NCBI GenBank assembly: GCA_038997305.1 | Contig: JAWAZZ010000001.1 | Coordinates: 44,159 to 108,158, forward strand | Source of the DNA: Candidatus Aenigmatarchaeota archaeon | GTDB taxonomy: Archaea > Aenigmatarchaeota > Aenigmatarchaeia > CG10238-14 > SpSt-28 | DNA: 64,000 bases | Direction: 5' to 3' | In this document: piece by piece, positions 1 to 64,000 of the stretch | Layout: each line of letters begins with the position of its first letter | How positions within the stretch are numbered: the stretch's first letter is position 1 | Notes under the pieces: generated by a model | Seen by the model: only the letters and a program-made list of their open reading frames with translations | The model's database searches: none | Told to the model about the DNA's origin: nothing | Translations under genes and position numbers: made by a program

Positions 1-199
1 TTATTTGCGCATCCTTTACGTATCTCTTTCTTACTATGTTTGCTACATCTACTGCCCTACTTATTGCCCTGCCTCTTGCTCTTATTTTTACTTCTTTTTG
101 TCCTGCTCCGAACTGAGTTATTACTGCTAGGATATAGCTCATTATAGGCTTCTTTCCTATTAGTATTACATTGTCTTCTTTCTTTACTTCTGCTACCAT
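1..199 (-). CDS. albA: DNA/RNA-binding protein Alba (partial; 3' end of gene runs off window start)
   Basis: Minus-strand translation from the ATG at 197-199 gives [66 protein letters not shown] with no stop before position 1. This matches the Alba core (VVLIGKKPVMNYV...KARGRAISKAVDV). It is absent from the ORF track because it touches the window edge. Confidence 0.7.
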
Positions 200-231
200 T
201 CTAAATAAATGCAATTAAAAAATATAAATTT

Positions 232-591
232 ATGGTTGATTTTCAAAGCGTTTTATATGGGTTTGTATTACCCTTTTTTCTATTTTTTCTAATAATTTTT
301 GCATTATTAAGAAGGACTAAAATTTTTGGTGAATATAATATAGAATTTGGAATATCTTTTATAATAGCCTTTTTAGGAACATACTGGCTTTATAATAACA
401 ATCTGTCTCAAGTTTTAATATCTTCTACAGGAATATTAATAGTAGTTCTTTTTGTAGCTGCTATAATACTTTCTATTGCATACAAATCTTATTCTAAAGT
501 TAAAGAAGAAGAGTTAGAGGCTAAAAAAAGAATTCAAAAAGCAAGACAAGAATTACAACAAATACAAGAAAACAAGAAAAATAATAAATGA
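232..591 (+). CDS. hypothetical small membrane protein (3 predicted TM helices, charged Lys/Glu-rich C-terminal tail)
   Basis: ATG start. It has hydrophobic helices and a KEEELEAKKRIQKARQELQQ tail. It is a paralog of the next ORF. Confidence 0.5.
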   Translation: MVDFQSVLYGFVLPFFLFFLIIFALLRRTKIFGEYNIEFGISFIIAFLGTYWLYNNNLSQVLISSTGILIVVLFVAAIILSIAYKSYSKVKEEELEAKKRIQKARQELQQIQENKKNNK

Positions 592-869
592 CGGACTTAA
601 TAATAGCTTTAGCATTCTTTTTTCTTGTTTATTTGTTGGTTTTTGGGATCTTAAGAAGATTAAATATTTTTTCTAGGTGGATTAATTTTATAATATCTTT
701 TTCGGTTGCCTTTTATTCTTTTTTACTTTTTAACTATTATGATCTCTTTTCTAAGTTTTTAGCTTTTATGTTTTTTGTCTTACTATTCTTTTTATTTGCT
801 ATATTAGTATATTCATCTTTAGTACTGACAAGAAGAGAGTGGAAAGAAGAAAAAGAAGAAAATAAATAA
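588..869 (+). CDS. hypothetical small membrane protein, paralog of 232..591
   Basis: It overlaps the upstream stop codon. It shares the ILRR..IF..ISF..AF pattern and an EEKEE tail with its neighbour. Confidence 0.5.
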   Translation: MTDLIIALAFFFLVYLLVFGILRRLNIFSRWINFIISFSVAFYSFLLFNYYDLFSKFLAFMFFVLLFFLFAILVYSSLVLTRREWKEEKEENK

Positions 870-894
870 TTATAAAAGCAAAATATAATATATT

Positions 895-1545
895 ATGCCT
901 ACTTTAAGGAGTGGTGCAGTTATAGTTGGAGCATATGCGACAAAAATAAGAAAAACTTTGTTTGCTCAGCTAAGAGATAAAGTAAAGTCTAAAGAGATGA
1001 GTGGACAAGAAGTAGCTAGAGCTGCAGGAGAAATTAATAAAATGTTATATGTTCTTTTTGTAGAGAAATTAAGATTAGATAAAGGGGATGTTGTTAGAGT
1101 AACAATAGATTATGATGTAACTCCAGAGAATCAAATTGTCTGGAATTATCAAACTTTAAAAGTAGAAGCTTATCGAAAAGTTCCTGAAGATGAAGTTAAT
1201 AGATATTTAAATGAAATATTAGAAGGGATTCAAAAAGTTTCTCAACTAAATGTTGAAGAATATGTAATAGAAAAAGTGAGAGAAACAAAATTAGGCGATA
1301 TTATTTTTGATATTAAAAGAGATAAAAAAATAGTTGGAATATTAATCGCTACTAATATAGATGATGAAGTTATAGTTAGGGGCGCAATAAAAAACCCACC
1401 ATTTTTAATTAAAAAACAAAAAATAAAATTCGAAGAGAGTATCGAAAATTCTGTTGCTAAAAACTTCCATAATTTGTTAAGAGGAGCAATTCCAACTAGC
1501 GAAGAAGAGGCAGAAAAAACAATAAAAGAAATTAGAGAACTTTAA
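895..1545 (+). CDS. conserved hypothetical protein (soluble, 216 aa)
   Basis: Clean ATG ORF with a 1-nt overlap (TAATG) with endonuclease V downstream. I recognise no family. Confidence 0.5.
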   Translation: MPTLRSGAVIVGAYATKIRKTLFAQLRDKVKSKEMSGQEVARAAGEINKMLYVLFVEKLRLDKGDVVRVTIDYDVTPENQIVWNYQTLKVEAYRKVPEDEVNRYLNEILEGIQKVSQLNVEEYVIEKVRETKLGDIIFDIKRDKKIVGILIATNIDDEVIVRGAIKNPPFLIKKQKIKFEESIENSVAKNFHNLLRGAIPTSEEEAEKTIKEIREL

Positions 1546-2153
1546 TGAATTCTCTCTTAAAATTTTTCTATCACTTTCAAAATCTTATAGCTAAAAATGT
1601 AAAGATAGAATATTTGAATTTTAATTTTGTTGATAAAATTGCTTTTCTAGATTGTGGATATAAAAAAGATAAAATAAAATGTGTTTGTGTAATTTTTAGC
1701 AAAAAAGAAAATAAAATCGAAAGTGTTGATGAAATAATAGATACGCCAGCATTTCCTTATATTCCAACTTTTTTGTTTTTAAGAGAAGCTCCATTTATGT
1801 TAGAACTAATAGAAAGAAATAAAGCAGATCTGTATGTAATAGATGGCCATGGATTGTCCCATCCAAGAAAAGCTGGAATAGCAACTGTAGTAGGAGTTTT
1901 AAAAGATATTTCATGTATAGGTATTGCCAAAAAATTTTTGTTTGGAGAAATAAGAGAAGATAAAATCTTTGTAGAAAATGAGATTGTTGGTCTAAAATTT
2001 AAAAAATATTACATAAGCATCGGAAACAAAGTTGATATAAATACTTTAAGAGAGTTTCTGGAATTTTTTGGTTACGAATATCCTTGGCCAATGGAGTTAG
2101 CAGATAAGATTTCTAAAGATTTTTCTACTTCTCCAAGTAAGAAATTAGAATAA
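1545..2153 (+). CDS. nfi: endonuclease V
   Basis: Motif YVIDGHGLSHPRKAGIATVVGV matches the Endo V signature DG.G..HPR..G.A.H.G. The length is about 200 aa. Confidence 0.75.
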   Translation: MNSLLKFFYHFQNLIAKNVKIEYLNFNFVDKIAFLDCGYKKDKIKCVCVIFSKKENKIESVDEIIDTPAFPYIPTFLFLREAPFMLELIERNKADLYVIDGHGLSHPRKAGIATVVGVLKDISCIGIAKKFLFGEIREDKIFVENEIVGLKFKKYYISIGNKVDINTLREFLEFFGYEYPWPMELADKISKDFSTSPSKKLE

Positions 2154-3388
2154 ACTTCTTTTACTTTCACTTCTACAAATTTTCCAAATTCTGCATTTTT
2201 TAAGAATATAGGTTTATAATAAATATTTCTTGCAATAAACCCATTATCAACCTTTTCATCTACTAATGCAACTCCTTTCCAATCTTTCCATTTTTTATTG
2301 TTTTCTAATGAAATTTCTCTGATTAAACTATGTAATATCTTCGATCTTTCATCAACTATTTTTGAATGTAATTGCTTTAATGTTGCTGCATATGTATTTG
2401 GCCTTGGAGAAAATTTTGATAGATTTACAACATCTGGTCTTAAATTTTTCAGTAATTCTATAGTTTGTTCAAAATCTTTTTCTGTTTCTGTTGGATATCC
2501 AACTATTATATCTGTCGCGATTGTTATGTTTTTTACTTTTCTCCTAAAAATATTAACCCAATCCATAAACTCTTCGATAGTATATCCTCTTCTCATATGC
2601 TTTAAAACTTCATTAGAACCACTTTGAACTGGAACATGTAAAAATTTGAATATTTTTTCATCATTAAATAACTCAGCCAGTTTTTCAACTTCTAATTTTT
2701 TAAAGTGTAAAGGGTTCATCATCCCAACTCTTATCCAAAACTTTCCTTCAATTTCTATTAAACTTTCTAATAAATCTATGAGAGTTACTCCTATATCTCT
2801 TCCATACGCAGAATTATCTTGTGAGGTTATCCATATTTCTTTTGCTCCGTTTTTGACTGCATTAATTACTTTTTCTTTTATATCGCTTATCCTATAGCTA
2901 GTTAAGTTTCCTTTTGCCAATTTCGTTTCGCAAAATGTGCAGAAAGATAAACAACCAGATGCAATCTGAATTATTTCTATTATAGGATTGAATCTTATAG
3001 AAGGTAATTTTGCTTTGTTAGCATTTCCATTAAGTTCAACTCTTTTTATTCCTCTTAATGTATCTATTGTAACTTCAACAATCTTATCTATAGAATTTGG
3101 AGAAATTATACTTGCATTAGGATTTAATTTTTCTATTCTTTCTTTTTCTGCCTTTGCCATACAACCAGCAACTATTAATGGCTTTTTTAAAGAAGATAAA
3201 AATCTTATTCTTGATATCATTCTGCTTGCTGTTGCTTGTTTTACAACGCAAGTATTTATAATGTTTACATCAGCATTTTTTGGATTATCAACTATTTCAA
3301 AATTCGCATTTTTTAATAGAGCTAACATTATTTCGCTATCGTTCTTATTTGCGGCACATCCATATGTTTCTAAATAAACCTTTGGCAT
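2072..3388 (-). CDS. MiaB/RimO-family radical SAM methylthiotransferase (archaeal MtaB/CDKAL1-like, t6A37 methylthiotransferase)
   Basis: N-terminal MTTase domain VYLETYGCAANKNDSE. A radical SAM cysteine cluster CLSFCTFC and a TRAM-like C-terminus are present. Length 438 aa. Confidence 0.8.
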   Translation of the reverse strand: MPKVYLETYGCAANKNDSEIMLALLKNANFEIVDNPKNADVNIINTCVVKQATASRMISRIRFLSSLKKPLIVAGCMAKAEKERIEKLNPNASIISPNSIDKIVEVTIDTLRGIKRVELNGNANKAKLPSIRFNPIIEIIQIASGCLSFCTFCETKLAKGNLTSYRISDIKEKVINAVKNGAKEIWITSQDNSAYGRDIGVTLIDLLESLIEIEGKFWIRVGMMNPLHFKKLEVEKLAELFNDEKIFKFLHVPVQSGSNEVLKHMRRGYTIEEFMDWVNIFRRKVKNITIATDIIVGYPTETEKDFEQTIELLKNLRPDVVNLSKFSPRPNTYAATLKQLHSKIVDERSKILHSLIREISLENNKKWKDWKGVALVDEKVDNGFIARNIYYKPIFLKNAEFGKFVEVKVKEVYSNFLLGEVEKSLEILSANSIGQGYS

Positions 3389-3392
3389 AAAA

Positions 3393-4460
3393 TTATTTGG
3401 AAGAAATTTCTTTTTTAGGTATAATCCATCTATTTACGTACCTCTCTTTATTTTGTAATACAACTATTCTAGATCTTTCATCTTCATCCATATATTCGAA
3501 GTTTGGTAAGTATTTTAATAATTCGAAAGCCCATTCTTTTACTTCTTCATGTTTTAGCATATCTTCTCTCTTTAATCTTTTAGTCGATAAACCTAAATGC
3601 ATATAAGATTTTATTTCAATGAAATGTGGATTTCCTTTTTTGATTAATTCAGCCCATAACGGAATCTTTGATTTATCATAGTTCAAACTTCTTATTAATG
3701 TTATTCTTATTACAGTTCTACAACTTGCTCTAGATAAAAATTCTAAACTTTTGTTCCATCTTTCCCAAGCATCTTTATATAATGGCACATTAACTCTTTT
3801 GAAAGTTTCAGCATCTGCTGCGTTCATAGATAAATAGAGTTGAGTAGGTAATGCATCTTCTTTTTGTAATTTTTCCAACATTTCTGGTTCTTGGCCATTG
3901 GTTACTAAAAAAACAGATTTTGTTGATGGTAGGCTTTTTAAAAACTTTATTAGTTTCGGTAATTTTGGATACATTGTTGGTTCACCACTTAATGATATTG
4001 CATAATGAGAAGGATAGTTATTGAAGACATACTCAAAAACTTTTCTGTTTACTTTTGGATTTCCACCAAAACCTGTAAGTAATCTTTTCCATTCTTTTAA
4101 TAAATTTTCGAATATTTCTTCTGGCTCATCTACTTTGTTTTCATCTAATTTTAATGTTTTGTAAAATTCTGTTGGTCTCCAACAATATACACATCTATTT
4201 TGGCAAAACATTCCAGAAGGACTAAATTGCATACATCTTAAGGCTTCTATTCCATAGAACTTTACTTTATAACAGCCCATTTCTCCTTCTAACGCTTTTT
4301 CTTGCCAATGACAAATTTCTATAGTAGAATGATTATAAACTCCATATCCAGCTTTTCTTAATCTTTTTTCAGTTTCTTTATCAATTTTTATTCTTCCATC
4401 TACTTCTGGTTCTTTTTCCAAATCTTCTTCGCTATAATCTTCGCATTTTTCAATGCTCAT
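3393..4460 (-). CDS. taw1: tRNA 4-demethylwyosine synthase Taw1/TYW1 (radical SAM)
   Basis: Contains MQFSPSGMFCQNRCVYCWRP with the CxxxCxxC motif. Overall similarity to archaeal Taw1, about 340 aa. Confidence 0.8.
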   Translation of the reverse strand: MSIEKCEDYSEEDLEKEPEVDGRIKIDKETEKRLRKAGYGVYNHSTIEICHWQEKALEGEMGCYKVKFYGIEALRCMQFSPSGMFCQNRCVYCWRPTEFYKTLKLDENKVDEPEEIFENLLKEWKRLLTGFGGNPKVNRKVFEYVFNNYPSHYAISLSGEPTMYPKLPKLIKFLKSLPSTKSVFLVTNGQEPEMLEKLQKEDALPTQLYLSMNAADAETFKRVNVPLYKDAWERWNKSLEFLSRASCRTVIRITLIRSLNYDKSKIPLWAELIKKGNPHFIEIKSYMHLGLSTKRLKREDMLKHEEVKEWAFELLKYLPNFEYMDEDERSRIVVLQNKERYVNRWIIPKKEISSK

Positions 4461-4507
4461 AAATATAACAATGTTATATCTATAAATATTGGAACAATAA
4501 TTTTATT

Positions 4508-4843
4508 ATGAAACTTTTATGTGAAATAATGAGTAACGAATTTTTGCCCATAGTTAGGGCTATGATTTCAAAAATACTAATAGAAAAATATGGATATACT
4601 CAATCTGAAGTTGCAGAGGTCTTAGGAGTAAGTCAACCATTAATTTCTTTTTATCTTTCTGGATTGAGAGCCAAAAACGTAAAAAAATTTTTAGAAACAA
4701 AAAAAGAAATTTTAGAAAAAATAGAAGATCTATGCAGAGATATTGTTTACAAAAATATAAAGGACGAAGAATTAGCAAGCAAAATTATTGAAATAGCAAA
4801 GGATATTTATAAAGATAGTGATATAATAATTCCTTGTAAATGA
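4508..4843 (+). CDS. small helix-turn-helix protein, putative transcriptional regulator
   Basis: The GYTQSEVAEVLGVSQPLISFYLSG segment is a typical HTH. Length 111 aa. Confidence 0.45.
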   Translation: MKLLCEIMSNEFLPIVRAMISKILIEKYGYTQSEVAEVLGVSQPLISFYLSGLRAKNVKKFLETKKEILEKIEDLCRDIVYKNIKDEELASKIIEIAKDIYKDSDIIIPCK

Positions 4844-6088
4844 TCATTCGTATCTTAATGCTTCTATTGCCTCCAAGTTTGCTGCTCTTCTTGCTGGGAA
4901 ATATCCAGCTATAATTCCAGACAAAAATCCTATTATTAAACTTATTAGGATTGATATAGGCTCTATAATAATTATTGTCTCTAAATTTCTTCTAGAAAAA
5001 CTTTCTAACATATATACTTGCATGGTTGATTGGATTCCTACAGAAAGTAAGATTCCTATCAAACAACCTATTATAGAACCTATTAATCCTATTATTGCTG
5101 ATTCAAATAGAAATAATTTTAGTATGTCACTCTTCTTCGCACCTATAGCTTTTAGAATTCCTATTTCTTTTGTTCTCTCTAAAACAGAAGTAAACATCGT
5201 GTTTGAAATACCTATGCTACCAACTATTATAGACACAGCAGCTATAGCTAGCATGAAAAAAGAAATCGTACTAACAGTTTCAGAAACAATATTTCTGTAA
5301 AATGCTGGAGTTATTACTGAGAAAGTTTCTTTTCCTTCTTCTTCCTTTCTTAATTTTAATAAAAGATTGTAAATTTTATTTCCAACATCTTCAATATCAT
5401 ATCCCTCTTTAACTTTTACAACTATAGTAGTTATTTGATTAGATATATTGGTAATTTTTTCTAAATCACTAAAGGATATAAAAATCGCTCTATCAATAGA
5501 GCTCAAAAGACCTCCAGCTTCGTTAAATATGCCTACAACCTTAAAAGTTTTATTTGCTATTTCTATTTTATCACCAACCTTTATTTCTTTTTTAAAGAAT
5601 TCCTTAGATGCTCTATATCCAATAACAGCTTCATAAGAAGATGTTATAAATCTTCCATCATACAAACCTATTCTTTCTATCTCTATTTTTTGCCAATCCT
5701 TCAAACCATATACACCATAAACGTTTAATCTATATGTTTCTCTTTCAAAACTTACTGGTAAAGTTGACGTATAAACTCCATACGCACTATCTACACCTTC
5801 AATCTTCTTAATCTTTTCAATATCATCTGTTGAAAAAAGAACGTTCGTTCTAACAACTCCACCAAACTGAGCTCTTCGTCCCATTTGAATTGGCAATATA
5901 GTTATTATATCTGAACCTAAATTTCTTTGAAGATTATATGTGATTGTTTCTTGCATAGCCTTTCCTAGATTGAAAATAGCAATAAAAATCGCTGTACCTA
6001 TTATAATTCCTAAAATTGTTAAAAAACTTCTTAATTTCCTTCTTTGAATATTTCTAAGAATTATCTTAAGAATTTCTAGAAAGTTCAT
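4844..6088 (-). CDS. ABC transporter permease, FtsX/MacB-like
   Basis: N-terminal TM RKLRSFLTILGIIIGTA, a large extracytoplasmic loop, then three C-terminal TMs. This matches FtsX-family topology. Confidence 0.75.
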   Translation of the reverse strand: MNFLEILKIILRNIQRRKLRSFLTILGIIIGTAIFIAIFNLGKAMQETITYNLQRNLGSDIITILPIQMGRRAQFGGVVRTNVLFSTDDIEKIKKIEGVDSAYGVYTSTLPVSFERETYRLNVYGVYGLKDWQKIEIERIGLYDGRFITSSYEAVIGYRASKEFFKKEIKVGDKIEIANKTFKVVGIFNEAGGLLSSIDRAIFISFSDLEKITNISNQITTIVVKVKEGYDIEDVGNKIYNLLLKLRKEEEGKETFSVITPAFYRNIVSETVSTISFFMLAIAAVSIIVGSIGISNTMFTSVLERTKEIGILKAIGAKKSDILKLFLFESAIIGLIGSIIGCLIGILLSVGIQSTMQVYMLESFSRRNLETIIIIEPISILISLIIGFLSGIIAGYFPARRAANLEAIEALRYE

Positions 6089-6090
6089 TT

Positions 6091-7245
6091 CTATTTCTTT
6101 TTTCTTTTAAGATATTTTCTATAAATTAGGAAAAAGATAATTAAAACGATAAATATTCCTACAAATATGAAAATTGTTTGATTATTAAAGGCATTAGAAG
6201 TTATATTATTTTGTTGTCTTGGGAAAGCTCTCTGAATATTTCTGGGTATTGAAATGTTATAAGGTTCTATTTCTGATAGAGTGATATTTTTGGAGAATGT
6301 GCGTTTTTCGTTAAAAGTATCAAAATATTCTACTTTAATTCTAATAAAGTTAGTATTAGAGGTTAAATCTATGCTTTCATCTTCTCCAGCATCTAACTTA
6401 TCTATAATATAAGTTTTTTCATTTGCATGTATCATTAAATTCTTTGCTTTAGATAGACCAATATTAATTATTCTTAGAGTAACTATATTTCCACTAATAT
6501 CATCAATATAAACATCTATTTTTGGCTCACTAAAAACTTTTATCGAAAAAAGCTTACTTTCGTTAAAAATTTTTGGAAAATCTTCATTAAAATAGGTTAA
6601 AATCAATTGTACATAATAATATGCTGGAGGGATTTCTGGCATCGAAGAAATAGTAAAGGTTGTTACAAAACTTTCACCTACTCTAATTTCTTTAACATAT
6701 ATCTCGTCTGATGAAACGATTAAAGATGCTTGTGGAATTATTTTTATTTTTAAATCTTTTGCTGAAGAATATCCAGCATTATAAACCTCTAGAGAAACAT
6801 TTATACTTTTTCCTATTTCTAAATAATCTTGAGAAAAGTTAATGTTTCTAACGATCAATATAGGATTTCTCAATATTTTTATAGGGATGAATATAACAAA
6901 ATCTTTTTTTTCTGAATCAGAATAATAAGATATGTATGCTCTTATGTTAGAAGTTTTAGCATTGGAGCCAATTTTTATTAAAAAACTTTGAGAAAATTGA
7001 GAATTAGCAGCTAAGCTTTCTAATTCAAATTCTTTAGGAATAATTTCAATGTTTTTATCTTCACTTTCGAAAATTATCGATATGCTTCTTATTTCATTTT
7101 TTGTCGGATTTTGTAAATTTAAAATAAGAGTTGCAAAAGAATTTGGATAGATCTCTTTTTCTAATATTTGATAATTTACGTTTAGCTCACTTAAAGATAC
7201 AGACGCCACGAACAAGAATGCTATTAAAAATATGTAATTTTTCAT
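6091..7245 (-). CDS. secreted protein with C-terminal TM anchor, between the ABC permease and ATPase
   Basis: Signal peptide MKNYIFLIAFLFVASVSL and a C-terminal TM IFIFVGIFIVLIIFFLIYRKYLKRKKK. It appears co-oriented and operonic with the ABC genes. Confidence 0.5.
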   Translation of the reverse strand: MKNYIFLIAFLFVASVSLSELNVNYQILEKEIYPNSFATLILNLQNPTKNEIRSISIIFESEDKNIEIIPKEFELESLAANSQFSQSFLIKIGSNAKTSNIRAYISYYSDSEKKDFVIFIPIKILRNPILIVRNINFSQDYLEIGKSINVSLEVYNAGYSSAKDLKIKIIPQASLIVSSDEIYVKEIRVGESFVTTFTISSMPEIPPAYYYVQLILTYFNEDFPKIFNESKLFSIKVFSEPKIDVYIDDISGNIVTLRIINIGLSKAKNLMIHANEKTYIIDKLDAGEDESIDLTSNTNFIRIKVEYFDTFNEKRTFSKNITLSEIEPYNISIPRNIQRAFPRQQNNITSNAFNNQTIFIFVGIFIVLIIFFLIYRKYLKRKKK

Positions 7246-7925
7246 GTTTCTTCTAGCAGTTTTCCATCTTTTATTCTTATAACTCTATTCGAGTATTTTG
7301 TTAGTTCTATGTTATGAGTTACCATAATAATGGTTGTGCCATCTCTATTTATCTTTTTGAATATATTCATAACTTCTTCTGCAGATTTTGAATCCAAATT
7401 TCCTGTAGGTTCATCTGCCAACAAAATTTTTGGATTGTTTGCCAAAGCTCTAGCTATTGCAACTTTTTGTTGTTGTCCACCAGATAATTGATTTGGCTTA
7501 TTATAAAATCTGCTTTTTTCTAATCCAACCTTTTCTAATAATTCTTTTGCTCTTTCTTCGGCCTCTCTTTTCGATTTCCCAGCTAATAACATAGGTAACA
7601 TAACATTTTCTATCGCATTTAGATATGGAAATAAAAAGTAGAACTGAAAAACAAAACCTATTTTTTCTCTTCTTAATAGAGCTAATTCATTATCGTTTAA
7701 TTTGGAAACGTCTTTTCCATCTATTATGACTTTTCCCTTTGTTGGTTTATCTAAACAGCCAATAATATGTAAGAGAGTTGACTTTCCTGAACCAGAAGGA
7801 CCTAATAAACTTATAAATTCACCTTCCTTAACTTTTAAGTTTATACCCTTCAATACTGTAATTTCACTGTCTCCAATTTTATAACTTTTCCAAACATCTA
7901 TAAGCTTGATAATATCTTTTTTCAT
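7242..7925 (-). CDS. ABC transporter ATP-binding protein (MacB/LolD-like)
   Basis: Walker A GPSGSGKST, signature LSGGQQQKVAIARAL, Walker B LLADEPT. Start moved to the internal ATG (MKKDIIKLIDVWKSYK) because homologues begin there. Confidence 0.85.
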   Translation of the reverse strand: MKKDIIKLIDVWKSYKIGDSEITVLKGINLKVKEGEFISLLGPSGSGKSTLLHIIGCLDKPTKGKVIIDGKDVSKLNDNELALLRREKIGFVFQFYFLFPYLNAIENVMLPMLLAGKSKREAEERAKELLEKVGLEKSRFYNKPNQLSGGQQQKVAIARALANNPKILLADEPTGNLDSKSAEEVMNIFKKINRDGTTIIMVTHNIELTKYSNRVIRIKDGKLLEET

Positions 7926-7955
7926 AAATAATAGCAGCAATAATTTATTTATTTT

Positions 7956-8399
7956 ATGAAAATACTTTCTTTGCCTCCAGTAATTAAACATTTCGAAGCT
8001 TTTGGGGTTTTTGCTGATAAAAGATTTAAAAAAATCGATGAAGAAAATTATGAAGTAATTTCTTCAGATAATTCGAAAATTTATAGAGTTTATGTTAAGA
8101 GAAAAAATGAAAAAGAATTTTTTGTTTTTAGTAATGATAATGGAACAATTTTAAAAAACTATATTGGATATCCTATTTTAGTTGTTTTAATAGATATGAA
8201 AATTTTAAAGCTTGCAGACAATTATGAAAAACTCAAAGGAATTAAGTGGAAAGAACTTAATGAGAAATATAAAAACTATTCAAAAGTATTAGAAATAATA
8301 AAAAAAGATATTGGAGAAAGAGATTTTGAATTTTTAATGAAGATTGCAACAGAAAACCAAAACACTTTAAGAAATTTTATTTTCTATTTGAAAGGATGA
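7956..8399 (+). CDS. hypothetical protein
   Basis: ATG ORF of 147 aa with no recognisable motif. Confidence 0.4.
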   Translation: MKILSLPPVIKHFEAFGVFADKRFKKIDEENYEVISSDNSKIYRVYVKRKNEKEFFVFSNDNGTILKNYIGYPILVVLIDMKILKLADNYEKLKGIKWKELNEKYKNYSKVLEIIKKDIGERDFEFLMKIATENQNTLRNFIFYLKG

Positions 8400-9195
8400 A
8401 TTTTAGTTTTTTTAAGAATTGGAAAGCTATGCTCATCAAATTTATAGCATCCTCTTTTCTATTAATTAGAAATTCTGTAAAATCTAGTGCAATAAAATTT
8501 TTGATTTCTAATTCATTTATTAATTGATAGACTTCAAACATATTTAGTCCAAAAGCTTCTGGATAGTTTGAAGATATTAAATAATTTTCCATTACATCCA
8601 CATCAAAACTAACATAAACGTTCTCAAAAGAACTTAAAAAATCGTTAATCTTTTTTACGGAATCTTTAATGTTTTCTTTTATTTCAAAAGATGTCAAAAA
8701 ATTTATTTTTTCTTCTTTCAGAAAATTTTTTTCATCCTCATCTAAACTTCTTATTCCAATCAAAAAAATTCTATCTGAATCTATTAGTTCTACTAATCTT
8801 CTTAACCAAGTCGCTCTCGAATAATTACTTTCATAAAAATCCTTTACATCTGCATGAGCATCAAAAACTAAAATAGAAGAGTTTTCATCACAAATTCCTA
8901 CAGAAAATAAGGTTGTTAGATGATTACAAGAAAATATTATAGGAATTTTCTTATCTTGCTTTATTTTTAAAACTTTTTCATAGATTTCATCGAAATCTTT
9001 AAATTTCACATTTCCTAAGTCGCAAATATTTAAGTTTTCTAGGATATTTTCAAAACTTTTTGGATCTATTGGCTCAATATCTCCAAATTCTCTCAATTTT
9101 TCTAAATTTTTTCTTTCTTCGTCGTTTTGAAAAAAAGAAATTATACAGATTTTTGAGTCCTTATAGTTTGAAATTGCAAATTTGAATTTTTTCAT
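8377..9195 (-). CDS. arginase/agmatinase-family protein (divergent)
   Basis: DAHAD motif and SFDVDVM motif (SxDxDxxDP-like) are present. The first GGDHS-type motif is degenerate (SCNHL). Confidence 0.5.
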   Translation of the reverse strand: MKKFKFAISNYKDSKICIISFFQNDEERKNLEKLREFGDIEPIDPKSFENILENLNICDLGNVKFKDFDEIYEKVLKIKQDKKIPIIFSCNHLTTLFSVGICDENSSILVFDAHADVKDFYESNYSRATWLRRLVELIDSDRIFLIGIRSLDEDEKNFLKEEKINFLTSFEIKENIKDSVKKINDFLSSFENVYVSFDVDVMENYLISSNYPEAFGLNMFEVYQLINELEIKNFIALDFTEFLINRKEDAINLMSIAFQFLKKLKFILSNRK

Positions 9196-10277
9196 TTCTT
9201 AAATATTTCTATTAAACTTTTAAAATCTTTTGTTCTTATCGATTTTGAATCTAAATAGCTTTTGCTTGCTTTAATACCTATTTCATTTAAAGATTTAATC
9301 AAAATTTCAATGCTTTTAACATTTGTTTTCAAATTTTTTGCAATTAAATGCGTATTAAAGGTAGTTGGTGGTAATGAATAATCTTCTGCAAAATCATTCA
9401 AACTTTTTTCAAATATTTTCTTTACATCGGAATGTTCAACACTCTTTATAGCTTTTGATAAAAATTTTTCATCAAATAACTTTCCTAAATATGTTGGGCC
9501 AATAATCTTCATTTTAGAGCCGCAATATTTGCATTCTTTTTCTATTTCTAAAGTTTTATATAGACATTGAGGGCAATAGCTGATGAAACCAATGTTATCT
9601 TTAAGCTTTTTTTGAACTTTCTTTTTTGAAGTTTTCCTTAACAATATATAAGTTTTTGCAAAGTGTTTTTCAGAATAGCTAAAAATAATTTCAAAAGAGA
9701 AACCAAAAGAAGAAAAATATCTTATCGAGTAAGAAATTAAATTTCTTAGAGCAATTTCATTTTTCATATCGTTTTCTGCACAAAAAATTCCATATCTAGC
9801 TAAACAAGCATCTGAGTATTTTCCTGATAATGTTCCTAAATCCGTTGCTGTTAAAGAAAGAAGAGTTTCTTTAGATAAAAAATCTATTACATATGGAAAG
9901 AATTTAATTGGAGAACCAAAAGGATCGATATCTATTATGTTGAATTTCTCCATTAATTTACATTTTAGATTCTTCGCATTCTCATTAAATACATTTATTT
10001 TTACTTCGTTAATTTTTGTATTCTCCTTCAATAAATTGATAGCATCTTTACTTACATCATTGGAATAAACTTCTAAAAAGGGTAAAGATTTTTTAACTCT
10101 TATTGAATTAGCTCCAATGGAAGCTAAAAGATCTAAAAATTTATATCCTTCTCTTGCATAATTCTTATAAATTTCTATATTGAGATTTCTGACTATTTTC
10201 ATTTGGGGATTATAAAAGGCTTTTTTATATAGAGGTTTTTCAATTAAAAGTTTCACATTTTCCTCAATAATTTCCAT
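9192..10277 (-). CDS. trm1: tRNA (guanine26-N2)-dimethyltransferase Trm1
   Basis: IDIDPFGSP motif and zinc-finger CPQC...CKYCGS. The track start is TTG, so I moved the start to the ATG of MEIIEENVKLL, which matches the start of Trm1 homologues. Confidence 0.8.
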   Translation of the reverse strand: MEIIEENVKLLIEKPLYKKAFYNPQMKIVRNLNIEIYKNYAREGYKFLDLLASIGANSIRVKKSLPFLEVYSNDVSKDAINLLKENTKINEVKINVFNENAKNLKCKLMEKFNIIDIDPFGSPIKFFPYVIDFLSKETLLSLTATDLGTLSGKYSDACLARYGIFCAENDMKNEIALRNLISYSIRYFSSFGFSFEIIFSYSEKHFAKTYILLRKTSKKKVQKKLKDNIGFISYCPQCLYKTLEIEKECKYCGSKMKIIGPTYLGKLFDEKFLSKAIKSVEHSDVKKIFEKSLNDFAEDYSLPPTTFNTHLIAKNLKTNVKSIEILIKSLNEIGIKASKSYLDSKSIRTKDFKSLIEIFKK

Positions 10278-10289
10278 ATTTTTCAAACA

Positions 10290-10312
10290 AACGAAAAAAA
10301 TATATAATTAAA
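10290..10312 (+). promoter_or_regulatory. putative archaeal BRE/TATA promoter for the 23S rRNA transcript
   Basis: cgaaaaaaatatataattaa, a purine-rich BRE-like stretch followed by a TATATAAT box about 150 nt upstream of the rRNA processing stem. Confidence 0.35.
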
Positions 10313-10454
10313 AGAAGTAGTTTAATAATATTGGCCGATGAGGATATTTTTTGTATAGAAAGCTGATAGAAGTGGGCACCTCCCGAGGCTAAAATGCAAC
10401 CCTTAGCTGTTATATGCTAAGGGTGAAGTTTGAAAGCGATGATACGAGCTTAAT

Positions 10455-10470
10455 GAGAGGGGATATAGGA
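10455..10470 (+). other. 5' half of pre-rRNA processing stem (pairs with 13513..13528)
   Basis: gagaggggatatagga is the exact reverse complement of tcctatatcccctctc on the 3' side of the 23S. Confidence 0.6.
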
Positions 10471-10477
10471 TAATATT

Positions 10478-13505
<3,028 letters not shown>

Positions 13506-13512
13506 ATTAAAA

Positions 13513-13528
13513 TCCTATATCCCCTCTC
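13513..13528 (+). other. 3' half of pre-rRNA processing stem
   Basis: Reverse complement of 10455..10470. Confidence 0.6.
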
Positions 13529-13542
13529 AAAAATAACTTTAA

Positions 13543-13558
13543 TTTTTTGTTTTTGATG
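13543..13558 (+). terminator. T-rich putative archaeal terminator after the 23S rRNA
   Basis: aattttttgtttttga oligo-T runs lie immediately downstream of the processing stem. Confidence 0.3.
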
Positions 13559-13571
13559 AAGTATTTATTTT

Positions 13572-13903
13572 ATGAAACTTATTTCATCAATCTTTCTAAA
13601 CTTAATTCTAGCAACTCTAATAGCTATTAGCACTATACTAATAATTTACTTCACTCAATTTTATCAAACAAAATATGTAGAAGAATTAGAAAGAATTAGA
13701 TTTAATCAGCAAGTTTATGATTTAGCAAAAAAATTAGCAAATTGCTTAGGATTTGAATATGAAAAAACTTATTACTTAGATTATAAAAAAATTGAAGAGT
13801 TTAGTAAAATTTATAATGATATAGAACCAAGATGTGCAATTGCAAAAGATTTTGATTATAATGTTAAAATAATACAATTTGAAAAAGAAGTTAGAAATTA
13901 TCC
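13572..13903 (+). repeat. 332-nt coding module, apparently identical to 16008..16339
   Basis: Read base by base, both copies run from the ATG through ...gaagttagaaattatcc and then diverge. Confidence 0.8.
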
Positions 13904-14963
13904 TTTTCCAATCTTTGAAGAAAAACCAAAAGGGAAAGGTATAGCAGAAGATATCTTAAATAGGATAGATGGAAAAAAGGTAATTTTTGTATTGGATGTT
14001 AGTGGTTCTATGGGAGCTGCAGATACTCCACCATGTAATGGAAAAGAATTTAATAGCGGAGATAATACTAGAATATGTTGCTTAAAAAAGTTTGTTATTC
14101 ATTTTCTAGATAAACTTTCTAACGATACTGAAATTGGAATTAATTTTTTTGGTGTTGGAAATTGCAATTATAATTGGGCTGTAAAACCATATTCAAATAT
14201 TTCTGTAATTTATGAAGTTGCAAAAAAACAAACTCTTTCTCAAACTCCTCAAGATGGCACTCCAATATTAATTTCTTTGTATGATGCAGCTATAAACGCA
14301 GAAAATAATTCTTACGTAGTTCTTCTTACAGATGGTGGAGAAAATTGTGGAGGAGTTAGTTTATCTGAAGTAATTAATTTAATTAAATCAAAAAATTTAA
14401 CTCTACTATCTATAGGTTTTGGAAAAGGTGCTGATGTAGGATTTTTGAAATATTTAAAATCTCAGGTCGGTGGAGAAGTTTATGAAGCTATGAATTGTGA
14501 AGAATTAATAGAAAAGAAGGAAGAGTTTAAACAAAAAATTCTAAAAGTCGAAAGAAAAGAATTTTCTTTTGGTATGTTAGAAAAAGAACTCGCAGGAATA
14601 AGATCTTTTGGTCCAAAAATAAACTTACAAACTTCAATTTCAATCCCAATTTTAATTAAGTACAACGAAACTTTTATAGTTGAAGGATTAATGATAATTA
14701 ATGCATATAAAGGATTTTTAGAAGAATTTTATAGTTTCTTAGACGATATTTGTTCAAAAGATTTTGATAATTTTGAAATTACAAAACAGTTTTATTTTGA
14801 TTATAATGTTAAAATTTTAAAAGAAAATGATTATTATAAAATTTGTAGCGAAAATGTTTGTAAAAAATTAGTTTGTAAGTATGAGATTGAAGAAAAAGAA
14901 TTTGATAAGGGAGATAATGTAATAAATGTGAAAATAGAAAATAAAAAAATTATTATTAGGTGA
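13572..14963 (+). CDS. membrane-anchored von Willebrand factor A (vWA) domain protein; shares identical N- and C-terminal modules with 16008..17798
   Basis: N-terminal TM MKLISSIFLNLILATLIAISTILIIYF. The MIDAS motif VLDVSGSMG and downstream QDGTP and LTDGGEN complete a vWA fold. Confidence 0.7.
   Translation: MKLISSIFLNLILATLIAISTILIIYFTQFYQTKYVEELERIRFNQQVYDLAKKLANCLGFEYEKTYYLDYKKIEEFSKIYNDIEPRCAIAKDFDYNVKIIQFEKEVRNYPFPIFEEKPKGKGIAEDILNRIDGKKVIFVLDVSGSMGAADTPPCNGKEFNSGDNTRICCLKKFVIHFLDKLSNDTEIGINFFGVGNCNYNWAVKPYSNISVIYEVAKKQTLSQTPQDGTPILISLYDAAINAENNSYVVLLTDGGENCGGVSLSEVINLIKSKNLTLLSIGFGKGADVGFLKYLKSQVGGEVYEAMNCEELIEKKEEFKQKILKVERKEFSFGMLEKELAGIRSFGPKINLQTSISIPILIKYNETFIVEGLMIINAYKGFLEEFYSFLDDICSKDFDNFEITKQFYFDYNVKILKENDYYKICSENVCKKLVCKYEIEEKEFDKGDNVINVKIENKKIIIR
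14533..14931 (+). repeat. 399-nt coding module, apparently identical to 17368..17766
   Basis: Both copies run from aaaaaattctaaaagtcgaaag through ...gataatgtaataaatgtga and then diverge. Confidence 0.8.
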
Positions 14964-15004
14964 TACAAAAAGTATTTATATTTTTTTGTACATAAATTAA
15001 TACC

Positions 15005-15196
15005 ATGATAATTCCAGTTAGATGTTTTACATGTGGAAAGGTAATTGGACATTTATGGGAAGAATATGAGAGAAGAGTTAAGAATGGCGAAGAACCAAAG
15101 AAAGTTTTAGACGAGTTAGGATTAAAGAAGTATTGTTGTAGACAGATATTTATAACACATAGAGAATTAATTAAGGAAATCGCAAAATTTAAATAA
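15005..15196 (+). CDS. rpoN: DNA-directed RNA polymerase subunit N (Rpb10 homologue)
   Basis: [15 protein letters not shown]...CCRQ zinc-binding signature. Length 63 aa. Confidence 0.85.
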
Positions 15197-15444
15197 TGTA
15201 TCCTAGAGATAGGTTAACAAGATTTGAAGTAGCTAGAATTATCTCAGCAAGAGCATTACAAATAGAATACGGAGCACCTTGTTTTGTTGATATTAAAGGT
15301 AATTCTATTCAAAAAGCGAAGGAAGAATTTAAAAGAAAGTTAATTCCTTTAACAGTGAGAAGAAGATTACCTAATGGGGAAGTAGTAGAAGTAGACATAG
15401 ATAAAGCGATAGATAATTGGCTTAAGGAGCACGGTGACGTTTAA
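15196..15444 (+). CDS. rpoK: DNA-directed RNA polymerase subunit K (Rpb6 homologue)
   Basis: LTRFEVARIISARALQIEYGAP matches the RpoK/Rpb6 core. It overlaps the rpoN stop (TAATG). Confidence 0.8.
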   Translation: MYPRDRLTRFEVARIISARALQIEYGAPCFVDIKGNSIQKAKEEFKRKLIPLTVRRRLPNGEVVEVDIDKAIDNWLKEHGDV

Positions 15445-15994
15445 TTAATTTTAAAATAATAAAGATAATTACAATTAGAAATGTTAAGAAAATGATGATT
15501 GCTAAATGGTTAGGGTAAGAGTATTTTCTTTCTTCTTTTATTTTTTCTCCTGGAGTTTCTGTACTTTCGTTTTCTAAAACTTTTAAAGTTTGATTTAGTA
15601 AAACTAGTTTAGCTTTTTCTTTATCGCTAATAAAAATTTTTATTAAAGTAGTGTTTTCCGGAAATTTAAAAACTAAGCTTTTTATTATATAATCTTTTTC
15701 TATTATTTCTTTTCCTCTTTTAATGCTAAAAACTTCTTGAAAAAAATCTTCTTTAGAGTAGTTTAGGTAGACAATTTTTAAAACATTGTTTGAAGGATCA
15801 TAGCAAACAACTTTAATATTTCCGCTATTTAAATAATTTTCGTTTGCGAAATCTAAAAAGTAATTTGCAGTAATTTTAACATCTTCGTTTTTACTTATAA
15901 GAATTTCTAAATAAAGAAACTTATCTGAAGAATAAGAATAATGTATTAAAGTGCTTAAGATTAATAAGGGTATTAATATTAATATTTTTTTCAT
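15422..15994 (-). CDS. secreted hypothetical protein with C-terminal TM anchor
   Basis: Signal peptide MKKILILIPLLILSTLIHYSYS and C-terminal TM LAIIIFLTFLIVIIFIILKLIKR. Start placed at the ATG giving MKKIL, 13 nt from the divergent start at 16008. Confidence 0.5.
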   Translation of the reverse strand: MKKILILIPLLILSTLIHYSYSSDKFLYLEILISKNEDVKITANYFLDFANENYLNSGNIKVVCYDPSNNVLKIVYLNYSKEDFFQEVFSIKRGKEIIEKDYIIKSLVFKFPENTTLIKIFISDKEKAKLVLLNQTLKVLENESTETPGEKIKEERKYSYPNHLAIIIFLTFLIVIIFIILKLIKRHRAP

Positions 15995-16007
15995 AAAATA
16001 TATTCTT

Positions 16008-16339
16008 ATGAAACTTATTTCATCAATCTTTCTAAACTTAATTCTAGCAACTCTAATAGCTATTAGCACTATACTAATAATTTACTTCACTCAATTTTAT
16101 CAAACAAAATATGTAGAAGAATTAGAAAGAATTAGATTTAATCAGCAAGTTTATGATTTAGCAAAAAAATTAGCAAATTGCTTAGGATTTGAATATGAAA
16201 AAACTTATTACTTAGATTATAAAAAAATTGAAGAGTTTAGTAAAATTTATAATGATATAGAACCAAGATGTGCAATTGCAAAAGATTTTGATTATAATGT
16301 TAAAATAATACAATTTGAAAAAGAAGTTAGAAATTATCC
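16008..16339 (+). repeat. second copy of the 332-nt module
   Basis: See 13572..13903. Confidence 0.8.
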
Positions 16340-17798
16340 AATACAAATTGGTGGTGGTTGTGGATGGGCATGGGTTGTTAATAGTGGTTCTGGAGGAATG
16401 CATAGTTCAATCTCCTTAGTTACTTCTGAAGGCTCTGAGTTAAGAAGACATTATACTCATCCAAATAAAGCGGGTAATCCATCTAGAACTGCTGTAGATA
16501 TCGAAGGAAATGTTTGGGTTGGAAATAGAGCAGATGGTACTTTAGTTAAAATCACATTTGACAAAAATAAATGTAAAGGAGCTACTTCTGAAGATAAAGA
16601 TGGTAATGGAAAAATTGATTATAATGAAATGCTTGATTTTTCTTCTGATGGATGTATAGAGATAAAGTTAGATTTAAAATGCAGTTATGTTGGTGTCAGA
16701 GCAGTTTGTATAGATAATGAATCAAAATACGTATATGCCGGTTGTTATAATGATAGGAAATTATTTAAAATTTCTAATAAAGATGGTAGCATAGAAAAAG
16801 TCTGGAATTTACCAGCAACTCCTTATGGATGTGTTGTTGGTAATGATGGAAATGTTTGGATTTCAACAGCTTCATCTATTTTAATAAAGTTAAATCCAAA
16901 TACTGATGAAATTAAAACATTTAGTGTTCCTTTCATATATGGCATTTGGAGATGTTATAATTTAGATTGTGTTGTTTTTTCTGAGTGGACTTTAAATAGA
17001 ATTGCACTATTTAATACGACATCTGAAAAAATAATATGGGAAAGATCTAGCGGAATAAATACAAGAGGAGTTTTTGTCGACGAAAATAATTACATTTATG
17101 CAGTAGGAAGTTCTAGTAATGATATATACAAGTATGATATAAATGGAAATTTAATAAAAGTCGCAAAGACTTGTGGAATACCTACAGGAGTTGCTCAAGA
17201 TGCTTGCGGTTATTTGTGGGTGCAATGTATGGATGGTTATGTTTACATTTTTGATAAAGACTTAAATTTAATAAATTTCTTTTCAATATCTGGAATTCAT
17301 TATACTTATTCAGACTTTACAGGATTTTTATCTAATGCAAAAGTTAGTGTGCCACTAAAAATTGAGGAAAAAATTCTAAAAGTCGAAAGAAAAGAATTTT
17401 CTTTTGGTATGTTAGAAAAAGAACTCGCAGGAATAAGATCTTTTGGTCCAAAAATAAACTTACAAACTTCAATTTCAATCCCAATTTTAATTAAGTACAA
17501 CGAAACTTTTATAGTTGAAGGATTAATGATAATTAATGCATATAAAGGATTTTTAGAAGAATTTTATAGTTTCTTAGACGATATTTGTTCAAAAGATTTT
17601 GATAATTTTGAAATTACAAAACAGTTTTATTTTGATTATAATGTTAAAATTTTAAAAGAAAATGATTATTATAAAATTTGTAGCGAAAATGTTTGTAAAA
17701 AATTAGTTTGTAAGTATGAGATTGAAGAAAAAGAATTTGATAAGGGAGATAATGTAATAAATGTGAGAGTAAGTGAAAGAAAATTAATAATTTCATAA
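16008..17798 (+). CDS. membrane-anchored beta-propeller-like protein with EF-hand-type Ca-binding loop; shares N- and C-terminal modules with 13572..14963
   Basis: The first 110 aa and last 133 aa are identical to the vWA paralog. The middle (GNVWVGNRADGTLVKI, DKDGNGKIDYNEM, repeated NVWIS/YVYA blades) is homologous to the N-terminal half of 38418..40652. The true start is ATG at 16008; the track start is upstream. Confidence 0.7.
   Translation: MKLISSIFLNLILATLIAISTILIIYFTQFYQTKYVEELERIRFNQQVYDLAKKLANCLGFEYEKTYYLDYKKIEEFSKIYNDIEPRCAIAKDFDYNVKIIQFEKEVRNYPIQIGGGCGWAWVVNSGSGGMHSSISLVTSEGSELRRHYTHPNKAGNPSRTAVDIEGNVWVGNRADGTLVKITFDKNKCKGATSEDKDGNGKIDYNEMLDFSSDGCIEIKLDLKCSYVGVRAVCIDNESKYVYAGCYNDRKLFKISNKDGSIEKVWNLPATPYGCVVGNDGNVWISTASSILIKLNPNTDEIKTFSVPFIYGIWRCYNLDCVVFSEWTLNRIALFNTTSEKIIWERSSGINTRGVFVDENNYIYAVGSSSNDIYKYDINGNLIKVAKTCGIPTGVAQDACGYLWVQCMDGYVYIFDKDLNLINFFSISGIHYTYSDFTGFLSNAKVSVPLKIEEKILKVERKEFSFGMLEKELAGIRSFGPKINLQTSISIPILIKYNETFIVEGLMIINAYKGFLEEFYSFLDDICSKDFDNFEITKQFYFDYNVKILKENDYYKICSENVCKKLVCKYEIEEKEFDKGDNVINVRVSERKLIIS
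17368..17766 (+). repeat. second copy of the 399-nt module
   Basis: See 14533..14931. Confidence 0.8.
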
Positions 17799-18476
17799 TT
17801 GCGTTTTCTTATATAATTTGACTTTGTTAATTCTTTTGGTATACATAATGAAGGTAATTATAGCTATTGCTATAATTAGAAGTATAAAAATTGAAATTGG
17901 CGGTATATAATATTCTTTGCAATCTGGATCTTCTGGGCAATTCGGTTCGCAATAATTATCTTTTAAATTTGGACAAATTTTTAATTTACAATCATTGCAA
18001 TTAATTTCATTTTCACCAAGCTTTTTTTCACATACTGAATTTTCATTACATATTTTTGTTTCTAGTATTTTTTGATCAAAATTGAACATTTCAATTTTAC
18101 TTAAATCTTTAAGATATGGAAATCTAAAATATTTTTCTAAACATTCGAATTCTACTTCTTCTCCCTTCATCTCTCCAGTAATAGGATCTATTATTTCTCT
18201 ATGAGTTTTAAAAGATTGTGAAAAATTATATTGCAGCAAAACAGAATTATTAGTAGAGTAGAGAAGTATGGTATAATTTCCAAAACCAATTTTATTTGAT
18301 TCTACATATTCTGGATTTTCAATTATTCCATAATCTATCAAAAAAACAGAATTATTTTTACATATATTTATTAGCAAATAAAATGTTTTATCACTTATTA
18401 TTTTTTCTTGGAAAGAAATTTCTAAGTAAATAGATATTATAAATAAAATTAATTGAGATAATAGTTTGATCTTCAT
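17793..18476 (-). CDS. secreted Cys-rich protein with C-terminal TM anchor
   Basis: Signal peptide MKIKLLSQLILFIISIYL, a CNDCKLKICPNLKDNYCEPNCPEDPDC cluster, and C-terminal TM FILLIIAIAIITFIMY. Confidence 0.5.
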   Translation of the reverse strand: MKIKLLSQLILFIISIYLEISFQEKIISDKTFYLLINICKNNSVFLIDYGIIENPEYVESNKIGFGNYTILLYSTNNSVLLQYNFSQSFKTHREIIDPITGEMKGEEVEFECLEKYFRFPYLKDLSKIEMFNFDQKILETKICNENSVCEKKLGENEINCNDCKLKICPNLKDNYCEPNCPEDPDCKEYYIPPISIFILLIIAIAIITFIMYTKRINKVKLYKKTQL

Positions 18477-18489
18477 AATATAAACTTAT

Positions 18490-19872
18490 TTATCTTATAC
18501 AATATTTCATCCATCTACCTAGGCCAGCAGAATAAGGAGGATTTCCCATAAATCCTTCAGATAAAAACTTATAGGCTGCCGGACCGAATTTTTCCATAGG
18601 TAAACAATAATCCATTATAAATTTAGAAACTTCTGGATGATTGCAATCTGGGCAATTAGGTGCAGGTCCACCAAAAAATGGATAATATAGGCATGCATGA
18701 CAATCTACATTACAATTAACATGACCCAAACCCAATTGATGTCCTAATTCATGAGTAGGTACACAAACACGTTTACTACAGCTATGAGCTATACTTGATG
18801 AGCCATCAGAAGGGATTCCTTGTGCGCATCCACCAGCCCAACCGCCACCAGTTGTTAATGCAACAAATTTATCATAATTAACTCCAAATTTATTCTCCAT
18901 TTTTCTTGCGCATTCTCTTGCTATGTCTATACAATCAGAACAATGGTCATAGCAATCTTTATTAGCAGATTCCGGACAATCTGAAATATTAATTATCCAA
19001 AACCTAACTATATCATCTTTATTCTTACATTCTCTAAATGGAGATACCTCAAGAAAATGCTCAATGAAAGATGTTGCAGCAGATAAATACAAGTTCTCAT
19101 CAGTAATATCTACAGGAACTATAAAGACGTCAAAAGTATCTAAATTTATGCAATCTTTTCCATTCCAAGATTTTCCTGGAGGACAACACGCTTTTCCAGA
19201 TTTGTATGATGTAAAATCTTTTGTAACAGGATTGCAAGTTAAGCCGCTAGAGCATTGATTATTGCAATAACATTCTTCACCTTCTTTTAAATTGTATCTT
19301 TTCGTATTTCCAGTTTCATCTGAGCTTGGATCTTCTGGACAGCATACCGCATCACTTTTAATACAATCATTAGAGTTTTTGCAATTTTCTCTTATGTCAA
19401 CATTGCAATAACCATCGTTTATGCATTGAGGATTTGGACCATAACAATCTTGAGAAGAAGTCCTACATTCTATTGGAGTACAAACATTATCGATTAAATA
19501 ATCTATTTTTCTGCAATCTAAAATTCTAATGACACTCTTTTCTTTTATAATACAATATTTGCCAGTATTATATATTTCTATATCTTGAGTTTTAAAAGGT
19601 AAATAATAAGAATATTCATAATCTTTGTAAAAAACTTTCAATTTATTGTCTTTTATTGTTAAGTTACTATATAAAAATTGGTATTCGTAATAAAAGTATT
19701 CGCTTTTTAATTTTGAAATTCTTTCTATTGTGGAAATGAATTTTTCAATTTCTTCGTTGAATTTTTGTTTTTCTAAACTTTTAGAAAAATTAAATAGAAA
19801 AATCTGAAATGCAGTAAAAAACAAAATTCCAATTACTATTGAAATCGTTATTAAGGAAAAAATATTTGTCAT
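18490..19872 (-). CDS. membrane-anchored metzincin-type zinc metalloprotease with Cys-rich module
   Basis: Exact HExxHxxGxxH motif (HELGHQLGLGH) with a downstream Met-turn candidate FIMDY. N-terminal TM. The Cys module GEECYCNNQCSSGLTCNPV...ACCPPGKSWNGKDC recurs in 38418..40652. Confidence 0.7.
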   Translation of the reverse strand: MTNIFSLITISIVIGILFFTAFQIFLFNFSKSLEKQKFNEEIEKFISTIERISKLKSEYFYYEYQFLYSNLTIKDNKLKVFYKDYEYSYYLPFKTQDIEIYNTGKYCIIKEKSVIRILDCRKIDYLIDNVCTPIECRTSSQDCYGPNPQCINDGYCNVDIRENCKNSNDCIKSDAVCCPEDPSSDETGNTKRYNLKEGEECYCNNQCSSGLTCNPVTKDFTSYKSGKACCPPGKSWNGKDCINLDTFDVFIVPVDITDENLYLSAATSFIEHFLEVSPFRECKNKDDIVRFWIINISDCPESANKDCYDHCSDCIDIARECARKMENKFGVNYDKFVALTTGGGWAGGCAQGIPSDGSSSIAHSCSKRVCVPTHELGHQLGLGHVNCNVDCHACLYYPFFGGPAPNCPDCNHPEVSKFIMDYCLPMEKFGPAAYKFLSEGFMGNPPYSAGLGRWMKYCIR

Positions 19873-20390
19873 GAAATTCTTAATATTAGGTAACCAATTT
19901 CCTCATCTGGCATAGGTATTGGCAAAACATAACTTTTTATCGTTTCTGAAGGTTTTAAATTATAACCATAGATTTCGTATAAGCTTTGGTTTTTATATAT
20001 AACTAGCTGCCATCTTTCTTTACCAATCATATTATCTAACATAGGATAAAGCAAATCTGAAGAATTATATGCTCCTAAAGCCATTCCATAATAAACAATT
20101 TTTCCTAAACCAAGATCTTCTTTAACTTTTTCTCTTTCACTTTCTTTCCATTTATTTAGAGTTAGTAGCGCATCTATCGATGTTTGTAAATAAGTTTTTT
20201 CTAATGTAGGTAATTTGGCTGTATAAACTGAAGCTAATGTTTTTAATGCTAAATCATCTATAACAGAAAATCTATGAAAATATTGGGATTTTGTTGAGAG
20301 TTGTGAAATGTAATACAATGTAATTACTATAACAATAGATGAAATTATTAAAATAATACCAATCCATATAATTTCACTTTGAAGTTTCAT
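19869..20390 (-). CDS. small protein with N-terminal TM helix (possible pilin-like or minor filament subunit)
   Basis: MKLQSEIIWIGIILIISSIVIVITLYY followed by a soluble ~140-aa domain. Co-oriented and overlapping the metzincin gene. Confidence 0.4.
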   Translation of the reverse strand: MKLQSEIIWIGIILIISSIVIVITLYYISQLSTKSQYFHRFSVIDDLALKTLASVYTAKLPTLEKTYLQTSIDALLTLNKWKESEREKVKEDLGLGKIVYYGMALGAYNSSDLLYPMLDNMIGKERWQLVIYKNQSLYEIYGYNLKPSETIKSYVLPIPMPDEEIGYLILRIS

Positions 20391-20419
20391 AAAATTAAAA
20401 TTAGTAAGGATATAATATT

Positions 20420-21748
20420 ATGTTAAAGTTACAAGTAGCACAATTTGCTTTTATAATATTTGCTATACTTTTTTTTCTTTTAAGTTTATATTTGTCATAT
20501 TTTCAATTTGGAAAAAGAATAGAAGAAATTAGCAATATAAGAACTATTGACATTTTTGAAAATTTGAAACATATTATAGATGGGTATGCGAAATTAGCAC
20601 TTTATTATGCTACAACTCAAAATTTTAGAGAAGAAAGTCATGTATGGATTCAAAATGGATTCAATCCGCTAGAGTTTGAACTTTTAAAAGAATGCAAAGA
20701 AAATTACACTACATTTTTCTTTAATCAATATCTTTCAAAATTTAATGTTAATTTACCAGTTAATATAGAAATTAAAAAAGTAAACAGATGCTTTTTTGAT
20801 TTAAAAGAAGAAAATGTTTTTAGTGGCTTGAACGATGAGGGAAATTTTTCTGTTTTTTGCAATTCTACTAACGTAAAAATTTATATAAATGAAACATTTC
20901 TTTTAGACTTTATTAATTCTTCTAACTTTATAACTAACAACAGGTATTGGTATCTTTATAGAAAGTTTTATGAATGGGCTAAAGAAAATGCAGATAAATT
21001 TGTGGCTTGTGTCTGTTCATTAGTAAAATCTTGTGCAACCTGTAATGCAATAGAAACATGTTATAAAGGCTTATTAGAAAGTTTGAGAAATAAGTTTAAA
21101 GATGATAAATATGTTGAATGTAATACAGATCCTACTCCTTGTTGCTATCAAGAATATGGCGATTTATGTAAATTACCAGATGTTTGTCAAGCATGGCAAA
21201 ATAGATGTTATGTTGCAGATAAGTTGGATTGTCCTATACTAGAAGAATCAGATGAGAAAAAAACACACGGCTATAAAAATCATAACGAAAACAACTACTT
21301 AATAGAATTTTCTAAAAATGTAGTTCTTTCTAATCCTCAAAATTATGTTACCGAATTTTATTGTGAAAGTTGTATATGGCAAGAGAATAGAATAGAAACT
21401 CATAGAAGATATTATTGTATAGATTATAAGTACTATGAATCAAGTCCTTCTGGTCCAAAACCAATAGAATTTACTGCGATAGTTTATGCTGGCTTAAAGA
21501 ACTATGTTTCTTGCATTTCTAAAGTCAAAAATAAGTGCGAAAGTATAACCACAGAATGTGAAAATTGTAATGATGTTGGAGGTAAAACTATATGTGATAA
21601 ATGTATTTTAAAAAACTGTGAAAAAAAGGGATGTAAAGAATGTTGGTTAGAGTGCGAAGAATGTGAAGTTAAGAAATTAAATGGAGAATTCGAAGTTATC
21701 CAGTGTAAAAAATGTAAGAATAAGCCAGATGATGTCTGTCCAAAATGA
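20420..21748 (+). CDS. membrane-anchored Cys-rich protein
   Basis: N-terminal TM with more than 35 Cys. C-terminal CENCNDVGGKTICDKCILKNCEKKGCKECWLECEECE cluster. Confidence 0.5.
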   Translation: MLKLQVAQFAFIIFAILFFLLSLYLSYFQFGKRIEEISNIRTIDIFENLKHIIDGYAKLALYYATTQNFREESHVWIQNGFNPLEFELLKECKENYTTFFFNQYLSKFNVNLPVNIEIKKVNRCFFDLKEENVFSGLNDEGNFSVFCNSTNVKIYINETFLLDFINSSNFITNNRYWYLYRKFYEWAKENADKFVACVCSLVKSCATCNAIETCYKGLLESLRNKFKDDKYVECNTDPTPCCYQEYGDLCKLPDVCQAWQNRCYVADKLDCPILEESDEKKTHGYKNHNENNYLIEFSKNVVLSNPQNYVTEFYCESCIWQENRIETHRRYYCIDYKYYESSPSGPKPIEFTAIVYAGLKNYVSCISKVKNKCESITTECENCNDVGGKTICDKCILKNCEKKGCKECWLECEECEVKKLNGEFEVIQCKKCKNKPDDVCPK

Positions 21749-22131
21749 AAACAATAGAAATAATATTAGTTTTAATTTTTTCAGTTTTTGGATTAGTACT
21801 TCTATTAAATTATATCTTTGGAATAAAATTTATTAAATTTGAAAGCGAAGAATTGACATTTCTAAAAAAAGAGGATTTTTTGTTTAAGATTAATGAGTTA
21901 GTTTCTAATTGTTTAAATAAAAAGACTAACAAAAGAGAAATTTGCTATTACGTCTATTACAAAGGTTTGCAAGATGTTTCTTCTGAAGAAATACTTTCAA
22001 AAATAATTCCTGAAAACAGAAATAAAATTAAAATAACTTTCGAAAAATTGATTAGCAACGAAAAAATTATAATAATTTATGTTCCTTTTGATTTGGTTGA
22101 AATTGTAAAATATTCTGAAATATCAAAATAA
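21745..22131 (+). CDS. small protein with N-terminal TM helix (pilin-like candidate)
   Basis: MKTIEIILVLIFSVFGLVLLLNYIFG plus a ~100-aa domain. Start overlaps the upstream stop (ATGA). Confidence 0.4.
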   Translation: MKTIEIILVLIFSVFGLVLLLNYIFGIKFIKFESEELTFLKKEDFLFKINELVSNCLNKKTNKREICYYVYYKGLQDVSSEEILSKIIPENRNKIKITFEKLISNEKIIIIYVPFDLVEIVKYSEISK

Positions 22132-22135
22132 TTTT

Positions 22136-24193
22136 ATGATAAGTGAACAAAAATTAGAACAATTAAAAAAAGAGTTTTCGACATATTATTTGGAATTTTA
22201 TTTAAAAGAAATAGAAAAATCTGCAAGAAGAAACTGGTATGAAAAACTTTGTGCAATTTCTTCAAAAATTTTACCTATAAAGGCATATCCTAAAAAACTT
22301 TCAGAAACCATAATTTTTTCTAATTTGAATGTTTTACCGAATGAAGTTGTAAGTTTAACAATACTTTCTTTTTTAATTCTTTTTGGAGTTTCTTTAATTC
22401 TATATTTCATTTTTACTGATTTGGGAATTTTTGTTTTTGCTTTGCCAATAGGCATTTCATACATTCTATATACTTATCCAGATTTTAAGGCAAAAGTAAA
22501 TAGAATTCAAACAAATTCAGAAGCAATAAAAATAATTACTTATCTTGTTTTATATTTAGAAACAATTCCAAATTTTGAAGGAGCAATAGATTTTGCAGCA
22601 AGAAGAGTTAAAGGAATTATTAGCGATGATATGAAAAAAATTTCTTGGGATATTAGAACTGGAAAGTTTTCGACATTAAAAGAAGCATTAGAGCATTATA
22701 TTCCAAAATGGTTAAAATGGAATGAAAATTTTGTGAGAGCTTTAATTTTGTTATCAAATATATCTTATGTAACTTCTAGTGAAGAAAGAAAAACATTATT
22801 AAGAAAAACATTAGATTTTATTTTGGCAAAAAACTTAGAGGAAACGAAAATTTATGTAGAAAAAGTCAGAGGTCCTATAACTATTTTGTTTCTTTTTGGA
22901 TTATTGATGCCATCTATAGGTTTAATAATGTTTCCTATGATTTCTGTATTTTTGCATTTTAGCGTAAAACCATCTTACATAATTTTTGGATATTTGGTTG
23001 TATTACCTCTTATGAACTATTACTTAATAACTAGAGTAATTTCTTTAAGACCAGGAGCTTTTCTTATAGTAGATATATCTAAGCATCCAAAATTGCCTCC
23101 AGAGAATTATTTTTATTATGGAAATGTTTTAATACCCATAATACCTCTATCAATTTTAGTTTTTGCATTGGTTAGTTTTTATGGAATAAATCATATAGGA
23201 AATTTTTATATCGAGTTTAATAGGCAGCTAGAAATAAATCCTAAAAAAGCAGAGGAAATGCTAAGAGCCGAAAATAATATTCAAAACTATGCTGGCTTAG
23301 CTGCTAGCTTTTCCATAACATTAGGTTTTGGTCTAGCCGCTTTTTTATACTTTTATCTAAACTCTTTTCAAAAGGTAAGAATTAGAAAAGAAGTTAAGGA
23401 TATTGAAGAAGATCTACCAAACTTGTTAATTACTAGTGGAAATTTCTTAGAAGCTGGGTATCCTTTTGAAAAAACGATAGAAAAAACTTTGGAGGAATAT
23501 GAAAGATTAGGAATGAAAGAAAAAGCTGGTTATAAATTTTATTCTTTGTTAAAGGAGAGAATTGTAAAGTTTGGAGAAAACATATATGAAGCAATCTTTG
23601 GAAGTAATGGTTTGATTTTTTATTTTCCATCCGTTTTATTGGAAGAAGTCTTTAGAATAATAACTGAAACTTCTAAAAAAAGTGTTAGAAGCGCTGGAAC
23701 TATTGCTAAAACAATTTCTAGATATTTAGAAAATATTTGGCAAACAGAATTTAGATTGAAAGAATTATTGGCAGATGTTAGAGGAAATTTAAAAATGCAA
23801 GCTCAATTTTTAATTCCTATAATTACAGGAGTTATTAGTGCTACTGGAATTTTTATAATAAGTTTATTATCTTTCTTAGCAGATTACTTAAGTAGGTTTG
23901 AAAAAAGTTTCGGAATAACTTCAGGAATTTCTGAGGTTATTAATGTTATGGTCGGAGATTTTAAAAGAGTAATACCAATGCCTTTATTACAAGCCGTTGT
24001 TGGATGTTATACTGTAATAGCAATAATATTGATGTCTTACTTGCTTAGTGGAGTTGAAAATGGATTTGATAGAGTTGCTAGAGATGATGAAATTTCTCAA
24101 AACCTAAAGTTTGGTTTGATAATATACTTTATAATAGGAATAGCATCTCTAATAGTTTTTGCAAATATAATATCTTCTTTACAATTAACATAA
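22136..24193 (+). CDS. polytopic membrane protein, TadC/FlaJ/GspF-like platform protein candidate
   Basis: 685 aa built as (helical cytoplasmic domain + ~3 TM) x2, resembling type II/IV secretion F-domain platform proteins. Flanked by small N-terminal-TM proteins. The assignment is by architecture only. Confidence 0.4.
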   Translation: MISEQKLEQLKKEFSTYYLEFYLKEIEKSARRNWYEKLCAISSKILPIKAYPKKLSETIIFSNLNVLPNEVVSLTILSFLILFGVSLILYFIFTDLGIFVFALPIGISYILYTYPDFKAKVNRIQTNSEAIKIITYLVLYLETIPNFEGAIDFAARRVKGIISDDMKKISWDIRTGKFSTLKEALEHYIPKWLKWNENFVRALILLSNISYVTSSEERKTLLRKTLDFILAKNLEETKIYVEKVRGPITILFLFGLLMPSIGLIMFPMISVFLHFSVKPSYIIFGYLVVLPLMNYYLITRVISLRPGAFLIVDISKHPKLPPENYFYYGNVLIPIIPLSILVFALVSFYGINHIGNFYIEFNRQLEINPKKAEEMLRAENNIQNYAGLAASFSITLGFGLAAFLYFYLNSFQKVRIRKEVKDIEEDLPNLLITSGNFLEAGYPFEKTIEKTLEEYERLGMKEKAGYKFYSLLKERIVKFGENIYEAIFGSNGLIFYFPSVLLEEVFRIITETSKKSVRSAGTIAKTISRYLENIWQTEFRLKELLADVRGNLKMQAQFLIPIITGVISATGIFIISLLSFLADYLSRFEKSFGITSGISEVINVMVGDFKRVIPMPLLQAVVGCYTVIAIILMSYLLSGVENGFDRVARDDEISQNLKFGLIIYFIIGIASLIVFANIISSLQLT

Positions 24194-24194
24194 T

Positions 24195-24554
24195 ATGCTA
24201 GCATTAGATACTGTTTTTTTGGTTTTGATTGGTATAGTAACTATAATAGCTGTTTCTAGTTTAATACTTGCTTATAAGGATAAAGTTATTGATTTTTTCT
24301 ACAGATTTTTTTCTAAAGAAGAAAATATAAACTATTGCTATACAACATACTACGAAGGAATCGAAGATGTTAGTAATTTATGTAGAATTTGCTTGAATTT
24401 GGGAAAGAAGTTAAAGAATAATTGCTATTGTTTTGTCATTTATTCTAACAATGTTTATTCTGATTTATGTGAAAATAGATGTTCTATTTCAGATAATAAA
24501 ATTTGGCTAATAAAGTATGATGTTTCTAAAAATAAAGTTTTTATTGAGTGCTAA
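24195..24554 (+). CDS. small protein with N-terminal TM helix and Cys-containing domain (pilin-like candidate)
   Basis: MLALDTVFLVLIGIVTIIAVSSLILAY followed by a ~90-aa domain with 6 Cys. Confidence 0.4.
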   Translation: MLALDTVFLVLIGIVTIIAVSSLILAYKDKVIDFFYRFFSKEENINYCYTTYYEGIEDVSNLCRICLNLGKKLKNNCYCFVIYSNNVYSDLCENRCSISDNKIWLIKYDVSKNKVFIEC

Positions 24555-25020
24555 CATTGTTAGAATATCTTATTAAATCAAAATATATACTATATTCGTT
24601 TATGCCGAAGAAATCTCTTTTAATGACTTTTGTCTCATCGTAATAAACTATAGGTATAGAAATATTACAAGAAAGTCTTTCACAATAAACTCTTTTGTCT
24701 TTCATCCATAAGCATAAGAAATTTCCTACTGTCAAATTCTTATTGTTAATGTATTCTTCTATTAAATCTCTAGAAATTTTTTCTATATCATCTATTGCGA
24801 ATATTGCAAAAAGATTTTGATTCACTATTAATTTCTCTTTTGTTTGAGTATATGGAAAACTCCAGCAAAGGTTTTGAACTTGATTATAAAATATTTTGAA
24901 TTGCTCTTCGACTTTTTTGTTGCTTTCGTTTTTAAAATGCAAAGATAATATATAAAAGATTGAAGATAAAAGTATTGAAAGAATTATTACTGCAAATATT
25001 ATTTGAAATGGGATTTCCAT
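24541..25020 (-). CDS. small protein with N-terminal TM helix (pilin-like candidate)
   Basis: MEIPFQIIFAVIILSILLSSIFYILSL plus a soluble domain. Confidence 0.45.
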   Translation of the reverse strand: MEIPFQIIFAVIILSILLSSIFYILSLHFKNESNKKVEEQFKIFYNQVQNLCWSFPYTQTKEKLIVNQNLFAIFAIDDIEKISRDLIEEYINNKNLTVGNFLCLWMKDKRVYCERLSCNISIPIVYYDETKVIKRDFFGINEYSIYFDLIRYSNNVSTQ

Positions 25021-25023
25021 AAT

Positions 25024-25458
25024 TTAATAATTGATTACAAGTACACTTTCTTTTTTGCAATTAAAGATTATTAGTGCATTACTTAAATAAGGATTAAAGA
25101 GATTGGCATCAACATAATACAGTTTTCCTTTATATTCTATAGGAAAAAATTTTGGTAAAGAGGCTTGGGATAAATCCCCATCTGTAACTATAAAATAGCA
25201 AGTAACATAACCATTTTTACAATTATAGTTTTCAACGCTTTCTCTTATGCAAGAATTTATTAATTCCAAAAAAACCTCGCTAGTTGGTTCTTTTTTAAAA
25301 TGTAGATACGTTACTTCTTTGAATTTTTTTGATTGGTTAATTTCACTAAAATATGACATTACAAAAGATTGTATAGCTAAATATATCATTAGAATTACTA
25401 TTGTTGCTATCATACTTATAAGCATTACAAAAACAACGTTTATGGCAAGTAATTTCAT
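25024..25458 (-). CDS. small protein with N-terminal TM helix (pilin-like candidate)
   Basis: MKLLAINVVFVMLISMIATIVILMIYLAI. The track start is TTG, so I moved it to the ATG. Confidence 0.45.
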   Translation of the reverse strand: MKLLAINVVFVMLISMIATIVILMIYLAIQSFVMSYFSEINQSKKFKEVTYLHFKKEPTSEVFLELINSCIRESVENYNCKNGYVTCYFIVTDGDLSQASLPKFFPIEYKGKLYYVDANLFNPYLSNALIIFNCKKESVLVINY

Positions 25459-25459
25459 A

Positions 25460-25993
25460 TTATGCAATAACTTCTATAGCATCTATATTGTGATTATATT
25501 TTATTATAACTATAGAATCTTTTGATATTTCATAATCTTTTACTTTCCAAACTACATCATCTCTATATCCACAATCAAAAGTTTTCATTTGTAAACTTTT
25601 ACAACCATCGTATTGTTTAATAAACATAGAAACATTTTCTGGAAAAATTTTTATATTTTCTTGCATGGGTGAGAAATCTATTTCATAGCAGGTATAATCT
25701 CTATCATAAACTTTATATCGTTGAATTGTTTGTATGCATTCGAAAAGGTATGAAGTAAATTTAGAGATTGCCTCTTCTTCATTATTAGCATAAAACTTAA
25801 TTCTTTCAGTTATTAAATTTTGAGATTTACAATATTCTGGAATAGTTTCTTTAGGAAAGATTTTGAGATAAACATTGCAATATAAATAATTTTGAATCCT
25901 TTCTCTTAAAGCTATTAAAATTGAAATTGAAATAACTATTGCAGCTATTATTATTATAAAAAACCAAGTTGTTTCTATTGCAATTAGCTTCAT
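25460..25993 (-). CDS. small protein with N-terminal TM helix (pilin-like candidate; MK|LIAIE resembles a prepilin cleavage motif with Glu at +5)
   Basis: [29 protein letters not shown] plus a ~140-aa domain. Confidence 0.45.
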
Positions 25994-26035
25994 AATGTAT
26001 TTAAATTTTTGAATAGAAATATTTTATCTAATTTT

Positions 26036-26401
26036 ATGGTTCAACCAAAATCTAAAAAGCCTAGAAAACAAAGAAAATTTTTGTATAATGCGCCTTTGCA
26101 TTTAAGAAGAAAAATGTTAGCTGCACATTTAAGTAAAGAATTAAGAGAGCAATTAAAAAGAAGAAGCTTGCCAGTTAGAAGTGGTGATGAAGTTAAAGTT
26201 ATGAGAGGAAAGTTTAGAGGCAAAGTAGGTAAAGTGGTAAAAGTAGATTATAAAAAGTATAGGATTTATGTTGAAGGTTGTACTGTAAAAACTGCTAGAG
26301 GAGAAGAAAAATTAGTTCCTATACATCCGTCTAAAGTAATGATAGTAAAATTAAACTTAGAGGATAAATGGAGAAAAGAAGCTTTAGGAATTAAAGCATA
26401 A
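26036..26401 (+). CDS. rpl24: 50S ribosomal protein L24 (uL24)
   Basis: [37 protein letters not shown] plus KOW motif [16 protein letters not shown]. Start set to the ATG at 26036; the track start at 26009 is TTG. Confidence 0.85.
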
Positions 26402-26425
26402 TTTTTATAATAATTTTTTTGCAAT
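26402..26425 (+). terminator. T-rich putative terminator downstream of rpl24
   Basis: tttttataataatttttttgc lies directly after the stop codon. Confidence 0.3.
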
Positions 26426-26509
26426 AGTTCGAGGTTTTATAATATTTTTACAGGTTTGTAGCTTATGATTGTTAAAAAATATATATTTGAAACTTAATAA
26501 TAATATTTT

Positions 26510-26881
26510 ATGTCATTGGTAAACAAAATAGGTAAAAAATTAAATTTATCTATATTTAAAAAAATTTCTGCGCTTTTTTTGATTTCTTTGCTATTGTTAT
26601 CGACATTTAAAATAATAATTGAGGACAAGTTAGTACCTAAAATAAAACTTTCTGACATTTCTTTATCTGATGACAACTTAAAAAGAAGTGGTATATTTTA
26701 TTGTAGTAATGGAAATCCTGTAACTTATAATGGTCAAAAAGGATTTTTAATGGTTATAAGTAACCCCAATGGATTAAACCTAAAGTTTAGAATTTATCTC
26801 TACGATGACGTCAATTATCAGAGCTACGATCCAGATCCTAAAGTCATATCTATGGAATATGGTATGGAAAGTCTTTTATAG
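26510..26881 (+). CDS. signal-peptide-bearing ORF; probably the 5' part of the downstream giant gene, separated by a single-base frameshift
   Basis: N-terminal KK-hydrophobic signal/anchor. The frame of 27004..30588 stays open upstream to 26842 with no ATG. One extra T in the TTTT run at 26874..26877 would fuse the two frames (...EYGMESLFIATGTNFGRE...). Confidence 0.4.
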   Translation: MSLVNKIGKKLNLSIFKKISALFLISLLLLSTFKIIIEDKLVPKIKLSDISLSDDNLKRSGIFYCSNGNPVTYNGQKGFLMVISNPNGLNLKFRIYLYDDVNYQSYDPDPKVISMEYGMESLL

Positions 26882-27003
26882 CTACAGGAACTAACTTCGG
26901 TAGAGAAATTATTACAGACGCGAGTTATGCAATAGTTTTTTTACCTTTACCATTTTCTGATCGTGCCGCCGATATTTCTTTAGTTTTCTCTAATGTTCAA
27001 GAT

Positions 27004-30000
27004 TTGGAAAAGAAAGGATTCCAATTTAACTCTATCAACGATTGTCAAAAATTAGCAGATTTATTATATACTTCATTTTTACTTTCTTATGCTGATCTTG
27101 GAAACAAGCTCTTATCAGATATTATAAATTTTCAATTAACATTATCTTCAGCAATTTTAGAGGGTATTTTAAGGTATGCACAAGGCACAGCAGTTTTAGC
27201 TGGCACACAAACTAACACTAAGATATATTTGTTTAACGATATACATCAAAACGCAAGAAATTTTATATATGAGGTTGTTGAAATCTTAAAGGAAAATGGT
27301 TTGGAACCTGGAAAAGATTTTTGGATTGTGGAGAAAAAATTCAATGATTACGAGTACTATACTTTAGAATTCTCTAGTAATGCAAAAAATAAGATTAATA
27401 AGAACATTAAAATAATATTTGCTGGAGATGTTTTTGATAAGAGAGAAGGAGATATGGAAATGGACGAATTTAAAGAAAAACTCGATAAAAGAGTGTTAGA
27501 AAAACTCGATGAAAATGCTAAAAGTAATTTTTTCAAAAATCTAAATGTTTTAGGGGAGAAGAGGGAGGATATAGGTAAGAATTCGAGGATACTTTCTCAC
27601 ACAATTTTATCGATAATGGACAGTTTAGAAGAATTGTTAGGTAGTGACAATGTAATAAGATTATTAGGTAATCACGATGTTTATCAATACTATATAGTAG
27701 ATAGTGAGAGAGTGAAGAAACTTACGGTAACTATGTCTCATTCTATTCCTTTCACGAGGGGAAAAGATCTTGTTGAATATTACTGGAATAAAGGAAGGTT
27801 GATTTATGTTTATTATGAAGATGGAATTGTAAATATTTATACTAATTCCCAATCAGGATTTTTAATTAAGGAATTTTTAGAAAGATTAGCTAAGAGTTTA
27901 GAAGGCAAAAATTTAAACGAATTGAGTGAAAATGAGTTAAAAAGAATAATCAAAGAGGTTAGTGAAGAATTTGATAGAAATGCAAAATTTATTGCAGGTG
28001 AAAATAGTGAAGTTGGTATTGTGAAATATACATATGAAAGATTTATGAATTTTGAGGATGATGTGAACAAACAAACTACTGATGTGAATGATAATTTGAA
28101 TAAACTAAGTGAAATTATAAAAAAGAAATTTGGGAATAGGTTTAAATTTGTAATAATAACTGGACATACACCAGTCAGTTCGTTGAATTATTATTATTCC
28201 TCTCCGAATATTGATTTATTTATAACTGATAATCCAGAAAAGAGAGCTTCCAGGTCTCTGATAATTTTCGATAAAGAGAAAATTAGTGTGCGTGTTATTC
28301 CTCATGGCGTGGATTATTTTGTTAGTATTCAGAAACCCAAATTAAATGTGGGTGGAGGAGGTTTATCTTCTGAGGATGTTAAAAAAATTAAGAATACTAA
28401 AAGTCAAATAGATGTTGCTAGAGAGATAAATGGGGAAATTTCTAAGGCCGAAGAAGAAGTTGAAAAGGCTAAAACTATATCTGAGAGATTAGATGTACTT
28501 AAAAGAGTGTTTTCGAGACTTAAGGATTTCTTTTCTAAAAAATCACAAGAAGTTGATAGAGTTTTTATTGATCCCGAACCTACGCAAACTAGACCTATAA
28601 AGCAAGCATTAGATGCAAGCATACAAAAGTCAGAGGAAGGATTACGGGCAGTACAAAGTGGTAATTTAGAAGAGGCAAATAAGAAGTTTGATGAGATAAG
28701 GAAAGAATTTAAACAACTAGCAGAAAATATATTAAAAAATGCAGGTGATAGAATTCAAGAAGTATATCAAAAACTTCAGGGAAATTCTCAAGCGGAACAA
28801 AGTTTAAATAAAAATATTGAGGAATCCATACGAAATCAGCAATCTGAATTATCAAAACAAGGAGAGAATATCCAAAGAACAGCTGCATCGACAGATGTTG
28901 CAAAGAGCGTAACAGAAAGTACAGAAAAACTCGCTAGTTCTCAACTTTCTCAACAGGGGAGAAGTCTTTTACAAAAATTAAAAACATCTGTGAGCGCTTT
29001 TAAAACTTTTTCAACTACAATTAATAATTTAGCATCTAAAATCTCACCCCTTTTAATATTCGTACCTATGATAGAAATAGGCAGAAATTTAGAACTATAT
29101 GAAATCCCATATGGAGAAGAAGTTTCTTTGGCATTAACTCTTGGTGGTATAATTGGATTGACTTTGCAAACCATATTGGCAATTAAAATTGCATTGGAGG
29201 CAGGAATTCGCGTCGCATTAGCTGTTGTTATTACTGGACCTTTTGGTTGGTTAAGTCTACTTGTTTTAGCCGCAATAATAGTTGCTATTGGTGCATTTAT
29301 GTGTTTTATCTATGTTACTCAAAGAGGTGGCGGTGATTTTGGACAGTGTTTACTGTATGGTATATCTTTCGGTACTGCAAAATATTGCGACCTATACGCG
29401 GCAAAATACTATTTTAGAGATATTAATGATTTTGACAAAAAAACTGAAAAACAAAAACCATCTGAATATACTTACTTTACAGTTTTGTATCCAGACTATA
29501 GGGAAATAAAATTATATGCTGAAGGAATACCTAGGATAGGTACTGAAAAATGTCCTGCAGATAATTATCTTGGTCCTATAAAGGTTTATGAAGGTCATAA
29601 TTACTTTATCAGAATAAAGCATTTGGGTAGTAATATGGAAAGATATGATTTAACAAAGTTCATAGTAGAAAAGGATGGAAGTGGGAGAAGCGAGGGGACA
29701 TTTTGTTTAACTTCTAAATCAAGTTGTAGCAAAGATGCAACGGACTTTCCATTCGAAGTTGGAAAACAATATTTAGTCATAATAGATGAAAGAGGATGGT
29801 ATATTGTAGAACCCTTAGGTAGCGGAATTAAGAAGAGCGTTCCTGTTGGTGTTCTATACATTTATGAAAACAAAAATGCATGTAGTAATCTTGGCGGAAA
29901 ATGTGTAGATGTAAGTAAGGCACAAGATCCTAAGCAAATAATATATCACGGCGTTTGTAAGGCTGGTGAGATATGCATTAAAGAATGTAAGAGCGATTCA

Positions 30001-30588
30001 GATTGTAGTAGTGGATATTTCTGTGATGCTGGAATATGTAAATCGCGTATAGGAGAAGAAGTTAAAAAATGCAATTCGCAAGGAAAGGTTTATATTGGGC
30101 ACGAATCAGAAAACAACAAATGTTGTGAGAGAGAAAAAGTAAATGTTATGATATGTGAAGGTAGTGATTGTCCTACTTATTCTTTTAGAGCAGAAGAATG
30201 GATAACTCATAAAGATACTATTTTAGATTATTTGACAGGAAAGATAGATTATTCGCAATTCAGCAACTTAGTTAGTGCTGATGTAAGACTAAAGCTACTA
30301 CAATTACAATCTACAAAGAACATAATGTGCTGTGGAGATTGGAAAAAGTGTGTGTATAATGGAAAATGCTATAATGAAAATAGTGTAGAAAAAATTAATC
30401 AAAAAGATTTTGTTTGTAAATTAGGCAAATGGATACAAATAGACTCTTGTAAGATTAATAGGGCATACGTACAGAATAATAATTTAATTTTAGAAGTTTC
30501 TTTGGGTTGTGGCGGAATAATTTCTGGTAATCAAGTTAATGTAGGAATAGAATGTAAGAGGATTAATAAAGATGGCCAGTGTGTATAA
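27004..30588 (+). CDS. giant multidomain membrane protein: calcineurin-like metallophosphoesterase domain + ~300-aa coiled coil + TM hairpins + C-terminal Cys-rich domain
   Basis: Phosphoesterase motifs in canonical order: DIH, GDVFDKREG (GDxxDR), GNHD, GHTP. A long heptad-like Glu/Lys/Gln region follows. Hydrophobic block LTLGGIIGLTLQTILAIKIALEAGIRVALAVVITGPFGWLSLLVLAAIIVAIGAFMCFIYV. The C-terminal ~450 aa hold more than 45 Cys. The annotated start is TTG; see the frameshift note on the previous feature. Confidence 0.6.
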   Translation: MEKKGFQFNSINDCQKLADLLYTSFLLSYADLGNKLLSDIINFQLTLSSAILEGILRYAQGTAVLAGTQTNTKIYLFNDIHQNARNFIYEVVEILKENGLEPGKDFWIVEKKFNDYEYYTLEFSSNAKNKINKNIKIIFAGDVFDKREGDMEMDEFKEKLDKRVLEKLDENAKSNFFKNLNVLGEKREDIGKNSRILSHTILSIMDSLEELLGSDNVIRLLGNHDVYQYYIVDSERVKKLTVTMSHSIPFTRGKDLVEYYWNKGRLIYVYYEDGIVNIYTNSQSGFLIKEFLERLAKSLEGKNLNELSENELKRIIKEVSEEFDRNAKFIAGENSEVGIVKYTYERFMNFEDDVNKQTTDVNDNLNKLSEIIKKKFGNRFKFVIITGHTPVSSLNYYYSSPNIDLFITDNPEKRASRSLIIFDKEKISVRVIPHGVDYFVSIQKPKLNVGGGGLSSEDVKKIKNTKSQIDVAREINGEISKAEEEVEKAKTISERLDVLKRVFSRLKDFFSKKSQEVDRVFIDPEPTQTRPIKQALDASIQKSEEGLRAVQSGNLEEANKKFDEIRKEFKQLAENILKNAGDRIQEVYQKLQGNSQAEQSLNKNIEESIRNQQSELSKQGENIQRTAASTDVAKSVTESTEKLASSQLSQQGRSLLQKLKTSVSAFKTFSTTINNLASKISPLLIFVPMIEIGRNLELYEIPYGEEVSLALTLGGIIGLTLQTILAIKIALEAGIRVALAVVITGPFGWLSLLVLAAIIVAIGAFMCFIYVTQRGGGDFGQCLLYGISFGTAKYCDLYAAKYYFRDINDFDKKTEKQKPSEYTYFTVLYPDYREIKLYAEGIPRIGTEKCPADNYLGPIKVYEGHNYFIRIKHLGSNMERYDLTKFIVEKDGSGRSEGTFCLTSKSSCSKDATDFPFEVGKQYLVIIDERGWYIVEPLGSGIKKSVPVGVLYIYENKNACSNLGGKCVDVSKAQDPKQIIYHGVCKAGEICIKECKSDSDCSSGYFCDAGICKSRIGEEVKKCNSQGKVYIGHESENNKCCEREKVNVMICEGSDCPTYSFRAEEWITHKDTILDYLTGKIDYSQFSNLVSADVRLKLLQLQSTKNIMCCGDWKKCVYNGKCYNENSVEKINQKDFVCKLGKWIQIDSCKINRAYVQNNNLILEVSLGCGGIISGNQVNVGIECKRINKDGQCV

Positions 30589-31651
30589 CATTAGAAAAAT
30601 CAATATTGAAAAAGGTGGAAAAAACATAGCTTTAATTATTTTTATGTTTTTACTTTCCTTTACTTCTTTTGGTTTATCCCAGCAAAATATGTTAAAATGT
30701 ACTAATAATTATCTATTGGTTTCTTGTTTAGTAGATAATTGCTATTCTGGAGTGGTTATTGTCAATAATTCTTATGAAGTTTACACTATATCAATAGATA
30801 TAAATTCAAACTCATTTAATATTCAACCAAAAGGCAGTGAAATATTTTTTACGGTTATTTGTCAAGCTCCACAAAAAGTAGAAGAGTATAAGTATAAAAT
30901 AAATAATGTTATACTTTCGGATACATTCCAAAATGTTAATAACCAACTTATAGTTGGGAGAGGATGCTATAGCATAAGAACAGAAGTTAGTGGAAGCACT
31001 AGCTTTCTATATCTAGAAAAATATAGATATTCTGAAGGTGGATGTGAAGAAAGTCAAAAAGTTCAAACATTAAAAATTCCTTTGAAAAGCAAGGATGTGA
31101 TAATTCACGTAAATTGTAAATGCATAGAAAACAAAGGACTCTTATTGTCTATTGGAGATTTTGCTAGTGTAAACGAAGTAACATTAGCATCTTCAGATGA
31201 AGTAGTAATTTATTTGAAAAAAGGATGGAACATGATATCTAATCCGTCTGATAAGCCAATAACTTTAGAAGATTTTAGGAAAAGCGGATGTAATATTAGG
31301 TCTATTTGGAAATATGAAAACAAGAAATGGCAAAGACCTACTGAAATATCAAACGATGCAAAAGGTTATTTTGTTTATGCAACTAACGATTGTGTATTAA
31401 GAGTTAAAAAACCATCAAAATCGAATGTAATATTAACTAACGAACTTTCAATTACTTTACAAAAAGGATGGAATTTAATTAGAGGTATTGATGGGTTAAC
31501 TTGTGAAGATTTAGAGAGACTAGGATGTAAGTTATCATCAAAATCAAAAAACAAATGTTTTTGGATATATCAGAATAAGAAATGGGTAAGAACAAATGTG
31601 ACTGAGATGCTATATGGGTATTGGGTATATTGTAGAGAAATTGTTAAGTAA
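30572..31651 (+). CDS. secreted protein with N-terminal Cys-containing domain and two C-terminal ~62-aa aromatic GWN repeats
   Basis: Signal anchor ALIIFMFLLSFTSFGLS. C-terminal repeats LKKGWNMISNP...WKYENKKWQRP...KGYFVYATNDC and LQKGWNLIRG...WIYQNKKWVR...YGYWVYCRE. Confidence 0.6.
   Translation: MASVYNIRKINIEKGGKNIALIIFMFLLSFTSFGLSQQNMLKCTNNYLLVSCLVDNCYSGVVIVNNSYEVYTISIDINSNSFNIQPKGSEIFFTVICQAPQKVEEYKYKINNVILSDTFQNVNNQLIVGRGCYSIRTEVSGSTSFLYLEKYRYSEGGCEESQKVQTLKIPLKSKDVIIHVNCKCIENKGLLLSIGDFASVNEVTLASSDEVVIYLKKGWNMISNPSDKPITLEDFRKSGCNIRSIWKYENKKWQRPTEISNDAKGYFVYATNDCVLRVKKPSKSNVILTNELSITLQKGWNLIRGIDGLTCEDLERLGCKLSSKSKNKCFWIYQNKKWVRTNVTEMLYGYWVYCREIVK
31211..31640 (+). repeat. tandem pair of ~62-aa GWN(L)-W.YENGKW-GKGYW.Y modules (coding)
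   Basis: Protein-level repeat visible in the translation of 30572..31651. Confidence 0.6.
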
Positions 31652-31688
31652 TATGGATAAATATTTATTGTTAAACAAAATAATAATT

Positions 31689-34600
31689 ATGAATGGAAAA
31701 TTCTTAAATGTAATACTATTTTTAATTTTCTTTTTGAGTTTTGGTATAGTTTATTCTGAAAATTATGTTTTAAGTCTTAAAAAGGGATGGAACTTGATTT
31801 CGATACCCTTAGCTCCATCTAATATAGAGTCTGTAAAATGTGATATATCTTCTATTTGGTCATATGAAAACGGTAAATGGAAAAAATTGAGTAATATTAA
31901 TCAGTTAGTTCCTGGTAAAGGTTATTGGATATATGTTAGAAGTGCTACATGCGATATCGTTATCTATGGAGATAGAATAAATTATAATCCAATAGAAAAA
32001 TTAAGTAAAGGATGGAATTTAGTTGGTATTGGTTCTAATGAAATATATGTTAAAGATTTAAAAAATGTTTGTAAAAATATTACTAGAATTTGGAGTTATG
32101 AAAATGGCAGATGGATAAAATTAAATGATGATGATAAATTAATTCCTGGTAAAGGATATTGGATATATAGTAGAGATGAATGTGATTTAGGAAGAAGCAA
32201 GTTTGTAGGTTCTTCTAGTTGTCAATGTTATGATAATCTTAAAATAAATCCGGATAAAACTACATTTTCTCCTGGAGAAACTATAAATTTCGAAAGTGTT
32301 TGTGGTGATCAAGGAAATCTTATAACAATAGTTTTGAAAGATCCTAGTGGTAGTCAAAAAGCATCTGCATATTCTACTTGTCCTAGTCCAACTAGTAAAG
32401 CAAGCGGTAGTTATACATTTAAATCTACTGATCCTGCAGGAACTTGGAAATTAATAATGGATGTGAGTGGAGTTACTTGTGAGCATTGTGAAAAAGAAAT
32501 AACATTGCAAGGAACACAACAACAATGTAGTGTATCAGTATCTAATATAAATATTCAACAAACAAATACACCTACTTGTGGTCAATCAGCAACACTTTCA
32601 GTATCTATATCTGGTACAGCAACAAATTGCCAATCTTTAAAAGCAGAAATTTATGAAGATCAAACTTTATTAAAAACAATATCATGTAGCATTTCGAATA
32701 ATAATTTACAATGTTCTGACACATTAACTTTAACAGTCTCTTCTAATAATCAAGAAGCAGACTTTGATATAGTAATTAAAGATAGTAATAACAATGAAAA
32801 GGCTAGAAGTCCTAAGAGAATTACATTACAATGTCAATCACAACAACAATGTCAAGTAACTTTAAATTCGTTATCTCTAAATCCATCATCCACGAACCAA
32901 TGTGGTCAATTAATTCCATTAACTATAACTGTTAGTTATTCAGCTAGTGGAAATTGTCAAAACAAATATATTACAGTTTATGATCATGATAATAATGTTT
33001 TAGGTTATATTCCAATAGATACTTCTAAAACAAGTGGCTCATTAAATTTAAATACTTACAACGTTCCTTCAAAAAGTGATAAATATTTAATTTGGGCCTT
33101 AGCAGAAGGTTCCTCACAACAAGTTTCTGCATATTTAGATGTTCAATGTCAATCACAACAACAATGTCAAGTAACTCTTAATTCATTATCTCTAAGTGAA
33201 TCAACAGCACAATGCAATCAACAAATTTCATCATTAACAGCAACTGTTAGTTATTCAGCTAGTGGAAATTGTCAAAATCAAAACATAATAGTTTATAAAC
33301 CAGATGGAAGTGTTTTGTGCAATATTCCAATAGATACTTCCAAAAATAGCAATTCATGTTCAGCTAGTTATACTGCTCCATCGCAAAGTGGTATACATAC
33401 ATTCAAAGCTGTTTATGGAACTCAAGAAAAAACAGCAAGTTTAAATGTTCAATGTCAAAGTCAAGAAACTAAAATAGAAGTTTCTATAACTGCAGATAAA
33501 ACAACTTCTTATGTTAGAGACAAAATTAAAATAAGAGCAACTGCAAGATTCACCAATCTAAAAGAAACAGGAACATATGAGTTGTGGATATGTAGAGAAG
33601 GGTTATCATATTGTTTAGCATCTGCTGCAAAGGTTTGCACAGATTCAAATTGTCTTAGAGAATTAGAGCAAAACGGTCTAACAAAAGAATATGAAGCTAC
33701 TTCAGATTGTAGCGGAAGTTATAAATATTATGCAAAAGTTTATTTAGGAACTGATAAAGAACTTGCCAAGAGTAATCCAATAGAAGTTAATTTTAAGCTT
33801 CATGAAGGTTTAAAGATAGATGAATTAAAAGTTGAACCTCCAAAAGCAGATTCAGAGCAAAAAATAATAATAACTTTAAACCCAGATACATATAGAATAC
33901 TAAATGAATATTATTGTGAAGGATGTAAAGGTTTTAATACAGGTGATTATTTTGTATCAGTACCAGAATATTATGATCCTAATGGAAATAAAGTACAACT
34001 TTTGATACCAGCTTGTAACGAAAATGATATAAGACAAAACAATGGTAAGTGTGTAATAGATAAGTATTTTAGTGGTAGTCCACTTAAACTGTTTAATAAA
34101 CCAGGAACATATAAAGTAAGGGCAGTTTTAATGAGAGAGTGTGTAAGAGATGCTACTACTACAGAAAAGTTGACCGAAGGTTGGTTTACTGTAACAATTT
34201 CTTCACAAAATTGTGTTGTTAACATCTCTGAGGTTAAAGTTGAAAAAGTAGATTCTAATATACCAAATTGTGGCCAAACTATAAATTTGAAATTCACGGT
34301 TAATGGAAAGCATACTTCTTGTTCTAGTAGCGATATCGCTGCAATAATTTACGAAGGTTCTAGTGAGATTGGAAAATTACAATGTAATGTAAATAATGAT
34401 GGTACATTTAGATGCGAAGGACAACTTCAATATAAGATAATAGTTTCAGGAACCAAAACATTCAAAGCAAAAGTTCTTGATAAAGAAAAAGAGAGTAATC
34501 AAATAGATTTATCTTGTCAACAACAGCAACAACAATGTACATCTGGTCAAACAAAATGCGAAAATAACAAATTATACGAATGTGTTAATGGACAATGGCA

Positions 34601-35339
34601 AGACAAAACTCCTTCGTGTCCACAGGGTCAACAGTTTGTATGTGTAGATCAAACGCGTGGAGAATGTAGACAACAGCAACAACAATGTCAATTAAAATCT
34701 GTAAATATAGAAAGTGTTAGACAATTAACAAAATGTGATGGGACAAAAGTTAGATACGAAGTAACTGTTTTTACAGATTATGAAAATTGCGAACAAATGC
34801 CTAAGGTAACTCTAGAATATGGAAGAAAAGATCAATTAAGACCTTCTAAAACACAACAACCAAAATCTGTTAGTAATGATGGAAAGAGAGCTATTTTTGA
34901 GGTAGAAATTAGTGGAGTTAGACATGGAACGCAGGTTTTCTTTAGAGCAACTGCTGAAATTTCTGGTCAACAGAAATCTACTGTCGATGAAGAAAGAACT
35001 GTAAATTGTTATGTAGAAGAAGATACATATAAATGTATTGTCGATAACAACAGGGTAAAAATAGTAGCTTCTAACAACCAAGTTATATGGGAAAAAGAAA
35101 ATACACAGACCATTTCATACTATTGTAAAAAAGAGAGTATAAGTGCTAGAAAAGGTATAACATCTAGTGATGGTGATTTTGAAGATTTCTTGAATGCTTT
35201 AGTTGGAGCAAGAAAAGTTTTTACTTGCAGTTTTTCAAACGGAAGGATAGAATGTAATATTGGTAATTTAAATGTGAGAGGTAGCACTGTTTGTATTCTA
35301 GTAGACAATAATAATGCTATATGTAAAACAGTTAGTTAA
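31689..35339 (+). CDS. giant secreted Cys-rich modular surface protein (2 GWN repeats, four ~104-aa Ig-like tandem repeats, Gln-runs, Cys6 knot repeat)
   Basis: Signal peptide MNGKFLNVILFLIFFLSFGIVYS with start at ATG 31689 (31653 is also possible). It contains the modules listed separately below. Confidence 0.65.
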   Translation: MNGKFLNVILFLIFFLSFGIVYSENYVLSLKKGWNLISIPLAPSNIESVKCDISSIWSYENGKWKKLSNINQLVPGKGYWIYVRSATCDIVIYGDRINYNPIEKLSKGWNLVGIGSNEIYVKDLKNVCKNITRIWSYENGRWIKLNDDDKLIPGKGYWIYSRDECDLGRSKFVGSSSCQCYDNLKINPDKTTFSPGETINFESVCGDQGNLITIVLKDPSGSQKASAYSTCPSPTSKASGSYTFKSTDPAGTWKLIMDVSGVTCEHCEKEITLQGTQQQCSVSVSNINIQQTNTPTCGQSATLSVSISGTATNCQSLKAEIYEDQTLLKTISCSISNNNLQCSDTLTLTVSSNNQEADFDIVIKDSNNNEKARSPKRITLQCQSQQQCQVTLNSLSLNPSSTNQCGQLIPLTITVSYSASGNCQNKYITVYDHDNNVLGYIPIDTSKTSGSLNLNTYNVPSKSDKYLIWALAEGSSQQVSAYLDVQCQSQQQCQVTLNSLSLSESTAQCNQQISSLTATVSYSASGNCQNQNIIVYKPDGSVLCNIPIDTSKNSNSCSASYTAPSQSGIHTFKAVYGTQEKTASLNVQCQSQETKIEVSITADKTTSYVRDKIKIRATARFTNLKETGTYELWICREGLSYCLASAAKVCTDSNCLRELEQNGLTKEYEATSDCSGSYKYYAKVYLGTDKELAKSNPIEVNFKLHEGLKIDELKVEPPKADSEQKIIITLNPDTYRILNEYYCEGCKGFNTGDYFVSVPEYYDPNGNKVQLLIPACNENDIRQNNGKCVIDKYFSGSPLKLFNKPGTYKVRAVLMRECVRDATTTEKLTEGWFTVTISSQNCVVNISEVKVEKVDSNIPNCGQTINLKFTVNGKHTSCSSSDIAAIIYEGSSEIGKLQCNVNNDGTFRCEGQLQYKIIVSGTKTFKAKVLDKEKESNQIDLSCQQQQQQCTSGQTKCENNKLYECVNGQWQDKTPSCPQGQQFVCVDQTRGECRQQQQQCQLKSVNIESVRQLTKCDGTKVRYEVTVFTDYENCEQMPKVTLEYGRKDQLRPSKTQQPKSVSNDGKRAIFEVEISGVRHGTQVFFRATAEISGQQKSTVDEERTVNCYVEEDTYKCIVDNNRVKIVASNNQVIWEKENTQTISYYCKKESISARKGITSSDGDFEDFLNALVGARKVFTCSFSNGRIECNIGNLNVRGSTVCILVDNNNAICKTVS
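31775..32195 (+). repeat. tandem pair of ~62-aa GWNL-W.YENGKW-GKGYW.Y modules (coding); about 95% nt-identical to 41530..41862 over ~335 nt
   Basis: LKKGWNLISIPLAP...IWSYENGKWKKL...GKGYWIYVRSATCDI and LSKGWNLVGIG...IWSYENGRWIKL...GKGYWIYSRDECDL. The nucleotide comparison was done by eye. Confidence 0.7.
32510..33760 (+). repeat. four tandem ~310-nt (~104-aa) coding repeats, each beginning QCQSQQQCQV / QQQCSV
   Basis: Repeat starts near 32516, 32829, 33144 and 33449, with conserved ends and variable middles. The TVSYSASGNCQN core recurs. Confidence 0.6.
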
Positions 35340-35379
35340 TCAAAAAATATATATGAGGTATAAGATATTATAATTTATT

Positions 35380-36087
35380 ATGTTGAACATCAGAGGCTTA
35401 AAAGGTTTTACTGCGATAGAAATTGTCTTTCTAATTTTTATTTTAATAGTTGTCGTGTTAGTTGTAATTCAAATGATTACTAGATATGTTAATCCAGGAA
35501 AAATTAATCCTTATATTGAAAATATAGAAGAATTAGCGAAAAAGGATTATATGAGGCAATATTGTGATAATTTGTGCAATTCTATTAAAACTGCTACTAG
35601 TGAAAGAGAAAGATTGTTTGCAATGGCAAGATGGTGTATGGAAAATATAAAAGACAGAGGAAAAGATTATATAGATATAATTGAAGATGGAGTAAAAGGA
35701 TTTTATGTTATTGGTGGTTTACCTTATTGTGAAGCTGGCACATATTGTTTTCATTTCTTCTCTTGCGATGTAGGAATAACTTTGGATTTAAAGGAATGTA
35801 GGAGAATTCTTTGCGAATATTATACTCAACAATTGGGAGATACAAAAAAGGCTAGCGAGGCTATAGTAAATATCATAAACTGGGGAAAATGTAATGTCAA
35901 CAAAGAACAATTATCTGGTAAACCATTGCTTTACTCAAGCGCTAGATGGTGGTATGATAAATATTTTAACATAACAGATGAAAATGGCGAACTCAAAGAT
36001 TTTTGTAGCGTTCTCATAGCTGGTGGAGATATAGAGGGAATAGTTAGCGAAGGTGAAGAGGAAGGCTCTCCTCCAATGCCATCATAA
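35380..36087 (+). CDS. type IV pilin-like protein (class III signal peptide) with Cys-rich globular domain
   Basis: MLNIRGLKG|FTAIEIVFLIFILIVVVLVVIQ has the canonical prepilin cleavage motif (Gly-1, Phe+1, Glu+5, then a ~20-aa hydrophobic helix). A ~190-aa domain with about 10 Cys follows. Confidence 0.55.
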   Translation: MLNIRGLKGFTAIEIVFLIFILIVVVLVVIQMITRYVNPGKINPYIENIEELAKKDYMRQYCDNLCNSIKTATSERERLFAMARWCMENIKDRGKDYIDIIEDGVKGFYVIGGLPYCEAGTYCFHFFSCDVGITLDLKECRRILCEYYTQQLGDTKKASEAIVNIINWGKCNVNKEQLSGKPLLYSSARWWYDKYFNITDENGELKDFCSVLIAGGDIEGIVSEGEEEGSPPMPS

Positions 36088-36154
36088 TCATAGAAGAAAA
36101 AATGAAACCTTTTAATGAATTTATTTATTATTTTCTAAATATAATTATTTTAAA

Positions 36155-38380
36155 ATGGTGAAATTAATAAACTTACAAAAATCAAAAATATTTTTCCTTC
36201 TTACCATTCTAATATTTAATCTGTTTGTTTTCTCTTATTCTTTTTCTCAAGAAGGTTTAACTATAACATTGAAAAAAGGATGGAATCTAATTTCTTTACC
36301 AGCTGAAGATATAAAAATTAAAAATACAAATTGTGACATTAGGTCGATATGGGCATATGAAAACGGCAAATGGAATAAGTTATCTTCTTTGGAAAATTTG
36401 AGAGTTGGAAAAGGTTATTGGGTATATGTAAGAAACGATTGTGAAATTAATTTTGAAGGAAGTTTTGTAATTGGAACAACATTAGAAAACATAACAAAAG
36501 GATGGAATTTAGTTGGTGTTAATTCTGAAATCTTTGTAAGTAGATTAAAAGAGATATGTCCTACAGTAAGAACTGTATGGTCATATGAAAATGGTAAATG
36601 GATAAAATTAAAAGATGATGATAAATTAGTTCCTAATAAGGGATATTGGGTATATTCAAACGGATATTGTGATGTTAGAAAATCTTCCTTAGAAAAAATT
36701 ACAAGGGAGGTTTCTCCCAAATTATCTCAAGTCGTTATGCAGGATCTACAGAATACAAATAAAATTGCTTCTATTCCAGCTATTCTTTTGTTGGTTCCTG
36801 ATGTTGTGGATCAGCTTAATACAGAAGTCTCAGTAGTATTAATATCTAGAATGATTTTCAAAATACCTTATGATGCATTTCCTTTAACACTTAAAGTCAA
36901 AAATTATAGAGGTTTTGATATTTGTGAAAGAAATATAAGAAGCTTTGATGAACTTTTTAGAATTTTTGGCTTAGATATAATAAATGTTTGTTCTTTCATA
37001 GTAAAAGATCAATCATATGAAGGTGCTTATGAATTGTTTGTATTTGATAGGAGCAACAACTTAATATTTAATGTAAAGTCTATTTCAGAACTAAAAATAG
37101 GTAAAGAAACAACTTATCCAACAGAAGAATGTAAGATATCTTATTTTGTAGTGAATTCAACAACTATCGATTGTAAGAGTGATAAACATCCTATAATTAT
37201 TAAATTTAATGCTAGCAAGGAATGCGTAGGAAAGGAAGTTAGAATACAGATCATACCAGAAGCAAGACTAATAGGTCCATTGTCAAAAGGTGTTATTATT
37301 AGGAGTTTTAATAAATCATTTGAAGTTTGCAAATTTAAGATAGAAAAAGTTGGAGAAAATACGGTAAGATGTGAAATTAATGTTTCTGCTTTGAAAGAGC
37401 ATCTAAAAGGAGAGATAGATGAAAAAATGTTAGGAGAGGCATATGTACTAGTAAGGGCAGATTATGAAGGATTAGGTAATTACAGATATATAGGAAGGGT
37501 AGGTATATTACCTGAATGTTTCAAAACAAGTAATTGTGAGGTATCTATAAAGGGAAAGGTTGTAAATGCAGATGTGAGAAATTGTGGTGATTTGACTAAA
37601 TTGGACTTTTATGTAGATATGTCTGTGAGATATAAACAGGGGGAGCGAGACTCTTGCCCAAACAAATATGAAATTTATATATTAGATTCGGGTGAAGTTT
37701 GGAATAATGTTGGTAAAGGTGAAATAGATCTTGGAGATTTGCAGCCAACTCCACCACTAGAAGAAAATGGTTATGAAAGTCTGTTCGGAAGTCTAACTAT
37801 ACCTGCTAAGACTATTGTAACATACAATGGTCAGAAAAAAGAATTTATGATAGTGGTTGTTGGAGTCTTTGAAAATGAAAGAGGAATGCCAAAGAAAGTC
37901 ATATTGGCTAACACAACATTAACGTATTTTGCTGAATGTTTAAAATGTAGAGTAAAAGAAGCAAAATTAAGTTTAGATCCAAGTGAAATAACAACTTGTC
38001 CATTTAAAGTAAAAGCTAAAATTGAGGCAGAAGTTGAGAATTGTTGGAAAGATTCAGTGATTGTTGCAAGAGTATATAAACTTGACAAATTTATGCATTC
38101 AATAGATGATAAATTAGAGGTTTGTAAAGCGACAAAAACATTGTCAGATCTCGAATCAAATCCACCATCATTACCAGAAGATAAGACACCACCTTCTGTG
38201 AGTGGAAAAGTAACACTATCTTGCGAATTTTATGTTAAGACAGAAGCAGATAGTGGATATTATTTTGCCATAACAGGTAATGGAGTATCTAATTTAGCAT
38301 TCTTAAATGTAACCTGTGAAAACATAAGAAGAAGACCAATAGTTCCAGAACCTCTTTCTACAGTATTGAATATAAGATAG
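36155..38380 (+). CDS. large secreted surface protein with two N-terminal GWNL repeats
   Basis: Signal peptide MVKLINLQKSKIFFLLTILIFNLFVFSYSFS. Repeats LKKGWNLISLPAED...IWAYENGKWNKL...GKGYWVYVRNDCEI and ITKGWNLVGVN...VWSYENGKWIKL...NKGYWVYSNGYCDV. Confidence 0.6.
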   Translation: MVKLINLQKSKIFFLLTILIFNLFVFSYSFSQEGLTITLKKGWNLISLPAEDIKIKNTNCDIRSIWAYENGKWNKLSSLENLRVGKGYWVYVRNDCEINFEGSFVIGTTLENITKGWNLVGVNSEIFVSRLKEICPTVRTVWSYENGKWIKLKDDDKLVPNKGYWVYSNGYCDVRKSSLEKITREVSPKLSQVVMQDLQNTNKIASIPAILLLVPDVVDQLNTEVSVVLISRMIFKIPYDAFPLTLKVKNYRGFDICERNIRSFDELFRIFGLDIINVCSFIVKDQSYEGAYELFVFDRSNNLIFNVKSISELKIGKETTYPTEECKISYFVVNSTTIDCKSDKHPIIIKFNASKECVGKEVRIQIIPEARLIGPLSKGVIIRSFNKSFEVCKFKIEKVGENTVRCEINVSALKEHLKGEIDEKMLGEAYVLVRADYEGLGNYRYIGRVGILPECFKTSNCEVSIKGKVVNADVRNCGDLTKLDFYVDMSVRYKQGERDSCPNKYEIYILDSGEVWNNVGKGEIDLGDLQPTPPLEENGYESLFGSLTIPAKTIVTYNGQKKEFMIVVVGVFENERGMPKKVILANTTLTYFAECLKCRVKEAKLSLDPSEITTCPFKVKAKIEAEVENCWKDSVIVARVYKLDKFMHSIDDKLEVCKATKTLSDLESNPPSLPEDKTPPSVSGKVTLSCEFYVKTEADSGYYFAITGNGVSNLAFLNVTCENIRRRPIVPEPLSTVLNIR
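36265..36680 (+). repeat. tandem pair of GWNL aromatic repeat modules (coding)
   Basis: See the 36155..38380 translation. Confidence 0.65.
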
Positions 38381-38417
38381 ATAAAATCGAATTTAATATA
38401 CACACAAAATAATATTT

Positions 38418-40652
38418 ATGAGGAGAGTATTTTTTGTTTTTTTAGCTTTATTTTTAGTATTTTCATTATCAAATTTTTCTTATTCTTCGGAATGCGCAGC
38501 ATACTTGCTTAATTCTTGTGAATTTTCAGATAGGTATGAGTGCAGTTCTGTAAGTTTAGTCAGCGAAAGCGGCTTAGAATATAGAAGACATTACATAAGT
38601 GATAAAGATATAGCCCCTATTTCAATTGCTATAGATAGATATGGAAATGCTTGGATAGGAACAAAGGAAAATGAAATAGTTAAAATAAATTTTGATTGCA
38701 AAAATAATATAGATTCTGACGGTGATGGAAAAGTGAGTATTAGTGAAATGAATGACATAAAAGACGATAAGTGTATAGAGCTAAGATTAAAACTTCCTTG
38801 TAAAAAAATTAATTCTGTTTGCATCGATTTTATTAATGATTTTTTGTATGCTGGATGTTATGATTCAAAACTATTTTATAGAATATCTTTAGATGGCGAA
38901 ATTTTAAAAAGTTGGAAATTAGATTATGGACCTTTTAATTGTGTTGTAGACGATGCATCTAATGTTTGGATTTCTACATTGTCAAAAAACTTAATAGAAA
39001 TAAACTTTGAATCAGATAAACCAGAATATTATAAAGTTAGTGACAAAACATATAGTATTTCTAAATGTAAAGATAAAGATTGTCTAATAATAACTTCTGA
39101 AGAAAGTGGCAAAGTATTAATATTTAACACATCATCTAAAAAGGTAACTTTAGAGAGGAAAATTTCTTCTTATGCAATTTCTTCCATTTCTGATGATAAT
39201 TTTATTTATTTGTTGGATAGCAAAGAGGGGAAAATATACAGGCTCGATTTTAATTTAAACATATTGAATAATTTAGATATATGTAAATGGCCAATATCTG
39301 TTTCTATTGATTCTTGTAATAATGTTTGGATTATTTGTAGCGAGGAGTTATTAATATTATCTAAAGATTTTTCGAAAATAAACAAATATTCTATATCTTC
39401 TTCCAGGTTTTTTATTTCTGATTTTACTGGGTATTATTCTAATGCAAATATAAGAATAGAGCAAAAAAGTTTGCAAAAATTCAGAGATAACGATGGCAAA
39501 TGCGAAATAGATAAGGGAGAAAATTGTGCAACATCTCCTAATGATTGTAGTTGCGGAAATGGTAAAATTTGTTGTATTAACGATCCAAAAAAAGATGAAA
39601 GGGGTTGTACAAACAGAAAAGCTAAAGAAGGAGAAGAATGTTATTGTAGCTCTCAATGTTTAGATAATCTGAATTGCAATCCGGTAGCTCCAAATTTCAA
39701 TAAATATAGTAGAGCTTGTTGCCCTGCCGGAAAAGTTTGGAATGGAACACATTGCACAGAAAGCGATTTACTTAGTTTTTGTCCTAAAGATACTAACTGT
39801 AAATCTTTTTGGCCGAACAAGCAAGGAAAATTATTATCTATAAACGAAGAAAATTATGCTTGTGATTTATTTGAAGTTTGTCATCCATATGTTCAAAGTA
39901 TAGCAAGAGAAGCCTTTGAATGTTGTTCAAAGGAGTGCAATTCTAATTGTCACTCTTATTGTAAAGAAGCTTTAGAATATTCTGGTTATAACAAAGAAAA
40001 AACTTATGAAAGATTAAAGTTTTGTATGGGACTATACATAACTTCTGGATTTGGCCCAGCAAAAAGATTTATGATAGGTTATAATGATGCTGAAATTTGT
40101 TGTGGAGCGAAATATTTTCCAGATAATAATATTAGAGATGTTTTAGAAGGTGTTTGTAAATCTGCTTATGGGGATAGTTTTATTGGCAAATGCGAACCTA
40201 AAATAGAAAATACTGGTCTAAAAGATTTAGAATGTAAAGAAGCAGTAAGTAAATATCCTTTGGGATGGAAAAGCGATAATAATATGAAAGAAAATAGCTG
40301 TATATTCTCTGATTTGCCTGCTCATGTTACTCTAAACTTTATAAAAACTGGAATATGTGTAGATTATTCTGTTGCGTTAACTTCTGCATTAAGAGCTGCT
40401 GGGTATTCTTCGAATGAAGTTTATACTGTTGTGGCACCTGGACATGCTTATAATTTAGTTCTATTTCCTCTAAATGAAAAATATACTATAGTAGATACTA
40501 CTGCCAATTATCCAAATAATTGGCGTCCGGGTCAGCAGCCAGGAAAGTATAACTTTGGAAATATTATGAAAAGTAGATGTGAATACGAGCAATGTATGAA
40601 TGATAATGGTATATTAACTTGTCCACCCAAAAATTTAGTTTATGGTTGCTAA
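38418..40652 (+). CDS. secreted beta-propeller-like + Cys-rich + C-terminal transglutaminase-like (Cys-His-Asp) domain protein
   Basis: Signal peptide MRRVFFVFLALFLVFSLSNFSYS. The N-terminal half is homologous to the middle of 16008..17798, including the EF-hand loop DSDGDGKVSISEM. The Cys module GEECYCSSQCLDNLNCNPV...ACCPAGKVWNGTHC is shared with the metzincin. The C-terminal triad is GICVDYS ... GHAYNLV ... IVDTT. Confidence 0.65.
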   Translation: MRRVFFVFLALFLVFSLSNFSYSSECAAYLLNSCEFSDRYECSSVSLVSESGLEYRRHYISDKDIAPISIAIDRYGNAWIGTKENEIVKINFDCKNNIDSDGDGKVSISEMNDIKDDKCIELRLKLPCKKINSVCIDFINDFLYAGCYDSKLFYRISLDGEILKSWKLDYGPFNCVVDDASNVWISTLSKNLIEINFESDKPEYYKVSDKTYSISKCKDKDCLIITSEESGKVLIFNTSSKKVTLERKISSYAISSISDDNFIYLLDSKEGKIYRLDFNLNILNNLDICKWPISVSIDSCNNVWIICSEELLILSKDFSKINKYSISSSRFFISDFTGYYSNANIRIEQKSLQKFRDNDGKCEIDKGENCATSPNDCSCGNGKICCINDPKKDERGCTNRKAKEGEECYCSSQCLDNLNCNPVAPNFNKYSRACCPAGKVWNGTHCTESDLLSFCPKDTNCKSFWPNKQGKLLSINEENYACDLFEVCHPYVQSIAREAFECCSKECNSNCHSYCKEALEYSGYNKEKTYERLKFCMGLYITSGFGPAKRFMIGYNDAEICCGAKYFPDNNIRDVLEGVCKSAYGDSFIGKCEPKIENTGLKDLECKEAVSKYPLGWKSDNNMKENSCIFSDLPAHVTLNFIKTGICVDYSVALTSALRAAGYSSNEVYTVVAPGHAYNLVLFPLNEKYTIVDTTANYPNNWRPGQQPGKYNFGNIMKSRCEYEQCMNDNGILTCPPKNLVYGC

Positions 40653-41322
40653 AACGTTTTTATTTATCTTTTTGCTATTGATTTTTTCTAGCTTTGTTTA
40701 TTCTTGTATAAATGTTAATAAGACTTCTAATGTAACTATAGCAAAAACTAACGAAGCAATTGAAATTAAAATATTTATAGAAAACAAATGTGAAAAAGAT
40801 AAAGAGATTACAATTGTTGAGGACGTTTTTGGTGACGTTATTTATCCTAGAGAAAATTTAGTCTTTTACAATACTTCCGAAAAAGTTTTTATTTGGAGAT
40901 CTCCTCAATTGATTTGGAAAAATATTAACTTGGAGGCAAATCAGAAAATAAGCATTAGCTACGTAATTTATTTTGATACAGTAGATAAATTTGTAATTCC
41001 TCCTACAAAGGTTTTAGATGAAAGCGGTAATGTTTATAACTCTAATTCCATTGAAATAAAAATTGAATGTAATAGGAATGGGATGTGTGAAAAAATGTAT
41101 GCAGAGAATTATGTAAATTGTCCAGAGGATTGTAAAGTAAGTAGTGAAGATGGTATTTGTAGTGGGTATGTTAATGATCCTGACTGTAAGACTCAAATAA
41201 AAACAGAAGAGAAAAAGGAAGAAAATTTTTTATTCTACGTTTTCGTAATATCTTTAATTGTTTTATCTGTTTTGCTTGTGTTATACAGATTTGTTATAAG
41301 AAAAACTTTAACTAAATCTTAA
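40642..41322 (+). CDS. secreted protein with C-terminal TM anchor
   Basis: Signal peptide MVAKTFLFIFLLLIFSSFVYS and C-terminal TM FLFYVFVISLIVLSVLLVLYRFVI. Overlaps the upstream gene by 11 nt. Confidence 0.5.
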   Translation: MVAKTFLFIFLLLIFSSFVYSCINVNKTSNVTIAKTNEAIEIKIFIENKCEKDKEITIVEDVFGDVIYPRENLVFYNTSEKVFIWRSPQLIWKNINLEANQKISISYVIYFDTVDKFVIPPTKVLDESGNVYNSNSIEIKIECNRNGMCEKMYAENYVNCPEDCKVSSEDGICSGYVNDPDCKTQIKTEEKKEENFLFYVFVISLIVLSVLLVLYRFVIRKTLTKS

Positions 41323-41357
41323 AATTTTAATAATCGGGTTTTTATAAATTATTATTT

Positions 41358-43775
41358 ATGGCGAGAAAAATTCATTACTTCTTATTCCTTATTTATTTTC
41401 TATTTTTAATTACTAGTGTTGGATTATCAGATAGTTACTCTTTAGAGCTTAAAAAAGGATGGAACCTAATTTCTTTACCACTAAAAAATATAAAAGTTGA
41501 AAACGTGGAGTGTGAAATTAAATCTATTTGGTCATATGAAAACGGCAAATGGAAAAAATTGAGTAATATTAATCAGTTAGTTTCTGGTAAAGGATATTGG
41601 ATTTATGTTAGAAGTGCTACATGTGATATTGTTATCTATGGAGATAAAATAAATTATAATCCAATAGAAAAATTAAGTAAAGGATGGAATTTAGTTGGAA
41701 TAGGTTCTAATGAAATATATGTTAAAGACTTAAAAAATGTTTGTAAAAATATTACTAGAATTTGGGGTTATGAAAACGGCAAATGGATAAAATTAAATGA
41801 TGAAGATAAATTAGTTCCTGGTAAAGGATATTGGATATATAGTAGAGATGAATGTGATTTGCAGCAAACATCTCAAAATGAAAAATTATGTAAAATAGAG
41901 TCTGTTTCTACAAGTATAAATGAGATAAATGATTGCGATAAAGAGCAGAATATAAGACTCGTAGTTAAATTAAGTGGAGATTGTAGCAATAATATAGTTA
42001 AAATTAAAGAAATAAATCAAAATATCGAATGCAAAATTGATAAAGATGAATGTAATATAGTAATAAATAATCCTAAACAATATGATGGCAAAACTTTGAA
42101 TTTTAGGGTTTATCTTGATGATAAAGATCTGAATACAGAAATAAAAATAACTGTAAAATGTAATAAGGAGTCTCAAGTTTGTAAATCTGGTCAAACAAAA
42201 TGTGAAAATAACAAATTGTACGAATGTGTTAATGGACAATGGCAAGATAAAACTCCTTCATGTCCACAAGATCAACAGTTTGTATGTCTAGATCAAGCTC
42301 GCGGAGAATGTAAAGCCTGTGAGTTTGGTCAAACAAAATGTGAAAATAATAAGATGTATGTTTGTGTAGATGGCAAATGGAAAGAAATATCTCCACCTTG
42401 TACAATTGGAGAAAATTTTGTTTGTATAAATGATAAGCAAGGTGAATGCAAACCTATAGAAACATGTCAGTCTGGACAAATAAAATGTGAAGGTAACAAA
42501 TTCCTCATTTGTATTGATAATAAGTGGATGGGTACATATGTTCCACCATGTCCAGTTTATACTAATATTGAAGTTCCTAGATTCGAGTGTGTAAATAATA
42601 TGACGGGAGTCTGTAAACCTTCAGAATCATCTTATAGAGTTACTGATTTTGAGGTCAAATGTATAAAAGAAATAAATAAGATTTTTTTGGTTAGAAAAGA
42701 TAATGGAGCTTATATAGAGATTTATCCTCAATGTCCAAGTGGTTATTCATTTGTTTGTATTAATGATAGAGATGGAAAATGTGTTCTAAGCGATGCTTCC
42801 CAAATATGTAAAAATAGTGAAACAAAATGTGAAAATGATGAACTTTTCGTTTGTGCTGGAAATAGATGGACTAAGGTAACATTTCCTTGTGATGAATGCG
42901 AATATTTTGTTTGCAAAAACGATAAAACAGGAACTTGTGCTAAGCTAACTACTAAATGTCTTAACAATAAGAATATTTTGTTGAAATGTGTAGGAGGAGA
43001 AAAATATTGGTGGGAAAAAGTCAATATAACATGCGAAAACAATCAGAAATTTGTTTGTACAAATTATACTAGTGGAGAATGCCTTAAGATGAAGGACACC
43101 AAAATAACTATAGAAGTTTTAGATAATGGTGGAGATCCATATTATGGTATTTTAAGGATTGTTGTTAATAAATTGTTAACTCCGAAAGAATTTTGGGAAA
43201 ATATTAGGAGAGAAGAAGATACATTTTTAGTTGGGAAAGGTGAAAAGATAGAGTTCGAAATTTCAGATTTTCTGAAATTCGCTGATATTGCTATAAATTC
43301 GGAACATACATGGACTATAAAAGTTACAGATCCTTTCGGAAACGTTAAAGTTTGTAAAGTTAATAAAGATTTGAGATGTAGAATAGGATATGAACCTGCT
43401 GATGAAATTATACTTGAAGTATTAGATGTAGAACTTCCAAAGGACTTGAAAAATGTAGATCCTTATTCTGTTAGAGAACAGTTTTACATATATCTGATAG
43501 ATGATTGGATTATAAATAAGTATAATACTAAATATGAAAGTTATCTTAAATGTATGACATCATATTTATCTAAGGGTGAAACTTATAGATGTAAGCTTTA
43601 TGGGAGTCCTTATTATGGTGTTAGAATAACTACGTATGCTGTTAGGTTAAACTGGGTAGTAAGAGTTACAGATCCTTTTGGAAACGTTAAAGTTTGTAAA
43701 ATAAATTATAAAAACAGTTGTGAAATAAATCTCAATCCTTTATATGAGATATTTAAAAATTTAAGAGAAAAATAG
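41358..43775 (+). CDS. giant secreted Cys-rich modular surface protein (2 GWNL repeats, about five ~45-aa Cys6 repeats, C-terminal duplicated VTDPFGNVKVCK module)
   Basis: Signal peptide MARKIHYFLFLIYFLFLITSVGLS. Repeats as listed below. The C-terminus carries WTIKVTDPFGNVKVCKVNKDLRC and VVRVTDPFGNVKVCKINYKNSC. Confidence 0.65.
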   Translation: MARKIHYFLFLIYFLFLITSVGLSDSYSLELKKGWNLISLPLKNIKVENVECEIKSIWSYENGKWKKLSNINQLVSGKGYWIYVRSATCDIVIYGDKINYNPIEKLSKGWNLVGIGSNEIYVKDLKNVCKNITRIWGYENGKWIKLNDEDKLVPGKGYWIYSRDECDLQQTSQNEKLCKIESVSTSINEINDCDKEQNIRLVVKLSGDCSNNIVKIKEINQNIECKIDKDECNIVINNPKQYDGKTLNFRVYLDDKDLNTEIKITVKCNKESQVCKSGQTKCENNKLYECVNGQWQDKTPSCPQDQQFVCLDQARGECKACEFGQTKCENNKMYVCVDGKWKEISPPCTIGENFVCINDKQGECKPIETCQSGQIKCEGNKFLICIDNKWMGTYVPPCPVYTNIEVPRFECVNNMTGVCKPSESSYRVTDFEVKCIKEINKIFLVRKDNGAYIEIYPQCPSGYSFVCINDRDGKCVLSDASQICKNSETKCENDELFVCAGNRWTKVTFPCDECEYFVCKNDKTGTCAKLTTKCLNNKNILLKCVGGEKYWWEKVNITCENNQKFVCTNYTSGECLKMKDTKITIEVLDNGGDPYYGILRIVVNKLLTPKEFWENIRREEDTFLVGKGEKIEFEISDFLKFADIAINSEHTWTIKVTDPFGNVKVCKVNKDLRCRIGYEPADEIILEVLDVELPKDLKNVDPYSVREQFYIYLIDDWIINKYNTKYESYLKCMTSYLSKGETYRCKLYGSPYYGVRITTYAVRLNWVVRVTDPFGNVKVCKINYKNSCEINLNPLYEIFKNLREK
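41445..41862 (+). repeat. tandem pair of GWNL aromatic repeat modules (coding)
   Basis: LKKGWNLISLPLKN...IWSYENGKWKKL...GKGYWIYVRSATCDI and LSKGWNLVGIG...IWGYENGKWIKL...GKGYWIYSRDECDL. Confidence 0.7.
42180..43090 (+). repeat. array of ~45-aa Cys6 repeats, C..GQTKCENNK.Y.C..G.W......C.....FVC......GEC (coding)
   Basis: About 5 copies. The first copy is about 92% nt-identical to 34537..34680 in the other giant gene, compared by eye. Confidence 0.6.
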
Positions 43776-43781
43776 CTAAAA

Positions 43782-44237
43782 TTATCTTTTACTTCTTTGT
43801 TTATGTCTTCTAGATCCTCTACTACTTGCACCTTTTCCACTAGAATGATGTGGCTCATTCATTCTATAATCTCTTTTTAATAACCAAGGATCGAAAGAGT
43901 GGAATAATTCTTCTAATTTTTTATTTCTTACTATTCTCAATAAGGCTTTGGCAATTGCTTGTCTAATTGCATCTGCTTGACTTACTAATCCACCACCCTT
44001 AACATTAACTTTTATTTCATATTTTGGTAATATGTCTTTTATATAATCTTCGCTAATCATAAAAACTTCTCTTATTCTCCATCTTAGAGTTTCTGTCCCC
44101 CAAACATTTAATGGGTATGAATTAATTCTAATTTTTAGTTCAGAATTCTCTCTCTCTTTTAACTTAAAAGTTACTCTTGCAACAGCTGTTTTTCTCTTCC
44201 CAACTTCATGAACTATTTTTGGTAATTTTGTTACCAT
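43782..44237 (-). CDS. rps9: 30S ribosomal protein S9 (uS9)
   Basis: VHEVGKRKTAVARV, KGGGLVSQADAIRQAIAKAL, and an Arg/Lys-rich tail ending SKR. Confidence 0.9.
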   Translation of the reverse strand: MVTKLPKIVHEVGKRKTAVARVTFKLKERENSELKIRINSYPLNVWGTETLRWRIREVFMISEDYIKDILPKYEIKVNVKGGGLVSQADAIRQAIAKALLRIVRNKKLEELFHSFDPWLLKRDYRMNEPHHSSGKGASSRGSRRHKQRSKR

Positions 44238-44659
44238 CTTTTCTTAGCTCCTATAGCTAATGCTATTTCTTCTAAAGTCATATATCCAACTTTAACTAAA
44301 TCATTAGCTGTTTTTACTTTTACATCCATAATTTTATCTTTATATTCTTCTGGTAAACCATAAAAAATTTTCAAATTTTTTAGTGCAACTTTTCCTCTAT
44401 ATGTTTTATATGGTAGCATTCCTCTAACCATTCTTCTAAAAATTTCATCCGGATATCTTGGATAGAAAGGACCTTTATATGGATCTCCCCTTTCTCTTCT
44501 CTTCTTAAATTCTTCTATAATATCTTCTCTATCTCCACTAATAACGGCCTTTTCTACATTAACAACGATAACCTTATTACCTTTCAACAATTCTTTAGCA
44601 ACAAAACTAGCTAATCTTCCAGCGATTTTATTAGTTGCGTCTATAACTATCTCTTTCAT
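44231..44659 (-). CDS. rpl13: 50S ribosomal protein L13 (uL13)
   Basis: VIDATNKIAGRLASFVAKELLKGNKVIVVNVEKAVISG. Confidence 0.9.
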   Translation of the reverse strand: MKEIVIDATNKIAGRLASFVAKELLKGNKVIVVNVEKAVISGDREDIIEEFKKRRERGDPYKGPFYPRYPDEIFRRMVRGMLPYKTYRGKVALKNLKIFYGLPEEYKDKIMDVKVKTANDLVKVGYMTLEEIALAIGAKKRW

Positions 44660-45021
44660 ATTATAATTCTTACATTACTTCCTTTAGGATTTTTTTCTAC
44701 TAACTCTTTTATGCTCATAATTTCTATACCAGATTTCTCTAATTTTAGTTTTGCTGCTTTTGAAAATCTCCATGCAGCTATTTTTATTTTTTTAGTTACA
44801 TTTCCAACACTCAAAACCTTTCCTGGAACCAAAACAATTTCTCCATCTTTAGCATATCTATCTATTTTATATAAATTAACTTCTACTCTTTTTCTTGTTG
44901 GTTTGCTTAATAGTTCAGCTACATATTTCCAAATCTTTGCTTTATTCTTTTTGCTAGCTTTTTCTAAGTAAACTATTAATTTCCTCAAGTATGGATTTGT
45001 AGGACCAGTAGGTTTTACCAT
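44656..45021 (-). CDS. rpl18e: 50S ribosomal protein L18e (eL18)
   Basis: PTNPYLRKLIVYL...IWKYVAELLSKPTRKRVEVNLYKI...VPGKVLSVG. This is the canonical L18e-L13-S9 gene order. Confidence 0.85.
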   Translation of the reverse strand: MVKPTGPTNPYLRKLIVYLEKASKKNKAKIWKYVAELLSKPTRKRVEVNLYKIDRYAKDGEIVLVPGKVLSVGNVTKKIKIAAWRFSKAAKLKLEKSGIEIMSIKELVEKNPKGSNVRIII

Positions 45022-45111
45022 AAATTTATTTCTAAAAAATATAAATTCAATTTGTTATATTAGATAAAAAAATTTAGAAAGGTATTTATATCTTGCTTGG
45101 GTAAATATATA

Positions 45112-46056
45112 ATGGTAAAGATAAAACTGGATATATGGAAGATATCCACTTTCGTTTTGTTAGTTGCGCTGATTATAACTCTGTACTATAGTAATTTTTC
45201 ATCTAGCTTAGGTTTTTTTGCATTAAAGAACAATCAAAATGCCAATGAAATAGGTAAAAAGGTTATAGATTATATTAATAAAAATTTAGTTCAACCTGGA
45301 ACATCAGCAAGTTTAAAGGATGTAAAGTTTGATTCTTCTTTGGGACTATATGTTGTTACCACAGAATATCAAGGCAATGAAATTCCTGTATATGTTTCTC
45401 CTAATGGAAACTTTTTAATTCTAGGTAGTGTATTAGATATGAGTAAGCAGTTAAATTTGGCTTCTCAATCTCAACAACAAATTCCAAAGTCTGATAGACC
45501 AAAAGTAGAACTATACATATTTTCATATTGTCCGTATGGAGTGCAGGCTCAATCTGCGTTTATAGAGGTAGCCAAAGCAATGAAGGATTATGCCGACTTT
45601 TATGTGAGATTCTTTAGTCATATGCATGGAGAGTTTGAAAGGCAACAAAACATGATTCAAGAGTGTATAATTAGAATGTATCCTCAGAAATATTGGGATT
45701 ATGCAAAAATCTTTGTCGAAGAGATTTATAATAAGTGCTATGGGAATGTGACGTGTGATAAAGAAGAAAGTATTAAAGCTATGCAAAGAGTAGGAATAAA
45801 TGCTACAGAAATATTAAATTGTGTACAAACAAAGGGTAGCGAATATTATAACGAAGATATTAAGCTTGCAGAAAATTTAGGATTAACTGGTTCACCATCA
45901 TTTGTAATAAATGGAGTATATGTTAGTAATGTTGTAAGAACCCCAGATGGGATTAAAAATGTAGTTTGTCAAGCATTTAATAATCCACCAGCAATTTGTA
46001 ATCAAACATTAGGTTCGAGTTCATCAGTTTCTACAGCACCAGCGGGAAGTTGTTAA
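45112..46056 (+). CDS. membrane-anchored thioredoxin-fold thiol:disulfide oxidoreductase (DsbA-like)
   Basis: N-terminal TM. CPYG active site in YIFSYCPYGVQAQSAF. C-terminal GLTGSPSFVINGVYV resembles the DsbA cis-Pro region. The track start is TTG, so I moved it to the ATG. Confidence 0.55.
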   Translation: MVKIKLDIWKISTFVLLVALIITLYYSNFSSSLGFFALKNNQNANEIGKKVIDYINKNLVQPGTSASLKDVKFDSSLGLYVVTTEYQGNEIPVYVSPNGNFLILGSVLDMSKQLNLASQSQQQIPKSDRPKVELYIFSYCPYGVQAQSAFIEVAKAMKDYADFYVRFFSHMHGEFERQQNMIQECIIRMYPQKYWDYAKIFVEEIYNKCYGNVTCDKEESIKAMQRVGINATEILNCVQTKGSEYYNEDIKLAENLGLTGSPSFVINGVYVSNVVRTPDGIKNVVCQAFNNPPAICNQTLGSSSSVSTAPAGSC

Positions 46057-46088
46057 TAATATTTGGTAAAAACTATAATATTTAAATT

Positions 46089-47156
46089 ATGAATAGTGAG
46101 TATTTAACACTTATTTATTTAATTCTTTCTACAATGATAGGTGCTGGAATTTTGGCTTTACCATATGCTTTTTATAATGCTGGAATTATTAACTCTTTGT
46201 TTTTATTCTTCTTTTCAATGTTAATAACTTACATTTCTGCAAAAATAATATTAAATGCTTCTCTAAAATATTATTCTAATCAACTTCCTGAAATAATTAA
46301 TAGATATTTGGGAAAGTTTTTTGGTACATTTTTCTTTATTAGTTTTCTTCTTTCGCTGTTTTTCGTTAATATAGCTTACTTGAATGTAATTAACTTTTCT
46401 GTTAAAACATTTTATTCGCAATCTGAATCAATAACTTTATTAATAGCAGCAATAGTAATGTCTATTTCTTTTGTTGGATTTTGGCTAATTGAAAAATCTG
46501 AAAAGCTTCTTTTTACAATAAAGACGTTAATTTATTTTGCATTTCTTTCATTCGTTATTTTTATTACTCCAAAATACGATTTAAGCTTAATCTCCTTTAA
46601 TTTAAAAGATAACTTAGATTTTTTACTAATATCGATTTTTGCATTTTCTTTTTATTCTATAATACCTTCTTTATTATTAGTTTCGAAAGATAAAAAAGTT
46701 TTGAGAAATTCTTTTATAATTTCCTTAGTTATAGCTTTTTCGTTCTACTTTTTATTTGCATTTATAGTTTCTTCTAGAGTTGGAAATAAAGAAATTGCAA
46801 CATTAAATTTTAACGAACTTTTTAACATTCTAACCTTATTCTTAGTAATTACTCCTTATATAATTCTTTCTTGGGTAATGAGTGAAACAATTGCTGAAAG
46901 TTTTGAAATTTCTAAAAGAGTTTCGCTACTTTTGTCATATACTTTACCATTTATATTCTTTCTTTTGTTTCCAAAAAGTTTTTTAAGTTATATCGAAATA
47001 ACTTCTGGATTTTTTATTTTATCTAATTACTTTATTTTTGGATATTTGGGTTATAAACTTAACAGAAGGATTGAAGTTAATAAATTAGAATCTATATTAT
47101 TAATGATTATTTCGATAATCTTAATATTTTATGAAGCAGTAAACTTAATTTTATGA
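46089..47156 (+). CDS. polytopic permease, amino-acid transporter-like (HAAAP/AAAP-like)
   Basis: MIGAGILALPYAFYNAGI N-terminal motif typical of Tyr/Trp-type permeases, with about 10 TM helices. Confidence 0.45.
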   Translation: MNSEYLTLIYLILSTMIGAGILALPYAFYNAGIINSLFLFFFSMLITYISAKIILNASLKYYSNQLPEIINRYLGKFFGTFFFISFLLSLFFVNIAYLNVINFSVKTFYSQSESITLLIAAIVMSISFVGFWLIEKSEKLLFTIKTLIYFAFLSFVIFITPKYDLSLISFNLKDNLDFLLISIFAFSFYSIIPSLLLVSKDKKVLRNSFIISLVIAFSFYFLFAFIVSSRVGNKEIATLNFNELFNILTLFLVITPYIILSWVMSETIAESFEISKRVSLLLSYTLPFIFFLLFPKSFLSYIEITSGFFILSNYFIFGYLGYKLNRRIEVNKLESILLMIISIILIFYEAVNLIL

Positions 47157-47953
47157 AACTTAATACTGAGCCATTAAAATTAGAATATAAAAACAAAAAA
47201 CTTTTTTTAAATGATATCGAACTTAGGCCAAGTGTAAGAACATTAAAGGAAATGAAAAAAGTTTTGTTAGACGAAAACTTTGTTAATGAATTTAATGAAA
47301 ATGAGATAACTTACTTAATGTTTAGAGACTTAAAAAGAGAAGAAGATAGAAAACTTTTCGAAGAAAAAAGATTAAGATATGATATTACAATAATCTTTTC
47401 AAAACTTTTAGGAAAAGAATTTAATAAGACATTTGGACATATACATCCTATTGTTGAAAGCAATTTAACTTATCCAGAAGTTTACGAAATTTTGAAAGGG
47501 AAAGCACTATTTATTTTGCAAGAATTTGAAAGTGAAAAAGTTAAAAAAGTTCTTTTAGTTTTTGCCAAGAAAGGAGAGAAAATTTTGATTCCTCCAAATT
47601 TTGGGCATGTAACTATAAACATAGGTAAAAGAGATTTGATTCTTTCAAACTTAGTTAGCAACAAATTTCATTCTAATTATGAAATATATGAAAAAAAGAG
47701 AGGTGCGGCAATTTATGTGGTTTCTGATGAACAGATTTATCCTTATGACAACGTTTTATCATCTTTATTATTGCCAATTAAAATGCCAATAAGGATATTT
47801 AAGAATCCTAATTATTCTGAAAATTTCGAAATAGAAGTTATAAAGCCAAAAAATCTTTTCGATTTTCCGAAAGAAAATCTTTACAAATCTTTTATAGAAA
47901 GTCCAGATTTTTACAATTTTCTCAATAAACCGTCTTTAATATGGCAAAAGTAA
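47153..47953 (+). CDS. cupin-type glucose-6-phosphate isomerase (archaeal cPGI) candidate
   Basis: FGHIHPIVESNLTYPEVYEILKG and ILIPPNFGHVTINIG match the two cupin metal-binding motifs of Pyrococcus-type PGI. Confidence 0.5.
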   Translation: MKLNTEPLKLEYKNKKLFLNDIELRPSVRTLKEMKKVLLDENFVNEFNENEITYLMFRDLKREEDRKLFEEKRLRYDITIIFSKLLGKEFNKTFGHIHPIVESNLTYPEVYEILKGKALFILQEFESEKVKKVLLVFAKKGEKILIPPNFGHVTINIGKRDLILSNLVSNKFHSNYEIYEKKRGAAIYVVSDEQIYPYDNVLSSLLLPIKMPIRIFKNPNYSENFEIEVIKPKNLFDFPKENLYKSFIESPDFYNFLNKPSLIWQK

Positions 47954-49371
47954 AAAAAGAAGTTCCTGAGCCAATAAGCTTGAAAAAATTCTTTTTTGGC
48001 CCAACTATAATACTTTTTGGTTTGGGATTAGGTGCTGGAGAATTAATTTTATGGCCACAAATAGCGGCAAATTATGGATTAATTTTTGTTTGGTTAGCAT
48101 TTTTTAGTTTATTGGTTCAAACTCTTTGGACTATAGAAATGGCAAAGATTAGTTTAGTTACTGGAGAACATTTTGTACTTTATATGACCAGAATTTTCGG
48201 ATTGATAAATTCTTTAATAGTTTTTGGAATATTTACTATACTAGCTGCTGGAGTACCTTCTTGGGCTATTAATAGTGCAGAAAGTTTATTAAGATTGTAC
48301 GATTTTTCACTAGATTATAAAACAGCTTTATTTATTTGGTCTTTAATTTCTTTTGGAATAATTATACTTGCTTTGACATTTGCAGATAAAATTTCTTCAT
48401 TTTTCGAAAGATTTTTTAAAATACTAACTTTGATAAGTTGGACATTTTTGATATTTTTAGTTATAAATCTCGAGTTGTATAAAAATATTGCTGAAGTTTT
48501 TATATCTTTATTCACAGATTTCGGAAGTTTAAGATTTGATATTTCTATGTATACGTTAGCTAGCGCAGTTGCATTTGTAGGTGCTGGAGGAATATTTAAT
48601 ATTTGGTATACATATTGGCTAAGAGATATTGGTTGGGGAATGGGAAAATATGTAGGAAGCATTAAAGGGATAAGAAAAAAACAGGAAAAAATTTTAATAG
48701 AGCCAATATTTCCAAAAGAAGATAGTGAAAACTTAGAAAGATTAAGTTTATGGATAAAGAATTTTAAAATAGGATTCTTTTCTATCTACTTCATTTTAAA
48801 CTTTTTAACTTTGACTATTTTCATATCTTTAGGTTATTTTTTATACGGTAGCAATTTAGAAATAAAGAGTGCACCTATTGCCATATCTAATTATATCTCT
48901 CAAAGATTAGGAGAAATATTCGGAATTATTTATTTATTTATTGTTGCTCTTCAACTTTTTTCAACACAATTTTCAATTACTGAAGGTTTAATAAGGCAAA
49001 TATCAGATAGTATATACATTTACTTTTTGAAATATAGAAAGAAGGAAATAAAAATAAACAAACTATATTTCGTTTTACTTCTAATTTTCAGCTTGTATGG
49101 TTTATTATGGATTTATATAACAAAAATTTCAGGGTATTTGAATCCAGACTTTTTAATTAAGTTATCTGCAAACATTGCTCTAATTTTTCAAACATTTTCT
49201 ATTCCCTTAGTACTATATTATAATTACGTTGTTGCAAGAAGATTTTTGAGTTTTAAGGTTTATCAACTTATAAAACCAAATTTAGTTGTTTTTATAATTC
49301 TTATGCTAGGATTTTTACTTTATCTTCTTCTTTCTATAATGGCTTGGAGTGAATTTTTCGCTAAAATGTAA
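47941..49371 (+). CDS. Nramp-like polytopic membrane transporter (divergent)
   Basis: FGPTIILFGLGLGAGE...AANYGLIFVWLAFFSLLVQTLWTIEMAKISLVTGEHF parallels the Nramp N-terminus (GPG...DPGN / AGA.YGY.LLW...Q...RLG.VTG). DPGN is replaced by GAGE. Confidence 0.4.
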   Translation: MAKVKKEVPEPISLKKFFFGPTIILFGLGLGAGELILWPQIAANYGLIFVWLAFFSLLVQTLWTIEMAKISLVTGEHFVLYMTRIFGLINSLIVFGIFTILAAGVPSWAINSAESLLRLYDFSLDYKTALFIWSLISFGIIILALTFADKISSFFERFFKILTLISWTFLIFLVINLELYKNIAEVFISLFTDFGSLRFDISMYTLASAVAFVGAGGIFNIWYTYWLRDIGWGMGKYVGSIKGIRKKQEKILIEPIFPKEDSENLERLSLWIKNFKIGFFSIYFILNFLTLTIFISLGYFLYGSNLEIKSAPIAISNYISQRLGEIFGIIYLFIVALQLFSTQFSITEGLIRQISDSIYIYFLKYRKKEIKINKLYFVLLLIFSLYGLLWIYITKISGYLNPDFLIKLSANIALIFQTFSIPLVLYYNYVVARRFLSFKVYQLIKPNLVVFIILMLGFLLYLLLSIMAWSEFFAKM

Positions 49372-50226
49372 AATAATGGGTATTGAAATTAATGTTAATA
49401 AAATAAAGATTGTAATATTACTAGGTATTTCTATTTTGAAAACTTTTAGTAGAGATTCGAATGCAAGGTAAAACATATATATACCCAAAAAAATTCTAAG
49501 TTTTTCAATTCTATTAGCAGCGTCTTCCAAAAGAAAGTATAATGGTTTTAAACCAATAACAGCTAAAAGAGTAACTGTTATGAGCGATAGTAAATCTGAA
49601 GTAATTACTAATATAGAGAATGTGTTATCAAGAGAAAATATAAAGTTTACTATTCCTAATAAAATAGAGAGGATTGCGATATGAGAGGTTGACAAATAAA
49701 TTATCGGTAATCTTTGATTGTCGTTTTGTGGAAGAGATTTTTTAAATTTTGATATAATCGATAAACATTTATTTATGAATGTTGTTTTTTCATTAATCAT
49801 TGAGTATCCAAATAAAACTAAAACCACTGAAATTATTAAATAAGAAAGATTGAGAAAAGTATTAACTAATATAACACCCAGGAAAATTAGAGCAATTCTG
49901 AAAAGCATTGATAAATAGAGACCAAAAGATAGAATTTTTAGTTTTTGTCTAATGTTTATTTTTGCTATTGAAAATATAAGAAGAAAAATTGATAAGTTGT
50001 TTATAGAAAATATTTTTTCTGTTAAATAAATTGCCATCAAAGTGTATAAATCATTAATTTTAAAACTTTCTGCCGCTAAGATTATGAATACTATGGAAGT
50101 AAATATCCATATAAAACTCCAAATTATTGCATTTTTGAATGTTATTATTCTTTCTTTTCTGCTATAAAGTATATCGATTGCTAATATTATCGAAAAGAAG
50201 ATTACCGAAAAAGTCACAAAATCCAT
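49315..50226 (-). CDS. polytopic membrane protein, function unknown
   Basis: 303 aa with about 8 hydrophobic helices. Confidence 0.4.
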   Translation of the reverse strand: MDFVTFSVIFFSIILAIDILYSRKERIITFKNAIIWSFIWIFTSIVFIILAAESFKINDLYTLMAIYLTEKIFSINNLSIFLLIFSIAKINIRQKLKILSFGLYLSMLFRIALIFLGVILVNTFLNLSYLIISVVLVLFGYSMINEKTTFINKCLSIISKFKKSLPQNDNQRLPIIYLSTSHIAILSILLGIVNFIFSLDNTFSILVITSDLLSLITVTLLAVIGLKPLYFLLEDAANRIEKLRIFLGIYMFYLAFESLLKVFKIEIPSNITIFILLTLISIPIILHFSEKFTPSHYRKKKIK

Positions 50227-50257
50227 AAGAATAATATTTATTATGCCCTTAATATAA

Positions 50258-50329
50258 GCGCCGGTAGTCTAGGGGCAGGACACTGGCTTCCCAAGCCAGT
50301 AGCCCGGGTTCAAATCCCGGCCGGCGCAA
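50258..50329 (+). tRNA. tRNA-Gly (anticodon CCC)
   Basis: GCGCCGG acceptor stem, anticodon loop uuCCCaa, T-arm GGGTTCAAATCCCGG, discriminator A. No intron and no encoded CCA. Confidence 0.85.
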
Positions 50330-50349
50330 TCAATTTAAATTTAAAAATA

Positions 50350-50598
50350 TTATACTTCAGAAGGAAAAGGAGGCACTTCTTCTTCCTCTAAAGTAGAGAG
50401 ATTTTCCTCTGGAGGTAATCCATTATTGGGCATTGATAGAGATTCAGATTCTCCTGCTTGAGTTGATACATTAATTAGTATTAAAATGAAAGTCAAAAGT
50501 ATTAAGAAAATTGCAACAAGCAAAATGATATTTATTTTCATTTCTCGTCTCAAATAATTTCTCCTTGCTTTTAGGATTCTTTCTTCTAAAGAATTCAT
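50350..50598 (-). CDS. small membrane protein
   Basis: One TM (IILLVAIFLILLTFILILI) and an acidic tail. Confidence 0.35.
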   Translation of the reverse strand: MNSLEERILKARRNYLRREMKINIILLVAIFLILLTFILILINVSTQAGESESLSMPNNGLPPEENLSTLEEEEVPPFPSEV

Positions 50599-50629
50599 AA
50601 ATATTTAATATTTAAGACAAATATATAGC

Positions 50630-50824
50630 TTATTCCTTTATCTCTATGGCACCAGTTGGACAAGCTTCTGCTGCTTCTTTTGCTTTTTCAACAAGTTTTT
50701 TATCGTTTGTCTCTGAAATTTTTGCAACAGAAAAACCGTCTTTATTAAATTCGAATATTTCTGGTGCTATTGCAACACAAGCACCACAACCAATGCATTT
50801 TTCGTTAACTCTTATTTTAACCAT
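50630..50824 (-). CDS. fdx: 4Fe-4S ferredoxin
   Basis: MVKIRVNEKCIGCGACVAIAP...ACPTGAIE. The track start is TTG, so I moved it to the ATG. Confidence 0.75.
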   Translation of the reverse strand: MVKIRVNEKCIGCGACVAIAPEIFEFNKDGFSVAKISETNDKKLVEKAKEAAEACPTGAIEIKE

Positions 50825-50870
50825 TATAAATACTAACCACAAAATATATTAATTTTAATTTACAAAATTT

Positions 50871-51260
50871 ATGGAAACGACAAGAAAAGCTATAAAAGAA
50901 TTAAAAGAAGGAGATTTAGTATTGATAGAAGGAGTTCCATGCAAAGTTGAAAGCGTTTCTACTAGCGTTACTGGTAAGCACGGTTCTGCAAAAACAAGAG
51001 TAGAAGCAATAGGATTGTTTGATGGTAGAAGAAGAAGCATTGTTCAACCAGCTGATGAAGATGTAGAAATACCGATAATAAAGAGGAAAAAAGCACAAGT
51101 TTTAGCTATTATAGGAGACAGAGTTCAATTAATGGATTTAGAAACTTACGAAAATTTTGAACTAGAAATTCCTGAGGAAAAAAGAGGAAAATTAAAAGAA
51201 GGAGAGGAAACTTGGTATTATGAGATAATGGGTATAAGGACATTAAAAGATTTGAAGTGA
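50871..51260 (+). CDS. eif5a: translation initiation factor 5A (aIF-5A)
   Basis: GDLVLIEGVPCKVESVSTSVTGKHGSAKTRVEAIGLFDG carries the hypusine-loop TGKHGSAK. Confidence 0.85.
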   Translation: METTRKAIKELKEGDLVLIEGVPCKVESVSTSVTGKHGSAKTRVEAIGLFDGRRRSIVQPADEDVEIPIIKRKKAQVLAIIGDRVQLMDLETYENFELEIPEEKRGKLKEGEETWYYEIMGIRTLKDLK

Positions 51261-52081
51261 GATTAGCAAGTTTTGCAGGAAGTTTTTATCCTTATGAAAA
51301 GGAAGAAATAATAGATTTTATTCAAAAAAATGAAAAAGATATATCTAAGCTTAAAGAAAAGATTGTTGCATCTATAGTTCCTCATGCTGGCTGGGTTTAT
51401 AGTGGAAAATGTGCTTTATATACGTATAAGAATTTAGAGAATTTCAATATCGAGAATATAATAATAATCTCTACAAATCATTCTTCTATAGGAAAAGTTA
51501 TATTATCATTAGAAGACGTTAAAACACCTTTAGGAAAGGTAAAAATAAACAAAAGTTTAGTAAAAAAGTTTTTAGAGTTAGAGTTTTCGGAAATAAATGA
51601 AGAAATTCATGCAGAAGAACATTCTATAGAAGTTCAATTACCTTTCTTGCAATATTATTTGAAAGATTTTTCAATCGTACCAATTTTGGTTAGTAATCTA
51701 AATGTTAGAGAAATTGAAGAACTGGTTAAAAAACTAAAGGAAGCTTATAGCAATAAAACATTCTTTTTATTCAGCGGAGATTTTATTCATCATGGAAAGA
51801 TTTATGGTTTCGAAATATTTAAAGAAAATAAAAAAGAAAATGTTAGAAATGCCGATATGAAGTTTATAGAATGTATATTGAACAAGGATTTGAGATCTTT
51901 CGTTTTATATGCCAAAAAATTCTATACTATTTGTGGATATTATTCATTTCAAGTTTTTATAGAATTTTCAAGAGAAATGAATTTAAAAAATAAACTTCTA
52001 TGCTACTATAATTCTGCAGATATAACTAATGATGAAGAGATTATTGTTGGTTATGCTTCAATAGCAGCTATCCAAAGTTAA
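51257..52081 (+). CDS. Memo1-family protein (AmmeMemoRadiSam system protein B)
   Basis: VPHAGWVYSGKCA motif. GTG start overlapping the aIF5A stop (GTGA). Confidence 0.7.
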   Translation: MRLASFAGSFYPYEKEEIIDFIQKNEKDISKLKEKIVASIVPHAGWVYSGKCALYTYKNLENFNIENIIIISTNHSSIGKVILSLEDVKTPLGKVKINKSLVKKFLELEFSEINEEIHAEEHSIEVQLPFLQYYLKDFSIVPILVSNLNVREIEELVKKLKEAYSNKTFFLFSGDFIHHGKIYGFEIFKENKKENVRNADMKFIECILNKDLRSFVLYAKKFYTICGYYSFQVFIEFSREMNLKNKLLCYYNSADITNDEEIIVGYASIAAIQS

Positions 52082-53165
52082 CTCTTACATATTTTTTGTT
52101 AGAAATTTCTGGAACAACTATTGGTAAAGATATTAAAGATTTGCACACTTTTCCTACTATTGGCAACTTATAATTACAAAAATTACATCTATTACTTTCG
52201 TCTAAATAAAATTCTAAAATTTCGAATCCATACCTTTTTATTATCAAATTTCCACAATTAGGGCAATAGGTATTTTCTAGTTCATGTCCCCAAACATTTC
52301 CAATATAAACATACTTTATTCCTTCCTCTTTTGCAATTTTTGCGTGTTCTTCTAAAATTTCTATTGGTGTAGATGGAAAGTCTTGCATTTTATACATGGG
52401 AAAGAATCTTAAAAAATGAATCATTGACTTTTCTCCTAAAACATCATAAATCTTTTTGCACAATTTTCTACAATCTTCTAAATTATCTCCAACCTTAGGA
52501 ATAACTAAATCAGTTATTTCTAGATGAATTTTTTTCTTACTTAGTTCTTCTAAAGTTTGAAATACTCTTTCGTATGAAGGTATTGAAATGAATTTTCTTC
52601 CAAATTCAGAATTTCCATTACCTTTAAAATCAATTGTTATTGCATCAGAAAACTTAGAAAAGAAGTCTATGGCTTCATCACTTAAATATCCGTTAGTTAT
52701 GAAAATTATTTTGAAATCTTCTTTTTTAGCTAATTTCGCAACATCGTAAATATATTCTGCATATATTGTTGGTTCATTATAAGTAAAGCAAATAGATGAT
52801 ATGTTTAACTTCTCTTTGTATTTTTTTGCAACTTCTAAAATCTCTTCTGGCATAAATTCAAAACCTTCTATCTTTCTTCTTTGAGAAATATCAAAATTGC
52901 AACAATATTTACAAGCCCAATTACATCCAAAGGTTCCCATGCTTAGTGCTACACTTCCAGGATAGAAATGAAAAAAAGGTTTTTTCTCTATAGGATCGAA
53001 ATTTAGAGCAGAAAGTAATCCATAGTTTGCAAGATATAACTTTCCATCCTTATTTATTCTTATACCACAAAATCCAATTTGATTTGGTAAGAGCTTGCAA
53101 TATCTTGCACAAGCAGTGCAAACAACTCTATCGTTTTCAACTCTATATAAAACTGCTTCTCTCAT
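52068..53165 (-). CDS. AmmeMemoRadiSam-system radical SAM enzyme
   Basis: N-terminal CTACARYCKL...FCGIRIN and radical SAM cluster CNWACKYC. About 365 aa. Convergent with the Memo gene and overlapping it by 14 nt. Confidence 0.75.
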   Translation of the reverse strand: MREAVLYRVENDRVVCTACARYCKLLPNQIGFCGIRINKDGKLYLANYGLLSALNFDPIEKKPFFHFYPGSVALSMGTFGCNWACKYCCNFDISQRRKIEGFEFMPEEILEVAKKYKEKLNISSICFTYNEPTIYAEYIYDVAKLAKKEDFKIIFITNGYLSDEAIDFFSKFSDAITIDFKGNGNSEFGRKFISIPSYERVFQTLEELSKKKIHLEITDLVIPKVGDNLEDCRKLCKKIYDVLGEKSMIHFLRFFPMYKMQDFPSTPIEILEEHAKIAKEEGIKYVYIGNVWGHELENTYCPNCGNLIIKRYGFEILEFYLDESNRCNFCNYKLPIVGKVCKSLISLPIVVPEISNKKYVRVNFG

Positions 53166-53195
53166 AATTTAAATTTTGTAGTTAGAAGTGATATT

Positions 53196-53438
53196 ATGAG
53201 AAGGAAAGAAAAAATAAGAGAAGTTATATTACCGAAATGGGTTTTTTGGATAAACTTGGCTATAATTCTTTTAATATTGGTGTTCATTTTGTATATTAAT
53301 TCCATTGTTCCTGAAGACGAAAAACTGGATTTAGTTGCATTAATTTTTATGGTGGTGTTATTTTTGATTATTATAATAATGCTTTATTTATCCGCTTATA
53401 GAGGATTGCCATTATACTACCTAAAAGAGAAAAAATAA
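53196..53438 (+). CDS. small membrane protein
   Basis: Two hydrophobic helices. Length 80 aa. Confidence 0.35.
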   Translation: MRRKEKIREVILPKWVFWINLAIILLILVFILYINSIVPEDEKLDLVALIFMVVLFLIIIIMLYLSAYRGLPLYYLKEKK

Positions 53439-53469
53439 AGATTTTTAAAGCCTAAAATAAAAGTATATC

Positions 53470-53973
53470 ATGGCAGTAGGACTTTTTGTTGCTAGGTTTC
53501 AACCTTTGCACAAAGGTCATGAAAGAGCTATAAAGAAGGCACTAAAGCTCTATGAAAAAGTAATAGTAGCGATAGGAAGTGCTGACAAAGCTAGGAGTGA
53601 AAATAATCCTTTTACAGCAGAAGAAAGAAAGCTGATGCTAGAAGCTGTTTTTTCAAAAGAAATAAATGATGGAAAGCTACAAATAATAACGATAGAAGAT
53701 AAAGGTAGTGATGAAGAATGGGCAAATGAGTTAATACAAAAGGCAAATTTCGATGAAGTATACACAGCAAGCGACTGGGTAGCAAAAAGTTTTGAAGGAA
53801 AAAAACCACTAAAAAAGTTCAAACCGTTTAAGTATGATACAATAAATGGAACAAATATAAGAAGATTAATGAAAGAGGGAAACGAAGAATGGAAAAAATA
53901 CGTAAACAAAAAGGTTATTGAAATAATTAACAGAATTGCTGTTAAGGAGTTCTTCAATAAACTTTCTCCTTAA
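53470..53973 (+). CDS. nadM: nicotinamide-nucleotide adenylyltransferase (archaeal NMNAT)
   Basis: GLFVARFQPLHKGHERAI...VIVAIGSA...NPFTAEER, the nucleotidyltransferase (H/T)xGH-type motif in archaeal NMNAT context. Confidence 0.8.
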   Translation: MAVGLFVARFQPLHKGHERAIKKALKLYEKVIVAIGSADKARSENNPFTAEERKLMLEAVFSKEINDGKLQIITIEDKGSDEEWANELIQKANFDEVYTASDWVAKSFEGKKPLKKFKPFKYDTINGTNIRRLMKEGNEEWKKYVNKKVIEIINRIAVKEFFNKLSP

Positions 53974-54008
53974 TTTTTAATTTTTTGAGTTTTTATTTCG
54001 AGAAATTT

Positions 54009-54083
54009 TAGCGGGGCCCGGATTTGAACCGGGGACCTCCGGGTTATGAGCCCGGCGGGCACTCCAGGCTGCCCTACCCCGCT
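54009..54083 (-). tRNA. initiator tRNA-Met (anticodon CAT)
   Basis: The reverse complement is AGCGGGGTAGGGCAGCCTGGAGTGCCCGCCGGGCTCATAACCCGGAGGTCCCCGGTTCAAATCCGGGCCCCGCTA. It shows an A1:U72 pair, three consecutive G:C pairs at the base of the anticodon stem, and A73. These are hallmarks of the archaeal initiator. Confidence 0.85.
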
Positions 54084-54141
54084 TTACTATATAATTTAAA
54101 AATATACAAAAATCAAAATAAATTATTCCTTCCAAATATTT

Positions 54142-55560
54142 ATGGAAGAAAAATATAGAGAAGTTATAAAAGAAGCATTAAAACTTTCAATTCCTTCTAA
54201 AGCAGAATATGAATACATGGAGGAAATAAAAGAAAAAGTTCTTAATATTGCTAATCAACATGCGAGAGTTTATAATGCTGAAGTTATGCTTTGTGGAAGC
54301 TTTGCAAAAAACACATGGCTACCAAAAAAATATGAGATGGATGTTTTTATTCTATTTTCTCCGAAAATAGATAGAGACAGATTAGAAGAGCTTGGATTAT
54401 TAATTGGGAGAAGAATTGCTGAAGACTTAAATGCTGAATACATTATAGAATACGCTGAACATCCATATGTAAGAATTAAATATAGAGAAGTTCAAATAGA
54501 TGTAGTTCCTGCATATAAGGTTGAAAAGGCTAGCGAAAGGATTAGTGCAGTAGACAGAACACCATTTCATACTGTTTATGTTAGGGAAAAAATAAAAAAT
54601 ATTCTTAATGATGAGGTTAGATTGTTAAAGAAATTCATGCTTGCAAATGAAATTTATGGCGCGGATGCAAAGGTTAATGGATTTAGCGGATATGTTTGTG
54701 AGTTGTTGATAATCCACTATGGAAGTTTTTTAAACGTTATAAAAGCAGCTGCAAATTGGAAACCTATAACAATAATAGATATAGAAAATTATTATTCAGA
54801 AAAAGAAAAGGAGTTTTTACCAAAAATTTTTAAAAACCAACCTTTAATAATAATAGATCCTGTAGATAAAGATAGAAATGCTGCAGCAGCCGTAAGTGTG
54901 GAAAATTATTTTAAATTTATAAATTTAGCAAGAAAATTTTTAGAAAATCCTTCGATTAACTTTTTCCAAACAAAAGAGTATGAAGCGGTAAAATATGAAG
55001 AATTAATAAAATATCAAATGGACAGAAGAACAGAACTAATAGTTTTAAGATTTTTTAGACCAAAAGTAGTTGATGATATTATTTATCCTCAAATGAGAAA
55101 ATTTGCAAATAGAGTTGAAAATATTTTGATAAAGTATAATTTTAGAGTTTTAAACAAAGATGTTTTTTGTAATGAAAGGTATTGCTATTTAGTTTTAGAA
55201 ATGGAAATTTCAAAGTTGCCAAAAATTGAAAAGAAAATAGGTCCAATATTTTTCGATTTAGAAAATACTAAAAGATTTTTGGAAAAATACAAAGATTACT
55301 TAACTTATGTAGAAAAAGATAGGTGGGTTGCAGAAGTTCCTAGAAAGTTTGTTAGAGCAATAGATAAAATTATTGATAGTTTAAGTAAAGATGAAAAAAC
55401 CTTAAGAGATAAAGGAATTCCGAGCTTTGTTGCTTCTTCAATATCAAAACATTTTGATATAACAAACGAAACTTCAAAAATAACGAGTTTTATAAGAGAA
55501 GATGAAAGTTTTGGAAAGTTTCTTAGAAAATTCATATTTAAAGAAAAGTTAGTATTATGA
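54142..55560 (+). CDS. cca: CCA-adding enzyme (archaeal class I tRNA nucleotidyltransferase)
   Basis: LCGSFAKNTWLPKKYEMDVF matches GS.A.GT.L....D.D.F. Length 472 aa. Confidence 0.85.
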   Translation: MEEKYREVIKEALKLSIPSKAEYEYMEEIKEKVLNIANQHARVYNAEVMLCGSFAKNTWLPKKYEMDVFILFSPKIDRDRLEELGLLIGRRIAEDLNAEYIIEYAEHPYVRIKYREVQIDVVPAYKVEKASERISAVDRTPFHTVYVREKIKNILNDEVRLLKKFMLANEIYGADAKVNGFSGYVCELLIIHYGSFLNVIKAAANWKPITIIDIENYYSEKEKEFLPKIFKNQPLIIIDPVDKDRNAAAAVSVENYFKFINLARKFLENPSINFFQTKEYEAVKYEELIKYQMDRRTELIVLRFFRPKVVDDIIYPQMRKFANRVENILIKYNFRVLNKDVFCNERYCYLVLEMEISKLPKIEKKIGPIFFDLENTKRFLEKYKDYLTYVEKDRWVAEVPRKFVRAIDKIIDSLSKDEKTLRDKGIPSFVASSISKHFDITNETSKITSFIREDESFGKFLRKFIFKEKLVL

Positions 55561-56303
55561 GGATAATAGCTGTAACAAGTGGAAAGGGTGGTGCTGGAAA
55601 AACTTTTTTTTCAGTAAATTTAGCTTATGCATTAGCAAAATTGAATAAAAGTGTAACATTAATAGATGCAAATTTCACAACTCCTAACACCGCATTACTA
55701 AGTGGATATTTAACATATTTTAATACTATTCACGATTTCTTAAGCGAAAAAGTTAATGATGCAAACAAAATAATTTTTAGAACTCCTTATGGTTTTAAGA
55801 TAGTTGCAGGTAGTATAGATTTAGATTCTATGATTAATGCAAGAATTGAAAACTTTAAAATGTTTTTAGAGAAGATAAAGGATGAATTTATAATTTTGGA
55901 TACTGCTGCAGGTATTGGAAGAGAAGCTTTGAGTTCTTTAATTAATTCTAATGAAATAATAATAGTTGTAAATCCAGAAATTTCGAGTATAATAGATGCT
56001 AAAAGAGTTTTGGATGTATGCAAAAGAATAGATAAAAAAATTGTTGCTATTGTAGCTAACAGAGTTAACAATAAAAAAGAGGTGGATAAAATTGAAGATT
56101 ATTTAAATAGGGAAGTTAATGTTATATTGCCTGAGGATAAAAGAGTTAGAATTTCTGTTGAAAAAAGAATTCCCTTTATAGAGCTTTATCCAAATTCTTT
56201 TATATCTTCTCAAATTTTAACCTTTGCAAGTTATTTGAGTGGAGAGTTAATAGAGTTCAAACCTAGCATTTTAGAAATGTTTAGATTTAGAGGCTTTCTA
56301 TGA
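55557..56303 (+). CDS. MinD/ParA-family P-loop ATPase
   Basis: Deviant Walker A IAVTSGKGGAGKT. Confidence 0.75.
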   Translation: MRIIAVTSGKGGAGKTFFSVNLAYALAKLNKSVTLIDANFTTPNTALLSGYLTYFNTIHDFLSEKVNDANKIIFRTPYGFKIVAGSIDLDSMINARIENFKMFLEKIKDEFIILDTAAGIGREALSSLINSNEIIIVVNPEISSIIDAKRVLDVCKRIDKKIVAIVANRVNNKKEVDKIEDYLNREVNVILPEDKRVRISVEKRIPFIELYPNSFISSQILTFASYLSGELIEFKPSILEMFRFRGFL

Positions 56304-56836
56304 ACGTTTTTGAGGCAATACAAAAGAGAAAAAGCATTAGGAAATATAAAAGGATTAAACCAGATTTAAAATATATACTTGCTTCTTTAGATCTTGCAAT
56401 ATTAGCTCCTTCAGCAGGAAATACTCAAGAGTGGAGATTTATTTTAGTTGAGGATGAAAAAATAAAAGAGAAACTTGCCGAATATGCATATAATCAAGAG
56501 TTTATCAAAGAAGCCCCCTATGTATTAGTTGTTTGTGCCGACGAGGATGAAATATATAATGCATATGGAAAAAGAGGAAAGGAGAGATATATGTATATGG
56601 ATTGTTCGTTTGCCGCAGCCAATTTTATTTTAAGTTTAACTGCATTAGGCTTGGCTAGTTGTATTGTTGCTGCTTTTGACGATAAAAAAGTTAGCGAACT
56701 ACTAAAGCTTCCTGAAAATATAAAACCAATATTTATAATTCCCATAGGATATGCAGACGAAGATCCAATAAGGCCAGAAAGAAAGCCTTTAGAAGCAATA
56801 TTGTTTTATAATGAATATGGAAAAAAACTTATATAA
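56300..56836 (+). CDS. nitroreductase-family protein
   Basis: AILAPSAGNTQEWRFILV. About 178 aa. Confidence 0.75.
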   Translation: MNVFEAIQKRKSIRKYKRIKPDLKYILASLDLAILAPSAGNTQEWRFILVEDEKIKEKLAEYAYNQEFIKEAPYVLVVCADEDEIYNAYGKRGKERYMYMDCSFAAANFILSLTALGLASCIVAAFDDKKVSELLKLPENIKPIFIIPIGYADEDPIRPERKPLEAILFYNEYGKKLI

Positions 56837-56843
56837 TTTTAAA

Positions 56844-58214
56844 ATGAAAATAAATATGATGAAAAGAGGTATAATATCATTAATTTTAATAATTTTTGTA
56901 TTTAACCTATTGATAGTAAAATCTTTAGATTCTTCTTCTGTTTTTGTGGATGTACAAAGATATGTGAGAGCTGTTGCTGGAGATACATTAAAAATACCTA
57001 TAAAAATTACAAATCCTTTAAACTCTGATGTAAAAGTTTTTCTAAGTCTTTTTCCACCATATTTTGAAGGTATATCTGCTTATATAGAGAACAATGAAAT
57101 ATTGGTAAAGGCAAATTCTCAAGCTTCCACAAATTTAATAATAAAAATACCAATAACTTCTAAAGAAAGAATAGTAACTTATAAAATATTTGTAGAGTAT
57201 TATCATCCAGTATTTGGAAAAACTTTGGATATATATGAATTTTCTTTAGAAGTTTCGATAAAAAATGAAATAATTGTTGAAGATTTCGGAATTAATAATC
57301 AGATTTTAAAACCAGGTGACGAACTAAACATTTATGTAAAGTTTAGAAATTTGAAGGATTATGCATCAAATGTTAAGGTTGTTTTGCAAAAATTATATGA
57401 ATCAAAAACTTTAGTCAGTGAAAAAGAATATAGTATAAATGTTCTTTCTTTTTCTACAGAAACATTTACATATAATGAAGATATAACTCTTTATACAGTT
57501 CCTGGAAAATATTCTTATGTGATAAACTCTTATGATGAAGCTAATAAACTTATTTCGAAATTAGTTTTTGACGTAGAGGTAAAAGAGGTTAGAAATGTTA
57601 CTAAAGTAGTTAATACAGAACAAACATTTTGGGAGTATAAGATTACTGTTCAACTAAAAAACAATGGAAATGTTGAGGAAAGTATTAAATTAGAGGAGAA
57701 AATACCGACAATTTTAAGATATTTTACTGTTTTTAAAGATTTACAACCAGAAATAAGTGGAGATATTGCAATATGGAACATTAATTTAAAACCTGGAGAA
57801 GAAGTAAAGTTTTCATATTCAATCCTTTATTGGATACCAATTTCAGTAATCTCTTTAATAGCATTACTTGTTTTTATGTTTTTCTTTTTCTTCTATTTAG
57901 TTCCAATATATACTAAAAAGGTTGAGAAACAAGAGGAAATGTATAAGATTAAGTTGGTAATTAAAAATAGAAAGAACAAAAAGATGAAAAATATAGAGAT
58001 TAAAGATTTTGTACCATCTTTATTTTCTATAGTTTCTTTTGAAACTTTAAAGCCAATTATTAAGAAAACTAAAGATGGGTACGAACTAACATGGAAGATT
58101 AGAGAGTTAAAACCAAGAGAGGAAATAATAATTTCTTATACTGTTAAGCCTCTTGTTGAAATTATTGGAGAAGTAAAGTTTTCAAAACCAAAAATAAAGT
58201 ATGTATTAAGATAA
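56844..58214 (+). CDS. secreted protein with membrane anchor near the C-terminus (cell-surface, function unknown)
   Basis: Signal peptide MKINMMKRGIISLILIIFVFNLLIV and TM WIPISVISLIALLVFMFFFFFYLVP. Start moved to an ATG downstream of the nitroreductase stop. Confidence 0.5.
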   Translation: MKINMMKRGIISLILIIFVFNLLIVKSLDSSSVFVDVQRYVRAVAGDTLKIPIKITNPLNSDVKVFLSLFPPYFEGISAYIENNEILVKANSQASTNLIIKIPITSKERIVTYKIFVEYYHPVFGKTLDIYEFSLEVSIKNEIIVEDFGINNQILKPGDELNIYVKFRNLKDYASNVKVVLQKLYESKTLVSEKEYSINVLSFSTETFTYNEDITLYTVPGKYSYVINSYDEANKLISKLVFDVEVKEVRNVTKVVNTEQTFWEYKITVQLKNNGNVEESIKLEEKIPTILRYFTVFKDLQPEISGDIAIWNINLKPGEEVKFSYSILYWIPISVISLIALLVFMFFFFFYLVPIYTKKVEKQEEMYKIKLVIKNRKNKKMKNIEIKDFVPSLFSIVSFETLKPIIKKTKDGYELTWKIRELKPREEIIISYTVKPLVEIIGEVKFSKPKIKYVLR

Positions 58215-58229
58215 TAAATAATTATTTTT

Positions 58230-59435
58230 ATGCTTGAAAACATATTTTTTATTTTGGTTGACGGTCTAGCTGATTTAAAAAGAAAAGACACACCATTAAA
58301 ACTAGCAATTAAGCCTAATATTTCATCTATATTATCAAAGTCTATAGTTACAAAGTTTTGGCCATTAACTGAAAAAACATGGCCTAAAAGTGGATATGCG
58401 AGTGTTAGTCAGTATGCAAATTTCAGTATTTTAGGATATAATGTTTCGAAACTATATATTAAAAGAGGTGTTATTGAAGCAATCGGTAGCGATTTAGAAT
58501 ACAAAAATGGATGGTTAGCAATTAGAGTAGATTTTGGAAGTGTAGATGAAAATTTAATAGTGAAAGATAGAAGAGTTGGTAGGAATGTTTATGGTTTAGA
58601 TAAGTTAGTAGAAGATTTTAACAAAATAGATTTTGAAGTTCCATTTATCTTAAAGAGAACTTATGGACATAGAGGAGTTTTAATATTTAAAGAAAAGTTG
58701 AGTGATGAAATAACTAATAGTGATCCATTAGAAAATGGAAAAAGAGTAAACTTTGTATTACCAACGTCTAAAAAACTTTCAGCAAAAAAATCTGCTCAGA
58801 TTGTTCAAAAACTTTTGGAAAAGTTTTATGTTTTTGCTAAAAACCATCCAATAAACAAAAAAAGAAAAGAGCTTGGATTATTAGAGGCAAACTATTTATT
58901 AACTAGAGAAGCTGGAAATAAATTACCTAAAATACCTAATTTCTTTAAAAAATGGAAATTTAGGAATGGAGTAGTCATTGCAGAAAATGGAGTTATAAAA
59001 GGTAGCTGCAAAGTTGCCGGTTTTGATGCTATAAATGTTGAAGAAATGGATTTAGAAAATCAGTTCGATTTTATATTTAAAAAAGCTTTGGAGCTAAGAA
59101 AGAAATATCAAATAATTTACATGCATATTAAAGGTGCAGATGAAGCTGCGCATGATAAAGATTGCAAAAGAAAAAAGGAAGTTATAGAAATGCTTGATAA
59201 GTATGTAGGATATTTGTTAAATAATGCAAACTTTGAAAATAGCGCATTAGTAATTACTGGCGATCATATTACAGATTGCAATAGCGGAAAGCATGAGTTT
59301 GGTTTTGTGCCTATATTAATTTATAGTGAAAAAATCAAGGGAAATAACATGAAGAATTTTAGCGAAATAGATGCCTCGAAATCAAAAAAAGAATTTTATC
59401 CAAAAGATTTATGGAGCTTTCTTAAAAAACTATGA
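58230..59435 (+). CDS. apgM: 2,3-bisphosphoglycerate-independent phosphoglycerate mutase, archaeal type
   Basis: FFILVDGLADL N-terminus and VITGDHITDCNSGKHEFGFVPILIY. Confidence 0.8.
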   Translation: MLENIFFILVDGLADLKRKDTPLKLAIKPNISSILSKSIVTKFWPLTEKTWPKSGYASVSQYANFSILGYNVSKLYIKRGVIEAIGSDLEYKNGWLAIRVDFGSVDENLIVKDRRVGRNVYGLDKLVEDFNKIDFEVPFILKRTYGHRGVLIFKEKLSDEITNSDPLENGKRVNFVLPTSKKLSAKKSAQIVQKLLEKFYVFAKNHPINKKRKELGLLEANYLLTREAGNKLPKIPNFFKKWKFRNGVVIAENGVIKGSCKVAGFDAINVEEMDLENQFDFIFKKALELRKKYQIIYMHIKGADEAAHDKDCKRKKEVIEMLDKYVGYLLNNANFENSALVITGDHITDCNSGKHEFGFVPILIYSEKIKGNNMKNFSEIDASKSKKEFYPKDLWSFLKKL

Positions 59436-60607
59436 TAGTAAGAAATATTAACATTAGAGAAATTTTTTCTCATAATTTGAAAAGTACTATAGAGGTTGAA
59501 GTAGAAATTTCAAAAGGAAAGGTTAGTGCGAGCGTTCCGATAGGTACTAGCAAAAGTAAGTATGAAGTCGTTAATTTATCTACAGAAAAAGTTATTGAAA
59601 ACTTTCTGAAAATAAAAGATGAATTCAAAATGAAAGAATTTAAAACTTTTGAAGAAGTAGAGGAAGTAATTAAAAAGTATGACAATACTCCAAACTTAGA
59701 AAAAATTGGTGGAAATCTAGCATTGGGTATTTCTTTAGCAATGATTAAAGCTTTTGCTTTGCATGAAGATTTAGAGGTTTTTGAATATGTTTCTGATCAT
59801 TTTGGAGAAAAGCCAAAGATTCCTAAACCAGTTTGCAATGTTATTGGTGGTGGAAAACATTTTGGAGGTAGCGATTTCCAGGAATTTTTATTAATTGCGA
59901 AATCTCCTTACTTTAAGGAAGAAATAAAAAAAATTATAAATGCATATTTTAAGATTGCAGAGACTCTTAAAAAAGAAGATGCTAGCTTTAATTTTGGAAG
60001 AAACATAGAATCTGCTTGGGTAACTAACTTATCTACCAAAAAAATTTTAGAAATTCTTAATAGATTTTCGGATGAGCTTTTTTTGGGAATAGATGTCGCG
60101 GCATCTTCTTTCTATAGTCCAGAAAAAAATTTGTATGTTTTAGAAAAAGAAGGTTTAGAAATGAATAGAATTGAATATTTAGCTTATTTATTTGATTTAG
60201 TAAACGAATCTAAAATATTTTATATAGAAGATCCTTTTCATGAAGACGATTTTGTAAGTTTCTCTACTTTCTATTCTCATTTCTCTCAAAAATTAATAGT
60301 TGGTGATGATTTAATAGCTACGAACATAGAAAGATTAAAAAAAGCAGCGGAATTAAAATCTGTTAATGCCGTAATAGTTAAGCCAAATCAAGTTGGATTA
60401 ATTTCAAAGGTTGCTGAATTAGTAAGATTTGCAAAGAAGAATGATATTAAACTAGTTTTTTCTCATAGGAGTGGAGAAACAGAAGATGCAATTATTTGTC
60501 ATTTAGCAACTGGCTTTGGTGCTGATTATATTAAATTAGGAATTGCTGGAGAAAGAACTGTAAAAATTAATGAGATGTTAAGAATAGAGGAAAAGTTATT
60601 AGGGTAA
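59432..60607 (+). CDS. eno: enolase
   Basis: C-terminal SHRSGETEDAIICHLATGFGADYIKLG with N-terminal barrel-cap similarity. Adjacent to apgM. Confidence 0.8.
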   Translation: MIVRNINIREIFSHNLKSTIEVEVEISKGKVSASVPIGTSKSKYEVVNLSTEKVIENFLKIKDEFKMKEFKTFEEVEEVIKKYDNTPNLEKIGGNLALGISLAMIKAFALHEDLEVFEYVSDHFGEKPKIPKPVCNVIGGGKHFGGSDFQEFLLIAKSPYFKEEIKKIINAYFKIAETLKKEDASFNFGRNIESAWVTNLSTKKILEILNRFSDELFLGIDVAASSFYSPEKNLYVLEKEGLEMNRIEYLAYLFDLVNESKIFYIEDPFHEDDFVSFSTFYSHFSQKLIVGDDLIATNIERLKKAAELKSVNAVIVKPNQVGLISKVAELVRFAKKNDIKLVFSHRSGETEDAIICHLATGFGADYIKLGIAGERTVKINEMLRIEEKLLG

Positions 60608-61870
60608 GATATAGGTGTTGTTTTCATATGTTGGAACTATTGCATTAATGTTTCTTTCTTTTAATTCTTTTTCAAAGTTTTCTAAATTTTCTCCATGAAC
60701 TAAGAAAACAACTTTAGGGTTTACTTTTTCTATAAACTCTAATATTTCTTCTCTATCTGCATGAGCAGAAAATTCGAAAAGCTTATATTTACACTTAACT
60801 TTTTTGTTGAAACCATCTTTAGTTATTAATCTTCCTGTTTCTAATAACGTTCTTCCTACAGTTTTTTCTACTTGATAACAAGTTAAAAATATCGCAGAAT
60901 TTTCATCTTCTACAACATATCTTGCATAATAATCGGCAGGACCCCCTTCTAACATTCCAGAACCAGCAATAATGATTTTTGGCCCTTTTCTTTTAATAAT
61001 TTCTTTTCTTTGTGCTCTTCTTTTCACTTTTTTAACTTCTTTTATTGCTTTAATGAAATTTTTTCTGTCGTTAAGATAGTTTTCAAATTGTGAATATATT
61101 TTGTTAACTTCTATTATCATTCCATCCACATATATTTCGACCTGCTTGTGAAAATTATATTTTGCCAAGATCGATAAAATTTCTTGCGCTCTTCCAACAG
61201 CTAATGATGGTAATAATACTGTGCCATCTTTATCTAACACTTCTTTTATATCATTTACAAATTCTTTTTCTAATTTATTTCTGTCTGGCAAAACTCTGTA
61301 CCAATAAGTGCTTTCAGTGATTAATATGTCTGGATCTTTTTCTGGTAAAGAAGCACCAAATGTAAGGTTTGTTTCCTTTAGTTTGTAATCTCCGGTATAA
61401 ACTATTCTTTTTTCACCAACAATCATTTCTATCATGCTTGCGCCTAATATATGGCCGGCATCTATCAACTTAAAACTAAAGGTTTTTTTATCTAAAACCT
61501 TTTCATATGTTAAATTTCTAAATCTAGAAATTATTTTTTCGATATCGTTTTCATTAAAATATGTAATTATTCCCTTTCTTTTCAAAACTTTTAAGTTATC
61601 TTTTAACAAAATTTTTGTAATTTCTTTTGTAGGCCTTAGTGCATATATTTTTGGTCTGTTGTTTAAAAGTAAAGGCAATGAGCCACTATGATCTAGATGA
61701 GAATGTGAAAGAATTACATAGTCAACACTATTAACTTTTAGAGGTGGTTTTGGTGGGTTTTCAAAAACCTTTAATCCATAATCTAAAATTATTTTTTCTT
61801 TTTCTGTTTCTATTAGTATTCCACTATTTCCAATTTCGTTTAAAGCACCTAAAAACTTTATTTTTATCAT
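60599..61870 (-). CDS. metallo-beta-lactamase/beta-CASP family ribonuclease (aCPSF2-like)
   Basis: VDYVILSHSHLDHSGSLP (HxHxDH). Length 423 aa. Confidence 0.7.
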   Translation of the reverse strand: MIKIKFLGALNEIGNSGILIETEKEKIILDYGLKVFENPPKPPLKVNSVDYVILSHSHLDHSGSLPLLLNNRPKIYALRPTKEITKILLKDNLKVLKRKGIITYFNENDIEKIISRFRNLTYEKVLDKKTFSFKLIDAGHILGASMIEMIVGEKRIVYTGDYKLKETNLTFGASLPEKDPDILITESTYWYRVLPDRNKLEKEFVNDIKEVLDKDGTVLLPSLAVGRAQEILSILAKYNFHKQVEIYVDGMIIEVNKIYSQFENYLNDRKNFIKAIKEVKKVKRRAQRKEIIKRKGPKIIIAGSGMLEGGPADYYARYVVEDENSAIFLTCYQVEKTVGRTLLETGRLITKDGFNKKVKCKYKLFEFSAHADREEILEFIEKVNPKVVFLVHGENLENFEKELKERNINAIVPTYENNTYILP

Positions 61871-61882
61871 TCTAATATAATT

Positions 61883-62467
61883 ATGAACAACCTTAATAAA
61901 TTATTTATTTTTGTAATATTCTTAGCGATATTTTTTAGTTTTTATACATTTTCACATACTTTTTTGCCATATAGCTTTTCTACTAGAATTCCTCAAACTT
62001 TAAACACTAAATTAAATGAAGAGGTTATTTTCTATATAAATGTTAAGAACTTAGGGTTTTTAGGTGATGTATATAATATAACAATTAGCTCAAATAGCTT
62101 AGATATATATGTTAGTCCAACTAACTATTCAATATCGTTAGAGGCAAATCAAGAAGGTACTATACCTATAAGATTAATTTCTTATAGTAGTTTTCAAGGC
62201 AGAAGAATTGAGATTAAGGTTTGCAGTAATGGCTTGACTAATAACTATGGAGAAAAAATACAAGATTGTTCTAAAGAGGAATGTTATTTGCAAGAAGGCT
62301 ATACATGTATAAGAGGTTATTTGAGTTTTTTAGTTTCTTCTTTTTCTTTGGGAAGCTTTTCTAACGAAATGTTTATAATATCTCTTCTATTTTTTGCAAT
62401 ATTTGTGATTTTGTTAAACTTTCTTTTAAATAGGCACCAGAAGCCTTTTTATGGCCGCCACCATTAA
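61883..62467 (+). CDS. secreted protein with C-terminal TM anchor
   Basis: Signal anchor FIFVIFLAIFFSFYTF and C-terminal MFIISLLFFAIFVILLNFLL. Confidence 0.45.
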   Translation: MNNLNKLFIFVIFLAIFFSFYTFSHTFLPYSFSTRIPQTLNTKLNEEVIFYINVKNLGFLGDVYNITISSNSLDIYVSPTNYSISLEANQEGTIPIRLISYSSFQGRRIEIKVCSNGLTNNYGEKIQDCSKEECYLQEGYTCIRGYLSFLVSSFSLGSFSNEMFIISLLFFAIFVILLNFLLNRHQKPFYGRHH

Positions 62468-63269
62468 AGAAAGACGCAATTTTTTGAACGTCAACATCTT
62501 TAAAGCTTCTTAGCTCTAATTTTGTGCCTTTCAAACCTCTATATATTATTAGAAGCATGTCAGCATCATACTTCGAATTTACATGTTCGTAAATTATATA
62601 TGGTGGAATGTTTTCTTTAATTTCTATTACAGCAATTTTTATGTTTTTAACTTGCTTTATCTCTAGTGAATTTTCAACGGTTTGTATGAAGTTTCCTTTT
62701 AAATTTTCGAATTCTAATATATAACTCTTTATTTCTTCGCTATTTATAAAATCACTAGGATTAACATCCAAAATTTTACTAACCTTTATTGATAAAATTC
62801 TATTATAAAGTTTACCATACTTTATTCTTAAGTAAGAAAAATAATCCCTTATTATTTTTGATGTTTCCGTTTTACAGTTGTTAGTATCGACTTCATTTAC
62901 TACATTAATCCAATCCGAATAAAAATTAAAATATTGGGCAACTAATTTTGCAGCGCTCTCTGAAGAACTATCTATTATTATTTCTGAGTTTTGAAAGTTT
63001 AAAATGTTGTTGTTTACATGATGATCTATCCAAACGACTTTTTTAAATAAAGTTGCAGAAACTTTTAATATTTCTTGCCTTATACTAAAATCAAAAAAAT
63101 AGATATTTTCATAGTTATCAATTTTGGATAAAGCTTTAAAAAACAAAGATTTTAAAGAGGTATTCGAAGAAAAATATATCTTTGATTTTCCATCTAAACT
63201 TTTTAAAGCTATAGCAGCACTTATTAATCCATCTAAATCGTTATGCGAAAATATTATGTTATTATACAT
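62373..63269 (-). CDS. DHH-family phosphoesterase (NrnA-like)
   Basis: FSHNDLDGLISAAIAL, WIDHHVNN (DHH) and GGGHKKASGA (GGGH) motifs. Confidence 0.7.
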   Translation of the reverse strand: MYNNIIFSHNDLDGLISAAIALKSLDGKSKIYFSSNTSLKSLFFKALSKIDNYENIYFFDFSIRQEILKVSATLFKKVVWIDHHVNNNILNFQNSEIIIDSSSESAAKLVAQYFNFYSDWINVVNEVDTNNCKTETSKIIRDYFSYLRIKYGKLYNRILSIKVSKILDVNPSDFINSEEIKSYILEFENLKGNFIQTVENSLEIKQVKNIKIAVIEIKENIPPYIIYEHVNSKYDADMLLIIYRGLKGTKLELRSFKDVDVQKIASFFNGGGHKKASGAYLKESLTKSQILQKIEEIL

Positions 63270-63276
63270 TAATAAA

Positions 63277-64000
63277 TTAAAACAATAATAAATAAACTTC
63301 TATAATAGCACCTATTAACAAGAGAAACACTCCAAATAAATAAAGCCTTATAGCATCGTTAAGTATGTATTTCGATTTAAATTTTTCTTTCATGAAATAC
63401 GAAGAAAGTATTAATCCTGAAAAACCTCCTATAAAATATGCTATAAACTCGAAGATTCCATGTGGCAAATAAGTTAAAAATCCCATTGGCAATGCAAAAA
63501 TTCCGAAACTTTCTTTTAACATTCCTATCGCAGAAGCTAAAACTGTAATATTCCAAACCAAAACTATTAAAAATCCACCATAAACAAAAGACAAAATAAA
63601 TGATAAAGTCAAAACAGAAAAATTATTTAAAAATATTTTTAAAAAAATGTCATTAACGAGAAAATTTCCCCTTATCTTATTTATGGTTTCTATTTGTTGT
63701 TTAAATATTTTTTCGGAAACATCTTTCGGAAGAATATAAAAGATAGATGTCAACCCAAAAACTAATCCAAAAAATATTATTAAAAAAGATTTTATGGTTT
63801 CATAGTGTCTTTCAAAAAAGCTCTTTCTAAATCTATATATTTCCTTTTTCATTTGAGATAATATAAGAGTTTTGAAGATTGGTGTAATTGCTACAGAAAT
63901 AAAAATTGCTATAAAAATTCCAGCATATTCTGTAAAAACGACATAAGAAATGTAAACGCTTATTATTGATATTATTGCAGAATAAAAAAATGCAATCCAA
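63277..64000 (-). CDS. polytopic membrane protein (partial; N-terminus beyond window end)
   Basis: The reading frame stays open upstream of the annotated ATG at 63852, right to the window edge (...WIAFFYSAIISIISVYISYVVFTEYAGIFIAIFISVAITPIFKTLILSQMKKEIYRF...). Confidence 0.5.
   Translation of the reverse strand, partial: WIAFFYSAIISIISVYISYVVFTEYAGIFIAIFISVAITPIFKTLILSQMKKEIYRFRKSFFERHYETIKSFLIIFFGLVFGLTSIFYILPKDVSEKIFKQQIETINKIRGNFLVNDIFLKIFLNNFSVLTLSFILSFVYGGFLIVLVWNITVLASAIGMLKESFGIFALPMGFLTYLPHGIFEFIAYFIGGFSGLILSSYFMKEKFKSKYILNDAIRLYLFGVFLLLIGAIIEVYLLLF

Follow-up and report, generated by a model that had tools for sequence, protein, structure and literature searches.

A probable type IV filament gene cluster beside a variable array of cysteine-rich secreted proteins in a Candidatus Aenigmatarchaeota genome

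The window analyzed here is a 64-kb stretch of DNA from a Ca. Aenigmatarchaeota MAG, the source being a small hot-spring archaeon of a thermophilic clade. Between the 23S rRNA gene and rps9 lies a block of 25 genes (13572-43775), 22 of which (g1 to g22) encode membrane or secreted products, with three cytoplasmic housekeeping genes (rpoN, rpoK, and rpl24) interspersed. An N-terminal hydrophobic segment was found in 20 of the 22 non-housekeeping proteins, g9 being polytopic and g15 having internal TM segments, and an additional C-terminal TM anchor in g2, g4, and g21. The original prediction had counted a signal peptide or TM anchor in roughly 19 of 22 genes; its extracytoplasmic character stands, and the counts are replaced by those given here. 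Many proteins with 20-60 cysteines had also been expected, and seven proteins do contain 22-58 cysteines each. Cysteine accounts for 3.82% of the protein sequence of the block and 0.84% of that of the window's 35 remaining ORFs, a 4.5-fold enrichment, and the secreted proteins encoded elsewhere in the window contain 0 cysteines. Just outside the block, a membrane-anchored DsbA-like thiol-disulfide oxidoreductase (45097..46056, + strand; Pfam DSBA, 6.3e-6), whose position is kept in the related loci L001 and L005, is likely a folding helper for the cysteine-rich proteins. The general picture of an extracytoplasmic, modular, cysteine-rich block with pilus-type parts between the 23S/rpoNK region and rps9 was borne out, and most of the domain calls held up when tested.

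Judged from sequence, the block is two parts and not one island: a conserved core (13.6-26.0 kb, together with g18) and a variable array of mosaic, cysteine-rich, Sec-type proteins (26.5-43.8 kb). The rpoNK-to-rpl24 core is syntenic in relatives with 70-82% g9 identity, and its gene families travel with g9 orthologues throughout the phylum, whereas the rpl24-to-rps9 part is largely strain- or clade-specific and almost missing from the same relatives. This distribution speaks against the single island first proposed. In L001 the rpl24-rps9 interval contains only a 1271-aa repeat protein and the g18 orthologue, and in L006 a 160-aa protein and g18. Over most of their length, the variable proteins are without a homologue in the 67 loci searched.

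The signature gene of the cluster is g9 (22136..24193, +), which encodes a divergent TadC/FlaJ/PilC-type platform protein, as indicated by T2SSF matches, an AF2 model, and the ATPase neighborhood of its orthologues; the TadC/FlaJ-like polytopic membrane protein noted originally in the block is thus confirmed. The family is present in 64 genome loci, mostly labelled Aenigmatarchaeota, and 7 of 24 members matched Pfam T2SSF (best 2.9e-6). The AF2 model (pLDDT 82) gave domain-level matches to GspF/OutF cytoplasmic domains (probability 0.92-0.96, TM 0.67); whole-chain Foldseek E-values were not significant, and no match to PDB was obtained with the g9 sequence profile. A T2SSE ATPase (~745 aa) directly adjoins g9 orthologues in L042, L059, L033, L036, L054, and L053. 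The gene order in L033 and L036 (platform, g13-like pilin, ATPase, second platform) agrees with the two-platform loci described in DPANN (bioRxiv 10.64898/2026.04.22.720090). Searches of the window, of an additional 10 kb on its upstream side, and of the closest relatives' loci found neither a T2SSE ATPase nor a prepilin peptidase, an outcome that we count against a filament reading. Always immediately after the platform gene lies g10 (24195..24554, +), a small N-TM protein conserved as an accessory protein, whose orthologues are without the class III motif; g10 is unproven as a pilin.

Eight proteins (g1, g3, g5, g6, g7, g11, g13, and g18) are pilin-like by orthology, with large outer domains on four of them (g1, g3, g5, and g7); for g8 and g12 the likeness to pilins is confined to the N-terminus. 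Loci are shared with g9 by the families of g13 (32 loci), g18 (32), g5 (19), g11 (18), g1 (16), g6 (14), and g20 (14). Orthologues of the g9-linked families start with MKG↓ or M(R/K)KG↓ (↓, cleavage site), followed by a hydrophobic helix. Because the orthologues of the pilin-like families carry MKG↓ class III signal peptides, we read the core as a locus for a type IV filament whose pilin-like proteins are functionalised.

The outer domains are diverse. A vWA domain with the predicted MIDAS (DVSGSM) follows the pilin-like N-terminal helix of g1 (13572..14963, +) and scores above the Pfam threshold (VWA, 8.9e-8); vWA orthologues in other loci start with MRGQ, MKGQ, or MNKGQ. The gene itself is a strain-specific chimera with both the 5' and 3' ends of g3, and is missing at the corresponding position in L001, L004, and L005. 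At the 5' end g1 and g3 share 334 nt at 100% identity (355 nt at 98.3% with the upstream region), and at the 3' end 399 nt at 100%; the array genes g17 and g22 have stretches of 338 nt at 95.6% and 133 nt at 91.7% in common. The proposed exchange of modules among genes at 92-100% nucleotide identity was thereby confirmed. In g3 (16008..17798, +), the pilin-like helix is joined to an NHL/YVTN-type beta-propeller, and the orthologues in L026 and L018 start with MKAQ. Propellers with EF-hand loops had been called and were recovered in g3 and g20, each with one PROSITE-type, EF-hand-type Ca loop (at residue 196 in g3); their family profile matches PknD/NHL-type propellers (2.8e-24) and the M. mazei S-layer YVTN propeller (3e-9). 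The pilin-like helix of g5 (18490..19872, -) is followed by a conserved Cys-rich stalk and a metzincin-type protease domain with the exact motif that had been noticed (HELGHQLGLGH). The g5 family profile matches adamalysins (3e-4), as well as archaemetzincin and ulilysin, and the Pfam metzincin match is below threshold; among homologues in 19 loci, some have a papain-like or S8-type domain in place of the catalytic domain. The 32-Cys domain carried by the pilin-like helix of g7 (20420..21748, +) has no family match, and the L052 orthologue starts with MKGQ. Between these genes lie g2 (15422..15994, -), a clade-specific protein with a signal peptide and C-terminal TM by topology, whose BLAST homologues are in L001, L004, and L005 only (phmmer adds a marginal L058, E 0.003), and g4 (17793..18476, -), assigned from topology and family context, with a signal peptide, a Cys motif, and a C-terminal TM. 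The g4 family is found after the protease-pilin gene in many loci, and g21 is a paralogue.

Six small N-TM proteins had been pointed out, and they are pilin-like to different degrees. Three have orthologues that start with MKG↓, namely g6 (19869..20390, -) and, in the stretch that encodes g11, g12, and g13 (24541..25993, -), g11 and g13; g12 and g8 (21745..22131, +; MKTIE..., homologues confined to the clade) resemble pilins at the N-terminus only, and g10 is the accessory protein described above. The g13 family is the one most often linked to g9, and its orthologues start with MKG↓LALE, vs. MKL-IAIE in the window copy. The canonical type IV prepilin of the original prediction was confirmed as g18 (35380..36087, +; KG↓FTAIE). 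In the alignment of its family (19 members), Lys-2 and Glu+5 are invariant, Gly-1 is nearly invariant, and the globular part has 8 invariant Cys; g18 is a candidate major pilin. Sequence profiles of the globular portions of g13 and g18 matched no solved pilin, and there was no family-level sequence match to pilins described so far.

The [KR]-[GA] cleavage motif is absent from 10 of 11 pilin-like N-termini in the clade (MKL, MKS, MIL, MEI...), and the -1 Gly is gone in seven of the eight orthology-supported proteins. The loss extends to L001, L004, and L005, including the g18 orthologues of L001 and L005, and the g18 copies of the window and L006 keep KG↓. Normal prepilin processing of these N-termini is therefore doubtful. 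One may then suppose that the filament is degenerate, the pilin-like proteins of this clade being uncleaved, unpolymerised, and N-terminally anchored for a static display of adhesin and protease domains, with g9 as an organising or insertion platform. The widespread motif loss and the lack of a peptidase and an ATPase near the locus favor such a state; however, within the clade g9 has kept its full length and 70-85% identity, the N-terminal helices are still pilin-like, and g18 retains Glu+5 and, in the window and L006, an intact cleavage site. Furthermore, leaders of only 2-3 residues make uncleaved assembly conceivable, and the ATPase gene could be anywhere in the unsampled genome. We consider this explanation unlikely.

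In the variable array, g14 and g15 (26510..30588, +) are probably a single gene of ~1330 aa whose frame is split by a 5-bp duplication at 26858. A signal anchor and a possible metallophosphoesterase domain are accompanied in the product by a coiled coil, a region with a TM hairpin, and a C-terminal domain rich in Cys; none of the 67 loci has a homologue. The calcineurin-like call for g15 is weak: the motif order (DxH..GDxxDK..GNHD..GH) is present with a Pfam E of 0.0045, but PDB support was not obtained. A tandem pair of aromatic beta-modules is located at the C-terminus of secreted g16 (30572..31651, +) and at the N-termini of the secreted mosaics g17 (31614..35339, +; 58 Cys), g19 (36155..38380, +), and g22 (41358..43775, +; 50 Cys). 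This aromatic repeat is real, but its period is ~78 aa (234 nt) and not the 62 aa given originally. At least four full copies of a ~105-aa repeat are present in g17, which sustains the tandem repeats described as Ig-like and ~104 aa long, but Ig-type Pfam matches are below threshold; partial copies are found in g19, alongside unique sequence. The predicted Cys6 repeat (~45 aa) has a period of about 46-49 aa, with three copies in g22, next to a duplicated unique C-terminal unit, and one in g17. In L069, a MAG with 99.6% identity, one repeat unit of g17 (315 nt) is missing, and frame-shifting indels are further differences. The Sec-type mosaic g20 (38418..40652, +) combines a g3-like propeller and a g5-like Cys-rich stalk with a transglutaminase-like C-terminal domain, which has 209 relatives in a representative library. 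Its expected Cys-His-Asp core was verified in a 15-sequence sample alignment (Cys and His invariant, Asp nearly so), in which 11 of 15 members gave sub-threshold Transglut_core matches. The g4-family protein g21 (40642..41322, +) has a signal peptide, a beta-sandwich-like region, a Cys motif, and a C-terminal TM.

The interruption of the block by rpoN, rpoK, and rpl24, the use of both strands and several operons, and the absence of the array from close relatives that conserve the core would be expected if the pilus cluster and the Cys-rich genes were functionally unrelated neighbors gathered in a permissive stretch flanked by housekeeping genes. This is very improbable given that the propeller of the pilin-like g3 and the Cys-rich stalk of the pilin-like g5 recur in g20, that the canonical prepilin gene g18 lies inside the array, with a rps9-proximal position also in relatives, and that aromatic-module proteins fill the corresponding slot in L004, L005, and L006. 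The ties between the two parts are limited to adjacency, common modules, and cysteine chemistry.

We favor the reading that the block combines an Aenigmatarchaeota-wide type IV filament (TFF/T4P-like) cluster with a strain-variable array of Cys-rich secreted proteins, with a probability of roughly 0.62. What the sequences show directly is the gene content and orthology of the block, its domain identities, synteny, and variability, and the class III signal peptides of orthologues; we infer filament assembly, co-operation of the two parts, and attachment to surfaces or host cells, and adhesion or host contact is a plausible role. That the organism is uncultured and has no known host was counted against this explanation. 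Under the proposed mechanism, a T2SSE-family ATPase with its gene at another genomic site would drive the g9 platform, which would pull the pilin-like proteins (g1, g3, g5, g6, g7, g11, and g13 by orthology, g8 and g12 by N-terminus, each with a pilin-type hydrophobic helix) out of the membrane into a short pilus or pseudopilus, with g18 as the likely major subunit. Minor subunits would expose adhesin and protease domains on the cell surface, i.e., the vWA domain, the Ca-loop propeller, the stalk with metzincin, and the 32-Cys domain, and the membrane-anchored g2, g4, g10, and g21 would be their interspersed partners. The Sec-exported, disulfide-rich array (g14-g17 and g19-g22), built by shuffling of aromatic, 105-aa, Cys6, propeller, stalk, and transglutaminase-like modules, probably adds variable binding or enzymatic specificities to the surface used by the core.

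The core represents surface machinery of a familiar type, and the block is no unknown system. The earlier statement that the ensemble matches no described system was too strong, as DPANN dark-matter islands of TadC and signal-peptide proteins were already interpreted as pilus loci (PMC6393860), and class-III-signal-peptide proteins have been described as functionalising TFF machines (bioRxiv 10.64898/2026.04.22.720090). FlaI, FlaJ, and type IV pili were also noted in Aenigmarchaeota (PMC8407114). Like the islands in Figure 2A of Makarova, Wolf & Koonin (2019), where unannotated signal-peptide blocks beside TadC/FlaI were read as diverse pilins, the block pairs such genes with a platform; that account is generic, without the Aenigmatarchaeota families, fused domains, motif loss, or hypervariable array. 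With the archaeal TFF/T4P of DPANN and methanogens (system 1 / subsystem 4A, Sivabalasarma & Albers 2026; clade 1 and 4 loci, Makarova et al. 2016), the cluster shares a TadC/FlaJ platform, many divergent class III signal peptide pilins, two platform paralogues flanking a T2SSE ATPase in the orthologous L033 and L036 loci, and associated adhesin-like accessory and transglutaminase-family surface proteins; earlier work connects transglutaminase-family surface peptidases and vWA proteins with T4P loci of archaea and bacteria (PMC4858521). It differs in that most Aenigmatarchaeota platform genes lie away from the ATPase, embedded among pilin-like genes, that a protease domain (metzincin, papain-like, or S8, depending on the lineage), a vWA domain, or a beta-propeller is joined to the pilin helix, and that the cleavage motif is degenerate in the window's clade.

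The Sulfolobus bindosome (Bas) and TFF machines functionalised through class-III-signal-peptide binding proteins likewise place extracellular domains on a pilin-type N-terminus and rely on a platform-ATPase pair that may be encoded elsewhere. This likeness, the numerous different low-copy pilin-like genes, the enzymes fused to pilin helices, and the secreted-protein genes directly beside the core could point to a type-II-secretion-like pseudopilus, i.e., a short periplasm-like scaffold that positions or releases Sec-exported Cys-rich proteins and enzymes, with no adhesive pilus. However, the cluster has no linked ABC transporter or substrate-binding protein, its cargo consists of adhesin and protease domains and not solute-binding proteins, with cargo genes clustered with the platform gene, the fused vWA and propeller are typical adhesin modules, and we know of no experimental precedent of this kind in DPANN, which leaves the pseudopilus quite improbable. 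The filament reading also recalls bacterial Tad/Flp and T4aP tips (TadE, TadF, and the vWA minor pilin TadG; the propeller/vWA adhesin PilY1), by analogy or distant homology only. Unlike those systems, the block is archaeal, is without a secretin or outer-membrane parts, is rich in Cys-rich proteins, and has the propeller and the vWA each directly fused to a pilin helix; in both, a TadC-type platform is accompanied by a minor pilin set and a large vWA- or propeller-bearing protein that would be presented by the filament.

In the block at 13572-43775, within an archaeal sequence of about 27% G+C, 25 genes were counted, of which three are housekeeping genes (rpoN, rpoK and rpl24). The remaining 22 (g1 to g22) all carry a predicted membrane or export signal: an N-terminal hydrophobic segment is found in 20 of them, g9 is polytopic and g15 has internal transmembrane segments, and an extra C-terminal anchor is present in g2, g4 and g21. 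Cysteine makes up 3.82% of residues in the block versus 0.84% in the rest of the window, and is absent from the secreted proteins encoded elsewhere in the window. Given these signals in 22 of the 25 genes and the contrast in cysteine content, the cysteine-rich extracytoplasmic block described in the original prediction is real, and chance is a very unlikely source of it. Just past rpl18e, at 45097-46056 (+), lies the gene of a membrane-anchored DsbA-like thiol-disulfide oxidoreductase (Pfam DSBA, 6.3e-6; DsbC_N, 5.9e-5), a position kept in the related loci L001 and L005; its probable role is to catalyze disulfide formation in the cysteine-rich proteins outside the cytoplasm.

Two other identities for the block were considered and rejected. 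A mobile island is not supported, as neither an integrase nor a flanking tRNA was found, housekeeping genes are interleaved, and the GC fraction is only slightly raised (0.28-0.33 vs. 0.26). An S-layer or glycosylation locus, which had been named in advance as the competing explanation, was rejected because Pfam searches found no glycosyltransferase- or AglB-type matches inside 13.5-44 kb; GT4 genes are found in locus L068, before the window start and over 20 kb upstream of the block.

For g9, the putative platform protein, a sequence with 100% identity is encoded in a Candidatus Aenigmatarchaeota MAG (locus tag QW197_00375), and the g9 family was found at 64 species-level genome loci, mostly labelled Aenigmatarchaeota. 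No Pfam match was obtained for g9 itself; T2SSF (PF00482) matches 7 of 24 family members, with a best value of 2.9e-6 and 1.5e-4 for the orthologue in locus L042. Domains of the g9 AlphaFold model (pLDDT 82) match the cytoplasmic domains of GspF-type proteins, and at six loci the g9 orthologue adjoins a T2SSE-family ATPase of roughly 745 aa. Several lines of evidence (Pfam matches in relatives, the model and the ATPase neighborhood) thus mark g9 as a divergent TadC/FlaJ/PilC platform protein, in agreement with the TadC/FlaJ-like polytopic membrane protein originally proposed. The order platform, g13-like pilin, 743-aa T2SSE ATPase and second platform (about 645 aa) was observed at L033 5480-12489 and L036 9896-16989, both Aenigmatarchaeota loci, and at L054 5154-12004. 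The g9 of the window is the orthologue of the first platform in these loci, and the window contains neither the second paralogue nor the ATPase.

The neighbors of g9 in other genomes provide the decisive result for a pilin-like reading of the adjoining genes. The families of g13, g18, g5, g11, g1/g3, g6 and g7 recur beside g9 in those genomes, where the classic archaeal class III (prepilin) signal peptide, MKG| or M(R/K)KG|, opens their members and leads into a hydrophobic helix. Among the six small proteins with an N-terminal transmembrane segment, g6, g11 and g13 are pilin-like by orthology, g8 and g12 by N-terminal resemblance alone, and g10, whose orthologues do not have the cleavage motif, is an accessory protein by position. 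By orthology, the pilin-like reading extends to the large vWA (g1), propeller (g3), metzincin (g5) and g7 proteins. The one canonical prepilin, originally read as G|FTAIE, holds up well: g18 carries KG|FTAIE, and its family shows no variation at Lys-2, Glu+5 and eight cysteines and almost none at Gly-1. The most likely major pilin is g18. Judged from these sequence comparisons, the core (rpoNK to rpl24, 13.6-26.0 kb, plus g18) is predicted to encode a type IV filament in which adhesin and enzyme domains are borne by the minor subunits.

The domains on these putative subunits were evaluated individually. The vWA domain of g1, with the MIDAS motif DVSGSM at residue 142, scores 33 bits in Pfam (cut-off 23.8). 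A profile of g3, g20 and orthologues matches PknD-derived and NHL propellers in the PDB at 2.8e-24, and the archaeal S-layer YVTN propeller 1L0Q at 3e-9, over multiple stretches; g3 and g20 each contain one EF-hand-type loop. The vWA domain in g1 and the propellers with EF-hand loops in g3 and g20 are therefore well-supported predictions, as first proposed. In g5, the exact motif HELGHQLGLGH is present, and the family profile matches adamalysins at 3e-4, plus archaemetzincin and ulilysin. The zinc motif is kept in three close members, and HExxH in another 7 of 15 aligned, with the third zinc ligand variable or unaligned; the Pfam Reprolysin_3 match falls below the cut-off and FIMDY is a plausible Met-turn. 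The assignment of g5 as a predicted metzincin-type protease is moderately supported. Across the g5 family, the pilin helix and the cysteine-rich stalk are constant, and the catalytic domain is metzincin, papain-like (CxGGW) or subtilisin-like according to lineage, which would amount to protease cassette swapping on a pilin scaffold. In the orthologues at L041 6339-7733, L063 12854-14275, L013 18173-19792 and L003 14297-16657, the metzincin is replaced by another protease domain, either papain-like (cathepsin matches from the family profile) or subtilisin-type (weak Peptidase_S8 matches). A membrane-anchored protein of the g4/g21 type is regularly encoded downstream of the protease-pilin gene.

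Other domains lie in the array downstream of rpl24 (26.5-43.8 kb). The C-terminus of g20 belongs to a family of at least 209 representatives, and C177 and H206 are unchanged throughout a sample alignment of 15 sequences, with D223 nearly so. Transglut_core (PF01841) matches 11 of the 15 members, all below the gathering score (best 3.5e-4), and a sequence and profile search of the PDB returned no match; a transglutaminase-like core is moderately supported as a prediction. In g15, motifs in the calcineurin-like order are present (DxH, GDxxDK, GNHD and GH, set against the family pattern DxH, GDxxDR, GNH[DE], H and GH), the Pfam E-value of 0.0045 is below the cut-off, and the N-terminus has no PDB match by profile search and no homologues in the loci, so the putative phosphoesterase is a weak call. 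Repeats are abundant: at least four units of about 105 aa in g17, and a six-cysteine repeat with three units in g22 and one in g17. The aromatic repeat is real, and its period is 78 aa rather than the 62 aa originally given; it occurs as a tandem pair in every case, is confidently modeled as all-beta (pLDDT 88) with no close solved relative found, and has only three database homologues found. Tandem Repeats Finder found nothing relevant in the DNA because the protein repeats are too diverged at that level.

The core and the array differ in conservation. In four relatives with 70-82% g9 identity (L001, L004, L005 and L006), the region from rpoNK to rpl24 is syntenic gene by gene except for the absence of g1, whereas between rpl24 and rps9 the g18 orthologue is accompanied by just one or two other genes. 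For most of the sequence of g14 to g17, g19, g22 and the g20 C-terminus, the 67 loci contain no homologue. Modules had been proposed to be exchanged among genes at 92-100% nucleotide identity, and sharing at the nucleotide level is confirmed: g1 and g3 have 334 nt at the 5' end and 399 nt at the 3' end in common, both at 100%, and the stretches common to g17 and g22 are 338 nt long (95.6%) and 133 nt long (91.7%). g1 is a recent chimera: its 5' end, next to the promoter, and its 3' end are those of g3, and a vWA domain has taken the place of the propeller. g20 is a mosaic with a Sec signal, in which the g3 propeller and the g5 stalk are reused and a transglutaminase-like domain is added.

A second MAG (L069, GCA_044343115.1) is 99.6% identical to the window over 25.1-43.9 kb and differs at several sites. 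It lacks one 315-nt repeat unit of g17, the extra copy in the window being in the 33031-33345 region. g14 and g15 form a single 1331-aa ORF in L069, and the window has a 5-bp tandem duplication at 26858-26862. A T7/T6 tract at 26574 (g14) and an A7/A8 tract at 39587 (g20) also differ between the two and shift the reading frames. These differences may be contingency-type (phase-variation-like) variation or assembly errors.

In the window and its clade, hardly any of the pilin-like proteins still have the cleavage motif. For g13, MKG|LALE is changed to MKL-IAIE, or to MKS in L006; for g6, MKG|FMEE is changed to MKLQSE, MILQSE or MIFQSE; and g11 begins with MEIPFQ. The motif is also gone from the g18 orthologues in L001 and L005 (VKL|FTAIE, FKQ|FTAIE), and g18 in the window retains KG|. 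As g1, g3, g5, g6, g7, g11 and g13 have the motif in orthologues and a replacement in this clade, processing of the clade copies is uncertain; upstream extension of the pilin-like ORFs is not possible. This pattern suggests that signal-peptidase III processing has been altered or lost in the clade. No prepilin peptidase was found in the window, in the 10 kb upstream or at the loci of the relatives: the window has no Peptidase_A24-type protein, and a regular-expression search found no credible GxGD-motif protein in any of the loci. A T2SSE/FlaI/PilB-family ATPase was not found in the 64-kb window, in the 10 kb upstream (where pilus genes are absent) or at the L001, L004, L005 and L006 loci. When the L042 ATPase was used as a homology query, the matches were mostly from Woesearchaeota and Nanoarchaeota, and no match bore the locus-tag prefix of this MAG. 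PDB sequence-profile searches with the g9, g13 and g18 families gave no meaningful matches.

A platform-built filament with a variable mosaic array alongside is the best-supported reading. The g9 platform, powered by a distally encoded ATPase, would assemble a short pilus or pseudopilus built of g18 and minor pilin-like proteins presenting vWA, propeller and protease domains. The disulfide-rich mosaic proteins of the array, folded with the help of the neighboring membrane-anchored DsbA-like protein, would bring variable functions, in binding or catalysis, to that surface. Three less probable rivals are a degenerate display system that does not polymerize, a bindosome- or T2SS-like pseudopilus, and mere adjacency of genes with no functional tie. 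Attachment to other cells is the presumed lifestyle of DPANN archaea, and to our knowledge no attachment machinery has been defined for Aenigmatarchaeota; from this lifestyle and the domain types, we infer adhesion to surfaces or partner cells. A further, joint reading is tentative, with a probability of perhaps one in four: a filament system that dispensed with prepilin cleavage in this thermophilic Aenigmatarchaeota clade, next to an array serving as a contingency system by which a small-genome archaeon adjusts its specificity for hosts or surfaces. Under this joint reading, the near-leaderless pilin-like proteins (MK-L/S..., MEI...) would be assembled uncleaved, or would form a fixed membrane-anchored array displaying proteases and vWA and propeller adhesins. 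Diversity in the adjacent surface-protein array would arise from the exchange of cassettes (as in the g1/g3 chimera), from gains or losses of repeats, and from frameshifts at homopolymers and short duplications.

Archaeal type IV pilus loci are highly diverse and are associated with vWA proteins and transglutaminase-family surface peptidases (PMC4858521). Dark-matter islands of DPANN genomes with TadC or FlaI and signal-peptide proteins have already been interpreted as pilus loci (PMC6393860), and FlaI, FlaJ and type IV pili have been noted in Aenigmarchaeota MAGs (PMC8407114). In a recent classification of archaeal type IV filament systems, two-platform DPANN loci and PilY-like adhesins are described, and binding proteins with class III signal peptides functionalize the filament machines; the terms "Aenigm", "protease" and "vWA", when searched for in that preprint, gave no hits (bioRxiv 10.64898/2026.04.22.720090). 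The original view that the ensemble matches no described system goes too far: pilus-type surface structures encoded by such islands are not new, but the specific families and the fusions of protease, vWA and propeller domains to pilin helices are. Also new are a platform gene that lies apart from the ATPase, a cleavage motif lost throughout the clade and the hypervariable array alongside.

A 30-kb block of "hypothetical proteins" is turned into a concrete phylum-wide parts list, comprising a platform, a canonical pilin and pilin-type proteins with protease, vWA or propeller domains, adjoined by a strain-variable disulfide-rich set. It can be tested whether proteases and adhesins, besides solute-binding proteins, functionalize type IV filament machines, and whether one clade has given up signal-peptidase III processing. 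g9, g13, g18 and g5 are marker families for finding the apparatus in metagenomes, and the block proteins are candidate antigens for localizing the contact site.

Several minor features were observed around the block. The 23S rRNA gene at 10479-13504 (+) is isolated, with no 16S or 5S rRNA gene elsewhere in the 64-kb window, and has 53% G+C against about 27% for the rest, as is usual for thermophiles whose genomes are AT-rich. The 23S gene of relatives abuts rpoN directly, and in the window g1 is inserted between the two. Two small tandem membrane proteins (119 and 93 aa) with very hydrophobic N-termini and no family assignment are encoded at 232-869 (+). A MacB/FtsX-type ABC exporter with a secreted CARDB-domain protein lies at 4844-7991 (-), and a separate secreted protein with weak DUF11-like matches at 56811-58214 (+); both secreted proteins are cysteine-free, unlike the block proteins. 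Directly upstream of the g9 orthologue in L003 are form III-type RuBisCO large-subunit and AMP-phosphorylase-like genes (7043-9923), a nucleotide-salvage pair common in DPANN and unrelated to pilus genes, and unannotated ORFs at L058 6139-9285 match this pair in size, order and strand.

Follow-up and report, generated by a model that had tools for sequence, protein, structure and literature searches.

Probable recent gene conversion between the scaffold-coding ends of two archaeal surface-protein genes with unrelated heads

Introduction

Concerted evolution of outer-membrane adhesin paralogues has been described for babA, babB and babC of Helicobacter pylori (Pride & Blaser 2002, cited in PMC4552749). 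As presented in PMC4552749, the bab genes undergo intragenomic conversion between loci, each paralogue can reside at any one of several loci, and chimeras form through the conserved ends. Among pilins, PilB of Streptococcus sanguinis combines a pilin module with a von Willebrand factor A (vWA) module (PMC8179133; PDB 7b7p); the survey of modular pilins (Raynaud et al. 2021; PMC8179133) covered bacteria and reports no concerted evolution. For archaea, Makarova, Koonin & Albers 2016 (cited in PMC6393860) described rapidly evolving 'dark matter' pilins, type IV pilin-like proteins that carry class III signal peptides and whose genes cluster with one for a TadC/FlaJ-type platform; DPANN genomes are among those that have them.

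Here, two genes (A and B) of an aenigmatarchaeal metagenome-assembled genome (MAG) were analysed within a 64-kb stretch of DNA, referred to as the window (W). Their closest analogue is Helicobacter babA/babB, and the likeness lies in the probable intragenomic gene conversion between adhesin paralogues. However, the middles of the Bab proteins vary within a single fold, whereas those of the A/B family are unrelated folds (vWA, beta-propeller and Cys-rich). The Bab proteins are beta-barrel OMPs of bacteria and have phase-variable CT repeats; A and B, in contrast, are pilin-like proteins of an archaeon, in whose genes no slipped-strand tract was seen. In PilB the extra module is grafted to the C-terminus of a complete pilin module, whereas in A and B the head lies between N and C modules, with ~140 conserved residues after it, a topology to which the inserted domain of GspK (mentioned in PMC8179133) is closer. 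The two proteins, which also lack the canonical cleavage motif, fall outside the definition of modular pilins sensu Raynaud et al. 2021, in which a short linker joins the functional module to the end of a complete pilin module, being alike in function but different in topology. Archaeal pilin-like proteins are resembled through the KGQ-type N-termini of most of the more distant family members, and differ in that the present family is built as N + head + C, with a C module that matched no Pfam or NCBIfam model.

Results

Architecture of the two proteins

Gene A (13572..14963, + strand) encodes 463 aa, arranged as an N module (aa 1-111), a vWA head (112-320), a C module (321-453) and a diverged 10-aa tail. 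Gene B (16008..17798, + strand) encodes 596 aa, in which the same N and C modules flank a beta-propeller head (aa 112-453) and the tail has also diverged. The constant-variable-constant architecture with unrelated heads, proposed in the initial annotation of this DNA, was confirmed. The gene A product is identical to the NCBI MAG protein P0002 and that of gene B is P0006; gene B has syntenic orthologues in L002, L003 and L007.

The head of gene A matched Pfam PF00092 (von Willebrand factor A) over residues 137-310 with 33 bits against a cut-off of 23.8 (E 9e-8), and both a Rossmann-like alpha/beta fold and a MIDAS DxSxS motif (DVSGS at 142) were present. For the head of gene B, AF2 gave a pLDDT >90 over residues 120-430, with regular strand quartets that form the ring of blades of a beta-propeller. 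Foldseek retrieved propellers at E 1e-12 to 1e-10, the best being 1l0q, an archaeal S-layer YVTN propeller plus PKD, while every Pfam match of this SGL/NHL/YVTN-like head was under cut-off, so that it is placed in no propeller subfamily.

In both proteins, AF2 predicted for the N module a helix at 2-59 and strands at 60-63, 66-70, 95-102 and 105-108, with a pLDDT of 70-89, this succession of a long N-terminal helix and a beta-sheet being pilin-like. The N module, first taken for a plain TM anchor, is better described from these models as a predicted pilin-like helix of ~58 residues plus a small sheet. The C module comprises ~140 aa, is beta-rich and has conserved cysteines, and short flexible linkers join the head to both modules. 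No Pfam or NCBIfam model matched the N or C modules, and in fold searches with genes A and B the heads dominated all results, so that the modules drew no fold class. Both proteins start with MKLISS..., without the canonical G/A-Q prepilin cleavage motif, and their close relatives have MK(L/T)ISS.. starts, likewise without it.

Identity tracts and their limits

A base-by-base alignment of both genes confirmed that their 5' and 3' ends are nucleotide-identical. The N-module tract extends for 334 nt (13570..13903 and 16006..16339) and the C-module tract for 399 nt (14533..14931 and 17368..17766), all copies being on the + strand; 0 mismatches were found in the 733 nt compared, an identity read from a MAG assembly, in which the assembler consensus could slightly inflate exact identity. 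By the rule of three (0 in 733 nt), the divergence between the A and B copies is bounded at ~0.41% or less. The window differs by 0.22% (11/4898) from strain L001, and its modules differ by 18-21% nt (79-82% identity) from those of the nearest other lineage, versus 100% identity between A and B. As an explanation of this identity, purifying selection by itself was rejected, since synonymous positions are identical too and orthologues differ by ~20% nt.

The C module had been thought to be shared up to the protein end, but the identity stops 32 nt before the stop codon. The 3' tails of gene A (14932..14963, + strand) and gene B (17767..17798, + strand), which appear unconverted, are homologous but diverged, with 17 of 32 nt identical where 9.6 +/- 2.7 would be expected at random (P ~0.006). 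The gene A tail matched orthologue tails at 22-23/30 positions and the gene B tail at only 16/30. Similarly, the ~20-nt leaders upstream of the ATG are partly similar, diverged homologues. Therefore, with leaders and tails both diverged, a fresh whole-gene duplication is excluded. The tract ends are sharp and lie where homology becomes poor, at the stretch of ~20 nt upstream of the ATG and at the last 32 nt of the coding sequence. The 10-aa tail was also considered as a type-specific trait (A_W versus A_L006, 80%), and this was rejected, the A_W tail being equally close at the nucleotide level to the tail of the L002 B-type gene (22/30). The tail shows only the absence of conversion there.

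Strain L001 is represented by an independent MAG, whose contig begins exactly at 17368, the edge of the second C-module copy. A single SNP was found at position 17754, with G in both copies of the window and A in copy B of strain L001; most other lineages likewise have A (Ile) here. This suggests that the derived base spread between the copies, or that the tract end shifted, after the strains split.

The locus and the insertion of gene A

Genes A and B lie 2.4 kb apart and bracket rpoN and rpoK, as the initial annotation had it, plus one minus-strand gene. These are rpoN (RNA polymerase subunit N/Rpo10; 15005..15196, + strand; PF01194, E 1e-30), rpoK (Rpb6/Rpo6 family; 15196..15444, + strand; PF01192, E 4e-7) and a gene divergent from gene B (15422..15994, - strand) for a conserved 190-aa secreted or membrane protein with a signal peptide and a C-terminal TM, of which L007 has a 189-aa orthologue.

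The segment that holds gene A (13552..14972, + strand) is absent from the related locus L007, where the rpoN promoter lies 32 nt after the 23S rRNA gene, with no gene A between. By this comparison, the presence of gene A between the 23S rRNA gene and rpoN is apparently a lineage-specific insertion or relocation. It is flanked by a 10-nt direct repeat, AAGTATTTAT, with a left copy at 13559..13568 and a right copy at 14970..14979 (both + strand), the latter overlapping a TATA-like box ~26-32 nt upstream of rpoN that is kept in L007. On the + strand of the 64-kb window, AAGTATTTAT occurs only 3 times, and the copies at gene A represent either a target-site duplication or microhomology. A transposon or integron-cassette origin of the insertion was discarded, as neither a transposase, among the window ORFs scanned against Pfam, nor an obvious terminal inverted repeat was found, and an attC-like site is excluded because just 9 nt separate the stop codon of gene A from the right repeat. 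The 9-10 nt past this stop codon resemble those past the A-type gene in L005.

Orthologues of both head types

A-type orthologues (P0003, P0004 and P0005) have vWA heads 57-76% identical across lineages, and B-type orthologues (P0007-P0011) have propeller heads 57-80% identical across lineages. The two kinds of head are unrelated to each other and each keeps its orthologous history. As judged from these orthologues, both architectures are old and are found in other Aenigmatarchaeota.

For the N and C modules, conversely, the grouping in identity matrices and trees followed the lineage rather than the head type; this held for at least three lineages. The N modules of A_L004 and A_L005 were 99% identical to that of B_L007 and 81-82% to that of A_W, and A_L006 was 73% identical to B_L008 and 56-59% to the remaining A-types. 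In bootstrapped NJ trees, the A-types were never recovered as monophyletic, whereas (A_W, B_W) was supported at 100 and (A_L006, B_L008) at 72-98; lineage-specific indels were also common to A and B types. The A/B pairs of the other lineages come from different samples and possibly from different genomes. The sole same-genome pair outside the window, P0041 and P0043 of L011, has modules only ~70% identical in nucleotides, and therefore homogenisation is episodic, not constant.

Clustering of the modules by lineage corresponds to concerted evolution by gene conversion or to an equivalent transfer of heads, as the phylogeny fits converted scaffolds and transplanted heads alike. The pattern is that of bab-like concerted evolution, in which modules are closest within a lineage, heads sort by type and tract ends are sharp. 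At a syntenic site, L006 and L008 are homologous in their flanks and in both modules, but L006 carries a vWA head and L008 a propeller. This shows either a head exchange over evolutionary time or the resolution of a tandem pair through deletion from module to module.

The wider family and its putative pilus context

Profile searches identified 28 proteins across genomes that carry both modules (N + head + C), with four middles (vWA, propeller, Cys-rich and almost none), and an HMM search of the window detected only two complete family genes. In the scaffold tree, three head types came out as polyphyletic, and family genes occupy different loci in different lineages. The more distant N-vWA-C proteins P0041 and P0115 share an ICCLKKF signature. 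Scans of genome contigs and of metagenomes returned one locus each.

A class III signal consists of an N-terminal [K/R]-[G/A/S] cleavage motif followed by ~20 hydrophobic residues (FlaFind/EppA literature). Most of the more distant family members begin with prepilin-like MKGQ.., KSQ.., KAQ.. or NKGQ... Downstream of gene B (22136..24193, + strand) lies a gene for a 685-aa polytopic membrane protein, a putative T2SSF/FlaJ/TadC-like pilus platform. It had no direct Pfam match and its PDB profile search was empty, and it is 31% identical over 684 aa to a 690-aa protein of L011 that matched Pfam T2SSF in two stretches (E 2e-5, 24.9 bits), just under the cut-off. Among close relatives the 685-aa protein is 82-84% identical, and it adjoins family genes in W, L002, L007, L008 and L011. 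No pilus ATPase or prepilin peptidase was found among the window ORFs scanned against Pfam. The conserved neighbours in 17793..21748 encode a 227-aa Cys-rich protein with a C-terminal TM (- strand), a 460-aa protein with an N-terminal TM and a weak HExxH metalloprotease signal (- strand), and two proteins with pilin-like N termini, of 173 aa (- strand) and 442 aa (+ strand). The N + head + C family is likely made up of pilus-associated adhesins.

Discussion

The explanation that we regard as probable is that A and B are old paralogues of an uncharacterised archaeal surface family, likely adhesins, whose scaffolds were recently homogenised by gene conversion. The very recent conversion and the concerted evolution advanced in the initial annotation are upheld by the age of both head types and the clustering of the modules by lineage, and it is plausible that a shared interaction partner drives the concerted evolution. 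A very recent non-reciprocal homologous recombination would have homogenised the scaffold-coding DNA of both genes, through two tracts or through one event that bypassed the non-homologous head. Each tract would fill all the good homology available, stopping inwards at the head and outwards at the poorly conserved 5' leader or 3' tail, and the head inserted between the N and C modules of the scaffold would be interchangeable. As rpoN and rpoK would be lost in a crossover between the direct repeats, the products expected to persist are those without crossover, and the insertion of A only 2.4 kb from B probably accounts for the complete homogenisation. The mechanism, gene conversion between paralogues, is already known; what is new is the example and an uncharacterised pilin-like archaeal family.

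In Neisseria pilE/pilS, silent cassettes that lack promoters donate sequence in one direction to a single expression locus, and a G4-forming initiator is used. The present locus is similar in the non-reciprocal recombination between pilin-related sequences with conserved segments, but none of these features was found in it. A programmed or selected head swapping of the pilE/pilS or bab kind, in which identical N and C modules are kept as recombination arms and heads are exchanged between expression sites for adhesin or host-range variation, is unlikely. It would agree with the different heads of L006 and L008 at a syntenic site with homologous flanks and scaffolds, with the scattering of family genes over different loci by lineage and of the three head types over the scaffold tree, and with the fact that perfect identity maximises recombination efficiency. 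However, A and B are both intact genes, each has a start codon of its own and their upstream regions differ, and an exchange between two expressed genes changes nothing unless the expression of the sites differs. No silent or partial cassettes were found in the window by HMM search of six-frame ORFs, nor a recombinase, transposase, reverse transcriptase or invertase by Pfam among most window ORFs of at least 90 aa, and the silent cassettes and dedicated recombinase or reverse transcriptase of pilE/pilS, shufflon and DGR systems are thus missing from the ORFs scanned. The L006/L008 case is equally explained by a tandem A-B pair with an N x N or C x C deletion. The head swapping first suggested for this locus stands as exchange, or tandem-pair deletion, on an evolutionary time scale, and is not supported as an active or programmed process. 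Rather unlikely too is a broader version, in which the modules are the built-in homology arms of a natural head-exchange system, the archaeon moves, replaces and loses heads (vWA, propeller, Cys-rich), arm identity is selected and the position of rpoN/rpoK enforces non-crossover; if true, a host-dependent archaeon could retarget its attachment on a common pilus-compatible scaffold.

Gene A could instead be a newly made chimera, in which B or its ends were duplicated very recently and the vWA head took the place of the propeller. The lineage-specific position of A near B, and an identity that covers exactly the shared modules, would be expected from such an event. Nevertheless, it is very unlikely given that at least three other lineages have N-vWA-C genes with orthologous heads, P0041 and P0115 being more distant instances, that the 3' tail and the ~20-nt leader of A differ from those of B, the tail resembling orthologue tails, and that the 9-10 nt past the stop codon resemble those after the L005 A-type gene. 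Also very unlikely is a collapsed or misjoined repeat that produced the identity or the arrangement during assembly, although the sequence comes from a MAG, the contig of the sister strain ends at the repeat and bubble-popping can make near-identical repeats appear identical. Gene A is joined to the 23S flank and to rpoN in unique sequence that lies outside the repeats, each full architecture is confirmed independently by orthologues assembled from other samples, and the L001 break exactly at the repeat edge is as expected if that population has the same repeat; at most a few SNPs could be hidden.

Under gene conversion between old paralogues, the locus is an unusually clean case of segment-restricted concerted evolution in Archaea, with scaffolds made identical base for base and unrelated heads retained. 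A time axis is provided by the orthologues of several lineages, essential genes lie between the direct repeats, and conversion rates, tract lengths and the shuffling of surface proteins in archaea become measurable directly from population metagenomes. Most likely, the proteins would be presented on a type IV pilus-like apparatus or co-assembled with it. The vWA head would use its MIDAS site for binding, the propeller head would recognise a different ligand, and both would serve to attach the symbiont to a host or substrate. DPANN archaea rely on physical attachment to a host, and their attachment proteins are mostly unannotated 'dark matter'; by joining recognisable adhesion domains to a pilin-like scaffold, the family provides concrete candidates for host binding. 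The source of the window is described as a heat-loving DPANN archaeon (Aenigmatarchaeota).

Genes A and B carry identical modules around unrelated heads

Two ORFs on the same strand, gene A (13572-14963, +, 463 aa) and gene B (16008-17798, +, 596 aa), contain both tracts of identity. They share an N and a C module (the scaffold), and the middle or head is a vWA domain in A and a beta-propeller in B. The base-by-base identity of the ends reported in the initial annotation was borne out by exact extension from seeds, which gave an N tract of 334 nt (13570-13903 = 16006-16339) and a C tract of 399 nt (14533-14931 = 17368-17766), both with 0 mismatches; directly beyond both tracts, identity was only 28-45%. 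With 0 of 733 nt differing, divergence is at most about 0.41% (rule of three); two strains differ by 0.22%. In the proteins, residues 1-111 are identical and residues 322-453 of A equal 455-586 of B, and the final 10 residues differ (KIENKKIIIR vs RVSERKLIIS).

The N module was predicted in both proteins as one helix (residues 2-59) followed by a few strands and a short helix (pLDDT 70-89), and the C module as ~10 strands and one helix (pLDDT 75-87); neither module matched any Pfam or NCBIfam model. The middle of gene B was modelled as a beta-propeller with pLDDT >90 and matched PDB propellers. Low-confidence linkers were found at both head junctions in the models of A and B and, therefore, the identity tracts end at domain linkers. 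A short motif, (D/Y)FDYNVKI(I/L), was present in both modules (gene A residues 94-100 and 409-415; 13851-13877 and 14796-14822), and likewise in gene B. The N-module HMM weakly matched the C module (E 0.06-0.7), and the motif may reflect an ancient internal repeat or a matching strand pair.

The retrieved proteins P0002 and P0006, identical to A and B, are encoded on a contig of 120,962 nt in an NCBI MAG assigned to 'Candidatus Aenigmatarchaeota'. A second MAG, GCA_038997915.1 (sister strain, L001), is 99.78% identical over 4898 nt, and one of its contigs has its first base at 17368, precisely where the C repeat begins, as expected from an assembler that meets a true repeat. Gene A joins the 23S flank and rpoN within unique sequence, which excludes a misjoin caused by the repeat. 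A few genuine differences between the copies may have been lost in consensus building. Both window copies have G (Val) at position 17754, where copy B of L001 has A (Ile), and Ile is also found in most other lineages; this single site is only a hint that a derived base spread between copies, or that the tract end shifted, after the strain split.

Between A and B lie rpoN (15005-15196, +; PF01194, E 1e-30), rpoK (15196-15444, +; PF01192) and a 190-aa gene (15422-15994, -). The 3' ends of rpoK and of the convergent 190-aa gene overlap by 23 nt (15422-15444), and the latter starts 13 nt from the start of gene B, so that both have a very short divergent promoter region in common. Upstream of gene A lies an isolated archaeal 23S rRNA gene (10479-13504); the window contains neither a 16S nor a 5S gene. 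The GC content of the 23S gene is 62%, compared to a window mean of 29%, a pattern typical of thermophiles; reverse gyrase is encoded on contig L009 of a relative. The 23S homologue of the related locus L007 (1-2011) has an intron with a LAGLIDADG endonuclease at the equivalent of window 12669, which is absent from the window.

Old paralogues and concerted evolution of their scaffolds

Full-protein and profile searches recovered A-type (N-vWA-C) relatives in loci L004 (P0003), L005 (P0004) and L006 (P0005), and B-type (N-propeller-C) relatives in L003 (P0007), L007 (P0008), L002 (P0009) and L008 (P0010), together with P0011. Within each type, the heads were 57-76% (vWA) or 57-80% (propeller) identical, and the region downstream of B was conserved in L002, L003 and L007. 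The heads are thus orthologous by type, and both genes are old.

The identities of the N and C modules, in turn, tracked lineage and not head type. The N modules of the A-type genes of L004 and L005 were 99% identical to that of the B-type gene of L007, 81-82% to that of window gene A and 58-59% to that of the A-type gene of L006, which matched the B-type gene of L008 at 73% (N) and 77% (C). Within the L003/4/5/7 clade, cross-type nucleotide identity (89-96%) equalled same-type identity (92-93%), and its sequences were about 79-82% identical to the window lineage. In bootstrapped NJ trees, A-types never grouped; window A paired with window B (100) and L006 A with L008 B (72-98). In addition, a 4-aa indel in the C module is common to P0005 (A-type) and to P0010 and P0011 (B-type). 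Therefore, at least three independent homogenisations, or equivalent head transfers, took place, that of the window being the most recent. By-type subclusters within the L003/4/5/7 clade in the C-module tree place the last homogenisation of that clade before its radiation.

The ends of the genes point to conversion and not to a fresh duplication of the whole gene. The last 32 nt of both coding sequences, identical at 17/32 positions vs 9.6 +/- 2.7 for random sequence, are diverged homologues; the tail of A was nearer to those of L006 and L002 (22-23/30) than to that of B (16/30). The ~20 nt upstream of the ATG were only partly similar. From these diverged tails and leaders it follows that the paralogue already existed, and that one or more recent events overwrote precisely its well-conserved modules. 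The initial annotation was right in its core inference that this constant-variable-constant protein has undergone gene conversion recently and evolves in concert.

Relocation of gene A

In L007, the gene order is 23S, 32 nt, the rpoN promoter, rpoN, rpoK, a 189-aa gene and gene B. Compared to it, the window has an extra 13552-14972, that is, gene A with a ~20 nt leader and a 9 nt trailer. This insertion is bounded by AAGTATTTAT at 13559 and 14970, a 10-mer with only three + strand occurrences in the 64-kb window, and we estimate the chance of such a coincidence at both junctions as ~0.004. The right copy (14970) overlaps the TATA-like box of rpoN. No transposase was found among the window ORFs scanned against Pfam, and no attC-like element was present. 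The A-type gene lies elsewhere in relatives, between an exonuclease gene and YdjM/AlaX in L005 and between orthologues of the window 173-aa and 442-aa genes in L006. The new 2.4-kb proximity of A and B would have promoted their complete homogenisation, and crossovers between the direct repeats would be counter-selected because rpoN and rpoK would be deleted.

Different heads at a syntenic site

L006 and L008 (70-76% nt identity) could be aligned across the two flanking genes as well as the N and C modules, and the family gene (L006 1871-3229; L008 1515-3317) has a vWA head in the former and a propeller in the latter. The window orthologues of these flanking genes (173 and 442 aa) are adjacent, with a 29-nt spacer at 20391-20419. 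Two routes could explain this, replacement of the head via the common modules, or deletion (N x N or C x C) within an ancestral tandem pair; in both, the modules serve as recombination substrates. For the head swapping suggested initially, the support is for an evolutionary outcome only and not for a dedicated mechanism. No hallmark of programmed variation was found in the window.

A broader family with a probable link to pili

In an exhaustive HMMER search, both modules were found complete (N, E 1e-14 or better; C, E 1e-21 or better) in 28 proteins with four kinds of middle: beta-propeller (n=11; 336-355 aa), Cys-rich without Pfam match (n=9; 130-161 aa), vWA (n=7; 207-229 aa) and almost none (36 aa; P0040 only). 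Head types were interspersed on the scaffold tree, for instance P0096 (Cys) with P0115 (vWA), 99, and P0041 (vWA) with P0043 (Cys), 75.

In most of the more distant members the N-terminus is MKGQ/KSQ/KAQ and then a hydrophobic stretch, the archaeal class III (prepilin) pattern; the G-Q motif was lost in the window subfamily. In L011 (10001-17591), from a distant Aenigmatarchaeota-like MAG, vWA-type and Cys-type members lie 1.3 kb apart with one pilin-like gene between them. Their modules are only about 70% identical in nucleotides, which indicates that homogenisation is episodic. The Cys-rich head, of about 140-160 aa, has many CxxC-like spacings and matched no Pfam family. Downstream of the pair, a 690-aa protein gave a two-stretch T2SSF match (E 2e-5; 24.9 bits vs a cut-off of 25.2) and was 31% identical over 684 aa to the product of window 22136-24193. 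Pilin-like N-termini were also found in several window neighbours, and the family is probably pilus-associated. This context fits published views of DPANN genomes, where divergent pilins near TadC/FlaJ genes are described (PMC6393860), and of Nanoarchaeota, where surface and pilus genes diversify (PMC6142677).

Amid large surface-protein genes, the ORF at 35380-36087 (+, 235 aa) starts with MLNIRGLKG|FTAIEIVFLIF..., in which Glu at +5 completes a textbook class III (prepilin) signal, and is a candidate pilin.

Known systems and other surface proteins

In evolutionary terms the nearest analogue is the bab family of H. pylori, with near-identical N/C regions, a divergent middle, inter-locus gene conversion and variable locus occupancy (PMC4552749). 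In functional terms it is PilB, a modular pilin composed of a pilin and a vWA module (PMC8179133). The window family differs in the unrelated folds of its heads, in the placement of the head between two scaffold modules and in its archaeal DPANN setting.

Three large secreted proteins of the window (1241, 741 and 805 aa), all with a '(K)KGWNLISLP' motif near the N-terminus, share mosaic segments (31776-32188 vs 41448-41860, 34536-34668 vs 42180-42312, and 36272-36655) with 89.6%, 91.7% and about 71% nt identity. They are a second case of partial paralogy, and perhaps also of segmental conversion, in surface proteins. A 744-aa ORF (38418-40652, +) encodes a propeller 37.5% identical to the gene B head, with an ordinary signal peptide instead of the N module, and shares a 140-nt Cys-rich segment (70% nt identity) with the 460-aa HExxH-containing neighbour of gene B (18490-19872, -).

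Follow-up and report, generated by a model that had tools for sequence, protein, structure and literature searches.

A conserved archaeal cluster of ribosomal protein and RNA polymerase genes split into two facing halves in an Aenigmatarchaeota clade, and the variable surface-protein genes between them

In archaea the alpha-operon/L18e cluster reads S13-S4-S11-rpoD-L18e-L13-S9-rpoN, and rpoK and eno often come next (Tirumalai et al. 2023, PMC10833476). In Asgard archaea rpoN is detached from rpoD-L18e-L13-S9, and the ribosomal protein clusters of some DPANN metagenome-assembled genomes (MAGs) are split (PMC10833476). The 64,000-nt stretch of DNA from a hot-spring Aenigmatarchaeota genome analysed here (the window) involves the same five genes, L18e, L13, S9, rpoN and rpoK, with rpoN likewise detached and the ribosomal protein cluster split. 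Unlike the published cases, however, rpoN-rpoK has acquired a conserved new partner, a lone upstream 23S rRNA gene, as well as a displaced uL24 gene; the two halves stay close together and convergent; rpoD, S11, S4 and S13 are gone from the region upstream of L18e, and eno is 14 kb off. A second point of reference is the reduced symbiotic archaeon Nanoarchaeum equitans, whose operons are scrambled, whose ribosomal protein genes are dispersed and whose rRNA genes are unlinked. The window likewise comes from a DPANN genome that is small and AT-rich, its 23S rRNA gene is unlinked, and its universal clusters are broken into fragments that each have a promoter-like element, but here the break is partial: L18e-L13-S9 and rpoN-rpoK are each intact, and members of the genus keep the local gene order. 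Finally, population genomics of free-living prokaryotes has revealed flexible genomic islands, in which surface and cell-envelope genes vary between strains.

All five genes are recognisable in the window, each with a Pfam match above the gathering score, and their identities, coordinates and strands are those given in the initial annotation. On the minus strand lie rps9 (43782-44237; Ribosomal_S9), rpl13 (44231-44659; Ribosomal_L13) and rpl18e (44656-45021; L18e), whose reading frames overlap across 43782-45021. On the plus strand lie rpoN (15005-15196; RNA polymerase subunit N/Rpo10, 63 aa; RNA_pol_N, 1.1e-30) and rpoK (15196-15444; subunit K/Rpo6, 82 aa; RNA_pol_Rpb6, 3.8e-7); a protein homologue search returned 104 homologues of the latter, and those with names are annotated as subunit K. 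The end of rps9 (43782, minus) and the start of rpoN (15005, plus) are 28.8 kb apart on opposite strands, and the S9-rpoN adjacency is missing; rps9 meets an 805-aa gene in a convergent junction with 6 nt between the two stop codons (43776-43781). Upstream of L18e the window has a divergent DsbA-like gene, with rpoD, S11, S4 and S13 absent there, and downstream of rpoK it has a convergent membrane-protein gene and no eno. The enolase gene, which in other archaea usually comes after rpoK, lies at 59432-60607 (plus; Enolase_C, 5e-48, and Enolase_N), 14.4 kb beyond rpl18e, and adjoins apgM (58230-59435; PhosphMutase, 2e-28). The S9/805-aa junction recurs in five contigs from independent assemblies (L001-L005), one of which (L001) is 99.7% identical to the window over 10.4 kb and belongs to the same species, and rpoN-rpoK is found with the same flanks in four Logan contigs (L006-L009). 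The split into two facing halves is confirmed as real.

Ancestral contiguity of the five genes, which the initial annotation had taken as the rule in most archaea, is supported by a survey of 35 archaeal loci: the gap from S9 to rpoN is below 200 nt in 24 of them, including five Aenigmatarchaeota, and the cluster is intact in most other archaeal phyla sampled. Canonical contiguity is also supported by published gene orders (PMC10833476). Within Aenigmatarchaeota, L18e-L13-S9-rpoN is unbroken in L013, L014, L015, L019 and L021, with rpoK directly after rpoN in the first three. The best S9 matches to the window come from Aenigmatarchaeota MAGs from Yunnan hot springs. The phylum has broken the S9-rpoN junction in several different ways: rpoN-rpoK is unlinked from S9 altogether in L094, L096 and L102, adjoining IleRS/FeS-assembly genes far from S9 in the latter two, and it adjoins ArgRS in L104 and L106. 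Free-standing LAGLIDADG genes occupy the S9-rpoN junction in L100 and L105, and such genes might be a cause of its fragility.

The comparison genomes are all MAGs or metagenome contigs, and their kinship was judged from the identity of short proteins and 23S rRNA fragments. Genus-level relatives share the layout of the window, 23S rRNA, rpoN, rpoK, a gap, and then S9, L13 and L18e on the opposite strand. The rpoK-to-S9 gap spans 28.3 kb in the window, 15.6 kb on a 397-kb MAG contig (JAVYPJ010000001.1, on which loci L090 and L011 overlap) and 3.1 kb in L091. On the 397-kb contig rpoK lies at 294552-294800 (plus) and S9 at 310393-310845 (minus), their products being 88% and 78% identical to those of the window, and the upstream genes match as well (TRM, arginase, ABC transporter and 23S). 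L091, whose DNA is 98% identical to that of the 397-kb contig, reads 23S-rpoN-rpoK-690aa-uL24-59aa-<S9<L13<L18e; its gap contains no surface-protein genes and nothing besides a 690-aa membrane protein, uL24 and a 59-aa remnant. L091 and the 397-kb contig differ by three indels (6.3, 1.7 and 4.6 kb), the flanks of which are 98% identical. The compact gap of L091 was considered as the ancestral state and rejected, given apparent gene remnants that make it probably derived by deletions: L091 matches a stretch of L090 covering part of a 204-aa gene, where no gene is called in L091, and has a 122-nt match (79.5%) to the 5' part of the homologue in L011 of a 235-aa gene described below.

Other relatives retain parts of this arrangement. 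In L093, 23S-rpoN-rpoK is followed by a block matching 15.4-25.1 kb of the window, and in L012 (about 83% DNA identity) S9, the 235-aa gene and uL24 fit into 1.4 kb where the window spans 17.4 kb. L094, with a 23S rRNA gene 96% identical to that of the window, keeps 23S-rpoN-rpoK but has no S9 within 10 kb, and carries HTH/S_layer_C-GlmS between rpoK and uL24. The S9 side is unchanged: the window, L010, L011 and L099, which is more distant, all have an amino-acid permease gene upstream of L18e, and in the first three the DsbA-like gene lies between permease and L18e. Since relatives with smaller gaps have the same split, these gene orders show the loss of S9-rpoN adjacency to be older than the lineage-specific surface-protein genes, and not caused by them. 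The initial annotation had supposed that a surface-protein island was first inserted next to rpoK and that one inversion then separated the halves. The arrangement does fit an inversion with a breakpoint in the S9-rpoN spacer, but neither the supposed sequence of steps nor a role for the island is supported: relatives are split across 15.6 kb and across 3.1 kb, and rpoN-rpoK is apart from rps9 without any island in L091, and unlinked in L094, L096 and L102.

On its other side, rpoN-rpoK has a stable neighbour. The lone 23S rRNA gene of the window (10479-13504, plus; Rfam LSU_rRNA_archaea, 2594 bits) has counterparts whose 3' ends lie directly upstream of rpoN in L090, L091, L093, L094 and L095, as seen by blastn, and blastn and spacer alignment give an uninterrupted spacer of about 108 nt. 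With 23S about 108 nt 5' of rpoN in all genus-level relatives, what is conserved is the 23S-rpoN-rpoK linkage. The window has this spacer split into 67 and 41 nt, again 108 nt in total, by a gene for a 463-aa secreted or membrane protein with a VWA domain (13572-14963, plus; Pfam VWA, 9e-8), a lineage-specific insertion. A beta-propeller gene at 16008-17798 carries near-identical N- and C-terminal modules (13550-13903 versus 15987-16339, 98.3%; 14533-14931 versus 17368-17766, 100%). The 41 nt left before rpoN (14964-15004, plus) contain a TATA-like element, TATTTATATTTTTT, at 14972-14985, 19 nt short of the ATG; the same five relatives conserve the sequence from this element to the ATG, suggesting a promoter; the motif matches the window six times against four expected, and is not statistically enriched. 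Promoter-like TATA elements also precede uL24 and L18e.

The claim that the cluster is split exactly at the borders of the island has to be qualified: the VWA surface gene is outside the interval, and uL24 and a block conserved in relatives are inside. With the VWA gene between 23S and rpoN, rpoN-rpoK is embedded among surface-protein genes and not at their border. Moreover, whatever lay between the halves had been called the island, which makes the agreement of the borders partly circular.

The island itself is not a single insert and consists of three layers. The first is a clade-wide core, made up of 15.4-26.4 kb, where uL24 lies, and of a pilin-like gene at 35.4 kb. Synteny by tblastn with L093, L090/L011, L010 and L012 delimits a conserved core at 15422-26008 on both strands, and because its order is shared with these relatives it is no recent insert. 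It encodes a membrane protein (15422-15994, minus), the beta-propeller secreted protein (16008-17798, plus), an 8-TM protein of 685 aa (22136-24193, plus), Cys-rich proteins and several small proteins with an N-terminal hydrophobic helix. Pfam matches of the core ORFs are mostly empty or weak, and sequence searches of Pfam, NCBIfam and PDB gave nothing usable for the 685-aa protein and other core ORFs. The uL24 (L24P) gene (26009-26401, plus; TIGR01080 rplX_A_E, 157 bits against a cutoff of 47.65; Pfam Ribosomal_L26 and KOW), the true start of which is probably the ATG at 26036, is displaced from the spc cluster and has the orientation of rpoN-rpoK. The three genes are contiguous in L096, L097 and L098, rpoK and uL24 are linked in L094 and L091, and in the window, L011, L012 and L091 alike uL24 is found between rpoK and S9 and reads in the direction of rpoK. 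The pilin-like gene (35380-36087, plus) encodes 235 aa with a type IV prepilin-like N-terminus (KGFTAIE...) and a weak ComGE N-terminal match (E = 0.003); its homologue is immediately convergent with rps9 in L010, L011 and L012 (tblastn, 59-80% identity), and in L012 it follows within about 0.7 kb of uL24 (blastn and tblastn against the window). Prepilin features in the region comprise this G|FTAIE-like N-terminus, N-terminal helices in six small ORFs and weak ComGE/ComGF and HofC matches; no Pfam match to a T2SSF platform protein or a PilB/FlaI ATPase was obtained for the interval ORFs scanned.

The second layer amounts to about 16.5 kb of lineage-specific paralogous secreted-protein genes, all on the plus strand. 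Those at 26510-35339 (123, 1194, 359 and 1241 aa) share N-terminal and Cys-rich repeat modules (D1, D4-D10), have weak Ig-like matches and are absent from L012. Those at 36155-43775 (741, 744, 226 and 805 aa), with N-termini resembling signal peptides and a Cys content of 3-7%, occur in L001, from the same species, but not in L010, L011, L012 or L091. A fragmented paralogue of the surface-protein genes sits between L13 and S9 in L010. The third layer is the single VWA gene on the far side of rpoN.

The usual traces of mobile elements were sought around this region. Pfam scans of the interval ORFs found no transposase, nor any integrase or recombinase family among ORFs at 13.5-43.8 kb; no tRNA target lies at the borders, the only tRNAs of the window being at 50.3 and 54.0 kb; and a repeat search gave no att-like flanking direct repeats, the direct repeats being internal paralogue modules. 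Inverted repeats or skew changes near 14.97-15.0 and 43.78 kb had been proposed as signs to look for. A repeat search of 13-46 kb detected no inverted pair linking these breakpoints; the sole border-related pair, I4 (14965-14999 and 45021-45055, 74%), is AT-rich and TATA-like, joins the upstream regions of rpoN and L18e and is no stronger than eight other AT-rich inverted pairs in the region. GC skew shifts only with gene orientation (mean +0.26 for plus-strand and -0.16 for minus-strand genes), and it was rejected as a marker of recent inversion since it tracks the coding strand, without a replication-strand signal able to date an inversion. GC content at 27-40 kb is 0.28-0.33, compared with 0.24-0.29 in the remaining sequence outside rRNA, a small shift that could come from Cys/Gly/Thr-rich proteins. 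The interval does vary among close relatives: 26.5-35.3 and 36.1-43.8 kb are missing in L012, and the three indels distinguish L091 from L090/L011.

The history that we favour, as a reasonably probable account, is an old, small local inversion of rpoN-rpoK(-uL24), with the surface-protein genes accreting afterwards. The rps9-rpoN link would have been lost before the genus-level clade of the window diversified, when a segment that began at rpoN and comprised rpoN-rpoK, and probably uL24 too, was inverted, with one breakpoint in the S9-rpoN spacer of a few nucleotides and the other next to the 23S rRNA gene. The product would be 23S>rpoN>rpoK>(uL24)> <S9<L13<L18e, each fragment apparently with its own TATA-box promoter; an inversion of the rpoN...uL24 segment predicts uL24 between rpoK and S9 and co-oriented with rpoK. 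Secreted, pilin-like and Cys-rich surface-protein genes may then have piled up, been lost and recombined in the convergent gap, which would have grown by accretion from a few kb to 28 kb, with nearby insertions in the 23S-rpoN spacer of the window genome and between L13 and S9 in L010. That relatives share the split, that the island is composite and variable, and that mobile-element and inverted-repeat signatures are absent is directly seen, and the surface-protein genes arrived piecemeal; that the original event was an inversion and not a transposition, and how long the inverted segment was, we infer. No outgroup was found with interval genes after rpoK in uninverted order, and L014 and L015, with intact clusters, share no interval genes with the window, so that inversion is read from orientation and proximity only.

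Less probable, if a serious contender, is a transposition in which rpoN-rpoK(-uL24) was excised and re-inserted 3' of a 23S rRNA gene that happened to be near rps9, the facing orientation being incidental. Gene order is highly fluid in Aenigmatarchaeota (the 35-locus survey; PMC10833476), rpoN-rpoK has many unrelated contexts there, and those of L096 and L102, next to IleRS/FeS-assembly genes, fit transposition as well as inversion, with ArgRS as a further neighbour in L104 and L106. L094, with 23S-rpoN-rpoK and no S9 nearby, points the same way, and its layout requires either extra rearrangements or an ancestral layout other than assumed. Against this, at least four genomes of the clade have the halves 3-28 kb apart and oppositely oriented, the S9-side neighbourhood is undisturbed, and a single inversion accounts for both facts. 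Quite improbable is an island inserted 3' of rpoK in an intact cluster and followed by one inversion of about 28.8 kb (15.0-43.78 kb). Inverting 15005-43781 does formally put rpoN directly after rps9, as had been pointed out, and in a weaker form, what followed rpoK before an ancient inversion may have been the conserved core and not the entire island; but relatives with gaps of 15.6 and 3.1 kb show the convergent split as well, L012 is split yet lacks the 16.5 kb of large surface-protein genes, the surface-protein gene at 13572-14963 is outside the inverted segment, and the breakpoints are without inverted repeats. A misassembly that misplaced rpoN-rpoK via the near-identical direct repeats flanking it (354 nt, 98.3%; 399 nt, 100%), within which the short-read rpoN-rpoK contigs end at 1.1-1.4 kb, is very unlikely, given that a stretch of 4.3 kb contains the two copies of each repeat, so that every other path would still leave rpoN-rpoK between 23S and the core, that the order 23S-rpoN-rpoK-core-S9 was assembled independently in the 397-kb L090/L011 contig, L093, L091 and L012, and that the S9/805-aa junction stands in five assemblies.

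The region resembles flexible islands in its fixed position between conserved anchors, in content that varies at 98% identity (L091 versus L090/L011) and between species, and in paralogues that share modules. It differs from them in having no integrase, tRNA or att-like repeat, in anchors that are translation and transcription genes, and in insertions even inside a ribosomal protein operon (L010) and in the 23S-rpoN spacer (window). We tentatively suggest, as a possibility short of an even chance, that the rpoK/uL24-rps9 gap and the 23S-rpoN and L13-S9 spacers form a lineage-specific hotspot in which modular secreted, pilin-like and Cys-rich surface-protein genes are repeatedly gained, lost and recombined; examples are the gap range of 3-28 kb, the 12.6-kb difference at 98% identity, and the paralogues with 98-100% identical ends and swapped VWA and beta-propeller cores.

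The split in the window is ordinary gene-order scrambling in a small symbiotic archaeon, one more break of a conserved ribosomal protein and RNA polymerase cluster in DPANN, where breaks are common, and it carries little weight alone. It cautions that island borders should not be read off one genome, and the 23S-rpoN-rpoK(-uL24) linkage provides a synteny marker for this hot-spring Aenigmatarchaeota clade. If the hotspot is true, the region would be a flexible island for host interaction, with essential translation and transcription genes as its anchors. The variable surface-protein genes could bear on host attachment in these symbionts.

In this genome the archaeal L18e-L13-S9-RpoN-RpoK gene cluster is split into two halves that face each other. 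Pfam matches place rpoN (15005-15196) and rpoK (15196-15444) on the plus strand and rps9 (43782-44237), rpl13 (44231-44659) and rpl18e (44656-45021) on the minus strand, just where the initial annotation had located the five genes. Upstream of rpoN lie a 41-nt spacer and, before that, a gene encoding a 463-aa VWA-domain protein; at the other border, the stop codon of a convergent 805-aa gene is 6 nt from the end of rps9. The split is real, as independent assemblies contain both junctions. One NCBI MAG contig (99.7% identity across 10.4 kb) and four Logan contigs carry the S9/805-aa junction, and four Logan contigs carry rpoN-rpoK with flanks as in the window. Enolase, the usual follower of rpoK, is encoded at 59432-60607 on the plus strand and no longer sits beside it; its gene adjoins a co-oriented apgM (phosphoglycerate mutase), the pair occupying 58230-60607, 13-15.6 kb past rpl18e. 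In L014, a relative with an intact cluster, the neighbourhood of the cluster includes homologues of the beta-CASP (window 60599-61870) and SpoIIM-like (63277-63852) genes, suggesting that the rearrangements were local.

The S9 protein, used to scan one genome per species, groups the window with MAGs of Candidatus Aenigmatarchaeota (DPANN) recovered from Yunnan hot springs. Gene order in the fetched loci (MAGs or metagenome contigs, numbered L) was determined by tblastn with the five window proteins. L18e-L13-S9-rpoN is contiguous in five Aenigmatarchaeota (L013, L014, L015, L019 and L021), with rpoK following rpoN in the first three. The S9-rpoN distance is below 200 nt in 24 of 35 archaeal loci, which span Thermoproteota, Bathyarchaeota, Thermoplasmata, Altiarchaeales, Micrarchaeota and Nanoarchaeia; most of the remaining 11 loci belong to Aenigmatarchaeota or to Nano- and Woesearchaeota, and one is from an Asgard archaeon. 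Published work (PMC10833476) gives S13-S4-S11-rpoD-L18e-L13-S9-rpoN as the canonical order in archaea and reports frequent detachment of rpoN in Asgard archaea and split clusters in some DPANN MAGs. The gene-order survey and the published work thus support ancestral contiguity of the five genes, a premise of the initial annotation that holds, and its loss in these groups is not unusual.

The decisive comparison was that of RpoK homologues and the contigs carrying them. In the window, 23S, the VWA gene, rpoN and rpoK face S9, L13 and L18e across a rpoK-S9 gap of 28.3 kb. On the 397-kb contig that holds both L090 and L011 (RpoK 88% and S9 78% identical to the window), a leftward TRM gene precedes rightward 23S, rpoN and rpoK, the leftward S9, L13 and L18e follow after a gap of 15.6 kb, and the flanking genes on either side match those of the window. 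L091, with the same RpoK and S9 identities and 98% DNA identity to L090/L011, has a gap of 3.1 kb: 23S, rpoN and rpoK are followed by a 690-aa membrane protein, uL24 and a 59-aa remnant before the leftward S9, L13 and L18e. The two forms differ within the gap by three indels, of 6.3, 1.7 and 4.6 kb, the shared DNA being 98% identical, and the difference is strain-level loss or gain of pilin-like and surface-protein genes; since L091 keeps apparent remnants of deleted genes, its compact form is probably derived by deletion. L093 (RpoK 91%) carries 23S, rpoN, rpoK and then the block of window 15.4-25.1 kb, the contig ending before S9. L012 (~83% DNA identity to the window) runs from S9 through a 235-aa gene and ~0.7 kb to uL24 and the block back to a 685-aa gene, with a uL24-S9 distance of 1.4 kb versus 17.4 kb in the window. 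The split, which the initial annotation had tied to the surface-protein island between rpoK and rps9, is therefore old and common to relatives lacking the surface-protein genes, in which no island occupies the junction; the island accreted later, piece by piece and variably, and is not an insertion that preceded the split. L094, a JGI contig (3300005801) with RpoK identical to that of L093 and 23S 96% identical to the window, has a leftward HTH/S_layer_C gene, GlmS, uL24 and a leftward L23 downstream of rpoK, and S9 does not occur within 10 kb. In L099, which is more distant, rpoK is likewise followed by the HTH/S_layer_C-GlmS pair; the context in L094 (ancestral remnant, inter-lineage recombination or chimeric contig) is unexplained.

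The gene for uL24 (26009-26401, probable start ATG 26036; TIGR01080, 157 bits) is solitary in the window, apart from the L14-L24-S4e-L5 (spc) cluster. The window, L011, L012 and L091 have it between rpoK and S9, oriented like rpoK, and it is linked to rpoK in L094 and L091. As it immediately follows rpoK in L096, L097 and L098, the rpoN-rpoK-uL24 linkage seems to be derived within this part of the Aenigmatarchaeota. On the S9 side, L18e is preceded by a permease gene in the window, L010, L011 and even the more distant L099, with a DsbA-like gene between the two in the first three. At least four genomes have the halves convergent and 3-28 kb apart. A single small inversion of the rpoN-rpoK(-uL24) segment explains the placement of uL24, the conserved S9-side neighbours and the facing, nearby halves in one event, and we regard it, with later accretion into the gap, as moderately likely. 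It would have broken the DNA within the S9-rpoN spacer and beside the 23S gene, leaving a convergent gap that would later have been filled.

The main rival, transposition of rpoN-rpoK to the 23S flank, is possible if doubtful, and draws on the several unrelated contexts of this pair elsewhere in the phylum: rpoN-rpoK adjoins IleRS and an FeS-assembly gene in L096 and L102, is without S9 nearby in L094 and L104, and in L106, L105, L099 and L100 is co-oriented with S9, with 0.8-9 kb of unrelated genes between. In the account of the initial annotation, the island came before a single 28.8-kb inversion in this lineage; inversion remains a reasonable mechanism, but this timing is very unlikely given the age of the split and its presence in relatives without surface-protein genes. 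No inverted repeats were found at the breakpoints so proposed, and GC skew merely follows gene orientation. The sole border-related inverted pair joins the AT-rich, TATA-like stretches that precede rpoN and L18e, and its strength is not above that of eight other inverted pairs in the region. Misassembly of the window, against which the independently recovered junctions speak, is extremely improbable.

G+C content in the window is 24-30% except in the lone 23S rRNA gene (10479-13504), which has ~60% G+C versus 26% for the genome; no 16S or 5S gene occurs within the 64 kb. These features are typical of thermophiles whose rRNA genes are unlinked. The 23S gene of the window lacks a 657-nt insertion that the 23S gene of L093 carries (476-1131, at about window position 12669) and that encodes a LAGLIDADG homing endonuclease. 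Free-standing LAGLIDADG genes or fragments lie directly after rps9, at the S9-rpoN junction, in L100 and L105.

Each fragment may have its own promoter and a leaderless transcript. A TATA-like element, TATTTATAyTTTTT, ends 19 nt before the rpoN ATG in the window and is conserved across the clade in the alignment; comparable elements precede L18e and the probable uL24 ATG at 26036. Across the window the TATA motif is not enriched (6 matches versus 4 expected).

The island is composite, with three layers. The first is a core common to the clade (15.4-26.4 kb plus the 235-aa gene, 35380-36087), which includes, in uL24, a genuine ribosomal protein gene; nearly all core products have a hydrophobic segment at the N-terminus, and KGFTAIE, a motif like that of type IV prepilins, opens the 235-aa protein. 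Six small ORFs (119-177 aa) at 19869-25993 encode a hydrophobic helix at the extreme N-terminus and are accompanied by the 685-aa protein with 8 TM segments; together with the prepilin-like protein they suggest, from sequence, a pilus-like or adhesion locus. Pilus-related matches are weak (ComGE/ComGF and HofC only), and no pilus-type ATPase was seen among the island ORFs. The second layer, ~16.5 kb of large genes (26510-35339 and 36155-43775), is missing from L012; its products (226-1241 aa, plus one of 123 aa) have an N-terminal module and Cys-rich repeats in common. The module, KGWNLISLP...YENGKWKKL...GKGYWIY, is duplicated among the large secreted proteins (31776-32193, 36269-36680, 41451-41865), and the repeats (C.SGQTKCENNKLYEC) reach 94% nucleotide identity between genes (34501-34671, 42145-42855), which points to recent recombination among the paralogues.

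The third layer, the VWA gene (13572-14963, plus strand), sits outside the interval, inside the 23S-rpoN spacer, and the island thus extends past the rpoN-side border at which it had been taken to end. This spacer is ~108 nt in L093, L094 and L095, and 67 + 41 = 108 nt surround the VWA gene in the window. The VWA gene and a beta-propeller gene (16008-17798, 596 aa) differ in their cores and are near-identical at their ends: the N-terminal modules (13550-13903 and 15987-16339) match at 98.3% over 354 nt and the C-terminal ones (14533-14931 and 17368-17766) at 100% over 399 nt. Direct repeats hence bracket the essential rpoN-rpoK pair, and short-read assemblies break within them. The pattern resembles cassette-style domain swapping or gene conversion. 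In L010 (JAWBAK010000001.1, 7726-9947, minus strand) a fragmented paralogue of the surface-protein family separates rpl13 from rps9 and interrupts the r-protein operon itself. The island showed no integrase, transposase, tRNA or att-like flanks.

The split adds a new case to a known phenomenon, the fragmentation of ribosomal and RNA-polymerase gene clusters in DPANN archaea, and its general interest is low; the surface-protein region, variable and modular, is the more interesting lead.

Follow-up and report, generated by a model that had tools for sequence, protein, structure and literature searches.

An exchangeable candidate metzincin-type peptidase on a surface anchor, encoded with a co-varying partner gene in a type-IV-pilus-like locus of an Aenigmatarchaeota-type archaeon

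The window, meaning the whole stretch of 64,000 nucleotides analysed here, encodes a protein of 460 amino acids (the target) as the middle gene of a three-gene operon (Table 1). The TGA stop codon of the upstream gene overlaps the ATG of the target gene (ATGA), and the downstream gene, hereafter the partner gene, starts 13 nt past the stop codon of the target. An orthologue of the target with 86% identity is annotated as Candidatus Aenigmatarchaeota, and a 70% identical orthologue of the upstream gene occupies the same position at a locus of a related genome (L003, see below). About 20 secreted or anchored proteins are encoded around the target. The partner domain has no relatives in PDB or Pfam, whether searched as a single sequence or as a profile. 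A scan for sigma-70 promoters and terminators displayed no enrichment over shuffled sequences, the sigma-70 model not being meaningful for an archaeon. For DUF333, the part of the literature consulted holds solely names with a DUF333x prefix, including a passage on DUF3335.

Table 1. Position and character of the features discussed, in coordinates of the window.
Feature	Position	Strand	Description
Upstream operon gene	19869..20390	(-)	173-aa Cys-free protein, hydrophobic N-terminus
Target, whole CDS	18490..19872	(-)	460 aa + stop, ATG start, intact; anchor, stalk, Cys modules, metzincin-type catalytic domain
Anchor/stalk module	19498..19872	(-)	aa 1-125; one long helix + five-stranded sheet
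N-terminal hydrophobic helix, putative membrane anchor	19807..19863	(-)	aa 4-22; hydropathy 2.55; within AF2 helix aa 2-53
Two Cys-rich spacer modules	19147..19497	(-)	aa 126-242, 16 Cys
Cys module B	19150..19281	(-)	aa 198-241; paralogous copy in the 38418..40652 protein
Predicted metzincin-fold catalytic domain	18493..19146	(-)	aa 243-460, ~218 aa, 16 Cys
Zinc-binding motif HELGHQLGLGH	18721..18753	(-)	aa 374-384; putative ligands His374, His378, His384; Glu375 general base; Gly381 turn
Met-turn motif FIMDYC	18604..18621	(-)	aa 418-423; Met420; Tyr422 candidate fifth zinc ligand
Partner gene	17793..18476	(-)	227 aa; signal peptide, beta-rich domain, Cys-rich stalk, C-terminal TM (aa 194-212), basic tail
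Inferred exchangeable cassette	18014..19146	(-)	catalytic domain + partner ectodomain; no counterpart in otherwise collinear L003
Polytopic membrane protein	22136..24193	(+)	685 aa, ~8 TM-like segments; TadC/FlaJ/PilC-type (T2SSF) platform by transitive homology
Paralogous surface protein	38418..40652	(+)	beta-propeller, Cys module (nt 39489..39773), transglutaminase-like C-terminal domain
Partner-like gene	40642..41322		follows the gene of the paralogous surface protein and overlaps it

An earlier note on this DNA had proposed an N-terminal transmembrane anchor for the target, and a hydrophobic segment of Kyte-Doolittle hydropathy 2.55 is indeed found at aa 4-22. No positive charge precedes this stretch and Lys residues lie behind it, so that the positive-inside rule alone does not favour an outward orientation. 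The target contains 34 Cys (7.4%), with even counts in each of its regions and likewise in 14/14 homologous domains. Together with the hydrophobic N-terminus, this composition points to an extracellular setting, in which the Cys modules of the stalk are probably of the disulfide type. Even counts and extracellular setting also favour disulfides over a Cys4 metal site in the catalytic domain. The module with the pattern GEECYC...ACCPxGKxWNGxxC occurs in exactly two copies in the window, at aa 198-241 of the target and in the paralogous surface protein; the kinship of the two proteins that the earlier note had seen in it corresponds to 50% identity over 98 aa (E 4e-21).

The same note had read the target as a metzincin-type metalloprotease with an exact HExxHxxGxxH consensus and with FIMDY as a Met-turn candidate some 35 residues further on, and both motifs withstand closer analysis. 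The consensus is present at aa 374-384; its HExxH core is unique in the window among all ORFs of at least 60 aa, and the full motif has a chance expectation of 1.1e-3 occurrences in the six-frame translation. Across 131 domains of the family its positions are conserved as H in 127, E in 129, H in 130, G in 110 and H in 127. The third His (His384) and Met420 are 36 residues apart. The Met is kept in 128/131 domains, the remaining 3 having Leu, the Tyr of I-M-x-Y in 127/131 and the Cys that follows it in 108/131. In an alignment of the family member P0043 with the serralysin sequence HEIGHTLGLSH...SVMSYW, no gap is required from the zinc motif to the Met-turn. HMMER comparison with adamalysins and MMPs, on the other hand, sets the segment CLYYP, and not FIMDY, opposite their Met-turn. 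This alternative Met-turn at ACLYYP (aligned to MMP ALMYP and adamalysin CIM) was rejected: it is indel-prone, unconserved and represented by a gap in 64/131 domains. The loop after the third His is itself indel-prone, and its Cys pattern is only partly kept across the wider family. In the AF2 model the helix of the zinc motif stops just ahead of Gly381, and the C-terminus lies 38 residues past the Met-turn motif; the block with FIMDY has a pLDDT of 63. The Met-turn is supported at the level of sequence only. The overall fold is that of a metzincin catalytic domain, with an N-terminal subdomain of sheet and helices and a C-terminal subdomain finishing in a helix.

Searches against curated families place the target within none of their models. 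All Pfam matches of the target and 10 other family members are below cutoff, NCBIfam and Peptidase_M54 give no match for the target, Reprolysin_3 is its best Reprolysin-type Pfam score (17.1 bits, cutoff 22.4), and Peptidase_M10 (15.2 bits, cutoff 24) matches the zinc helix alone. Because these curated models all score below threshold, assignment to the metzincins rests on fold and motifs. The family comprises 128 cluster representatives among 1.84 billion (1.84e9).

In adamalysins and reprolysins (M12B) the third His is followed by an Asp and, about 15-20 residues on, by a C-I-M Met-turn. All target scores against this group, which includes the snake-venom metalloproteinases and the ADAMs, are below cutoff; the target has Val instead of the Asp (V 57, I 35, L 18 in the 131 domains), and the position opposite the CIM Met is unconserved. 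Its parts are also arranged in reverse order, with the anchor and Cys-rich modules N-terminal and the protease C-terminal, and it has neither prodomain nor cysteine switch. Serralysins (M10B) bear a C-terminal RTX beta-roll, which is missing in the target, and, as mentioned, the Peptidase_M10 score is below cutoff. The target does share with serralysins and astacins (M12A) a long stretch separating the third His from the Met-turn as well as a Met-x-Tyr motif, the Tyr being a zinc ligand in both families (PMC9848320, PMC6949598). The I-M-D-Y of the target agrees with the serralysin Met-x-Tyr, and ligation by this Tyr is predicted. The astacin hallmarks, Glu after the third His, EXXRXDRD and SIMHY (PMC9848320), are all absent. 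Matrixins (M10A) possess a prodomain with the cysteine switch PRCGXPD (PMC6949598), and the target contains no PRCG, no RCGxPD and not even a Cys-Gly dipeptide; the propeptide or cysteine-switch features that the earlier note had thought worth looking for were thus not found in it.

The archaemetzincins (AmzA, M54) are defined by the fingerprint HEXXHXXGXXHCX4CXMX17CXXC, with a Cys4 zinc finger (PMC3427221). In contrast, the loop of the target reads H-V-N-C-x3-C-x2-C-L-Y...C-x2-C, in which Val instead of Cys adjoins the third His and C-x-M is lacking; its conserved Met is located 36 residues downstream within I-M-x-Y-C, and the protein is predicted to be secreted or anchored and rich in disulfides. 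A zinc finger of the archaemetzincin type formed from C387/C391/C394/C407/C410 is conceivable but less favoured: the fingerprint is absent, and disulfides, as noted above, are the more probable state of these residues. Judged from sequence and predicted fold, the target belongs to a distinct, rare and uncurated family of the metzincin clan, outside astacins, matrixins, serralysins, adamalysins and archaemetzincins. That it is instead a divergent branch of the adamalysins/reprolysins (M12B), the archaemetzincins (M54) or the serralysins (M10B) appears quite improbable.

Comparison of loci provides information beyond the earlier observation, namely the swapping of catalytic domains, a co-varying partner gene and the type-IV-pilus-like character of the locus. 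L003 is collinear with the target locus over 10 genes at 40-84% identity, and its anchor protein has a papain domain in place of the metalloprotease after aa 243. Similarity stops at aa 243 of the target and restarts at aa 155 of the partner. Overall, one type of anchor, with the module aa 1-125 common to homologues bearing different protease domains, is combined with four catalytic domains: metallopeptidase, papain (C1), gingipain-like (C25) and transglutaminase-like, the last in protein P0015. A database-scale search with the alignment of the anchor module gave no significant match.

The partner was compared over 9 loci. Six metalloprotease loci have the partner domain in common (E 1e-10 to 1e-47), two papain loci share a second type of partner (E 9e-49), that of L003 being of the DUF333 type, and the C25 locus displays a third. 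At L013, the most distant metalloprotease locus, the downstream gene has no detectable similarity to the partner, and at the transglutaminase-type locus just 74 aa were available on the contig for comparison. It appears from this pattern that the type of partner ectodomain follows the type of catalytic domain, and that both behave as a single exchangeable cassette. Such joint exchange of unrelated proteases and their partner at one locus suggests diversifying selection of the kind acting on conflict systems.

The operon is situated in what its gene content suggests to be a type-IV-pilus-like locus. Assignment of the 685-aa membrane protein to the T2SSF platforms was reached solely via homologues at L001, its homologue at L013 adjoins a T2SSE ATPase, and its profile finds no match in PDB. 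Pfam gives no direct pilin or T2SSF match for this protein and the small neighbouring ORFs, and no type IV pilus (T4P) ATPase or prepilin peptidase is present among the window proteins scanned. [quoted passage not shown] They have a parallel in the transglutaminase-like domains on the anchor of the target (P0015) and within the window; the target differs from them as a metallopeptidase, and domain swapping and a partner gene are not described there.

A possible, if somewhat doubtful, extension of this setting is that the target is a true pilin-like subunit, which would place the protease on a pilus-like filament or at its tip, built by the neighbouring TadC/FlaJ-type machinery. The predicted structure resembles a "lollipop", in which a helix (aa 2-53) with a hydrophobic first half is followed by a 5-stranded sheet, and the surroundings fit, with a T2SSF-type platform gene and many small genes with hydrophobic N-termini nearby. 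L013 combines T2SSE ATPase, platform gene, small genes and a family member in one place, and DPANN T4P loci are already known for unrecognised pilins (PMC6393860). A class III signal consists of a short leader of positive charge that ends in [KR]-[GAS] and precedes about 20 hydrophobic residues (PMC4858521); in the target, M-T-N leads straight into the hydrophobic run, and both a leader and the conserved Glu are missing. In more distant relatives the anchor module does open with [KR]-G, then x3-5-S-E ahead of a hydrophobic stretch; of 110 full-length members, 20 have this pattern and a further 17 have variants of it.

Taken together, we consider it probable that an Aenigmatarchaeota-type (DPANN) archaeon displays the target as a zinc endopeptidase on its cell surface, an exchangeable protease on a membrane anchor. 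The N-terminal hydrophobic helix would hold the protein at the membrane, in an orientation that we infer, and a stalk of one long helix, a small beta-sheet and two disulfide-type Cys modules would carry the catalytic domain. By analogy to the chemistry of the clan, zinc would be bound by His374, His378 and His384 and water activated by Glu375; Met420 is predicted to form the hydrophobic base beneath the metal, and Tyr422 is probably an additional, swinging ligand as in serralysins and astacins. Whether inhibitor/immunity protein or dedicated chaperone, the partner may bind and control its cognate catalytic domain, and this control would stand in for the missing propeptide. The protease would probably cleave an external protein, e.g. 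of the host-cell envelope, or environmental peptides, and processing of surface proteins or host material by the target is plausible.

Several more specific interpretations of this surface peptidase have to be weighed. In polymorphic toxins, a constant N-terminal part is joined to an exchangeable C-terminal enzymatic domain and accompanied by a direct downstream neighbour that co-varies with it (PMC3482391). The locus shares this layout, given its conserved N-terminal part, four unrelated C-terminal enzymatic domains and an immediately downstream gene that co-varies with them. The target may hence be a contact-dependent weapon or host-attack effector on the cell or pilus, with the partner as its surface-anchored immunity protein, a specific inhibitor that would shield the envelope of the producer itself; we hold this interpretation tentatively. 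Polymorphic systems are known to include papain-fold and transglutaminase toxin domains (PMC3482391), and some members of the family are fused to enzymes active on peptidoglycan (SLT and M14 in P0032, VanY in P0110). On the other hand, classical polymorphic toxins, and conflict systems of this type in general, are reported to be scarce in archaea (PMC3482391). Unlike in such systems, where arrays of orphan toxin cassettes serve recombination (PMC3482391), no orphan toxin/immunity cassette arrays were seen in the window or at the other loci compared, flanks included. Trafficking or immunity domains of known type were not found either, and the surface-anchored partner greatly exceeds typical immunity proteins in size and elaboration.

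Alternatively, the partner could be a membrane-anchored foldase or export helper, i.e. a dedicated chaperone, of an effector with a nutrient-scavenging or matrix-degrading role, a view to which we likewise assign a limited probability. The CpaA/CpaB pair of Acinetobacter, a metzincin effector with an adjacent membrane-anchored chaperone that uses type II secretion, is a precedent. CpaB-type chaperones, however, have an N-terminal TM anchor, whereas the partner has a cleavable-looking signal peptide, a C-terminal TM segment and an unrelated fold, and is without sequence similarity to any chaperone. Also in contrast to CpaA, the protease is itself anchored, and because it remains so, it has no need of export through an outer membrane.

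A housekeeping protease for surface maturation, acting on the cell's own pilins or on neighbouring surface proteins as in the processing of partner surface proteins that the earlier note had inferred, would agree with the location of the target among secreted or anchored proteins, but neither mechanistically unrelated replacement (metallo versus cysteine) at one conserved locus nor a domain-specific partner is expected for a processing enzyme, which makes this reading unlikely. That the target is a catalytically dead adhesin or binding domain, keeping the protease-like fold alone, is extremely improbable: activity has been lost within the family, as the degenerate metal sites of a few members indicate (QE..H...C in P0105 and P0130, QE..H in P0114), but every catalytic residue is kept in the target and in about 97% of family members.

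DPANN archaea are dependent on other cells, yet how they breach or remodel host envelopes is poorly understood. The majority of their surface genes count as unannotated "dark matter" (PMC6393860). The locus provides a concrete candidate in this respect: its mechanism is recognisable as that of a metzincin, its display scaffold is defined, and a specific binding partner is predicted. To the metzincin clan it adds a rare family that unites an adamalysin/archaemetzincin-like body with a Met-x-Tyr turn of the serralysin/astacin type and has no propeptide. Based on this dataset, we cautiously hypothesize a DPANN cassette system, in which a pilin-derived anchor in T4P-like loci would present interchangeable proteases that are swapped along with their cognate inhibitor/immunity ectodomain, possibly an archaeal and extracellular analogue of polymorphic toxin-immunity systems that attacks or remodels host envelopes.

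As to the distribution of the wider family, a contig scan for taxonomy gave two bacterial matches among the matches listed, both confined to the zinc motif, and a word-indexed search with the alignment of the wider family returned 2 matches. The loci L012 and L013 have a GC content of 48-51%.

The target protein comprises an N-terminal anchor, a stalk, Cys modules of disulfide type and a C-terminal metzincin-fold catalytic domain (aa 243-460). Its intact ORF contains the exact HExxHxxGxxH consensus that the earlier note had read from it; no other window ORF of 60 aa or more has an HExxH, and the full 11-residue pattern would be expected by chance 1.1e-3 times in the six-frame translation. The N-terminal TM anchor proposed there corresponds to aa 4-22, which are strongly hydrophobic, and the Cys-rich module said to be common to the target (34 Cys in total) and the transglutaminase-like protein is present in exactly two copies in the window, in these two proteins (50% identity over 98 aa, E 4e-21). 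Each part of the earlier observation is borne out.

Coordinates of the features discussed (window positions)
Feature	Position	Strand	Remark
Target ORF	18490..19872	-	intact, 460 aa, start ATG
HELGHQLGLGH, zinc-binding motif	aa 374-384, nt 18721..18753	-	
FIMDYC, Met-turn motif	aa 418-423, nt 18604..18621	-	
Partner gene	17793..18476	-	227 aa
Putative exchange cassette	about 18014..19146		
Archaeal LSU rRNA, complete	10479..13504	+	53% GC
Neighbouring genes with shared ends	13572..14963; 15951..17798	+	
442-aa protein	20420..21748	+	7.2% Cys
685-aa protein	22136..24193		~8 TM-like segments
Large secreted proteins	30572..31651; 31614..35339; 36155..38380; 41358..43775	+	
235-aa protein	35380..36087	+	
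Transglutaminase-like protein	38418..40652	+	
Its anchored partner	40642..41322	+	226 aa

The same note had placed the Met-turn at FIMDY, some 35 residues downstream, and Met420 lies 36 residues past the third His. HMMER alignments to MMPs and adamalysins set the target segment 'ACLYYP' opposite the ALMYP and CIM Met-turns instead, which would put Tyr at the Met position. This candidate was ruled out, as it lies in an indel-prone loop, falls in a gap in 64/131 family members and occupies an unconserved position. Family member P0043, on the other hand, aligns in its C-terminal segment to serralysins free of gaps (E about 1e-3), with HEIGHTLGLyH over HEIGHTLGLSH and, 28 residues on, fVMSYcs over the serralysin Met-turn sVMSYWS. 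FIMDY, a Met-turn of the Met-x-Tyr type, thus appears to be the right call; local pLDDT of the target model around it is only 63.

A propeptide or cysteine switch, also raised earlier, found no counterpart. The catalytic domain begins about 5 residues past the last stalk Cys, and both a PRCGXPD-type motif and a Cys-Gly dipeptide are absent from the target sequence. Each region of the target has an even number of Cys (2, 16 and 16), which leaves no evident unpaired Cys for a switch, and so does the catalytic domain in 14/14 close homologues. Since the regions upstream of the catalytic domain are common to unrelated proteases, it is unlikely that they form a specific prodomain.

A profile run exhaustively against 1.84 billion cluster representatives retrieved only 128 family members at E <= 1e-3; in nearly all of them the domain is C-terminal. 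At database scale, an alignment of the anchor gave no significant match, and a broad alignment of the domain proved unproductive as well. Fetched members were aligned to the profile with no motif imposed, which gave 131 domains spanning both motifs. In the zinc motif the first His is conserved in 127/131, Glu in 129/131, the second His in 130/131, Gly in 110/131 and the third His in 127/131; in the Met-turn, Met is found in 128/131 (Leu in the remaining 3), Tyr at +2 in 127/131 and Cys at +3 in 108/131. This conservation indicates strong family-wide selection on catalytic competence, and the target retains the full set of conserved catalytic residues. Five members (P0105, P0130, P0114, P0127, P0143) have degenerate metal sites (e.g. 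QE..H...C, H-M..H) but keep the IM-x-Y motif, and are likely pseudo-proteases.

Neither the target nor any of ten further members scored above a Pfam gathering cutoff (matches below the cutoffs were to Reprolysin_2-5, Peptidase_M10, M43, M66 and M57), and an NCBIfam scan of the target gave none. The broad family profile has weak matches, none of them clearly preferred, to archaemetzincin (E 1.2e-6), adamalysins, myroilysin, M64-like peptidases, pappalysins, serralysins and MMP-8. In the fold comparison, scores are led by atrolysin C and B. fragilis MPII (11.3 each), followed by ADAM8 (11.2), fragilysin (10.8), CpaA (10.6), IgA protease (10.4) and ulilysin (8.5), with astacin and MMPs (~5.5-5.8) outside the top 27; the Foldseek result is consistent with this. 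Metzincin families are told apart by the residue following the third His, which is Asp in adamalysins, Pro in serralysins and Ser in MMPs; it is Val, Ile or Leu in 110/131 of the family domains. Astacins carry Glu at this position (PMC9848320) and archaemetzincins Cys, and the target deviates from the archaemetzincin fingerprint HEXXHXXGXXHCX4CXMX17CXXC (PMC3427221). With a domain body resembling adamalysins and archaemetzincins and a Met-turn resembling serralysins and astacins, the target domain is best regarded as a rare family of its own within the metzincin clan.

The closest target homologue (86% identity) is annotated as Candidatus Aenigmatarchaeota archaeon; Aenigmatarchaeota are a DPANN lineage. 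Between ~13.5 and 44 kb of the window, a hydrophobic N-terminus is a feature of almost all products, many of which are also rich in Cys. The TGA stop of a 173-aa upstream gene overlaps the target ATG (ATGA) and the partner gene starts 13 nt past the target stop, making a compact three-gene operon. The divergently encoded 442-aa protein, with a hydrophobic N-terminus and no family match, has a 66% identical counterpart at the equivalent position of L003, a 26.6-kb contig from another genome.

The 685-aa protein is homologous to two proteins of locus L001 (E 1e-100 and 1e-128), both matching Pfam T2SSF (E 1.9e-5), and to a protein encoded beside a T2SSE ATPase in locus L013 (E 4e-33), where a run of small hydrophobic-N-terminus genes precedes a distant family member. 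We regard it as the probable platform protein, of TadC/FlaJ type, known from the type IV pilus (T4P) systems of archaea (PMC4858521). The paralogous T2SSF-like platform genes of L001 (358..2430 and 9681..11804) lie on either side of the protease locus, in agreement with the report that T4P loci of euryarchaea tend to have two tadC-like genes; vWA proteins, one of which is encoded in the window, are known T4P associates, and transglutaminase-family surface peptidases are linked to archaeal T4P loci, in a role unknown there (PMC4858521). In DPANN, T4P loci are known to include 'specific surface proteins' as well as pilins that cannot be recognised as such (PMC6393860). The 235-aa protein, with homologues in L001 and L002 and no match to a Pfam pilin family, starts MLNIRGLKG/FTAIEIVFLIFIL, a prepilin motif in textbook bacterial style (Gly -1, Phe +1, Glu +5).

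L003 is collinear with window positions 15951..25993 over ten genes (40-84% identity). Its gene at the target position matches aa 1-243 of the target only (58% identity) and continues into a Peptidase_C1 (papain) domain; other homologues bear on the same anchor a second papain type, a C25-like or a transglutaminase-like domain. The last shares 39% identity over 393 aa with the C-terminal half of the transglutaminase-like protein of the window, where it follows a beta-propeller. The modules thus undergo combinatorial shuffling.

The partner comprises a signal peptide, a beta-rich domain of ~110 aa, a Cys-rich stalk, a C-terminal TM and a basic tail, and its co-variation was followed over nine loci (6 metallopeptidase, 2 papain, 1 C25). 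The beta-rich domain is homologous across the six metallopeptidase loci (window, L001, L002, L006, L008, L011; E 1e-10 to 1e-47), and has no relatives in Pfam or PDB. It tracks the catalytic domain rather than the anchor, since it is retained in L011 despite an entirely different protease N-terminus. The two papain-locus partners have a different, DUF333-type domain (47% identical to one another, E 9e-49), the C25-locus partner shows a third architecture, and the classes resemble each other in the Cys-rich stalk and anchor only. In L013, the most distant metallopeptidase locus, the downstream gene has no detectable similarity to the partner. Between the target locus and L003, no similarity is seen between aa 243 of the protease and aa ~155 of the partner, which implies that protease domain and partner ectodomain may form a single, contiguous exchangeable cassette.

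We propose that the target would face outward and hydrolyse peptide bonds in the manner usual for metzincins, His374, His378 and His384 binding zinc, Glu375 serving as general base, Met420 forming the base of the zinc site and Tyr422 acting as switching ligand, and that the partner would bind its cognate catalytic domain. The partner may be a specific inhibitor or immunity protein protecting the producer, as in the logic of polymorphic toxins (PMC3482391), or, about as likely, a dedicated membrane-anchored chaperone, for which CpaB serving the metzincin CpaA is a precedent (PMC4713064). A housekeeping role of the target in pilin processing fits poorly, given that one locus has the metalloprotease replaced by cysteine proteases. 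Two distant family members carry peptidoglycan-active fusions, P0032 (SLT lytic transglycosylase, family domain and M14 carboxypeptidase, preceded by a pilin-like KG-EISE N-terminus) and P0110 (VanY fused to the family domain; L012 10001..12280), a hint that some members may act on the envelope.

As chemistry and fold are already known, the target is not categorically new. New are an uncurated and rare metzincin family that has a hybrid signature and lacks a propeptide, its attachment C-terminally to an anchor possibly derived from a pilin, in type-IV-pilus-like loci of DPANN archaea, and the exchange of a protease domain jointly with its cognate partner; literature searches, including papers on archaeal T4P and dark-matter loci, found no such arrangement described.

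Further observations concern the surroundings. The transglutaminase-like gene overlaps the next gene by 11 nt, whose product (signal peptide, weak BatD/DUF11-like beta domain, Cys stalk, C-terminal TM) completes an 'enzyme plus anchored partner' arrangement identical to that of the target operon. The neighbouring genes with shared ends are 98% identical over the first 114 aa and 94% over the last 143 aa, and differ in the middle (vWA in one, an SGL/Vgb-lyase-type beta-propeller in the other), which looks like recent duplication with internal-domain exchange, a second case of cassette shuffling. The four large secreted proteins, for which Pfam gave no family above cutoff, contain a repeated N-terminal module of ~150 aa ('LKKGWNLISLP...'), up to 84% identical between the second and fourth. 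Outside the LSU rRNA gene, in which the listed ORFs are spurious, window GC is ~27%; as the 64-kb window contains no SSU rRNA, the two rRNA genes appear unlinked. Mobile-element signatures near variable loci are a Cas12f1/TnpB-like gene ~2.5 kb from the protease operon of L008 (10111..11322) and a LAGLIDADG homing-endonuclease-like gene near RNA-polymerase subunit genes in L003 (11905..12501).
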